A DNA stretch of 64,000 nucleotides from positions 1 to 64,000 of the forward strand of contig NIVC01002752.1 of the NCBI GenBank assembly GCA_002269645.1, in the 5' to 3' direction. Shown here piece after piece: positions 1 through 64,000 of the stretch (the stretch's first letter is position 1; each line of letters begins with the position of its first letter). The notes below the pieces were generated by a model. The model was not told the origin of the DNA and made no database searches. It saw nothing but the letters and a program-made list of their open reading frames with translations. The position numbers and the translations under genes are program-made. The DNA comes from Macrostomum lignano (Eukaryota).

Positions 1-2832
1 TTACTATACTAATTTTCATGGTCATCAAGCTTTTCTAGATTTAGGTCTAGGTTGATTGTTTACTAGGCTATTTAGTACTTGCACTAACGATAGCGTCCGT
101 AGGCCTCCCGGCGGGAAATTTGAGGGCTTTGTGAGCTTTCTTTGTAATTTTGTGTGTCATTCATGCTATATGATTCATGCCGTACATTTCAGACGTGTGC
201 ACTTAAACGCTTACACTAAGCTCACACAGATCAAGCTCTGAACCCACGGCCCATATTTAAATTTTCCGGCAGGCTAATTTTGTATTGCTAGAATTTTTTT
301 TTCGTAAAATCTTTGACTTTTTTGAAGGTGCCTATATGCTAAAAAATCTTTTGTTAAACGACTAAGATCTTTGGTAAATAAGCTATATACGATCATTTTA
401 GGTAAAACATATTGTAAACTTTGTTAATGTTAAATGTTTTTGCAATTGACCATTCTGTCGGGAATATTTTGAAAGCCGCTTTCTCTGTCATTTTTGTTTC
501 AGTGTCGGCGAAGTCCTCGGCGTGATCGTGCGCAGCTGCCATTGCATAAGTTTAGAAGGTCTAGGTTCATTTGTAGACCTAAGAATAGTGAAAGCATAAA
601 TTGATCGTGGTTACATGATACATGTTCTTATTTAAGTTTAAATAAAGCTTAACTCTTTACATAGATCCTTCCTCAACTGAGCATGCCATAGGCCTAGTTA
701 AAAATATAAATGAATAAGGCGGCAAGGCCTGGCCTAGGCTAGCACGCCAGGTGCTCTCAATCTACCCATCCTAGCCATCTATTTATATATTTCATTAATA
801 CATTTGTATCCATTAAAGAAAGATGCGATAATGAATAGGTCTAGGCCTAGCCTTTTGTTTTCTGTATAATAGGCTTATATATTATAGGGGCAATGGCTGA
901 AGTTCTAGCACTGGAACCATTTTTTAAGGGCTATGGATCCGGCAGTCTTCAGCTGACAGTTATCTACTAATGGAGTCTTTGAACATTAGAAGTATATTGT
1001 TTTGAATCTTATCATTTTGTGTGTCAAATGACAAATTTTTTATATTGATGCAAAAACCTAGCATACAAATAAGGTCTCATCATTTTTTCTAGCATTAAAC
1101 CTGGCATACACTAATATACAATCCAAACTATGGTCCCAATATTACTATATTTCCATAGTTCCCATAACTATAGCTAGGCCTATAGTTTTAATTAAAAGTC
1201 TAGGTCTCTAGAAAACAAAATATTTTGAATCAAGAAAATAACTTGGTGCTTAAACAATTGCAAAAGTATAATCTATAAGTTTTTAAGTCTATAATAGTGA
1301 TGGACCAAATGTAGATTTTTGTAAGTTTCCGAAACCAAATCCAAATGTACAAAAAAGATCTGAATCCAAATATCCAAATATGTTTCCAAATGTAAAAGTA
1401 GTAAAAGGTAAATAATAGGAGTAACTATGATACCTTTCAATGATAAAAATGCCTTATCTTCTAATTAGTAATCATATTAGTGGTATACATAAATTTACTA
1501 ACAAGATTCAGTCTATCTTGGGCTTATACTATATCTATCTAGTTTCTGAATTAAATTGAACTTATAATTAAACTTAATTCTTATATATCTAATCTAACTA
1601 ATTTCAATTATTAATACTAGCTGACATATTATGTTCGTGCAATTTGATAAGTTTATTATGTGCATGTGCACATCAAATTCGAAAGTCTTGCATTTGCATT
1701 TTGAAAAAAACAAAATAATGATTACCTAAAAATGCTTTTGCAACTTTAGGTTAAATGCCTCAAAGGTCACAAAGTTGAGTAACTTTACTTAATAACACTT
1801 TAAAAATAGATGCTACTACAAAAATAGACAATTGTAAAAATGAACAATATGGCATTAAATTTTGCATTCTTATTTTTTTATTTTCGTTTGTCAAGTTTGT
1901 ATTTTGTTTACATTTGCATAATTTTGTTCTGGTTTTTATGATTTTTTTCATATTTAGAAGCACATTTAAAAATTTGGAAAATAAAATTTCCAAATCTGAA
2001 ACATTTGGATCCATTAATAGTCTATAGTTTTACTAAAGTATCTTTGTTTTATTCCACTTGTTTCTAATATTTTTTTTTTTTAATTAATAACTATAGCTTT
2101 GGGAATCTATGGAATGTGACAACAACTACCATATTTCTATAGCCATAAGAGTAGCTATCTATTGTAGACATATCCATAGTTGCCACAGGCACCTATAATA
2201 TAATAAAAATATAATTTTATTATATATCATAAAATCTTACAGCCAAAGCTACAGTAGAACACTATCAAAACACCAGTAAGAAAAAAGTCTCCATCCAGGG
2301 AATGACAAAAGTTCACCTAGAATAAAAAAAGCTAAAAGCAATACATTATCTTTTTAATATAGACAATATAAGTTTGCTTATTAAATTTCATTTATTAAAT
2401 GAATCAAATGATTTGTATCCTTTTAATCTTATGGGCTTGTTTTTATTAGATTTATTTTCAATATAATTTTGAGCAAAAATGAAGACAAAAATAAAGTGGT
2501 TGCTAATCTGATAGATCTGCTTCTAAAAATCAAATGGCATTTTTATAGCTTTACAAACTGTTTATGTATTGTTTTACTTTTAAAAAGACAAAGTTATTCA
2601 GTTGCTTTAAAATAATGGCCTTTTGCTTTGATATATAGTTGTTCTATCATTATCTACAGTATTTCTGGTTAAACTAATCTAGTGACTATGAAAATAACAT
2701 AATTTTGTCATTATAATATAATAATCAAATATAGTTGGATATAATGTTAAAATGCTAGATACTAGACTTTTCATCATAGAATAAATCATCAATCTGTTTG
2801 GTTCACTTTTCATGCCAAGTCAATCAGCCACC

Positions 2833-3318
2833 ATGTCTGACAACACTGAATCCCAGGCAACTGTTCCTGATGTTGAAAATGTTAATGAGCAGCCTACAAC
2901 AGACAAGGTTGAGGTTGAAGCTACGCAGGAAAGTGTTGCTAAGGAGACAGAGAAGGAAGCAACTGTTGAATCAAAGACTGAAGAAGAGCCAGCTCAGAAT
3001 GGTGATGCTGAAGCAGCTAAGAATGGTGAAGCTGAGCCTGCTACTGACAATGGCAAGGTGGAAGAGACCACAGAAGCTGAGGATAATAGCGAATCAACCA
3101 CAACTCGAAAGCGCAAGGCCAGCGACAACAATGCAGCTGCCACTGACGCTACTGAGGAGAAGCGTCCAGCTGCTGAAGTCACCGAGGAGGCTGAGGCTGG
3201 TGGTGTTCATCCCGATGCCGATATGCCTCTGCCTGAAGGAGCTGGCGATGCCGAGTCTGCTGGCATCAAGGCTAAGACAGTCGAGGAGGTGCAAGCCGGC
3301 TCGGCGGCTACGGCCTAA
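2833..3318 (+). CDS. Intronless, highly acidic, probably disordered 161-aa protein, prothymosin/parathymosin-like
   Basis: ORF 2812-3318; the second ATG (2833) has a GCCACCATG context and a CAG 5 nt upstream. GC-rich codons in an AT-rich background. Protein is E/D/A/T-rich with no aromatic residues or Cys, starts MSD, has NGD/NGE/NG motifs and basic patches TRKRK and EKRP. Family resemblance is from memory, not a search. Confidence 0.8.
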   Translation: MSDNTESQATVPDVENVNEQPTTDKVEVEATQESVAKETEKEATVESKTEEEPAQNGDAEAAKNGEAEPATDNGKVEETTEAEDNSESTTTRKRKASDNNAAATDATEEKRPAAEVTEEAEAGGVHPDADMPLPEGAGDAESAGIKAKTVEEVQAGSAATA

Positions 3319-4619
3319 ACACCTTCACCTCTAATATCTACCTGTCAGCACGATAAATAAGGATGGCTTTTTATCATTACGTAACTTGTGGCTATGTGTT
3401 TTCTATTGTCTACAATCTCGTTTAATTTTTAAATCGGTTTGCCCTTCACCATTTCCTGTATTATTTCTGAGCAATCTAAGCTCACCAAATTTGCCACTTT
3501 TTCCACTAAACAGGTTTTTAAAGCAGCTGAAAAATCCAATGTTTCTCTATTTTGTGCAATATTTAACTTGCTGTTCAAAATTCAACAAAAGCCTAGGTTA
3601 GTTGGTTTTTTGTTACAGAAAGCTATTTGAGTCCCAACCCTGGTTTTTCAACAGTTCGTTGTCAAATTATGTTTTGGCTGTTTTTGTAACTTTTTCTTCG
3701 TATTTAATAATTAACTGTTATTAATTACTATTAGCTGTACCAGTGAAGTATTTTATAGTCCATAGATTAATGACATTGTAGGTTTGAAGCGACGCAGTGT
3801 TTAAACTATAGCATAATCAACTCTGAAGGTCAGAAGAGCCTCAGTATGCTGTTTTGAGCAGCATACTCGAAAGCTAAAGAAAGCCGTTTTTAGTGTTTAG
3901 ATGTGCCGGCTCTGCGTCCTTTTTATCTACAATATTGTGCTGCTTTTTATATTAGTCATACGATGGCAACTAGCTTATTAATTAATTGTTTTAATTTGTC
4001 TCGCATTTAGATAATATTTATTTATTAATATCGATAATATCAATCAGGTTGAATTTTTAGTAGTTTATAATAATTTAAGCAAATAAGAAAATCAAAACAC
4101 CTGCGAGGCAGTCTTTAAAGTAATGCTTGATTTATTAATATATGGAAAACACTTTAGTTAGGCTAACATATCCATTCGTTCCATTTTCTCGTTTTTTCCG
4201 AACACGAATGCCAATTGCAATCAACAGCTTTTCTTATGTCCACTGCCCACCGGTTCAAATAATTATAATAACTTTTATGTTGTGTTGTTTCCAAGTCTAG
4301 TGAGCAACGAATGGCCACCAGTCCGGATCATTCAAATTATCTCGCATTCAAGTTTTACAATGCTCCTTTTAATGCTTTTTAATAACTTAAAATATTTGTC
4401 ATACTGTTGTTTTTCTAATCTTTGCAACAAAAATACATTTCTAATCGGTTAATTTGAAGTTCTCCCCAAGCTTCTGTTGTTCTTCGCATGTGAAATGTGG
4501 ACTGGGTGTTGGTTTTCAAGTCTTCAATGCAGTTATTTTGGCTTTATGGCATTTCAGTGAAATTAAAACAATTAAAGAAATTACCTGGTATATCAAATAA
4601 TGAAATTAAATAAGAAGTT

Positions 4620-4922
4620 AAGGGGTTGTAGCCTAGTGGTTAGAGCGTCGGACTCACGACCTGAAGGTCGGGGGTTCGATTCCCGACCCACTGGGGAATT
4701 TGTGTCTTATAAAGACACGACTCTGCATTCATTCAGTTCACCCAGCTGTAAAATGGGTGCCAGCATTAGCTAGAGTAATTGAGGGTGTGTGTGGCAACCC
4801 CCCTCCAGTCCTTGGACTGAACAGCCGTACGTAGCCTTCAGATGCTGCAGCAGGCAATAGCTGCGGCTGAGCTGTCGGCTGCACATCTGGCCCAATTGGG
4901 GCAGGTGTAATCAATTATTTTA
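4620..4922 (+). mobile_element. tRNA-derived SINE with CORE-like domain, copy 1
   Basis: A-box-like TAGCCTAGTGG, B-box GGTTCGATTCC, CAGTTCACCCAGCTGTAAAATGGG resembling the MIR/CORE motif, TTA-rich tail. A clearly homologous copy lies at about 59950-60270. Confidence 0.85.
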
Positions 4923-4926
4923 TTAA

Positions 4927-7900
4927 CAGTAGAACTACCAAGAGGGGGGGAAAAATTTTCCCCCCCCCCTGACAATTTTTTTTGCTGCGCCGGAACGGAG
5001 CAACGCAGGCACACGAAATTCAAGAACACGGGCTAACTTCTTGTTGCGCACCTTCTCAAACAAGAATCAAGTCGCCAACCCTCCGGACCGTCGAGATATT
5101 CGACGATTCTGCCAGAAGGTCGGATTTTTCCCATAAGCGCTAGTGTATTCAGTACACCCCTGTGCGCCAATTAGCACTGCGCCTCAGTGCAGCCTTGCCA
5201 AGTCTCCAAATTTCATCAGCACGTCGACCAAATGTGTCTGCATCAGCTCTGACTTCGTTGGTTACTGGCCTTCACCGAGACGGAGCTTCTAGACCTTCAA
5301 CAGGTGGCACCAGGTGACTATGAACACCTTGATGCGAATTTCTCGAGTTTCACCGATCAAGCCTCGACAGTAGGCAAGCCTCAACTGCCGGACACCCTCA
5401 GCTAGTCTCCTGAGCATTCCGTCATCATCCCGACACCGTCGGCTCCTTCAACAGGTGGCATCAGGTGACTATGGACGTCCTTTTGCAACTATGTCAGGTC
5501 TTTCTTATCAAGCTTCAATAATGAGCAAACCTCAACCGACGGACATTGTCAGCTAGTCTCTCAAGCATTCCGTCATCATCCCGACGCCGTCGGCTCCTTC
5601 AACAGATGACACCAAGTGACTATGGACACCCTGATGCGAATTTCTCTAGTTTCGCCGATCAAGCCTCGACAGTAGGCAAGCCTCAACTGCTCGACACCTT
5701 CAGCTAGTCTCCTAAGCATTCCGTCATCATCCCGACGCCGTCGGCTCCTTCAACAGATGACACCAAGTGACTATGGACACCCTGATGCGAATTTCTCTAG
5801 TTTCGCCGATCAAGCCTCGACAGTAGGCAAGCCTCAACTGCTGGACACCCTCAGCTAGTCTCCTGAGCATTCCGTCATCATCCCGACACCGTCGGCTCCT
5901 TCAACAGGTGGCATCAGGTGACTATGGACGTCCTTTTGCAACTATTTCAGGTCTTTCTAATCAAGCTTCAATAATGAGCAAACCTCAACCGACGGACATT
6001 GTCAGCTAGTCTCTCGAGCATTCCGTCATCATCCCGACGCCGTCAGCTCCTTCAACAGATTACACCAGGGACTATGGACAGCCTGATAAGAATTTCTCTA
6101 GTTTCGCCGATCAAGCCTCGACAGTAGGCAAGCCTCAACTGCTCGACACCTTCAGCTAGTCTCCTAAGCATTCCGTCATCATCCCGACGCCGTCGGCTCC
6201 TTCAACAGATGACACCAAGTGACTATGGACACCCTGATGCGAATTTCTCTAGTTTCGCCGATCAAGCCTCGACAGTAGGCAAGCCTCAACTGCTCGACAC
6301 CTTCAGCTAGTCTCCTAAGCATTCCGTCATCATCCCGACGCCGTCGGCTCCTTCAACAGATGACACCAAGTGACTATGGACACCCTGATGCGAATTTCTC
6401 TAGTTTCGCCGATCAAGCCTCGACAGTAGGCAAGCCTCAACTGCTGGACACCCTCAGCTAGTCTCCTGAGCATTCCGTCATCATCCCGACACCGTCGGCT
6501 CCTTCAACAGGTGGCATCAGGTGACTATGGACGTCCTTTTGCAACTATGTCAGGTCTTTCTTATCAAGCTTCAATAATGAGCAAACCTCAACCGACGGAC
6601 ATTGTCAGCTAGTCTCTCAAGCATTCCGTCATCATCCCGACGCCGTCGGCTCCTTCAACAGATGACACCAAGTGACTATGGACACCCTGATGCGAATTTC
6701 TCTAGTTTCGCCGATCAAGCCTCGACAGTAGGCAAGCCTCAACTGCTGGACACCTTCAGCTAGTCTCCTAAGCATTCCGTCATCACCCGACGCCGTCGGC
6801 ACCTTCAACAGGTGGCACCAGGGGAGTAAGGACACCTGAGCGTGATTTTTCATCATGCTCTTAACATTTCTGAAGCTCTCAAAATTTTTAAAGCACGGAA
6901 ATTGCTATAGTTAAGCTTGAACTCATGTTGCTGTATATTTATATTATTATTACACATACTTTTATGCATACGAGCTACATACATATTTTATTCGAAAAGC
7001 TGTTTAGTTTATTCAACTATAATATTGAACCGAATTTTTATGCAGAAAGGGTTATGCTTATAAGAAGCCAGTAAATTCAATCCGTTTTTTTATTTTATAA
7101 TGATTCAGAAATGTTAAGAGCATGATGAAAAATCACGCTCAGGTGTCCTTACTCCCCTGGTGCCACCTGTTGAAGGTGCCGACGGCGTCGGGGTGATGGC
7201 TAAATGCTTGACTGACTAGCTGAGGATGTCCAGCAGTTGATTTTTGCCCACTATCGAGGCTTGATCGGCAAAACTAGAGAAATTCTTATCAGGCTGTCCA
7301 TAGTCCCTGGTGTAATCTGTTGAAGGAGCTGACGGCGTCGGGATGATGACGGAATGCTCGAGAGACTAGCTGACAATGTCCGTCGGTTGAGGTTTGCTCA
7401 TTATTGAAGCTTGATTAGAAAGACCTGAAATAGTTGCAAAAGGACGTCCATAGTCACCTGATGCCACCTGTTGAAGGAGCCGACGGTGTCGGGATGATGA
7501 CGGAATGCTCAGGAGACTAGCTGAGGGTGTCCAGCAGTTGAGGCTTGCCTACTGTCGAGGCTTGATCGGCGAAACTAGAGAAATTCGCATCAGGGTGTCC
7601 ATAGTCACTTGGTGTCATCTGTTGAAGGAGCCGACGGCGTCGGGATGATGACGGAATGCTTAGGAGACTAGCTGAAGGTGTCGAGCAGTTGAGGCTTGCC
7701 TACTGTCGAGGCTTGATCGGCGAAACTAGAGAAATTCGCATCAGGGTGTCCATAGTCACTTGGTGTCATCTGTTGAAGGAGCCGACGGCGTCGGGATGAT
7801 GACGGAATGCTTGAGAGACTAGCTGACAATGTCCGTCGGTTGAGGTTTGCTCATTATTGAAGCTTGATAAGAAAGACCTGACATAGTTGCAAAAGGACGT

Positions 7901-8473
7901 CCATAGTCACCTGATGCCACCTGTTGAAGGAGCCGACGGTGTCGGGATGATGACGGAATGCTCAGGAGACTAGCTGAGGGTGTCCGGCAGTTGAGGCTTG
8001 CCTACTGTCGAGGCTTGATCGGTGAAACTCGAGAAATTCGCATCAAGGTGTTCATAGTCACCTGGTGCCACCTGTTGAAGGTCTAGAAGCTCCGTCTCGG
8101 TGAAGGCCAGTAACCAACGAAGTCAGAGCTGATGCAGACACATTTGGTCGACGTGCTGATGAAATTTGGAGACTTGGCAAGGCTGCACTGAGGCGCAGTG
8201 CTAATTGGCGCACAGGGGTGTACTGAATACACTAGCGCTTATGGGAAAAATCCGACCTTCTGGCAGAATCGTCGAATATCTCGACGGTCCGGAGGGTTGG
8301 CGACTTGATTCTTGTTTGAGAAGGTGCGCAACAAGAAGTTAGCCCGTGTTCTTGAATTTCGTGTGCCTGCGTTGCTCCGTTCCGGCGCAGCAAAAAAAAT
8401 TGTCAGGGGGGGGGAAATTTTCCCCCCCTCTTGGTAGTTCGACGGGCGGAAAAATGGCTTGGTATTCCTACTG
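4927..8473. mobile_element. Foldback-type non-autonomous DNA transposon: long inverted arms containing 151-bp tandem units
   Basis: TTAA|CAGTAG at 4923-4932 and CTACTG|TTAA at 8468-8477. Left arm about 4927-6873 and right arm about 7105-8473 are reverse complements, with a spacer of about 230 bp. Internal unit (CCTTCAACAG...) recurs at 5294, 5445, 5596, 5747, 5898, 6049, 6199 etc. No transposase ORF. Confidence 0.88.
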
Positions 8474-9249
8474 TTAATTAGTCAAATTAAGGATTGCGAC
8501 AAGAATTTAATCAGTTAGTTTATGATCTTCAAAAAGCACGTATATTAAAGTATATTAATTTATTTAAACGTGATTGTGTAAGCCTCTCATATTAACTACA
8601 GAATTGGTTTAGTCATTGCGAAAAAAGCGTTTAAAAATCATTTCTTGTGACAAATAGATTAAAATCTCACTTTGGGATCTTTCGAAAAGAAAATGAGGTC
8701 AAAATATGAACAAAAACAAGAGAGAATGTTGCAAAATTCCATTGCACATTTCGCATACAGGTAGGTATTAAAATCAATAGTTTCAAATAATAATCTTATT
8801 AGTTTCAGGTGCATTTATTCATACTCTCTTATACAAATCCGACTTTGATACAATTTATAAGCAATTGCAATTGGTAACATTCTTAACCAGGGGCTTTTAT
8901 TACAGTCCAGCCATGGGTCACTCCATTCAGCGAATATAATGCTAATTAAGCAAAGTATAGCATATTTATAATACTATACTGAACACTGGGACAATTGTCT
9001 CGATTCGGTACAGAAAGGTCCTGCTAAGCTCCTGAAATGACTAAACAGCATGGCGAAATACGAGTAGTGTAGACTTTTACGAACAACAGTAAAAAACTTT
9101 ATAATGCTCAGATTAACATATAGTTGCAACTCTTTAAATGATGTTCAATTCGTACAGAATGTATATGGGTTTCACAATTAATCTGTCTATGCAGACTAAA
9201 TAAAACTGTAAATTCAGTCTTAAGCGGCCGTCTTGGTCAGGCAGGGTGA

Positions 9250-22090
<12,841 letters not shown>

Positions 22091-22978
22091 CTCGGTTTTA
22101 AAGTTTTATTTTTAGATGCTGGCACAGTCTGAAAAAGTTGAAACCGTTGTTTGATTCATTGATTTCTACTAAAAGTAGCAAGGCTATACGTCGAGAAATG
22201 TAGTTAGAGTCTTGGAAATTTATTATTCAAATTCAACCTGATCAATTAAAGTTAGCGACAAGGACTTCTAGACTAGACTAGTTAGTCTAGAAGTCCTTGG
22301 TTAACGATTGCCAATCGCACCAAAATCATGGTTGTATATGTTTGTTTTTAACTGTATCGAAGATCAATCGTTAGCTACATGAGCAAACAATTTATTGCAT
22401 GGCTTTGACCTTCAACTAATCTCTGCACTTGTTTACTTGTGCACATTGATAGCTAGTGGATCCCAGCTCTCAGCTAAATCCTGAGCTAGCTATAGATCTC
22501 TGCAACTCTCAGCTAGATCCCAGCTCTCAGGAAAGTTCGTAATTCATGGGTCGGCATGTGTCCAACAGCACACGAGGAAACAAGTAAAAATTGTAATCCC
22601 TGAGCACCCCTAATAACAACTTTTATCAACGGAAACTTTTCCTGAGAGCGAATTCGACTTAATCCCTGAGAATCAAAGCCGGGAGATTAGACGACAAGTT
22701 TTTATTTTCCATTTCTAACGCTAAAGTTTTAGCACTTTCGTGAAGGAGCTACGAGTCTTCTTGAAGCGACTTCAGAACTAAGAATGACCAGCCTAACAGA
22801 ATCAGTGTACATAAGGACGTAAATACCTTTAGCTTCGTGGAACCATAAAGTCTACAATATGTATGCGTTCAGAAAAATCTAGGTTTGTTTCCTTTTGTCA
22901 CTATAGAAATTCATGATTTAATTTCAAGACGAAACCATACACAGCTGTTTAAAACTCATTGTGTCTCAACACTTCGCA

Positions 22979-23082
22979 AAGTCAAAATGTCACATCGTCA
23001 AAATGTCACATCGTCAAAATGACACATTGTCAAAATGTCACATCGTCCAAATGTCACATTGTCAAAATGTCACATCGTCAAA
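22979..23082. repeat. Minisatellite, 16-bp unit GTCAAAATGTCACATC, about 6 copies
   Basis: Unit start at 22981 and 22997. Confidence 0.9.
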
Positions 23083-23796
23083 ATCGATTATTATTAATCT
23101 CTAAACTAGATGTCCTATTATTCAGGAATAATCTTTCCTGTCCAGAGTAGTAATATATAATGTAACTATTAGTTAAAGACAATAAAATGCGATTTTGGTG
23201 TTAACGATGACCTTTCGAAGTCTGTAAAGCGAACTCTAACCATGCTTTCCGATTATCTTGGAATTTGAATTGAAAGTAAAAAAAATTGAATCGAACTGCT
23301 ATCGTCGGATTTGGGTTTCTATTGCAGTAATTCGCATAGTTATATAAGACTGTATGAAACCTCAAGTATGGGATAAAAAGATAGAGATTTAACAAGGCAG
23401 AAAGTCTCCCAATGGACTCTCCCAGAGTTCTATCTTATTACTCGCAGTTCAGCTGCCCGGGGGGCAAATGGCCGAGTAAAATGCGCGGAGAAGGCGGTGA
23501 TGACGCGAAAGCTGGGAGTGCCGTGAAGCCCCTGTTGCTGGGGGTGAATTTGCATACAGGGAATCCCGCTGAGCACTGAGGCGAATTAAAACGGAATTTG
23601 GCAGCCCATTGCGCTTTTTCTCTCCTCGAATCTTTTTATATTTTTCCCAGCTATTGAAGCCTTATTAGCTCGTATATCTGAAGGGCTTTGAAAGAAGCAG
23701 GCCCGGCTCTGCGTGCTCAATTTGCTTGAACTGCGCGCAGCTGCGTCAGCACTGATCGAACTACATCAGTTCTACACCAGTGTCCCAGTGTCCACT

Positions 23797-24760
23797 GTGT
23801 CCCATGCAGATGACTCAACAGATAATCTCATAGTGTCCGATGCAGATGACTCAACAGATAATCTCATAGTGTCCCATGCAGATGACTCAACAGATAATCT
23901 CATAGTGTCTCATGGAGATGACTCAACAGATAATCTCACAGTGTCCCATGCAGATGACTCAACAGATAATCTCATAGTGTCCCATGCAGATGACTCAACA
24001 GATAATCTCATAGTGTCCCATGCAGATGACTCAACAGATAATCTCATAGTGTCTCATGGAGATGACTCAACAGATAATCTCACAGTGTCCCATGCAGATG
24101 ACTCAACAGATAATCTCATAGTGTCCCATGCAGATGACTCAACAGATAATCTCATAGTGTCCCATGCAGATGACTCAACAGATAATCTCATAGTGTCCCA
24201 TGCAGATGACTCAACAGATAATCTCATAGTGTCCCATGCAGATGACTCAACAGATAATCTCATAGTGTCCCATGCAGATGACTCAACAGATAATCTCATA
24301 GTGTCCCATGCAGATGACTCAACAGATAATCTCATAGTGTCCGATGCAGATGACTCAACAGATAATCTCATAGTGTCCCATGCAGATGACTCAACAGATA
24401 ATCTCATAGTGTCCGATGCAGATGACTCAACAGATAATCTCATAGTGTCCGATGCAGATGACTCAACAGATAATCTCATAGTGTCCCATGCAGATGACTC
24501 AACAGATAATCTCATAGTGTCCGATGCAGATGATTCAACAGATAATCTCATAGTGTCCGATGCAGATGACTCAACAGATAATCTCATAGTGTCCGATGCA
24601 GATGACTCAACAGATAATCTCATAGTGTCCCATGCAGATGACTCAACAGATAATCTCATAGTGTCCCATGCAGATGACTCAACAGATAATCTCATAGTGT
24701 CCCATGCAGATGACTCAACAGATAATCTCATAGTGTCCCATGCAGATAACTCAACAGATA
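23797..24760. repeat. Minisatellite, 36-bp unit GTGTCCCATGCAGATGACTCAACAGATAATCTCATA, about 27 copies
   Basis: Translates as a (SHADDSTDNLIV)n 12-aa period in the ORF track. Confidence 0.97.
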
Positions 24761-24777
24761 ATCAATCAATAATAACC

Positions 24778-25172
24778 AATCTCCCAGCCTCCCAATCTCC
24801 CAGCCTCCAAATCTCCCAGCCTCCCAATCTCCCAGCCTCACAATCTCACAGCCTCCCAATCCCACAGCCTCCAAATCTCACAGCCTCCCAATCTCCCAGC
24901 CTCACAATCTCACAGCCTCCCAATCTCACAGCCTCCCAATCTCACAGCCTCCAAATCTCACAGCCTCCCAATCTCACAGCCTCCCAATCTCACAGCCTTC
25001 CAATCTCACAGCCTCCCAATCTCACAGCCTCCCAATCTCACAGCCTCCAAATCTCACAGCCTCCCAATCTCACAGCCTCCCAATCTCACAGCCTCCCAAT
25101 CTCACAGCCTCCCAATCTCACAGCCTCCCAATCTCACAGCCTCCCAATCTCACAGCCTCCCAGCCTCCCTAT
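24778..25172. repeat. Minisatellite, 16-bp unit AATCTCACAGCCTCCC
   Basis: The 16-aa period in translation equals 3 x 16 nt. Confidence 0.93.
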
Positions 25173-26669
25173 CTCTCAGTATTTTTGCTCTCCATCTGGT
25201 CACTCCTATTTGAAATACCGCAATCTCAATTCTCTCTCATCATAGGAGCATTGCTCCAATCTCGTCCATTCTTCCGTCCGCTCCCAACTCGCCCACAGCT
25301 TGAAGTTCTGCCTTCAAATAGCAGCAGCAGTTGGACACGCAATCTCCAGCCATTGATTCGCTCGCATGAAAACGCGATTGCCAAACTGCGCCAGCAGGTT
25401 GCGCAGATCTGCAGTTGCTGGGCCGCTAGGCAATGCAAACCTCGCCCGATTGTCTGATTTACGCTCGGACTTACGCATCCGGCTTGTGTGAAGTCTGGAC
25501 TGGCTAATCGTTAAACCTGATGCGCCATTCTACCCATTCTATAGCCCCAGCCAGCACAAGTTTCCACATACACTCCGCGCCTTGCCAAATCCACCCACCA
25601 AATTTATAGCCTCACCTCCCACCTTTCCCGGCATCTGACTATGGGCTGATGAGGAGGTCCTGCTGAATCATGCATCAGGAATTTTCTAATGTATAAATCT
25701 GCTGTTTCCGTTGCTTGTGTGTACAGTAAAGCAATTTCTCTTAAAAGGTAATAATTGAAACTATAAATTGAGAATCTTACTCAAATAAGGAGCTGATGAA
25801 GTGGATAGCATCTGACTAATCTGGGAATTTAATGTTCACTTCTTGTTGGCTCAGAGTAGCATCGCGTGAGAGGCTGGGGGGGGGGCAGAGACGGATAGAC
25901 GGGATGAGACAGTGAGGGAGGCTGAGCAGCTGCCACATCTCTTCTCCATAAAATAGGATGATGAAAAGTAAAGAGAAGAAGCGACAGTGCAAAGATTTCT
26001 GGAAGAGGAAGCGGAGGCATAGAGATGATGAGAAGAAGCTGCATGCAGTGCTCTCCGCACCGAGGAGGGGCGGCGGCGGAAAGTGGGACGGGTGCGGCTT
26101 ATCCAGAATCAGCGCACGGATTGTGTGTCACGGGCGCGTATAAAATCCGCTCGGATTATCCGACCACGGAAGTCTCAGCCGGTTCTGGGGGGGGGGGGGG
26201 AGGGAAGCAGAAATTAATTGGAACGGTAAGGAAGGAAGGAAGGAAAGAAGCGCGCCTTCTGGACATTTTGTCGGCAGTGGGTGGCTGGCTACGAATGCAA
26301 GAATTTCCACTATAGGATGAAAACTGCTTGCCAAAACACACGGCAAGGCGCTTCTAAAGGAAATGAAGGCGGGATATCCTTGTTTGATACGCGGACTAGA
26401 GATATTTCTGCACGGCTGAAATTGGCACTGACGATGTGACGATGACAGGCCCGAAACTGAACTCGAGACCAGACCGAAGTATCAGGATGAGGAGGAGGTT
26501 GGCTACCTTTCTTCAAGATTGAAATTATGCTTCGGCCGTTCCTGGTCTACAAATAGCTTACCTTGTTTTGATGCAGGGCAGATTTTTTAAATTAATATAT
26601 TGTATCATATTTTTATACATGTATCAGCGATTGATCAGAAACCTCGATTAGAAAAAGAATAGCAACCAA

Positions 26670-27345
26670 GTAGCAACCGGTTGGAAACCGAGAAAAAACC
26701 GGGTAGAAACCGGGTAGAAAACGGGTAGAAACCGGGTAGAAAACGGGTAGAAATCGGGCAGGAACCGGGTAGAAACGGGAAGAAACCAGGTAGGAACTGG
26801 GTAAAGACCAAGTAGAAACTGGGTAGAAACCGGATAGAAACCAGGTAGAAACCAGGTAAAAAGCAGGTAGAAACCAGGTAGAAACCAGGTAAAAAGCAGG
26901 TAGAAACCGGGTAGAAACCTAGGTAGAAACCAGGTAGAAACCAGGTAGAAACCGGGTAAAAACCTAGGTAGAAACCAGGTAGAAACCAGGTAAAACCAGG
27001 TAGAAACCAGGTAGAAAGCGGGTAGAAACCAGGTAGGAACTGGGTAGAGACCAGGGAGAAACCGGGTAGAAACCGGGTAGAAACGGGGTAGAAACCAGGT
27101 AGGAGCTGGTAGAGACCAGGTAGAAACCGGGTAGAAATCGGGTAGAAACCAGGTAGAAACCAAGGTAAAAGCCAGGTAGAAACCAGATAAAAACCAGGTA
27201 GAAACCAGGTAGGAGCTGGGTAGAAACCAGGTAGAAACCGGGTAGGAACCGGGTAGGAACCGGGTAGGAACCGGGTAGGAACCGGGTAGGAACCGGGTAG
27301 GAACCGGGTAGAAACCGGGTGGAAACTGCGGGTAGGAACCGGAGA
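26670..27345. repeat. Degenerate minisatellite, about 11-bp unit GTAGAAACC(A/G)G
   Basis: Direct periodicity. Confidence 0.93.
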
Positions 27346-28611
27346 AAACAGAGAATAAACAAATATGAAACGGGGTGAAAATCGGTTTATGCCTAGATTA
27401 AGTTAAAACCGGTACTCACCAATTCTTCAGGAAAAACGCTTTAATTCCCAATAGCTATCAGGCTGGCCAACAATCAGGAAGCACCCAAGTCGAGCTGAAC
27501 TCAAGCACTAAGAATGTCGCTGATACTCTGGCTACTATATTGAAGCGCTGCGAATGGCGGGCTAATTTTAAATAAAATAAATTTTGTCCTCGCCGCTCAG
27601 CTTCTATCGCATTCTAAGAAATAGCGCCTGCTTATCAGTGCAATTTATTCAAAGCTGATTTCTTATCATCCCGTGTACATTTGTTACTGCAATAACTGCC
27701 TTCTGTTTGCTGCATTCTGATTGGCCAGCAGCTGAGCCAATAAGAGGCGGCCCTGTCCTGGCAGTAGGGATTACTTGCAAGGTCATCATTTCGAAGTTAG
27801 AATGTAATTAACTTTGTAAGCTCGTGTCGTATTGAGTATTTGGGTCGAGTTTGGTCGAGTTGGGTCGAGTTTTTGGCACGGCACAGCTGGGGGTGCACGA
27901 TATAGGTAAGCAGCAGGACGAGCATCGATGACAAAGACATGCCTTATTCTAGAGGAATCAATGGTGACCATAAAGTTTGTTGATGACAAAAAGTACTTAC
28001 AGGACTGCAATTGGTGCTGTTTTGGTCACTAGAAAACTTGCACAGAAGCCCATGTGAACGCTCTATAATATAAATTTGCCCAACTGCCAGCCTTATTCTG
28101 TCAAGGCGGTTGTTTTTGTCAGTTAAGTCAATAAATGACCAGAGTGAATGAAGACTTGCGCGTTTACTGCTGAAAAATACCTGATTGATTGCTGAAGCCT
28201 TACAGGAGCAAAATTGATGATAGGCATTGGGAAAGCTCTTTGACTGATTGGATTCAGGCAAAACCGCTTTTGGAGAGAATCATCTTTTATCAGTTCGCCT
28301 CTTGTCTCTTGCGTCTGCACAAGCAGAAAGCACTTGTTTTTTCTGATTGAAGCCATTCACAGAGAAATCAAATCAAGAAAGAGGCTTGAAGAGAAGCTGC
28401 ATGGCGCTCAGAACCATCTCGAAAATTGTAATGATCAAATATGAACTATATAATATGGTAAATGATTTGAAAAGACGGTTTTCTTTCCCAGAGGCAATAA
28501 CCGATAAGATTTATATGTACTAATCATTCGACATTTAAACTTATCTCTGGAACCCACTACTTAATAATATGATTGTATTGTCAGTTAATTCTGTTGTTTC
28601 AAATGAAGTTT

Positions 28612-28885
28612 GCAGTGGGAAGTGTGCAGTTGAAAGTGTGCAGTGGGAAATGTGCAGTGGGAAGTGTGCAGTTGAAAGTGTGCAGTGGGAAGTGTGCAGT
28701 GGGAAGTGTGCAGTGGGAAGTGTGCAGTGGGAAATGTGCAGTGGGAAGTATGCAGTGGGAAGTGTGCAGGAGGAAGTGTGTAGTGGGAAATGTGCAGTGG
28801 GAAGTGTGCAGTGGGAAGTGTGCAGGAGGAAGTGTGTAGTGGGAAATGTGCAGTGGGAAGTTTGCAGTGGGAAATGTGCAGGAGG
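28612..28885. repeat. Minisatellite, 14-bp unit TGTGCAGTGGGAAG
   Basis: The 14-aa period in translation equals 3 x 14 nt. Confidence 0.93.
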
Positions 28886-30539
28886 AAGTGCGCCGGAAGT
28901 GGCATATTGGAAAAACACACAACAAGGGAATAATTTCAACACTTTCCAAGAAACGGAAGGGGAGCAGCGGCAGCAACCTAAGGATCAGGAAGGGCAGCAG
29001 GATAGAATGTGTGCTCTAATTGGGATACACAGGCAGATGGGGCCTCGCTCGCGTTGGCGGAACTGGCACAGGCCGCTGATTCAGAGAAGACAAATTAGAC
29101 TAGGACTCAGATGTGGGCAGAAAATAATTGAAACGAATGTCGCACAAAATAGTAAATTATGTATGAGCGCCAAGGGCCGCATAGACATTTCAAATCCGAA
29201 TTGTTGATAGCATCGAGTGCCCCACACAAGCTGCACTGGCAAGCGCGGATTCTGCCTCCCTTTTCCTTAGCGTCTGTCTCTAGGGACTGCCAGACGATGA
29301 GAGGCAGAAATTCCTTCATAAGGGAACAAAGAACGTAGCGGGAATCTTTAAATAAGCCTTGTGCTCTTATTTCCCCTTCTTTGGAAGTTCCTCTTTGACA
29401 AGGTCGCAGGGGAGATGTCGCTGATTACAGACCCTTTGACTACCTACAGAAATTACCCTACAGTCGTCCCTGATTAGGAAAATTCGAGGCAGGTGATAAG
29501 AAGGCAAATTTCCTACTAATAGCCTACTAATTATTACCCTAAAAATACCTAAGCTTTAATTTGCAAACTGTCGGAGCATTTCATCAATTTAGCTCATAAA
29601 GACACTACTATACGTGTCAAGTTCCTGGTAGAATGGCATGGTCATCAATACAATTAGACCACATAGCATGCAGTGCAATTGCATAGAAGCGATAATGACG
29701 CTCATTTGAGAAAATCTCGCTAAACTATGAGCTAGAATTTGCAAATAAGCAATTTTGCTTTGAGCCTAACGATACGAACGCTATCCTCATCCAATCCAAT
29801 AGGGTTTTCTGTATTGGGCAGTAATTATTTACCTCATATATTCATGCATTGTTAAGTTCCGCCGTCTGTTCCACATTTCCTATAGCTCATGCACTAGTAA
29901 CTGCTGGCATTGCTAACTGACAAGTTGGAGGGGCCAAGTTTTTGACGCGCTCTTGTTCTGCGATAAGGACAAAGCTAGTTTAGTCTCGGCCTGAGCGACT
30001 TATTCAATTTAGACCACCGTCATGCACACAGTGCTCATTTATTATTGAGAAGAGCCTGTCACAGATGTCTGGCTGCCAATTATCGAGAAAGAGACGGCCT
30101 GACACATCTTTCCGACTGTATACTGTGGCTCAACTTGTTCGGGTACTTTAGCAACATTATTTACAGTGCTTATCGCCTCCCGCTGCCAGGTTGATGCAAG
30201 CCTGTAGCTACAGACCGAGCTGCCTGACTCATAACTCGCCAATTTAATCCTTGAATTTAAGCTTGAGCCTTGTCATTGCAATTTAAAGGCCGATCATGAT
30301 CGAAAACCGTGTAGGTCAACTGACGTTAAAATGTTTATGAGGTGTCTTGCTTGATTCATGTAGACCAGGACCCGGATGGGACTATGACTAAATAGGAATA
30401 CAAATAAGACGTTCAGACCCCGAGGAGTCTAGCATTCACACACTCGCTGAAGAGTTGGGAGGAGCAGTAAGAGGCAGTCGAAGGGGTCAGTCCAATGGGC
30501 TGGCCTGGAGGTCAAGCTTAGTCAGGCTAGTCAGAAGTG

Positions 30540-31420
30540 TCAGATTTAGCGCTTTTCATCGCCTCAGTTGGTTGGTTGGTGTAGAAGAACCGTAGCGGGA
30601 GAGTTGGCTTCGCCTCGTTTGTGATGTCTGAGGACGTCGCCAATTGGGAGTGACAGGCGCCTGCGCCAAAAGATCGCACTGAGAGGCAGGGCGCCAGTTT
30701 GCCTCGCAAGCTCACAGTTTGAGATAGTCGCAGAGTAGCGAATGCCAATTGCATAGCGTAAGCAGCGCTCTGTGCGTAGCGTCGAGGCTTCTTTCTTGAG
30801 AGTTGGTCATCGGCACCAATTCCAGGCTGTACAGGAGGATTGATTCAACGGCGGCCTGGAAGATCCTCATCTTCAAAAGGTCAGTGGCAGCGGAGAATAC
30901 CGGGCGCGTCGTGGGCACCGATGGCATCCGGAGCCATAATAGGAGAGTCGAGGTAGAGGAAGTTCTGGTAGACCGCGATAGGTTCACCGTTGGGCAGCCG
31001 GAGTGACGTCATGCAGTCTCCAGATGGAGAACCTCTGTCTTGCTAGCATGGACCAAATGACCACCAGTCAAATTCGAGCAACCCCCTACACCATCTGGTG
31101 AGGTAGCGATGAGTTGGCACCAGGATCCTTGCAGGCCGGCGAAGGTGAGAGCGCCAAGGAGTGATGACGAGGGGCCAGAACGTAGCCATGGTTCTTTTGC
31201 AGCGTCAGCCGAAGGATGTATGTCGACGACCAGAATAAAAAGAGAAGTAACCAGCGTGTCACCTGATAGGACACTAAAAGTAGTTGTGATGAGCCGTCGA
31301 GACTTGCGTTGGGCCTTCGGCAGTCTTGACTAAAGCGCCTTGTAGAGGTCGGTGACAGCGGTGTTGAGGGCGTAGCCGACTTCGAAGGGTTGATGCTACT
31401 GTACATGTAGCTTATTGATT
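30540..31420 (-). mobile_element. Decayed RTE-like non-LTR retrotransposon fragment (RT C-terminal half)
   Basis: Minus-strand remnants TTFSVLSGDTL (degenerate GVxQGDTL), LPNGEPIAVYQNFLYL (FxYLG region) and RIFQAAVESILLYS, with stops and frameshifts. Confidence 0.72.
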
Positions 31421-33159
31421 TTATTTGTTGTAGTTTGTAGTTGTGTACTGAGACCAAGGTTTGCCGTAAGGAAAGTCTTGTAGTCTGAGTCCCTCTACCT
31501 GCTGCGGCGCCAAGATAATTGCTAACAACATCGATACTCGAAATAATGTAAATGTTGGAATTTGGTCATGTACATACGTAGAATTCTTGGCTTCGCCCCC
31601 ACCACCATAAAATCTATGACGACGCCCCTGCGTACATGCATCCGATAAACTTGTAGGGGTGAATCTGGTAAGCATGCAGGCTTAGTGTAAAGCATGTAAG
31701 AAGGCACTTGATCGCGGTCAAACGTCGGGCTCCCATCTATATCCATGCACGTCGAACAACTGTCCAACATCATAAACACGTGCATCGGGTGTAGCCATTC
31801 TTTCTAGATCCATTGCACACAATTGGGCATTAGCACTCGCGACAGAGTGCATTTACATGTAACCGAAGCGCATCAGTGATCAGACATGAGTAGAGAAGGG
31901 AAGTTCTAGAAAGGAACCGGAATGATTTTTAATCATATTCGTGAGCAAGGGGAACTTCTTCCTAAAATCACGATTTTGATCCAGGCCAATACTGCCGATC
32001 AGGGTGTGCGGAAATTGTATGAAGCGAGCCGAGGTCATGCAGACTCATAATTGTCGCTAATTTTTGCCGTGACTAGCTACTAGTGTATGTACATGTATAG
32101 GGCCCCGTGTTGGCGGGAAGTCGATTTTAATTGCTTTTTCTATCACACGGAGCTGTCGTTGGCCTGGTACGCTAGAAAATCTCTAATCAGAAGCTTCATG
32201 CAGCTACAAAAGGCCTATAACAACACCCGTAGTGAAATGCGTTTGAAAATTCGAAAATTCATCCACATTTTGGTAACCGACACGGCATTTTCACTGCTTC
32301 AAAGAGTATGAATTGTATGTGCGTAACATATCCTACGGGAGTACACGAGTACTTTACTATGGAGCTAGATACTAATTTTTACTTTGTACTTTGTCGATGC
32401 ACAAAGCTTTTACTTTTTGTTGAACAAAGCTAAAAAGAACGAATCGATCGTGAAAAATTCATACAGTTTATAATGCGCTGTAGCTTTAAATAAATATGCT
32501 CGTACATGCATGTACATCATGGATATATGTACTAATTAATAAGCATGATATTGTATTGTATTTTAAATGATCGAATTTGTATCCATGGGCATTTTCGTTA
32601 CATTCATTACATGTATACTATATACCAGGGGCGTAATAGCCAGGCCTGGCGGGGGATTTTTTTTACTGCCGTTGTATTTCGCTTTCACGCTAACATCGGA
32701 GATGGGACTGATGTCTCTGTCTCCCCCTTGACGTGAATCCTGCATGGCCATGCGCCTGATGTACGGGCGCGCGTACGATCGAGCAATTCATGTACTGTAA
32801 ATGCAGGAACGCATTCGTTATAATACACGCTCACTCAAAGTGTACACAGGGGCCCTGATTATCGAATTTTAGGGTTAATATACGGTATTGTGGTTTGGCC
32901 CTCATGAGTGTGCATCGCACGAGAGGGATTTCTTATTAGATGTCAAGGCCGCAAGGTCGTCAGGATTAGCTACGAGTACGTACAATCGTACATGTAGTTT
33001 TTATTCCAAAATTTGTATTCCAATTTTTGTTGGCTTCCCAAGGGGGGCGCTGATTGCTAGTTCTAACTAACTTTGAGGCAAGGCTTGCATAATTTGCATT
33101 TGCAGAAAAGACCACAATACAGCGATACTAGCTAGATTACATGTATAATATTTTATACG

Positions 33160-34785
33160 TGAGGTGGCCTCGTGGTCCCCGGTGCCACCCGGCGGATCCA
33201 TAGCCCAGTCACCACTGAGGACGTTGTGCTGTTCGCTCGGAAAACATAAGGCCGCAAGGCGCTCGGCCCCGACGAAGTTCCGGTCGAAGCGCTGCGGCTC
33301 CGCTGTGTGGCCTCCCAGGTCACAGGCGTCTTGAACTGCGTGCTTGCCAGCGCCCCCGCGCCCACCGAGTGGACCGTCGCGCACATCGTGCCGATCCCGA
33401 AGAAGGTAGGGACAACGCGGAAAGAAGACCACCGCGGGATCTCGCTGATGTCCTGCGACGCAAAGCTCTTCATCCGGCTGCTGCTCGATCGTCTGCAGTC
33501 GGTGCTGGCTGGACCCGTACCTGCGGTACGAGCAGAACGGATTCCGGCCGCAACGCAGTACAGTAACACAGGTCCTCGCACTCCATCATCGAGGAGGCGC
33601 GCATCCGCCAGTCTACGCTGATCATTGTCTTCGTTGACTTTCGAAAGGCGGTTGACTCGGTGTTAAGAGCCGCGCTTCCCTTTGTCCCTCGAGCCTACCG
33701 GGTCCCCCAGCAGCTAATTGACGCCGTCATGTCTCTGTATCGTGACACTCGAGCTCCTGTGGTGACGGCGGACGGCCTGTTTGACCTGTTCGATACTTCA
33801 TCAGGAGTTCTGCTGAGCGACACGCTAGCGCCGTTCCTTTTCGTGCTGCTGCTGGACTGGGTGCTTCGGACCGAATTCCCCTCGCGGTCGGCTGACGACG
33901 GCTTCCTGCTACGCAGAGGCATCGGTCACCGTCATGGCGAAAAGCGCCTGAGCGTGCTTGGCTACGCCGACAAACTCGCTCTCCTGTCCTCGTCCGTTGA
34001 AGGCGCCTAGAGCCAGATCGACAGGCTGGTCGAGGTGGCATCGAGCGTCGGTCTGGTTGTCACCATGCACGCTGAAGACCAAGGTGCTGACTGTGCCGGC
34101 CGACATCACAGTGGACCTGACGTGCCCCGGCGCAGATAGGCAAACTACCACGCTCGCACGCTGCCAGCGGTTCCCCTACCTTGGCGGTCTGGTGCCTCAC
34201 CGGAAGACCTCCGGCGACGCAGAGAACTTGCCTAGGCGGCCTTCCGTTCGATCCTGGCCGTCGTCCAGCCCGAAGCGCTGCCCGACCACCAGAGGGCTCG
34301 GCTGTGGCAGGCAGTGGTCGAAACCCTCCTGCTATACAACGCCGAGACGTGGACGCTAACGGCTACGTTGGAGCAGCAGTTAGACTCGGTGCACTCAGGG
34401 CTGCTCCGAGCGGCCTTTCGAGCTGACGCTCGAGAGGTCTACATATACGATCGGGCCAAGCTGCAGCGCCCGTCCATCATCCTGCGCCGGCGGCGACTTC
34501 AACTGGCGGGCCACGTGATGCGGGCCGAGAGCTACTGCCTCCAACCTGTTCAGGACGTTGTGCTGCTCACCTTGCAGGGCCCGTTCAGGCGGGGTCAGGC
34601 CCAAACCCGTCGATACGTGGACTGCCTTCGACGCGACGCCGGGGCGCCCGACACTGCTAACGGGGCGGACTTCGTCCGCTCTCAGGCTCTGCGGCACGCC
34701 ATCTGACGCACGCTGCTCTAACTGTGACTTTGCATGCGGGGCTGCGTACCTAATTGTTGTTTGTTGTTATGTATAAAATAATACG
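33160..34785 (+). mobile_element. 5'-truncated, inactivated RTE-like non-LTR retrotransposon (reverse transcriptase pseudogene)
   Basis: RT blocks across shifting frames: KALGPDEVP, IVPIPKK, HRGISLMS, FVDFRKAVDSV, SGVLLSDTLAPFLF, LGYADKLALL, FPYLG, VETLLLYNAETW, RRRLQLAGHV. GC-rich island ending in a TTG/TA-rich tail. Confidence 0.88.
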
Positions 34786-35916
34786 TGTAGATGCCGACGA
34801 TTCATTGGAAGAAATTAATTGGAAGAATTCTTTACTAAGAATGAAAAGTTACTATATATTTTCTTAGTGCACTTTTAGCGCAAAAACCCAAAACTTTTTG
34901 TAGTTTCAAGTGTATCCGGACCTTGATATGATTTATACTTTGCATAAATAAGATTAAATCTGTCTTAGATACTACCCGATGACTAATTGTGTAGTAGCTA
35001 GAGTATTCACATAGCCGTTTCCATGGGCAAGCAAAATACATACGCAAGGGCAGGCCTATCAGACTTCAGATTGATTCAAATGTACAACTGATTGTAATTG
35101 TAATTTTTTAAGTGACAGAGAAAAAAATCCGTATATTATCTCTTATTATATAGATGTAAAACGATTCTAAGCTGCATATTGAAAGTACTACGTGTATTAG
35201 TAGCACAAACAATTGCGAAGCTCAGACCGAGACGTCAAACTATCCGAATTAAAAATGATGAAAAAAGAAATAGCTAAGAAAATGAAAAGTAAATATGAAT
35301 AGATAAATTAATCAACAAAAACGGTGTTGCCTTAACTCGCACTATCCGCAATTGTATGACACAACGGGCTTAAGCAATGAACACTTGTTCAGGAGAATTA
35401 CGCAGTTAATGCAGTATTGTTGATCATAAGAAGAAGATTTAGGTATTTAAAAATTGATAGCATATGCTTTTAACTTGAACTATTTAATTAAACTTGGATA
35501 GCATAAAGCACAATTTAATGTTTTGTTATAAATATTTGTCTTTCAAAAGTCTTTTTATTGCACTGTCGACTGACTCCCCAAAAATGTTCTGACTACTTTC
35601 GATCTTGTAATAAGTTACTCCTATCTCTTACTTAAAGTATTAGTTCGTTTTTACTGTTTCGATAGTGCTCAGACATCAACTGAGCATGGAAGCCGTTTTA
35701 TGGACTGACCAGACCTAGAATTTTGTGTTGCATTAAGAAGACAACCAAAATCTTTACTATAATTCCTTTAGTACCAAATCGAGGAATAACCTGAAATTGA
35801 AAAAGCTTTTCTTTCGCCCATCGTCTGCGTCTAAACAGATTCACCTATGTGTACTTAATTAGCGTAATAAATAAACTTTTGGATTCAATTAGGCCTAGTA
35901 AATCGAATTTGCAGAA

Positions 35917-38900
35917 ATGGATGATATCAGAAACATGCAGCGCCGGACACATCGTAAGTAACGTTTCCAAACAAAGTAGGGGGCTAAATTTTGTGAAAGT
36001 ATTAAAAGAGTTTTTTCTACAGTTTTCTATTTATCATCTCTAACGTCTTGCTTCTATCTTGTCAATCAAGTCTAAATGTGTAGTGAGGGTTTGCTTTTTG
36101 GCTTAATTGAGTTATTTGCACATTTGCAGTAACTGGCCTGCTCACAAGCAACACATCTTGTTTGGTAAAAACATGGCTACTTGCCCCATGGAATAGTCAT
36201 AGGAATAGAATGTTTGTTAGTCTGCCTAAGCCATAACCTAAATATATGTGATTAAAATATATTTTAATAAAGTATACTAGTATAGAATAAAATAAATGCT
36301 AGAGAACTAAGAGTTTTTGTTAAATTGAAGAATGAGTTGTTAAGTTCTGTCTATAGTCAGGTAGGTGTCCTGTAGGGTACCCATCTTGTACATCAGAATT
36401 TTTTAGCATGCATTAGGCCTAGCCTTTCATAGTTTATTGGCATACATTTTTAGCATGCTTGAATCTTAAAAAGTTATATTTGAAATACAAAAAGAGGTAA
36501 AAAGCAATTAGAAAAAAACAAATATCTTCTAGTTTCTAGGCTATAATAAAAAGTAGAACACTTCAAGGAAAAAAGTAAGTGATTAAAAGGTAACAGGAAT
36601 ACAAAAAAATTAATTGCATGTGATAATGCTATATTATAGAATTAGGCCGTAGGGACTCCAGTGAGATTACTATAAGCTGATAGTTACACAAAAACCTAAA
36701 ATAGTGTTATTTTTTTAATGAAATTGCTAAGCATAGAGAATGTTTTAAGTAAAAACAAACTATACATGTTAAAGAAAAGTTTATACTTGTTCATATTAGA
36801 TAAAAAAACAAATATATATATAGTTCATGCCAAGTAGTGTCCCATTGAACTTTGTCTTTTTTGTATATACTTGTTTTGTTGCCACAAAAAGTGACTTTGG
36901 AAAGTTAGTTTTTTTGTTAGAAAGCAAGTATTTTAACAGAAAATAACTTTTTGTGATATAAGCAAATATATTTAGTAACTTTTTTTAATATCCTAATATT
37001 TTTTTCTTTTTTTCTTATTTAGTTTGTGTAAAAAATAAAGTTGAATAAAAATTGTGCCTACATTTCTGAAGTTTAGTAAAACCCAAAAAATGAATGCTAC
37101 TCCAAAATGTGATTACATTAAACAATTACATTCTAACAATAATTTCCAGATTATTATTTTATTGCATTTAATAGAAAAACATATAAGAATTCTTCACAGC
37201 ACTTTTTTGCATGCATCTGCCAAGGAGCAGCAGCAGTTTGCTATTTTAGTAGCTACATTACTTATTGTTATTAAACAAATGGTCTAAAAGTGCTAGACCT
37301 TGGATCAGCCCAAGGGGCTCTGCTGATTTATTTTTATTATTCAGTGTTAATTAGTTTGACAATAGATTAAATAATTTTTTAATCAAGCTAATATTTACAT
37401 TTGGGAGTATAAAACATTGCACTTAAAATAGAGAGACAATCTAGATAGAGAGGGTCCTCACAAAGATCTGGACCAATACAGAGTAGTGGATGCAATATTT
37501 TGACAGTTAAAAAATAGAAAATTAAAAATATTGGCATTCATTGAGTCAATTAATTGAATAAAAATATTGGGTAAATGTAAAAAGGACTACTGTAAGTAGC
37601 AGCTTGTTGAGCAAAAAAAATTAGTTGGGGGTAATGCATAGTTTAAAGGTAAAAACCATAAATAAAAGCATATTGGAGAGTAAAAATAGCATATTATTGA
37701 AGTGTAAAAAAGACAAAAGCTGAGTAAAAATGCATTTGGCCTGGATACAAAAAGGCAACGTGTAAATATAGGATTATAAAAAAGAAAGCAGTGTAAAATA
37801 TAGAAAGAATAAAGCAGCTCATTATAGGAGATGATCACAGGTTAGCAAATAGTTTTATCCTAGATCAGCCTCTGTCTACTAACTGAATCACGGGCCCTAT
37901 CCCAACCAGCCAAGCACTTGTCATGTTTCTATATTTAGCAGTATATTTGTTTAAATTTAATTATGCTGCGCTGACATATGACTAATGCTAGGAGAGAGGG
38001 GAGAAGAATCAAAGATGAGAAGCAAGCATTTTTTGGATTTTTTGAATACTGAAGATCAGGGAGAGGTGAAGAGGAATTAAGATAGTAGAGGGGAGGGGAA
38101 GCCGATGACTTTGCATGTGCAGCTATTTAGGGCTTTAAAGAGGGTTAGCTTAGGGCAGGTTGTTGGCCACTTGGGCCGCCGCATTAATGGCAGCTAATCT
38201 GTTTGCATGTCTCCTTCTCAGGCTATCCCATAAGAGGTTCAGCACTGGAGGACAATTTCGGGCTGCCCTAGGGAGCTACACTACTTACATACTACTTATA
38301 AAAATGTGGGTTATTATAGCTTTTCTTAACCAAAAAGGAGTTTTACCACTGCAAATTTGTTTTAGAGGTAAAATAATTCAAATAAATGTATTATTCAGCT
38401 TATTATTGAGCTATTGCAATTGCAATCCCAACAAGTGACCCCTTAAATGCAAATAACCTTGGCCTGCGATGCAAACTTTGATAAAATGAACTGAGTTTCA
38501 TAAGAAATGGTGTCTATTCAATTTTTATGTTTAATAAGCAACTTCACAATATACAATTTTAAGTATAATATATTTTTAAATACTTCTTTATTCTTTTGCA
38601 GATATGAATGTTCAACTGCAGCTTTACTTATAGTATACAATTTTACAATGACAATAAGAATAAGCTTAATACAAAAAATATACAAGACAATAGTGGCAAT
38701 AGGTCTGAGGTGCTAGCATCATTTAAAGGCCAGTCAGGATATCTTGCCATATCTTTATATGCCATTATAATATCTATTGAATAAAATAAATTAGGTCTTT
38801 GTTTAAGCCAAGCAAACATTTATACATGCAGATAGCCAGAATTCTTACTTTTTAAAAAAACTTGAAAAATTCACAATTACACTGGATATAAACCAGCACC

Positions 38901-41900
38901 TGTTGAAGGTGCCGACTGCGTCCGGATGATGACTAAATGCTTGTGAGACTAGCTGAGGTTGTCCAGAAGTTGAGGCTTGCCCACTGTCGAGGCTTGATTG
39001 GCGAAACTCTAGAAATTCGCATCAGGGTGTTCATAGTCGCCTGGTGTCATCTGTTGAAGGTGCCGACGGCGTCTGGGTGATGACTAAATGCTCGAGAGAC
39101 CAGCTGAGGATACCTAGCACTTGAGGCTTGCCCACTGTCAAGGTTTGATCAGCGAAACTAGAGAAATTCGTATCAGGGTGTTCATAGTCACCTGGGGCCA
39201 CCTGTTGAGGTCCAGAAGCTCCGCATGGGTGAAGGCTAGTGACCAACGAAGTTACAGCTGATGCAGACACTTGTGATCGACGTGCTGATGAAATTTGGAG
39301 ACTTGGCAAGGCTGCAGTGAAGCACAGTGCTGATTAACGCACAGTAGTGTACTGAATACACTAGCGCTTATGGGAAAAATCGACCTTCTGGCAGAATCGT
39401 CGAATATTGCGACGGTCTGGAGGGCTGGCGACTTGATTCTTGTTTGAGAAGGTGTGCAACAAAAAGTTAGCCCGTGTTCTTGAATTTCGTGTGCCTGCGT
39501 TGCTCCGTTCCGGCGCAGCAAAAAAATTGTCATGGAGGGGGAGAATTCCCCCTCTTGGTAGTTCTACTGTTAATACATAATGAAAAATAATTATATCTAA
39601 ACTTTAAATCGATAAAGACATAAAAGATTGTCAATGAAAACCACATGGTTTGTCTTAGACTATGTTAATAACCTATGTCTAATTTATATGCTGTTTTATT
39701 TTCAGGTAGAAGGGCAGATTTCTCATCAGCTGGCATATCCCCTGGAGATGGTACGTATTGTACATTGAGGTTATTTGTGTTTGTGTTGGCAACAGTAGTT
39801 GTTAAGTTCTTGTCCTATTCCAGATCCAAAAGAGTTGCTACGCAAAGTTTCTGAAACGTTTCTCAGCCGCAGTGCTCAGCCAGCCAGCACTGTGCGCAAA
39901 GTTCACGTGTGCAATGCCCTGGTGCGAATGACCAAACGAATCAAGGCCAATGTTAGCTCTGACGATCTCTTTTGCAGGTGAGCATAGACCTGATACTTCT
40001 ATACTCGAATATAGTTATATCTACTCAAACTTTTTGTTTCTTCAGTTTATTGCCGGCCTTTTTTCAAGACTGCCGCGAGGTCCGAGCCGCTGGGCTGCGC
40101 TGCATTCGAAAATTTCTCACCGATCAATCCGCTGTCAACAGTTTCTATAAGTTTCATTTCGATCTATGTGTTGCCAAGTAAGCCTTAATTTTGTGCTTCA
40201 TATTTTCAGTATCTCCGAAACTATTGATATTTTAAGTTGGTTTTTTGTGTCCACGTCGCTAAATTAGGATTCTGTAGTGCTGAATTAGGATTCTGTGTCG
40301 CTAAATTAGGATTCTGTAGTGCTGAATTAGGATTCTGTAGTGCTGAATTAGGATTCTGTATCGCTAAATTAGGATTCTGTATCGCTAAATTAGGATTCTG
40401 TAGTGCTGAATTAGGATTCTGTATCGCTAAATTAGGATTCTGTAGTGCTGAATTAGGATTCTGTATCGCTAAATTAGGATTCTGTATCGCTAAATTAGGA
40501 TTCTGTAGTGCTGAATTAGGATTCTGTAGCGCTGAATTAGGATTCTGTAGTGCTGAATTAGGATTCTGTGTCGCTAAATTAGGATTCTGTAGTGCTGAAT
40601 TAGGATTCTTTAGTGCTGAATTAGGATTCTTTAGTGCTGAATTAGGATTCTGTGTCGCTAAATTAGGATTCTGTAGTGCTGAATTAGGATTCTTTAGTGC
40701 TGAATTAGGATTCTGTAGTGCTGAATTAGGATTCTGTATCGCTAAATTTGGATTCTGTAGTGCTGAATTAGGATTCTGTATCGCTAAATTTGGATTCTGT
40801 AGTGCTGAATTAGGATTCTGTATCGCTAAATTTGGATTCTGTAGTGCTGAATTAGGATTCTGTAGTGCTGAATTAGGATTCTGTAGTGCTGAATTAGCAT
40901 TCTGTAGTGCTGAATTAGAATTCTGTAGCTTAAAAGTTGGCTTTGAGTCTTGATGTGAAATTGGTTAGAGCAATAGGAATGAACCAATGGTTAATCCACC
41001 CCCCGCAAACAGATGCCTGGATCTCGGTTGCCTAGACGAAGAGGCTAGCTTGGCGCCCTTATTTCAAAGCGAACGCTTCCAAGCTGTCAAAATGATTCGC
41101 CAATTGACTACCTCTGGCGGCGGCCGAGTCCCAGCTAGTCTTGTTCAGCCTCTGCTCTCCATCTGTCGCTACGCTGACAGAGAGGAGCGTCGCGATCAAC
41201 TGATGAAGGTTGGTATAGATAATATAACATGAGGTTTATGATACCTGTAATAATAATAGTATAGTGCACTGTTTCTGCTAGAAGTAAAATTTCAAAATAC
41301 TCAAATATCCCCACTGCAGTTTCTGGGCGTAAAAAGTCTGTTTTTCAGTGCTGAAATAAAAAGTTAAATGTTCGCAGGAGGGCTGTGTGGGCAGCCTGGC
41401 GCAATGCCTTCGGCGACATCGTCCCACAACCAGCGCGGAGGCTAATCTGCCCATTCCGCTGACTGCTGAGCACATGCAAGCGCATCAATACTGTACTCAG
41501 GCACGCACTCACACACGCTCACACAGGGTGTACAGCAGCCCTGGCTTTCTAATCGTCAGGCACGACAGCCCCCGGCCAATTTTCGTGTACACAAGCCCCA
41601 AATGAATGTGTTTGCGCACGGAATCGAGCCAGGGGTCATGCTGAGCTGCACCGCTCTCATGCAGTTCTGAGTCCTATAAGGAGTCGCTGCTTGCCAGGGA
41701 AATTTGGCTTAACTTGTTGTACTGACTGGGACTGATCCACTAATCATACATGCGCAACAGTCGGCCGATCCGGCCGACCGATTTGGCGGCCAACCAAAGG
41801 AAGTCGCAAAAATGCCCACACGAAAAAATATCCAAGTAGTAGTACTAAGTAGCTGACGAGGCATTTTGACTTATAAGACAGTTATAGTTACCCCTGCCGT

Positions 41901-44900
41901 TTACCCAAAGTTGCGTTAACATGTAAGTCGCATTTTTGGCCAAAACTACGTCACATTTTTGTTAAAACTAAGTCGCATGGCCGACCGAATTTTGGAGGTT
42001 GTGCATGTATGCCACTAATCCATTGCGCAAATCCACTGTTACTAGGATAGGATTTTATATTGCATGTTAAAACAATTTCCAGACCGCTCTCTATCTGCTG
42101 GCTGAGCTTGGCGCGCTGAACCCGTCCCAGCTTGCCGGCAGCGGAGCTCTCAAAACTGTACTGCAAGCTGTACTGGACACAAGCCTGCCGCCCAGGTGTA
42201 CAGAGGCTCTTGTAGGCGTATTGGCGCACCTGTTGAATAGGCCGGATACTCGGCGCTACCTGCGACCATTGCCCGAATCGCTGCATTGCCTGCTTAGCCC
42301 GCTTACCAATCCCACCAGCTGCCGGGGTGGCGACGGCCGCCAGGCCGTGCTGTGCTTGTTCCGCACCTGGCCAGGCCTATTGTCGCTGTCGCCTCGCAGC
42401 CTGGTTGCTATGCTATTTGTTAATAGCGAAGAAGCTCGCTCGGCGCTGGTCGACTTCTTTTTCGATTTATTCCTGGTGCCGAAACCGGCCGCCGGTGTGA
42501 CGGAATTCAATGAGGCGATCAGGTGAGTAATTTAAGTAAATAGTTTGTATGACCTCATCGGACTTTTACATCTGTAAAACTTAACTTCACCCCTTTATCA
42601 CCCATAAACTGTTCAATTCCCAAGCTGTAACAAACTCAACCTTCGCATTCTCCAAGCTTCACAATCCCGAATTCACCATCCCTAAGCTTTACAATCCCAA
42701 GCTTCACAATTCTAAATTCACCATCCCTAAGCTTTACAATCCCAAGCTTCACAATCCTCAAGCTTCACAATTCCCAAGCTTCACAATCCCCAAGCTTCAC
42801 AATCCCCAAGCTTCACAATCCCCAAGCTTCACAATCCCCAAGCTTCACAATCCCCAAGCTTCACAATCTCCAAGCTTCACAACCCCCAAGCTTCACAATC
42901 CCCAAGCTTCACAATCTCCAAGCTTCACAACCCCCAAGCTTTACAATCCCCAAGCTTCACAACCCCCAAGCTTCACAATCCCCAAGCTTCACAATTCCCA
43001 AGATTCACAATCCCAGGCTTCGCAATTCACAAGCTTCGCAATCCCCAAGCTTCGCAATCCCCAAGCTTCGCAATCCCCAAGCTTCGCTCACGATCCTCAA
43101 GCTTCACAATTCCCAAGCTTCACAATCTCCAAGCTACACAGTACCGACCTTTTTGGCTTGCTACCTAGTCACAGCAGGGTAAACTCAAACTCATCTTAAT
43201 TCGCCCCACGCCCTGGGATGTTTGAGGGTGACGCGAACAGCCTATTTAATCATCCTAGTACTAACCAACCAATTTAGTATGCTTATTTGGCATTTGCCAG
43301 TCTTTGATATTGTTTTGTATTGTAACATTAATACTTTCATAGTTGTAAATACATATTTATTCGTATTTCAGGTGCCTAGATCCTAGCGACGATGCCTGGG
43401 ACCTAACTGATGGATTTGTTGCAGCCGAAGGCAGCGATCTATTAGACTACCGGTGCCCCACCCGATTGAATCTATTAGATAATCACCTGGCTTTCCTGTT
43501 GCACCTGTTTGTACAATGCGGTCTGGCTCACGGCCTGTCCAGTTTACTGGCTGACAAATCTTCTGACCAGTTGGGCATTCGCTGCGCTTTGCTGCTTGGC
43601 GAGCTCACCCATCGGAGTCGGCTGCTGCCGGCCGCTCTGCGCTCAATCAGTGCCGCCCTTAGCGCCCCGGCTCTGCTAAGAAATCAACGCGCATTGCATT
43701 GGCTGGCAGCTGTGCAGCGCGCTCGGGAGAAACCGCCGCCGCCTAAAAATGTGCTTCTAGCAGCGCTTGTCTCTCAGGTAATGTATTCCTGCTAAATTAC
43801 TGGTAGAGTTGACAATATTGCCATGGTCCTGAGCCGCTCTGAGCCTTGGTGTGCTGTTTTGGATCCTTGGTGTGCTGTTTTGGATCCTTGGTGTGCTGCT
43901 CTGGATCCTTGGTGTGCTGCTTTTGATCCTTGGTGTGCTGCTCTGGTTCCTTGGTGTGCTGTTTTGGATCCTTGGTGTGCTGCTTTTGATCCTTGGTGTG
44001 CTGTTTTGGATCCTTGGTGTGCTGCTTTGGATCCTTGATGTGCTGCTTTGAATCTTTGGTGTGCTGCTTTGGATCCTTAGTGTGCTGTTTTGGATCTTTG
44101 GTGTGCTGCTTTGGATCCTTGATGTACCTTGCTGATCCTTGATGTTTGGATCTTTGGTGTGCTGTTTTGGATCCTTGGTGTGCTGCTTTTGATCCTTGGT
44201 GTGCTGTTTTGGATCCTTGGTGTGCTGCTTTGGATCCTTGATGTGCTGCTTTGAATCTTTGGTGTGCTGCTTTGGATCCTTGATGTACCTTGCTGATCCT
44301 TGATGTTTGGATCTTTGGTGTGCTGTTTTGGATCCTTGGTGTGCTGTTTTGGATCCTTGGTGTGCTGTTTTTTATCCTTGGTGTGCTGCTTTGGATCCTT
44401 GGTGTGCTGTTTTTGATCCTTGGTGTGCTGTTTTGGATCCTTGATGTGCTGCTTTGGATCCTTTGGATCCTATGTGGAATTTTCTGAATCCTTGGCAGTT
44501 GATTTAAAGGTCTAGTGAGTGGCACTTGGTAAACCACAAAGAAGCGCTGCTTATTCATTAAAGCATCTCGCCGCCCCATTTCAGACCAAGCCTGTCAACA
44601 CTTCCCTGCTGGCTTCCGCGTCGGCAGCTGCCTTAGCCTCCGCCTGCGCGTCTTTGGCTGCCTGTCCAGACGACCCGGACGACTGGGCATGGCCGGAGAT
44701 GCTCGGCCTGGTCCGCTGCTGCCTACAAGTTGACGTCTCTACAGACGGCGGCTCAGGCGCCGGTTCCACCATTTCCCTCGCCGCTCCTGTCGCCGCCGCC
44801 AGTCCGACTGCTCTGTCCGATTGGTTGGCGGCTGCCCGCCGTTTGTGCGCATTCTACAGCCCGCCAACAACCGGAGCTACCGCTGCCTCATTCGTGACAA

Positions 44901-47900
44901 TGCCGCTCAGTTGGCGCCACGCTGCTGACGCTTATCTAACTGGCATTGAGCTCATTCAGCTGATGGCCAAATTGCCAGATTCCAATGAGCTGCACAAATG
45001 TGTCATCAGCCTGGTTGCCAATCTGTCAGCTTACGTGCGCAATCGGCTAATGTCTGCACCTAGCCTATTGGTTAACACGTGCGCCAGATACGCGCCAGGA
45101 CTGATTGGCGCGCTAACAGCCTCGGAGCGCGGCGAGGAAGCTTTAGAGGCGTGTAACGCCAAGCAGCTGCTGCTAGATCTCGTGTCCGACCAGGCGCATT
45201 CCTATTTTCCCAAACTGGTTAGTACAATTCTTGTTTGATCACACGTTGCGATGCTGATATTTGGGACAGAGTGTCAGGGGCACTGACACTGTCAGGGGCA
45301 GTGTCATGGCGCTAAAATGAGTGTCAGGGGACGCTAAACCGGGTATCAGGTGTAAGTGGAGCTAAGAGCTGTACTGTGGCGCTAAAATGAGTTGTCAGGG
45401 ACGCCAAAATGATTGTCAGGAAGAGCTAAAATGGTTATCAGGGGTGGAGCTAAGATGTACTCTGTGTCACCAAAATGAGTTTTCAGGGGCGCAAGAATGA
45501 GTGTCGGGGGGGGGGCCGCTAAAGTGGGTATCGGGGGAGTGGAGCAAAGATCTGTACTGCAGCGCTAACATGAATGTCAGGGGGGCGCTAAAGTGGGTAT
45601 CGGGGGAGTGGAGCAAAGATCTGTACTGCAGCGCTAACATGAATGTCAGGGGGGGGGGGGGCGCTAAAGTGGGTATCGGGGGAGTGGAGCAAAGATCTGT
45701 ACTGCAGCGCTAACATGAATGTCAGGGGGGCGCTAAAGTGGGTATCGGGGGAGTGGAGCAAAGATCTGTACTGCAGCGCTAACATGTATGTCAGGGGGGG
45801 CGCTAAACTGGGTATCGGGGGAGTGGAGCAAAGATCTGTACTGCAGCGCTAACATGTATGTCAGGGGGGGCGCTAAACTGGGTATCGGGGAGTGGAGCAA
45901 AGATCTGTACTGCAGCGCTAACATGTATGTCAGGGGGGCGCTAAACTGGGTATCGGGGGAGTGGAGCTAAGATCTGTGCTGCGGCGCCAAAATGAGTGTC
46001 ATACTGTAATCATGAGTGTCCCACTGCCCCCACTGCGCAGGTTCTGGCTAGCATAGACTACACTAGAAATGGCGGATTCGGCCGTCTACTGCTATCTAAA
46101 GCGTTAAGCAGCGGCGACGAAGACTGCCGACTGTATGCCACCCGGTTCACGACTGTCCTGTTGCGCGCCGATATGCCGTTCTTTGCCAACTGGGGCATCG
46201 AGCTGCTTGTCAAACAGCTGTACGACACTGATCCGACCGTGTGCCAGACAGCCCTAGCCGTGCTAGAAGAGGCCTGCGAATTAGAAGTAAATAAAAATAT
46301 ACTAGTACGCCTTAGACCAGCCGCTGTGCACCTTGGCGATCAAGGCGCTGTGTTTATTGCTAAACTGTGCGGCTTCAGCTTAGGCTTCCGAGTACTGCAA
46401 GAGTCCAATTGGTTTCAGCAGCATTTTGATCTTTGGTGCGACCGATTGTGCAACAGCTATCCTATGCTAGTCGAACAGACGCTGACCGAAGCGCTCACTG
46501 GCTATGAGATACCGCCGCCAGGGCAGGACTTTGTGAGGGCCTCGTCTCGGCCAAAATCTGCGCCAAGGTAGTAGCGTAAATTAATTGCTTGCTGAAAGTT
46601 AAGCAGAACTAGTAGTGGTTAGTTCCCAGCTACACTCGTAAATAAGCTTGCGTAACTCATTCACCCTAGGGAGTTTCCACACCCAAGAACACAAATTATT
46701 TTCACGCATCCGCAGGCGCGTCCTGTTGCCAACGCATCTATTCGGTCAGCTGGCTTTACATAAAGAGGGCTTCGATTTTTTGCGCAATCAATCGTGCGTG
46801 CGAAAATCGATCGATCTAGTCTACCAGCTGCTGCAGCCTGGCCAGAGATTCGATACTGAAGCTGAAATTATCGCTGCCAAGGCCGCAGTGTGGTCCCTTG
46901 GCCATATTGGCAGCACATCCTGGGGCCTGCCACTATTAGAACAGGAGCGAGTAGCGCCCGCACTGGCTATGCTAGCTGAACAATGTCCCGTGCTATCTGT
47001 ACGCGGCGCCTGTTTCTGGTCTCTTTGCTTAGTAGCGGCTACAGAGCGTGGCTGCGATCTGCTTGCCGACCTGGGCTGGGAGGCACTCCGCAGCAATCGC
47101 AGTCAGCTCTATCCTGTTGTACTGCCTAGGCCAGATCAGCTGTTACTGCCAGCTTCTGTTAGTCCGCCAACGACAGAATCTGTTGCGGATAGCTGGCGCC
47201 TATCGCAGGATTCAGTTATAGCCAATGGCAGTCGGACTAGCTCTGTCGGCACAGCGGACGGTATATTAGTAAGTTTGTTTTATTGGATATTTTGAGGAGC
47301 AAGGTTTCAATCCGTGCACCTACCTAATCACTTGGCAACCATTGTTATCTTATCTTGATCGCAACCCAGGGCCGGCCGCACTCTCTATCAGCTGCATCTG
47401 GCGGGCAATATCATTTGCACGTGTCTTCGGTCAAACAGCAGCACCAGACTCGAATTCATCAAAGCAGCGATTTGGTTCGAAAAACTCGCAGCATCAGCGC
47501 TAGCGAATGCGACGGCGTCTCTATTAAAATTGTTAGCAGCGGAGAACACTCGGACGGACTATCTGCCGATGCTCCCAGTGCCGTTGTGGTAGCAGCCGCT
47601 GCGGCCGCTGTTACTGCCGGATCTACCGCTGCTAACCAGCAGTTGGCTCTGCCCAGCTCAGTTTCCACCTGGACTGGCGGTACCGTTCGGGCTCTCCAAC
47701 AGCAACGAGTAGCTCTGACCCTAGCGGCCAACTCGCCGTCATTGAGCGCTCTTGACTCTGCCGCCGTCGGCAGTTCGACATTGTCTCTGACTGGCGGCCT
47801 GCGCGGCTGCGGCGGTCACAAGTCAGCTGCCGCTCTCACTAAACGATGCGGCGCCACAGCTGGCGTGCTTTACCAATGCCTAGCCCTGCCTATCGATCCG

Positions 47901-48509
47901 ATTCGCGTCACTCTTTGCGACTGCGGCTGCGACAACGAATTGCCAGCAGCAGCAACATCAGAAGCATCTGATCAAAGTTTGTCAACGCCGACTAATAATA
48001 ATACGAATGGCGACGCTGCCGGTGTTGCATCAGCCTCGGCAGCTTCCGACGGCACCAGCGGCTACGCTAGCCGGTCGGACTCGAAGCCTCATCTCAACGA
48101 CACCTACGGCTGCAATGGCCGGAGCGGCAGTGTCGCAGACGTGGACTCTACAAATGGCAGCAGCGGCTCCGGCTTGGAATTGCACACCGAAGAGTCCTGC
48201 ATTGCCTGCAGTTTGTTAGCTTACCGCGGACTTCCAGTACCGCCAGCTATGGAACTATTAGCTGACTCGGCCGCCTCGGTTGCATGGATTCGCAGGGAAA
48301 CAGTCCGGCTAGTTGGCCAGCTGGCCTGCCATGTCAATCAGTCGCGAAACGAGTCCGCCCTCATCCAATTAAAAGCTCGTCGGCCAGCCGCGTTCAGTCA
48401 GGACCTGTGTCTGTACTCTGAGGTGGCCCTAGTCCTGGCTAAGCATCCCTATTCTAGACGATCGCGCGCCTTTGTCCAGGACCTATTTGCTGACTCGGCA
48501 TTCGACATT
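35917..48509 (+). CDS. RICTOR: Rictor (mTORC2 scaffold), at least 11 coding exons, about 1421 aa to the last supported donor
   Basis: Exons: 35917-35953, 39706-39750, 39824-39977, 40046-40177, 41013-41208, 42083-42522, 43372-43777, 44585-45217, 46041-46567, 46716-47268, 47370-48509; phases are consistent (4263 nt). Rictor-like blocks EVRAAGLR, DGFVAAEG, NLLDNHLA, CRLYAT, FFANWGIELLVKQL, LPTHLFGQL, SVRGACFWSLCLVA, HTEESCIAC, DLCLYSEV. The first exon is less certain. The C-terminus is unresolved (read-through to stop 48530 or a short last exon, e.g. 48865-48912). Confidence 0.92.
38897..39569. mobile_element. Single-arm copy of the foldback element in Rictor intron 1
   Basis: Two 151-bp-type units plus the terminal arm ending CTACTG|TTAA (39564-39573); more diverged than the 4927-8473 copy. 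Confidence 0.85.
40255..40928. repeat. Minisatellite, 21-bp unit GCTGAATTAGGATTCTGTAGT, Rictor intron
   Basis: Direct periodicity, 7-aa period in translation. Confidence 0.96.
42640..43135. repeat. Minisatellite, 16-17-bp unit CAAGCTTCACAATCCC, Rictor intron
   Basis: Direct periodicity. Confidence 0.93.
43845..44465. repeat. Minisatellite, 21-bp unit GGATCCTTGGTGTGCTGTTTT, Rictor intron
   Basis: Direct periodicity. Confidence 0.95.
45270..45992. repeat. G-run-rich minisatellite, about 69-bp unit, degenerate at its 5' end, Rictor intron
   Basis: GCGCTAAAGTGGGTATCGGGGGAGTGGAGCAAAGATCTGTACTGCAGCGCTAACATG... repeated about 7 times from about 45517. Confidence 0.92.
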
Positions 48510-49295
48510 GTGAGTCTCTTGATTGGGTAGTGTTTGTTTGCAGTCAGCTTTATATATTAATTATTATTAATGAAAGCTAACTGGAACAAAAATTCCCATT
48601 TCAGCTGTACTCGATCCCAACGGCTAATTGACAGTGTTAAGGAAACCCTTTTTATATCAGACATTTCAGAGTACAAATAACTGCTATTTTGGCTTTTATC
48701 GCTCATATAGATTTGGCCTTTATGACCCGTGAAAAAAGAAATTTTTAGTGTCTGCGCACTAACAAGCTTTACTAACTGTATTTTTATGTGTAAAGCTATA
48801 ATTATTGAATAGTTTGTCAAATTTCTATAGAGCATAATATAATATTGATTATGTTATTTACTAGGATTCTGTAAACGTGATTGTGCAATGTATAATTTAT
48901 GATAATGACTGAAAAGTCTTTTTTTACAGTCAAAAGTTGTAATTCATCCATTCCGTGTAGAATTGTTACCAACTCATCTTTTACAATAATTTTGAAATTT
49001 TAAAGCGCGTTGCGGGCATTCACTAAATGTTTTGACTTCGACTTCATAGGGCTTAAATGTAGTCTATGGTATTAAAGGGATTGATTAAGTGCCCGCCGCG
49101 CAAAAAAAGGTCATGGTACAATATTTACCATAGACAGTCTCTCTGCGGTCATGAAACCCGTTTCGTAGACCTTTGCATCGCTGAATCAATTGGCTTTTGG
49201 CCATAGACCAGTCTCAGTTTGAACCTCTGTTTCAATTCTATAGACAGACTGACAGACTGATTCTATTCTATAGAATTGGGAGCAATATCGATTAA

Positions 49296-49484
49296 GGGGC
49301 CGTATGCAGAAAGCTCTGTCTAGGGTAGTCCGGTCTTGAAAAGCTAGTCTGGACTTGGATTTGGTATGCAGAAACGCAAAGTTAGACCGGTCTACTATAG
49401 CAGAACTAGGCTAGCTAGACCATAGACTGAACTACACAAGTCCGGACTAGCTAGTCTGGACTAGGCTTTCTGCATACGGTAAAA
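49296..49484. mobile_element. Small MITE, possibly PIF/Harbinger-like
   Basis: 15-bp inverted repeat CCGTATGCAGAAAGC (49300-49314) / GCTTTCTGCATACGG (49465-49479); CTAGAC/GTCTAG-rich interior; TSD not clearly resolved. Confidence 0.6.
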
Positions 49485-50445
49485 GATATTCTCAGAGTCA
49501 GTTTTGTCACTATTTATAATTTAAAATTGCCTACCTATTTATTTCTCTCCCATTTGTATGAGAAAAACGTTTTTGTAACAAAAAATTTATTCCGATTGAG
49601 CCATAGTCTGTTTAGTGGTGTGCTTTAAGACGAATTAATCAAATGTTCCCAGCATTGATTTCCTTTATTGTGCGTTTTTTTGCTAAATATGTCTGGAAGG
49701 TTATACCTGTGATACAGCAGCCACCAAAGACAGTTATTTACCCTCGTAATTGTGTAAAATTTATTTATTAGCCAAATATCCTACTGGCTACAATTGCCAG
49801 TTTTGCTAATTCACTTTCAAAACGCACACACATTGCATTACTATTGAGTAGTGTCGCTTCTTAGGCATTAGAATTTGCTGGTAGTGTAATTTTAAAGTGC
49901 ACTTCATTGCGCATCATGATTTGTGTTAATAAATTGTAACAAAGAGAGATAATTGGTTATTTATTGTGTTCGCCTTTCACTAAAGTTGTGGAGATTTTAT
50001 TTGCTTTCTAATTCGTTCACTAATAACGTCAAGTTTAGTAATAGTCGAAAAGATGACAATAGTTTCTGAAGTTTATTAATTCATATCCCAATCTCTACGC
50101 TTCATATTTTTTGCCCCAAACCACAAACTCGCTCTTTCTCTATGTCCTTTACAGTCACGAAACCTTTATAAATCTTTCGCTAGTCTGTCGTACATTTCTT
50201 TGTATTTCTTGTTTATCATATATAAATGCATGAGCTTCAACATCAACTCCATAATCCCTGGGCTGGTTCATTAACAATATCAGAACTACTTTTATTAGTT
50301 TATATCACTTAGAATTTCTATACCACGGTATCTAAGAAATGAGCACACTATCCAAAAGTTAAGGTTAAAGTATCGCACTTTGAGCTACTTAATAAGTAGT
50401 AGCATGTGCATTTATTGCCGCCTATGCATTGAATTTCAGCCCAGA

Positions 50446-50976
50446 ATGACCGAGGCCAAAGACAAGACAAATGTGATGCGGGACATCCGCATTGCTAAGC
50501 TTTGCCTAAACATCTGCGTTGGCGAGTCTGGAGACAGACTGACCAGGGCCGCCAAAGTGCTGGAGCAGCTCACCAACCAGCAGCCGGTGTACAGCAAAGC
50601 ACGGCTCACCGTCCGCTCGTTCGCCATCAGGCGCAACGAACGAATCGCTGTCCATTGCACCGTTCGAGGAGACAAAGCGAAGGACATCCTGGAGCGAGGC
50701 CTGAAAGTAAAGGAATATGAACTGCCCAGGTCCTGCTTCGCTGCGAATGGAAACTTTGGCTTCGGAATCAATGAGCACATTGACCTCGGCATCAAGTACG
50801 ATCCCAGTATCGGCATCTTTGGCATGGATTACTACGTTGTGCTGCAGCGCACCGGTAACCGGGTGCAGTACCGGCGTCGCAAGCGAAACCGCGTCGGCCC
50901 CAAGCAGCACATCGCTCGCGAGGAGGCCATCAAGTGGTTCCAAACCACCTATGACGGCGTCATCATGAACCGCTGA
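50446..50976 (+). CDS. RPL11: 60S ribosomal protein L11 (uL5), copy 1, intronless, 176 aa
   Basis: [26 protein letters not shown] and [23 protein letters not shown]; TTTCAG acceptor at 50438-50439, 6 nt before the ATG; AATAAA at about 51065. Confidence 0.97.
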
Positions 50977-51878
50977 TTGATTGATGACGGACTGACTGAA
51001 CGTTAGCCCTTCTGGTTTGAGGTTTTGCTCTGTGTTTCGATATCAGTGTAGAAATAGTGGAGCTAATAAAAAGGTTTTTTAGAGAGATTAAACGCGCAGT
51101 AAAAAGTCTGACATTCAGAAGTTCTTTTCTGAAAGGAGGACAATCTCAGAGTGACTCGCTTTAATAATAATAACTAAGAGAGACAATGATGGGCGCACAG
51201 AACAGGGGGTACGGTGCTAGAGGAGTGGTGGCGCGCAGCGCAGTCACGAGAAAAATCGATATGAGCATGAAGCATGCAACAAGCCTCCATCTCAGAGTCG
51301 GAATTCCAAAGCACTCATTTAATGACCTGTTCGAAAATAAAGTTGGGCTGAAGACTGCTAGAATTTGGCCCTTTATGGGCTTTTGCGTCGCTAGTTGCTT
51401 TGTTTCTATTGCTTTGAGTTTAGCACTTGGCCATTGTGCGGTTCCAGACTAATTGCAAATGTCAGCGTCATTATGTTTATGAGCCGCCAATAATTTGAGA
51501 TGAGATTTTGTCCGCATCTAACTGTAATTGCGAGCGGAATAAAACTGTACTCACTCGTGCTAACTGCTGGAATTTTGGCCTTTTGTCGGGTTCAGAGATT
51601 ATTTGACATCCTAATTTGGAATTCGATACTCTCTGTTCGGCTTTTGTGTTTCAAGTTGTTTTCTTTCCATTGCCTTAAGTTTTGGAGCATTATTTTAAAC
51701 AATTAATCACCCGTCTTTATTCCCTATCACTGCTCTATCAGGTGTACCCAAATCTCTCTGCCAATAGATCTTCCAATAAGTCACTGCCATGCAATAGAAC
51801 TGGCGGACTTTGAGATACCCAACAAGTAGTATCATATGCACTTAATGCCTCTTCCTATCCAACAAATTTCAGCCCAGA

Positions 51879-52409
51879 ATGACCGAGGCCAAAGACAAGA
51901 CAAATGTGATGCGGGACATCCGCATTGCTAAGCTTTGCCTAAACATCTGCGTTGGCGAGTCTGGAGACAGACTGACCAGGGCCGCCAAAGTGCTGGAGCA
52001 GCTCACCAACCAGCAGCCGGTGTACAGCAAAGCACGGCTCACCGTCCGCTCGTTCGCCATCAGGCGCAACGAACGAATCGCTGTCCATTGCACCGTTCGA
52101 GGAGACAAAGCGAAGGACATCCTGGAGCGAGGCCTGAAAGTAAAGGAATATGAACTGCCCAGGTCCTGCTTCGCTGCGAATGGAAACTTTGGCTTCGGAA
52201 TCAATGAGCACATTGACCTCGGCATCAAGTACGATCCCAGTATCGGCATCTTTGGCATGGATTACTACGTTGTGCTGCAGCGCACCGGTAACCGGGTGCA
52301 GTACCGGCGTCGCAAGCGAAACCGCGTCGGCCCCAAGCAGCACATCGCTCGCGAGGAGGCCATCAAGTGGTTCCAAACCACCTATGACGGCGTCATCATG
52401 AACCGCTGA
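51879..52409 (+). CDS. RPL11: 60S ribosomal protein L11 (uL5), copy 2, intronless
   Basis: Coding sequence appears identical to copy 1 (alternative-frame ORFs in the track are also identical); acceptor at 51871-51872. Confidence 0.97.
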
Positions 52410-52617
52410 TTGATTGATGACGGACTGACTGAACGTTAGCCACTGCGGCCCCTTTGGATTTGAGGCTTCGTGCTGCTTGTTGACAACAAAAAGAATGATT
52501 TGTTTAGCAGCTACATTATGGAGGCTGCTTTCCTGGAATTTCACCAGTTTTGCTTTGTTACTTTTTATGGCCTCTAGGCAATAGACGGGTTAATTAGACC
52601 GCATTTGCACTAAGAGA

Positions 52618-52815
52618 TCACTGCTATCAGTGTGCCCAATCCCTGCCATCAGTGTGCCCAATCACTGCTATCAGTGTGCCCAATCACTGCTATCAGTGTG
52701 CCCAATCACTGCCATCAGTGTGCCCAATCACTGCTATCAGTGTGCCCAATCCCTGCCATCAGTGTGCCCAATCACTGCTATCAGTGTGCCCAATCACTGC
52801 AATCACTGTGCCCAA
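52618..52815. repeat. Minisatellite, 22-bp unit TGCCCAATCACTGCTATCAGTG
   Basis: 22-aa period in translation; lies between RPL11 copy 2 and OSCP1. Confidence 0.93.
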
Positions 52816-53050
52816 TCACTATACTCAGTCAGTGTGTCAAATAACTCTGCCTTGATAACCCTCAAATCTTAGACAAATCCAGTTGTATTATCATTCAAAA
52901 GACAGTATTTTGAATTTATTATTGATACAAGCACATGCATGTATTGATACAATGATACAATGCCTTGATTGATACAATTGATGCATTGATACAATGCACT
53001 ATAATGTTCCTGCTGTAATCTTCATCAACGTAGTATAATTACAATTAATA

Positions 53051-56000
53051 ATGTCGCAGCACGCCTTGCCAGTACTGTTTATTAACATGGGCGGCGAGAT
53101 GCTCTACATCCTTGATCAAAGACTGCACGCTCAAAAGATTGATAACGAAAAGGCGCGCAAGGTGCTTAACGATATTGTTGGCACAATGTTTAACAAGCGC
53201 TTCATGGAGGAGCTATTTAGACCGCAGGAGCTGTTCACCCGCAATAGTCTGCGCGTCCTGTTCGATCGTCTGGCACACGCGTCCATCATGCGCCTAAATT
53301 CGGCTAGCATGGACAAGCTGTACGATCTAATGACTATGGCAGTCAAGTTCCAGGTGTACATGGCTGAGCGACCGCGCGACCTGTTAATGGTGTGCCTGAA
53401 TCACCTGGACTGGGTGGCCAAGCAGTTGCAGGGCGAGGACAGCCCGGCTAAGCAGGCCCTATTTTGCACCTACAAGCTGCTGGCTTTGCTGGATAAACAG
53501 CTGGGCTACGGTGACTGGCAGGCCATGCGGCACTGTCTGATGAATTTCTTTCAGGTGAGACTGATTGTCTGCTAGCTTGCAGGTCAGGCCTATTCCCGTT
53601 GTAAACAACTAATTAGCGTCTCTGGTCCGACTCTTGTGACTTTTTAACGTCTCAAACGGCTATAATGCGACGGAGAGATACGAATCTACGGCCCCAGAGT
53701 CATGAAAGAAGCGCCCCGTTTCAGAGGAAACGCCTCGAATTGACTCTTTGGGGAATCTTCGACGCCTTGTACCGTAACATCTCGTCGTTTGAATCGACTT
53801 TGAATCGATTTGAATCCACTAATTTATTCCATTTCCACCCATAGGACACGCACACTCGAGTGTCAATCTTTCTGAAGGAGGGCACGCAGGACAATTCTGG
53901 CCGATTTCGCCTGCCATTCGGCGGCCCCCTGCCAGCTGGCTTCGCTAAGCTGGGAAATGTGCAGCTGTACACCAATAGGGGCAAGCCGCTGCAGCCGGCC
54001 AGCTTCTCCGTCAAGCAGTTCAACGGTCAGAGTCGCGAAGGCTCGGCTGATATGCGAGGCGATCGGGGCACTTCGCTAGGCTGCAATATGTACGCTGGCG
54101 GGCAGGTGGACACCTCGGCGCCGCCGACGCAGCAGCCGACTGGCTCGGAGTCCCGGCAGCAGCAGAAACAGCAGCAGCGCAGCAAAGGAGCCCCGACGCC
54201 TCAACTGGTTGCTGCCCCATCCGATCTGGATAGTTATCAGGTTATTGGCGTGTTTGAATTCCAGTTGTAGCTTGTCACTGATGTAGCTTGTCACTGATGC
54301 AGCTTGTCACTGATGCAGCTTGTCACTGATGTAGCTTGTCACTGATGCAGCTTGTCACTGATGCAGCTTGTCACTGATGTAGCTTGTCACTGATGCAGCT
54401 TGTCACTGATGCAGCTTGTCACTGATGTAGCTTGTCACTGGTGCAGCTTGTCACTGATGTAGCTTGTCACTGATGTAGCTTGTCACTGGTGCAGCTTGTC
54501 ACTGATGCAACTTGTCACTGATGTAGCTTGTCACTGATGCAACTTGTCACTGATGTAGCTTGTCACTGATGCAGCTTGTCACTGATGCAACTTGTCACTG
54601 ATGTAGCTTGTCACTTATGTAGCTTGTCACTGATGCAGCTTGTCACTGATGTAGCTTGTCCCTGATGCAGCTTGTCACTGATGCAGCTTGTCACTGATGT
54701 AGCTTGTCACTGGTGCAGCTTGTCACTGATGTAGCTTGTCACTGATGCAGCTTGTCACTGATGCAGCTTGTCAACTGATGTAGCTTGTCACTGATGTAGC
54801 TTGTCACTGATGCAGCTTGTCACTGATGCAGCTTGTCACTGATGCAGCTTGTCACTGATGTAGCTTGTCACTGATGCAGCTTGTCACTGATGCAGCTTGT
54901 CACTGATGTAGCTTGTCACTGATGCAGCTTGTCACTGATGCAGCTTGTCACTGATGTAGCTTGTCACTGATGCAGCTTGTCACTGATGTAGCTTGTCACT
55001 GATGCAGCTTGTCACTGATGTAGCTTGTCACTGATGCAGCTTGTCACTGATGTAGCTTGTCACTGATGCAACTTGTCACTGATGTAGCTTGTCACTGATG
55101 TAGCTTGTCACTGATGCAACTTGTCACTGATGTAGCTTGTCACTTATGTAGCTTGTCACTGATGCAGCTTGTCACTGATGTAGCTTGTCCCTGATGCAGC
55201 TTGTCACTGATGCAGCTTGTCAACTGATGTAGCTTGTCACTGATGTAGCTTGTCACTGATGCAGCTTGTCACTGATGCAGCTTGTCAACTGATGTAGCTT
55301 GTCACTGATGTAGCTTGTCACTGATGCAGCTTGTCACTGATGCAGCTTGTCACTGATGCAGCTTGTCACTGATGTAGCTTGTCACTTATGTAGCTTGTCA
55401 CTGATGTAGCTTGTCACTGATGTAGATGTCACTGATGTAGATGTCACTGATGCAGCTTGTCACTGATGCAGCTTGTCACTGATGCAGCTTGTCAGTCACT
55501 TATGTAATCAGTCACTGATACAACTGACAATACACTAAAACAACGGTATCGCATGTGACCCTCCAATGTGACGGTCAAATTAATGGTCACACATACCAAA
55601 TACTTTGTTTTCTACGTTTATGTTTTTCTTAAATTAACCAAACATACAATGTATACACACAGAGGTCACATTGACGGTCACGTGAATGACCATCTATTTG
55701 ACGGTCACAAGTGTAACAGGTAGTGTCACATTTTTGACGGTGACCAAAAAAAATTGTGACTGTGCTGCAAATTTTTGTAGCAGAACAAAAAGGCCGCCAA
55801 CGTATAGTGGCAGATCATTCAGTGTTGATTAGACAGTAACAGCTTTTAGAATAATATTTAGCTATCAAATAATGTTATTGTCCAATTTCTGTCAGACGGA
55901 CCCCAACGCGGCCGCCCAGTTGGACCTGCTGGCCCAGCTGATCGGCTCCGGGCCCAGACGGTCCGGCGCGTCCGGCTTCCGGCTGAATCTGTTCCGCAAC

Positions 56001-56282
56001 GACGCCGAAGAGGAGGAGGCCGAGTCCGTCGTCGCCGCCTCGGCCGGCCCGACGCCCGGCGCCCGAGATCATCGGGTGTTGAATTTCGACGCCCGAGAGG
56101 CCGGCAAAGGCGGTCGCGATCGGCTCAGCCACGTGATGCGCGACCTTCGACTGGACGACGACGACGCCAATGATGACGGCGGTGACTACAGCAGAAATCG
56201 GCGTGGCGGCCAGGGGCGTACGAGAAGCGGCGGCGGCGGTCAGCGCAACCTGTTGGATCTGATGGACGAGGAAAATGATTAG
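53051..56282 (+). CDS. OSCP1: OSCP1 (organic solute carrier partner 1) family protein, 3 exons, 428 aa
   Basis: Exons 53051-53554, 53845-54240, 55896-56282, all phase 0. N-terminus LPVLFINMGGEMLYILDQRL...RLAHASIMRLNSASMDKLYDLMTMA is characteristic of the family. Confidence 0.92.
54268..55495. repeat. Minisatellite, 16-bp unit GATG(C/T)AGCTTGTCACT, about 77 copies, OSCP1 intron 2
   Basis: Direct periodicity, starting about 27 nt after the donor at 54241. Confidence 0.97.
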
Positions 56283-57499
56283 TTGCTGAGAGGTCTGGGT
56301 TTAATCCGGACTTTTGTGATCTGCTCTTTTTTAATATTCAGAACATATTTTCGGTGTTTTACGATTTAGAACAGTGCTTTTGTGGCTTTTGCTGTCGTGA
56401 ATTGAGTTGACATTCTTGAATCAATAATCTCACTTGTTTTGCCTCGTTTATATTAACTCTATTGTGTTTAATAGATGATTTTTATTGATGTGTAATCGTG
56501 AGCAGTTCAATTGGTTTAGAGAACACTGTGCGTTTTCACAAACTCTATGGATATCTTAGTTTCAGAGAATTATCTATGCTTGTGCTGTCCACTAACAGTT
56601 GCAATATCGTGAACCTGGTATTGTGTTTGCTACATATAATAAATATGTAGATCTTTTTCAACATGAACACTGATCCAGTGGCTTTCAATCAGGTTTTGCC
56701 CTTATACTACGCTAAAGCTCTCTATCTAGATTCTCTTGTTTCTGAAATCCTACAAGTACAAGAATTTAGTGCCTTAGTGCTATCATCGTGTCGCTGTGGA
56801 ATAGCTTAATTGTAGCTCTAGACACTTTAATGACTAATTGATCATAGATATTAATGTTTTGTTAATCACTTTTTATTAGCACGATTCAGGATAAACCGCG
56901 ATATTCAAGGAGAGTTTCAAGTCCCAACTACAAACTACCCAATCATAAAGCATAAGGTTCCATCTCCATTTCGATTTGACTTCGCGTTAATTTTTGCCAA
57001 AAAAGAACTATTCTATTACCAAAATCCGTCCTGAATTTCGCATTATAGTAGTATAGTAGTATGACAGACACTTAGCTTAATTATTTAATACTATGCTTTC
57101 TATTATCACGTATTTTTGTTTATTTCACTTCAATACTACTAGGCTTTGAAAGCGTGATTTTTTTAACTGTGATGCTGTGTGTAACATTCCAGATCTGTGT
57201 CGCTGTTTACTATTGAAAGTTCTGTTCATTTTTATATAATTTTTTTACTTTGTTTTAGCTTATTAAAGCCGCTCTAGATGCACTCTAGATGTTGTTTGTT
57301 TAAATTCAATAATAGCCGTCTTCTGCTGTGTTCTTTATTTCTCTTTTGTGTATATTTCCCTAGTTTAAAAAAAACACAGTATTGCCATGAAATAGGAATC
57401 AGAGGGCTCAGATAGCTAGAGTTGGCCAACATTTTTTAGTAAGACTGCTTGCCAATTTTGTATTTTGAAAAAAGCTAACACCTAAGCAGTACCTGCGAC

Positions 57500-57535
57500 A
57501 GACTGGCAGGCAGACAGACAGACAGACAGACAGAC

Positions 57536-57622
<87 letters not shown>

Positions 57623-57625
57623 TAA

Positions 57626-57666
<41 letters not shown>

Positions 57667-57687
57667 TAGACAGACAGACAGACAGAC

Positions 57688-57726
<39 letters not shown>

Positions 57727-57832
57727 TAGATAGACAGACAGACAGATAGACAGACAGACAGACAGATAGATAGACAGACAGACAGATAGACAGACAGACA
57801 GACAGATAGACAGACAGACAGACCAGACAGAC

Positions 57833-57875
<43 letters not shown>

Positions 57876-57904
57876 TAGACAGACAGATAGACAGACAGAC
57901 AGAC

Positions 57905-57967
<63 letters not shown>

Positions 57968-58005
57968 TAGACAGACAGACCAGACAGATAGACAGACAGA
58001 CAGAC

Positions 58006-58036
<31 letters not shown>

Positions 58037-58226
58037 TAGACAGACAGACAGACAGACAGATAGACAGACAGACCAGACAGACAGATAGACAGACAGACAG
58101 GCAGACAGACAGACAGGCAGACAGACAGGCAGACAGACAGGCAGACAGACAGACAGACAGGCAGACAGACAGACAGGCAGACAGACAGACAGGCAGACAG
58201 ACAGGCAGACAGACAGACAGACAGAC
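57500..58226. repeat. (GACA)n/(GATA)n tetranucleotide satellite
   Basis: About 730 bp of GACA with GATA and GGCA variants, ending about 100 bp before RPL27 copy 1. Confidence 0.98.
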
Positions 58227-58330
58227 ACACTGGGAAAATTAGTAGAGAAAATCGCACCTGGGCTTCCGTATCCTGTCCCAAGTTGCGCACTGATCCACCT
58301 CCACCTTGCAGACCTGCTCCCGCAGCAATA

Positions 58331-58771
58331 ATGGTGTCAAAAATCATGAAAGCCGGTCGCGTCGTGGTGGTGCTGTCCGGCAGGTACGCCGGTCGGAAGG
58401 CCTTCATCGTGAAGAACTACGACAAGTCCGGCTCTGACGAGAGCAGCGGCAAGTCCGGCCAGGACAAGCGCAACTACTCGCACTCTCTGGTTGTGGGAGT
58501 GGACCGCTATCCGCGCAAAATCACCAGGAGCATGGGCAAGAAGAGGGCCGCCAAGAAGACCAAGCTGAAGCCGTTCATCAAGATTATGAACCACAACCAC
58601 GTGCTGCCAACTCGCTACGTTGTGGACACCACCTTCGACAGTAAAGTCGTGAACAAGGAGGCGTTCAAGGACGCCGCGGCCAAGCGCAAGGCAATGGCAC
58701 TTGTCAAGAGCCTGGAGGAGAAGTACAAGGCGGGCAAGAACAAGTGGTTCTTCACCAAGTTGCGCTTCTAA
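58331..58771 (+). CDS. RPL27: 60S ribosomal protein L27 (eL27), copy 1, intronless, 146 aa
   Basis: [25 protein letters not shown], and [16 protein letters not shown]-stop; CCGCAG acceptor at 58324-58325. Confidence 0.96.
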
Positions 58772-59091
58772 CTTTGTGGCTATTGTTATTGTTAGGATTT
58801 GCAACTCTGTAATATACGACTCTCAGTGAGATTGATGAACTGTTCTCGCCTGTTTTAGCGAGTGTCCGAGAAAAGTTTATGGTTTTATTCATTTTTTCTC
58901 CACTTTTCTAGTAAAACAACTTTTATGCGGGATAGGTTGGAAATCTACTTAAAATATTTCAAATAAATTGTAAATTGCAATCCCGAAATGATTTCCTGTT
59001 CTCCTGTTCCAGCCAGTCAGCTTACTGCCGCCCTACGGATTAATCAAATTTGGCTAAAAGCAGATAAGGAGAATTACAAAGACTGAAACAA

Positions 59092-59568
59092 ATGGCCGCC
59101 GGGTCCGCAGACATTCTGAGCCGCCGCCTACAGAAAGAACTAATGGAGGTCATGACAGTTGGCGAGAAGGGCCTGTCAGCATTTCCCGAGGGCGAGAATC
59201 TCACTCGATGGACGGCCACACTGGAGGGTCCCGCTGGCACGCCGTACGAAGGCGACGTTTACAAACTGTCGCTGGAGTTCCCGGCCGATTACCCCTATAA
59301 GAGTCCCGTTGTCCGCTTCACTACTCCCTGCTTTCATCCCAATGTAGACCAGTACGGCAACATCTGCTTGGACATTCTCAAGGAGAACTGGAGCGCCCTG
59401 TACACCGTGCGCACTATCTTGCTGTCCTTGCGATCTCTGCTTAACGAGCCCAACAATGACAGTCCGTTGAACGCGCAGGCCGCCAGTCTGTGGTGCAATC
59501 CGGCCAAATTCGCCGAGAAGAAGCGCGCCTTTCAGGAGCAGCAGCGCAGCGCTTCAACTAAGTCCTGA
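59092..59568 (+). CDS. UBE2C: Ubiquitin-conjugating enzyme E2, UBE2C/UbcH10-like, intronless, 158 aa
   Basis: RLQKELM, SAFPEGENL, FHPNVDQYGNICLDILKENWSALY (catalytic Cys), SLLNEPNNDSPLN; acceptor candidate TTCCAG at 59011-59012. Confidence 0.88.
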   Translation: MAAGSADILSRRLQKELMEVMTVGEKGLSAFPEGENLTRWTATLEGPAGTPYEGDVYKLSLEFPADYPYKSPVVRFTTPCFHPNVDQYGNICLDILKENWSALYTVRTILLSLRSLLNEPNNDSPLNAQAASLWCNPAKFAEKKRAFQEQQRSASTKS

Positions 59569-59817
59569 GAGACCGGATTCTATGTTGGCTAGCCTTCTGT
59601 ATTTCATAGAATAACACATAGCTGCAGATTGACTTTTGCTAATTGTTTTTCGTTTAGTAATTCTAGTTTTAGTAACTAAAATATAATAATTTGGCTACTT
59701 TCTTACACAATCCCCCGTATAAAAGTGGGGCGGTCACAATGGAGGGTCACAAAACGGTCACATAGTCAAAAATTGTATACGTACAATTGACAGATATTAA
59801 AATAACTAGATTGGCGT

Positions 59818-60375
59818 GTGAGTTCAGTAGCAAGGAAATATATATAAACTGTTTTATGAAAATAAATGGTCAGTTAAAGATAATTTTAATAGGTTTAGAA
59901 GTCCGGTAGAGAAATGCACGGTTGGTGTGTTTAAGCTGGTAGTTAGAGTTAAGGGGTTGCAGCCTAGTGGTCAGAGCGTCGGACTCCCGACTTGAAGGTC
60001 TTTGGTTCGATTCCCGATCCCACTAGAACAATTTGTGTCATTGAGCAGGACACTTAACTCTGCTTTGCTTCAGTTCACCCAGCTGTAAAATGGGTGCCAG
60101 CATCAGCTGGGGTAATTGAGGCTGTGTGGCGACCCCCCCCCCCCCAGTCCTTGGACTGAACAGCCGTATGCAGCCTTCAGATGCGCCGCGCAATAGCTGC
60201 GGCTGAGCTGTCGGTTGCACATCTGGCCCAAATAGGGCAGGTGTAATCAATTATTTATTATTATTATTAAGAGCCAATAAAATAATCAATGTATTTTGTC
60301 TTAACTTACTACTGAACTGACAGTAGCTTAAACGCATATGCGCTGAATGGCCTAACTAGTTATATTAGTATATGT
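59818..60375. mobile_element. Copy of the subterminal-inverted-repeat element, interrupted by SINE copy 2
   Basis: AGTTCAGTAGCAAGGAAATA... before the SINE and GAGCCAATAA...CTACTACTGAACTGACAGTAGCTTA after it match the two halves of 62753-63043. Confidence 0.62.
59950..60270 (+). mobile_element. tRNA-derived CORE-type SINE, copy 2
   Basis: A and B boxes; TTGAGCAGGACACTTAACTC...CAGTTCACCCAGCTGTAAAATGGG parallels the MIR CORE consensus; (TTA)n tail. Confidence 0.87.
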
Positions 60376-61281
60376 GTCGCAATATGGGTAGTTGGGCCTT
60401 TTGTGCATGCATTCGTACGGTTGGAATAATTTTATGTATCTAATAAAGGGTTGAGTTTTGCCAGCTGACTAATATTATACACTGTCGCTTCCACATTCGC
60501 CTGTGCGTGAGTTAGCGGCTACTGTATAATTAATTCAATTTGCTTGTCATTAATTAATTAACTTTAATATGCATGCTAATGTAGCTTTTTATCAGTTTGC
60601 AAGCAACCCACTCTATTGAATTGAATATTACAATAATATAGCTGTGCTCATTTTTTATCTTTTATTACTTAAGGCGTTGTAATTAGTTTCTTTTTTAACT
60701 AATTGCAATCAAATATTTTTACTGCTAAAATATGCACTTTTTGTAAAAAAAATATTGTTAATCCTTTTCCCTTGAAGTTATTAATTTCAAAAAATTATTT
60801 CACTTGAGGGACGCTGGCGTGTGTGATTTCTCTATGCATTCATCTGTCACTGTCTTTTTTATTAGCTCTTAGTGCCGCAACATTTCTTGCTGTATTATAA
60901 TATTAGTTATAGCCCCGTGTAAATTATCTGTGTTCTGTAACTCACGTCCTTGGCTCCTTAACGCCTTAAGCTTTCTACTTATTTATATCATTTTGCACGC
61001 GAATAATCACAATTTTATGTTATGCCTAATTATGTTTCTGCTAGCCAGCACCAATTGAATAGTGTGCTCTGGTGTACATTAGATTGAGGGGCAAAGTTTT
61101 TACGTTGCTCCTGCTCTTTGTTTAATCTCTTTATAACTGGCAACACTAGTTATTTCATTATTATTATGATTGCACTGTCACTTAGATGTCACTACTCAAT
61201 ACCCCCGGCACAGCAGTAGCGCGATTGCTCTATACCACATGACCACATGCTCTATAATTGTTACTTATTCTGATTTAACAC

Positions 61282-61465
61282 CAGGGGTTGGCATAGCCTG
61301 AATGGCCAGATTACAACCTAGCTATTGGCTGCAGGCCAGGTGAGAGAGGAGAGGAGAGAATAGAGAGGAGATATGGGATGAGAGAGATGAAAAAAGAGAG
61401 CTGAGAAGAGACTTTTGCGAAGTTTCAAAGGACCCGAGGGCCGGGTAGGAGTTTGCCGACCCCTG
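61282..61465. mobile_element. hAT-family MITE, copy without intact TSD
   Basis: CAGGGGTTGGCA ... TTGCCGACCCCTG termini; interior homologous to 63708-63921. Confidence 0.7.
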
Positions 61466-62064
61466 TGTTGCTCTTTCCACTGGCTGGGGCAGTATTCAGA
61501 GGCAGTGACTACGCTACCCTTCTGTTAGCTTAGCCGGCATTCGCTGTACAAATAATCGATTTTTTTAGATCCGTCATTTCATAAATCCAATAGCAATTAT
61601 TCTAACCCTGGAACTGACCTATAAATGGCTTGTATCTATTATACTCCTTATGTATCTTTATCATTACACTTGATACTCTATAAATAATGTATGACTCTTA
61701 CTTATCATTTTATATAATAGTAGGTCCTATTTATTTAAATCGTATATACGCGTATTAATAAAAAAATTCTGGTCAATCCTTTACTTGTTTGTTTTTATTA
61801 TTTTAAATTCTGACAACAAAAATTCGACTCATTGCTCGTGTAAACTGAACATAAAATATGTCGTGCGATTTCTTTACAATGAATAAATATTATTATATAC
61901 ATTGACTGATGCTCCAAAGTCTGCTTGTTGCCTTTTTTCAATCAATTTCTTGTTTTTAATCACTAGTGCTAGGGTTTTAGTATTGATATCTTGGGCTTCC
62001 GTATCCTGTTCCAAGTTGCGCACCGATCCACCTCCGCCTTGCAGACCTGCTCCCCGCAGCAATA

Positions 62065-62505
62065 ATGGTGTCGAAAATCATGAAAGCCGGTCGCGTCGTG
62101 GTGGTGCTGTCCGGCAGGTACGCCGGTCGGAAGGCCTTCATCGTGAAGAACTACGACAAGTCCGGCTCTGACGAGAGCAGCGGCAAGTCCGGCCAGGACA
62201 AGCGCAACTACTCGCACTCTCTGGTTGTGGGAGTGGACCGCTATCCGCGCAAAATCACCAGGAGCATGGGCAAGAAGAGGGCCGCCAAGAAGACCAAGCT
62301 GAAGCCGTTCATCAAGATTATGAACCACAACCACGTGCTGCCAACTCGCTACGTTGTGGACACCACCTTCGACAGTAAAGTCGTGAACAAGGAGGCGTTC
62401 AAGGACGCCGCGGCCAAGCGCAAGGCAATGGCACTTGTCAAGAGCCTGGAGGAGAAGTACAAGGCGGGCAAGAACAAGTGGTTCTTCACCAAGTTGCGCT
62501 TCTAA
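62065..62505 (+). CDS. RPL27: 60S ribosomal protein L27 (eL27), copy 2, intronless
   Basis: Same protein as copy 1; one synonymous difference seen (TCA vs TCG at codon 3); acceptor at 62058-62059; AATAAA at 62560. Confidence 0.96.
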
Positions 62506-62752
62506 CTTAATTGACTGGCTGATTTATTGACAAATTGTTGTTTGCTCCAGAGGGCTCAGAATAAAATTGATTTGTAAAAGCAGCGTTGATAACTGTTGGC
62601 TTCGACTGGATTGAAATGCTTCTTTTGGAAAGAAAGGCTTCCTTCCGCGTTTCGACTTCTTTGCTAACGTTAGCCGATAGTTAGCAATAAAAACCCTAGT
62701 TTCGATCACAGATACTAAAATAACTAGATGGGCCCACTGAGGCAAATATACT

Positions 62753-63043
62753 TAGTAAAACAGAAGCTTTCTACTTTCAGTTCAGTAGCAAAGAAGAATA
62801 CATAATCTATTTTATAAAAATAAAGGCAGCTGAAATGACTTAATAATGTACATTAGCCAGTCCGAGAAAGGCAATAAAATTTGGGGCGGGGTGGGGGTAG
62901 TTTATAAAGGGGGGGTCAGAGCCAATAAATGAGCCTTGGCTTTAAAATACATTAAAAGGCTTCTGTTTAACCTACTACTGAACTGGAAGTAGCTTACACG
63001 CAAATGTGCTGAGTGGCTTATCTAGTTATTCTAGTATCTGTGG
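62753..63043. mobile_element. Dispersed element with subterminal inverted repeats, copy 3
   Basis: CTACTTTCAGTTCAGTAG at about 62771 and CTACTGAACTGGAAGTAG at about 62975-62992; reverse-complement homology to 9899-10306. Confidence 0.65.
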
Positions 63044-63707
63044 TTCGATGCAATAGTCATTCAGTTAATTTAGATTGCTTTTGCTTTAGACCACTTCAGT
63101 CCTACGAATACAGATCAGCCCCTTGCTCATGAGCCGTTCCAATTCAAAGGTATGAAAATGTCTTGCATTTGTGTCGCCGGAGTTATTTCGAGTTTATTAT
63201 CAACCAGACTGACAAACATTCGCAATCTTCACTTATTCGTTGGCGAATCGAGTCGGCATATACAACTGATTCTTTATATATTTGCTATGAAAGAAATAAG
63301 ATGCGAAATGAAAAGTTAGCTAAGTGCTTGCTTTAGGTGCTTCCGGCCTCCGGCTGTCCGTCGGTTCTGGTGCAGTATCGTATACAGAGTTTTGCTAGCA
63401 ATCAAAATGACACAGAAAAGTAAATATTCACAATGGGACACATTGTATTGCACTGTACTCAGTGTAAAAATAGCCTATGCTTATATCCCTAGTTTGTTTC
63501 ATCTGGTTTAGAATAAAATTTAGTATATAAGGATAACAAATGACAATGCTCCATGAACTTTATCTTCAATTATAATTATGTACTCGTAACAGAATATCCT
63601 AGAATAGATGAACAACAGAAATATTATATTTGTAAGCATTTTCATGAGCCACGGTTACGGAACGCAAAAAATAAGTACGAATGAATGTGCAGTTTGAGAA
63701 TTTAAAG

Positions 63708-63921
63708 TAGGGGTCCGATTGGCAAACTTTACCTCAAGGGCCAGGTTAGGAATCTTGCTTAAATAAGAGTTGGGATGAGAGAGAAGATGAGAGGAGCTGA
63801 GAAACGAGAGAAGAGGGGAGAAAAGGTATTACAGAGCTGAGAAGAGGATTGCTAATGTGAAGTTTCAAAGGATCCGAGGGCCCGATACAGAGGCTTCGCG
63901 GCCGAAGTTTACCGACCCCTG
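63708..63921. mobile_element. hAT-family MITE with 8-bp target site duplication
   Basis: TAGGGGTC...GACCCCTG termini flanked by ATTTAAAG at 63700-63707 and 63922-63929. Confidence 0.82.
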
Positions 63922-64000
63922 ATTTAAAGCCAGTCAAATTGTCTCAAATCGCGTTGTAATCTTGTGCAAACGGGACCGGACACTTGTCTTGAATACTCAT

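Follow-up and report, generated by a model that had tools for sequence, protein, structure and literature searches.

The closest described system is that of Macrostomum lignano itself, studied in the same species and the same assembly (Wudarski et al. 2017, PMC5730564; Ustyantsev & Berezikov 2021, PMC8629364). The species has a single 35-nt spliced leader (SL), CGGTCTCTTACTGCGAAGACTCAATTTATTGCATG, which ends in AUG; about 30% of the genes are trans-spliced and about 15% assigned to operons, the acceptor motif is [T/C]TNCAG, and the mode of the operon intergenic distances is about 100 bp (PMC8629364, PMC5730564). The gene boundaries of the assembly Mlig_3_7 were cut at SL-read peaks (TBONE) (PMC5730564). 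Operons were called as same-strand trans-spliced neighbours separated by less than 1 kb after repeat subtraction; they reach nine genes and their spacers are inflated by repeats (PMC8629364). About 60% of the trans-spliced genes reside outside operons, and the trans-spliced genes are enriched for conserved ones (PMC8629364).

The SL2-type operons of C. elegans resemble the arrangement proposed below in the polycistronic pre-mRNA and in the 3' end of the upstream gene, which is formed no more than about 100 nt away from the downstream acceptor. C. elegans operons frequently include housekeeping and growth genes, those of ribosomal proteins among them. In contrast, the one SL of M. lignano is not accompanied by an SL2-type leader for downstream cistrons, and most spacers at the present locus are 5 to 25 times longer. 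In tunicates (Ciona, Oikopleura), SL trans-splicing likewise separates the cistrons of short-spacer operons and is very common among genes related to translation, but the phylum and the SL are different. In tunicate operons, the cistrons often follow one another with hardly any spacer. The polycistrons of parasitic flatworms, e.g. the cytochrome b-c1 subunit 7 - enolase pair (Op8), have an SL that ends in AUG and occur as bicistronic pairs spaced by at most 300 bp; chimeric gene models were described as the footprint of polycistronic precursors in the 2025 flatworm study (PMC12582326). Their gene content differs from that of the present locus, and no RPL27-UBE2C adjacency was found around the Hymenolepis UBE2C. 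SL trans-splicing and operons are already documented genome-wide in M. lignano, and the locus described here is an ordinary example of them, not a discovery.

Gene content of the co-oriented cluster

The window, i.e. the whole 64,000-nt stretch of DNA that was analysed, belongs to contig NIVC01002752.1 of the M. lignano assembly Mlig_3_7 (GCA_002269645.1). Three copies of the locus, about 94-98% identical throughout, are present in this assembly. The first-pass annotation had listed seven consecutive genes on the + strand (Rictor, two copies of RPL11, OSCP1, two copies of RPL27, and UBE2C), and these identities were established by Pfam and PDB matches (Table 1). The E2 scored about 200 bits against UBE2C/E2-C structures, its best PDB matches, and about 128 bits or less against other E2s. 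The cluster is flanked on the - strand by a kinase exon at position 10.4 kb of the window and by RhoGEF downstream, with no opposite-strand gene between the members. Because two of the seven genes are tandem duplicates, the cluster corresponds to five independent units, and the P value of co-orientation alone is only about 0.06. In the literature texts and supplements searched, no mention of the locus tags and gene names of the cluster was found.

Table 1. Positions of genes, splice signals and repeats of the cluster in the window.
Feature	Position	Strand	Description
Rictor gene	35915-48530	+	Pfam RICTOR_M, RasGEF_N_2, RICTOR_V; C-terminal ORF end 48530
Rictor, putative first coding exon	35915-35953	+	ATG 35917; acceptor TTTGCAG ends 35914
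Rictor, further 5' exons	39706-39750, 39824-39977, 40046-40177	+	
RPL11a (uL5)	50434-50976	+	acceptor TTTCAG 50434-50439; leader CCCAGA (6 nt); intronless CDS 50446-50976; Pfam
RPL11b (uL5), tandem duplicate	51867-52409	+	acceptor TTTCAG 51867-51872; CDS 51879-52409; Pfam
OSCP1, multi-exon	53034-56282	+	ATG 53051; stop 56282; Pfam Oscp1, E 3e-54
(GACA)n microsatellite	57497-58227	.	TRF, 182 copies; about 1/3 of the OSCP1-RPL27a gap
RPL27a (eL27)	58306-58771	+	acceptors TTGCAG (ends 58311, -19) and CCGCAG (ends 58325, -5); intronless CDS 58331-58771; Pfam
RPL27a-UBE2C intercistronic region	58962-59016	+	AATAAA 58962-58967; pyrimidine tract TTTCCTGTTCTCCTGTTCC; AG 59011-59012; AG 59015-59016
UBE2C	59017-59568	+	leader 75-79 nt; intronless CDS 59092-59568; Pfam UQ_con; NCBI protein identical
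Dispersed repeats flanking the SINE	59821-59901, 60301-60376		
tRNA-like SINE, (TTA)n tail	59947-60260	+	in the UBE2C-RPL27b gap; another copy 4616-4925
RPL27b (eL27), duplicate	62039-62505	+	acceptors TTGCAG (ends 62044, -20) and CCGCAG (ends 62059, -5); CDS 62065-62505; Pfam

From the Rictor ATG, the frame is continuous through four exons with canonical AG/GT splice sites, and the spliced N-terminus aligned with human RICTOR (PDB) from residue ~31 (E 2.6e-51). From these data we infer the first coding exon of Rictor; it is contained in no deposited protein, and the search for an annotated Rictor N-terminus gave no match. The NCBI model of OSCP1 has 428 aa, and a 16-mer array is located at 54269-55494 inside an OSCP1 intron.

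RPL11 shares 99% identity with M. lignano PAA92927. Gene conversion was established between the ribosomal-protein duplicates. The block 51865-52441 with RPL11b is 100% identical to 50432-51008 with RPL11a, and the homology of RPL27b and RPL27a is limited to 61992-62510, the AATAAA of RPL27b being at 62560. As the duplicates share the CDS plus just about 72 nt upstream, they have no duplicated promoter in common beyond this distance. The start of the conversion tracts coincides with the trans-splice acceptor or lies close to it. Tandem duplication and continuing gene conversion of ribosomal-protein genes, not selection for a growth regulon, probably shaped the cluster. That the intronless RPL11, RPL27 and UBE2C arose as retrogenes and retained remnants of the SL was considered and rejected; the sole trace was a 9-nt match to the SL, 30 nt before the RPL11a acceptor, and 24 such 9-mers occur in the window.

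Splice acceptors and probable spliced-leader addition

Acceptors were located ahead of six of the seven genes (Table 1). The distances to the ATG reported in the first-pass annotation were reproduced for Rictor (2 nt; tttgcag, then AA), for both RPL11 copies (6 nt; tttcag, then CCCAGA) and, with 79 nt in place of about 80, for UBE2C (ttccag at 59012). For RPL27, an acceptor 5 nt before the ATG had been proposed; the ccgcag is present, followed by CAATA and ATG, but the site used is probably the one 19-20 nt upstream. This TTGCAG fits the published motif better than CCGCAG does, and the deposited RPL27 paralogue CDSs P0126 and P0127 open with LLPAAIM, placing the transcript start at the upstream acceptor. 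In OSCP1, no motif-type acceptor was detected, the sole candidate being acgtag, which ends at 53033, 17 nt upstream of the ATG. In total, a [T/C]TNCAG ending 25 nt or less upstream of the ATG was present in three of the five independent gene families, vs only about 5% when every ATG of the window is counted (binomial P about 0.001).

The earlier view that this is a layout of SL trans-splicing was borne out, as the host is a flatworm with a documented SL and the partial CDSs of RPL11 and RPL27 begin at acceptors. The deposited 5'-partial RPL11 paralogue protein (P0001) starts with PRMTEAK, directly past the acceptor AG, and the independent ML2/UniProt model of RPL11 (P0123) likewise opens with PRMTEAK; in the window itself, the RPL11b model begins 6 nt past the ATG, not at the acceptor. 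Paralogue CDSs of this 5'-partial kind, with their start exactly at the acceptor, are what SL-trimmed transcripts give, since a cis leader exon would extend the models upstream. Trans-splicing of RPL11 and RPL27 is well supported by these 5'-partial CDSs of two paralogous loci. The mRNAs of the co-oriented genes would thus receive the 35-nt SL of the species at the AGs just before the start codons, and the SL addition at the individual sites of the present copy is a prediction from its sequence. Exact-protein look-ups with RPL11 and RPL27 gave no match, and that with UBE2C matched just two contigs, both of them genomic and neither a transcript contig. Rfam, ARAGORN and the SL-sequence search detected neither an SL RNA gene nor any other RNA gene in the window.

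It is very improbable that the AGs are ordinary cis acceptors of 5'-UTR introns, each gene having a non-coding first exon and no SL. In many animals, the first intron of ribosomal-protein genes lies near the ATG, which would suit such a reading, and 1-3 GT[GA]AG donors occur in each of the OSCP1-RPL27a, RPL27a-UBE2C and UBE2C-RPL27b gaps. Flatworm acceptors also often serve both cis- and trans-splicing (PMC12582326). However, the 1.9-kb and 0.9-kb gaps before the RPL11 copies are devoid of a consensus donor, the transcript-based deposited CDSs are 5'-partial and begin exactly at the acceptor, and trans-splicing of 30% of the genes is documented in this species. Between Rictor and OSCP1, the three gaps together hold 0 GT[GA]AG donors vs 5.2 expected (P about 0.02), with 1 on the - strand. 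The donor depletion was discarded as a sign of outron selection; the - strand is equally depleted, and the effect is weak and not strand-specific.

Spacers and the extent of the transcription units

The stop-to-next-gene gaps range from 241 to 2496 nt, in agreement with the initial estimate of about 0.24-2.5 kb. Five of the six are 0.6-2.5 kb long and contain microsatellites, a SINE and other repeats. The RPL11a-RPL11b (896 nt or less) and RPL11b-OSCP1 (641 nt or less) gaps are inside the 1-kb rule and outside the 300-bp rule. The Rictor-RPL11a gap of 1.9 kb is reduced to 0.5 or 1.35 kb by the choice of the poly(A) signal, and the OSCP1-RPL27a gap to about 0.9 kb once (GACA)n is removed, if the AATAAA at 56638 is used. 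The UBE2C-RPL27b gap is about 1.5-1.8 kb after subtraction of the detected repeats and exceeds 1 kb.

Among the gaps of the cluster, the geometry of a true operon is found only between RPL27a and UBE2C, where the acceptor follows the RPL27a stop by 241 nt. The AATAAA is located 45 nt ahead of the AG at 59011-59012, as first described. This AG is present only in this copy, both paralogous loci reading ATG there; the paralogous UBE2C site is GCCAG, 4 nt downstream, and the corresponding AG at 59015-59016 is conserved in all three loci. All three loci keep the AATAAA, the pyrimidine tract and this AG, and the distance from the AATAAA to the conserved acceptor is 49 nt in each. With 94-98% identity throughout, a comparison of the three loci has no power to show deep conservation of the spacers. 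The gap had been described as having no strong donor that could supply a cis-spliced leader; one consensus donor, GTGAG, is located at 58826 within the RPL27a 3'UTR.

Most likely, RPL27a-UBE2C is a true bicistronic unit. RNA polymerase II would read through RPL27a toward UBE2C, cleavage and polyadenylation at the AATAAA would free the RPL27a mRNA, and, about 45-49 nt past it, trans-splicing of the SL onto the acceptor would cap and free the UBE2C mRNA. A rather unlikely alternative is that there is no operon, every gene, UBE2C included, having its own promoter and a short outron, and the clustering resulting from tandem duplication and chance. In this case, the role of trans-splicing would be limited to trimming monocistronic pre-mRNAs. 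Most trans-spliced M. lignano genes (about 60%) indeed reside outside operons (PMC8629364), the five independent units could be co-oriented with a P of about 0.06, the locus-tag prefixes differ, and the adjacencies are lineage-specific. An AT-rich, TATA-like TTAAAATATTTCAAATAAAT also precedes the UBE2C acceptor by about 50-65 nt, and the AT-rich stretch 58940-58975, which holds the AATAAA, could in principle contain a compact UBE2C promoter. With the 241-nt spacing, however, this promoter would be placed within the RPL27a 3'UTR; moreover, the AATAAA is 45-49 nt from the acceptor, a spacing kept in three loci of a repeat-rich 764-Mb genome, and chimeric gene models cover the RPL27a-UBE2C pair. 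The chimeric ML2 models (P0123, P0125, P0129) fuse RPL27-UBE2C-RPL27, RPL11-RPL11 and OSCP1-RPL27-UBE2C-RPL27.

The growth operon of seven genes put forward in the first-pass annotation was not supported, with long gaps, differing locus-tag prefixes and adjacencies absent in other flatworms. It is improbable that the cluster is a single operon of about 26 kb with its only promoter ahead of Rictor, resolved by the SL and selected to co-regulate the mTORC2, the 60S and the APC/C E2. Such an operon would be in accordance with the unbroken co-orientation with opposite-strand genes at both edges, the acceptors before 6/7 genes, the lack of consensus donors in the first three gaps and the chimeric models that extend from OSCP1 over RPL27-UBE2C-RPL27; operons of this species reach nine genes and repeats are known to inflate the spacers (PMC8629364). 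Against it, the gaps are 0.9-2.5 kb vs the mode of about 100 bp, UBE2C-RPL27b remaining at about 1.5-1.8 kb after repeat subtraction, and the duplicates leave just five independent units. The deposited locus-tag prefixes differ among RPL11, RPL27 and UBE2C (Mlig029105, Mlig002990, Mlig034228), whereas genes cut from one transcription unit share a prefix, so the deposited assembly did not join the three gene families. The mRNA abundances of Rictor and the ribosomal proteins are expected by us to be orders of magnitude apart, which argues for separate or internal promoters.

The synteny comparison gave no support either. Up to 10 kb from RPL11, neither OSCP1 nor Rictor was found in Clonorchis sinensis and Cichlidogyrus casuarinus, and in Hymenolepis diminuta RPL27 was not found up to 10 kb from UBE2C, i.e. 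the adjacencies around RPL11 and UBE2C are not shared with the parasitic flatworms sampled. A conserved ancestral flatworm operon would have the same adjacency in other lineages, and in the species sampled it was absent. A functional link between Rictor and the ribosome is speculation.

The likeliest reading is a cluster of trans-spliced genes with one bicistronic pair, and possibly more under the <1 kb rule. Rictor, RPL11a, RPL11b, OSCP1 and RPL27b would be trans-spliced genes with repeat-rich spacers of 0.6-2.5 kb between them; by the published distance rule (<1 kb after repeat subtraction) these genes may count as operon members, and they probably also have own or internal promoters. We assign a probability of about 0.65 to this ordinary locus of co-oriented, SL-trans-spliced genes with an RPL27a-UBE2C bicistron, in which the others probably have own or internal promoters.

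Implications for the M. lignano genome

That the entire 26-kb run from Rictor to RPL27b forms one transcription unit is very improbable. If true, it would be among the largest operons of the species, the highly expressed ribosomal-protein cistrons would be located downstream of a low-abundance mTORC2 scaffold, and their very different mRNA levels would be set wholly post-transcription. The position of the gene-conversion tracts relative to the acceptors would then hint that the boundary of the processed mRNA guided homogenisation. Co-orientation and acceptors alone do not make an operon, because most trans-spliced genes of the species are monocistronic. Beyond annotation, the importance of the locus is small; it illustrates SL trans-splicing of flatworms in a clean, textbook manner, and the acceptor-before-ATG signals are readable from the raw sequence. 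Transgenesis exists in M. lignano, and the tight RPL27-UBE2C pair could be a compact test case for operon processing.

Gene content and copies of the locus

The deposited NIVC01002752.1 locus (GCA_002269645.1, Mlig_3_7) was identical to the window base for base, with the UBE2C protein coded at the same coordinate, 59092. The RPL11 ORF was 99% identical to the Macrostomum lignano protein PAA92927. Two more copies of the region were found in Mlig_3_7, on NIVC01000623.1 (L002) and NIVC01000037.1 (L003), with the gene order of the window and 94-98% identity throughout, spacers included. The three copies fit the partial genome duplication known for the DV1 line of M. lignano (PMC8629364).

The gene content of the first-pass annotation was borne out by Pfam, with uL5/RPL11 and eL27/RPL27 assigned twice each, Oscp1 once, three RICTOR domains and an E2 of the UBC fold. 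The E2 is of the UBE2C type, scoring about 200 bits with clam E2-C and human UBE2C and at most 128 bits with other E2s. The ATG proposed for Rictor, 35917, also held, as the four-exon splice keeps a single open frame; the spliced product aligns with human RICTOR from about residue 31. Removal of the possible mini-intron at the Rictor stop would shift the end of the protein nine codons on and alter its C-terminus.

The dispersed repeat downstream of UBE2C appears to be split by the SINE-like element, for which no tRNA was called by ARAGORN. The repeat recurs about 275 nt beyond RPL27b and within the kinase gene. The match to the spliced leader (SL) at 22388-22401 could be a relic or due to chance; no SL RNA donor GTAAG follows it, and the sequence upstream is not SL-like.

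Features of the cluster, its spacers and its surroundings
Feature	Position	Length	Remarks
Kinase exon, minus strand	10389-10709		Protein-kinase domain, resembles cAMP-dependent kinase catalytic subunit
SL 3' end, exact match	22388-22401	14 nt	CAATTTATTGCATG; AT-rich surroundings
LINE reverse transcriptase-like degenerate ORFs, plus strand	33300-34700		Immediately upstream of Rictor; no Pfam match at E<0.01
Rictor candidate exons	35915-35953, 39706-39750, 39824-39977, 40046-40177		All canonical AG/GT
Possible Rictor mini-intron	48510-48543	34 nt	GTGAGT...TTTGCAG; spans presumed stop codon
Rictor to RPL11a spacer		1909 nt	0.5 or 1.35 kb past candidate poly(A) signals
MITE-like element	about 49304-49490		In Rictor to RPL11a spacer; terminal inverted repeats CCGTATGCAGAAAGC ... 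GCTTTCTGCATACGG
RPL11 comparison	50374-51008 vs 51804-52441		Plus L002/L003 equivalents
RPL11 identical tracts	50432-51008, 51865-52441	577 nt	100% identity
RPL11a to RPL11b spacer		896 nt
RPL11b to OSCP1 spacer		641 nt
22-mer array, nine units	52617-52820		In RPL11b to OSCP1 spacer
OSCP1 to RPL27a spacer		2029 nt	731 nt are (GACA)n
RPL27 C indel	58318, 62051	1 nt	Between the -20 and -5 acceptors; L002/L003 equivalents
UBE2C to RPL27b spacer		2476 nt	tRNA-like SINE and other dispersed repeats; about 1.5-1.8 kb left after subtraction
Dispersed repeat	59821-59901 with 60301-60376; 62779-63042; 9899-10285 (inverted)
tRNA-derived SINE-like element	59947-60260 (copy 4616-4925)		A/B-box-like sequence, (TTA)n tail; oriented like the genes
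NCBI models	L002 9222-13326; L003 10001-11973, 17661-21618		RPL27 copies joined across UBE2C, RPL11 copies joined; intron-like

Splice acceptors ahead of the start codons

M. lignano uses a single 35-nt SL with a terminal AUG; trans-splicing affects about 30% of its genes, about 15% are placed in operons, and the published acceptor motif is [T/C]TNCAG (PMC8629364). This motif was found to end no more than 25 nt ahead of the ATG in three of the five independent gene families of the cluster, vs about 5% of all ATGs in the window (P of about 0.001). The distances between acceptor and ATG described earlier were all reproduced, with 2 nt in Rictor, 6 nt in each RPL11 copy, 5 nt in each RPL27 copy and 79 nt in UBE2C. 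OSCP1 has only acgtag, 17 nt upstream, which is not of the motif type.

The deposited proteins bear on the exact sites. The RPL11 protein of L003 (P0001) is 5'-partial and begins with PRMTEAK, its CCC codon standing right after TTTCAG; an independent UniProt RPL11 model from the older assembly ML2 (P0123) has the same start. The first residues of two deposited RPL27 proteins (P0126 and P0127) place the transcript start directly after TTGCAG, 19-20 nt before the ATG. The CCGCAG at -5 that had been chosen for RPL27 is present, but these starts point to TTGCAG instead; both acceptors occur in all six RPL27 copies. Similarly, the proposed UBE2C AG at 59011-12 is present in the window but an ATG stands at that place in L002 and L003, the AG common to all three loci being at 59015-16. 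The Rictor N-terminus is missing from the deposited proteins, so that exon 1 and the acceptor of this gene are predictions from the sequence. Taken from these sequence data, SL trans-splicing at the cluster acceptors is well supported, and trans-splicing of the cluster genes is already in the public annotation for M. lignano.

The AUG of the flatworm SL is established as able to initiate translation (Cheng et al. 2006, as cited in PMC12582326), and its predicted effect would differ gene by gene. On RPL11 it would be in frame (MPRM...), on Rictor out of frame and just 2 nt ahead of the Rictor AUG, while on UBE2C and RPL27 short upstream ORFs would be made. Where an RPL27 copy has the shorter C-run, splicing at -20 would yield a long out-of-frame overlapping ORF. 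The C indel varies among the six copies and, if the -20 acceptor is used and the SL supplies its AUG, is predicted to toggle between this ORF and a 7-codon uORF ending in TAATG.

Duplicated ribosomal protein genes

Upstream of their identical tracts, RPL11a and RPL11b share about 75% identity over 60 nt. RPL11b-type tracts upstream of RPL11a are progressively longer in L002 and L003. Because the 5' boundary of the tract differs among the three loci, the sequences indicate concerted evolution of the tandem RPL11 genes through gene conversion that is still under way and whose 5' end varies. Between RPL27a and RPL27b there is a single synonymous substitution in 441 nt, and their shared flanks reach no further than about 74 nt on the upstream side and 6 nt on the downstream side. 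The NCBI models joining the RPL27 or RPL11 copies are most likely a mapping artefact of these near-identical duplicates.

Spacers and the extent of co-transcription

In M. lignano, operons were defined as trans-spliced same-strand neighbours less than 1 kb apart once repeats are subtracted; their spacings have a mode of about 100 bp, and the largest operons hold nine genes (PMC8629364). For parasitic flatworms the cut-off is 300 bp (PMC12582326). Several cluster pairs would score as operonic by the permissive 1-kb rule, whereas RPL27a-UBE2C would be the only one to pass at 300 bp. In this pair the stop is 241 nt from the acceptor, and a 19-nt pyrimidine tract lies between the AG and the AATAAA at 58962, correctly reported 45 nt ahead of it. 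The spacing, AATAAA (45-49 nt from the AG), tract and AG are kept in all three loci, an arrangement that by sequence matches a true intercistronic region. The statement that this gap has no strong donor needs a qualification, as one GTGAG is located at 58826, in the RPL27a 3'UTR. GT[GA]AG donors numbered 0 vs 5.2 expected in the first three gaps, which carries little weight because the opposite strand is equally poor. The stretch from the RPL11b stop to the OSCP1 start codon (52410-53050) contains neither AATAAA nor ATTAAA, so that RPL11b has a 3'-end signal that is either non-canonical or located elsewhere.

Evidence on a longer unit is divided. Co-transcription is favoured by gene models of ML2 in which RPL27-UBE2C-RPL27, RPL11-RPL11 and OSCP1-RPL27-UBE2C-RPL27 are fused; such chimeric models were read as a footprint of polycistronic precursors in a 2025 flatworm study (PMC12582326). 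The Mlig_3_7 locus-tag prefixes count against it, being Mlig029105 for RPL11, Mlig002990 for RPL27 and Mlig034228 for UBE2C, whereas genes cut out of one assembled transcriptional unit have a common prefix (Supplementary Fig. 5a). Gene boundaries in Mlig_3_7 were cut at SL-read peaks and poly(A) sites (PMC5730564), and transcriptional units frequently break in spacers according to the M. lignano authors (PMC8629364). Co-orientation is weak evidence (P of about 0.06), as the seven genes form only five independent units, two being tandem duplicates.

The layout proposed in the first-pass annotation is thus retained for trans-splicing, on the protein starts and motif enrichment, but not for a single seven-gene growth operon, which is unsupported given five spacers of 641-2476 nt, the different prefixes and the lack of synteny in the sampled flatworms: the adjacencies were not found around RPL11 in Clonorchis and Cichlidogyrus or around UBE2C in Hymenolepis. 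No evidence points to an ancient "growth" arrangement under selection. The data are best read as a group of trans-spliced genes that includes one probable bicistronic pair, RPL27a-UBE2C; the other neighbours may be co-transcribed, but probably have promoters of their own as well.
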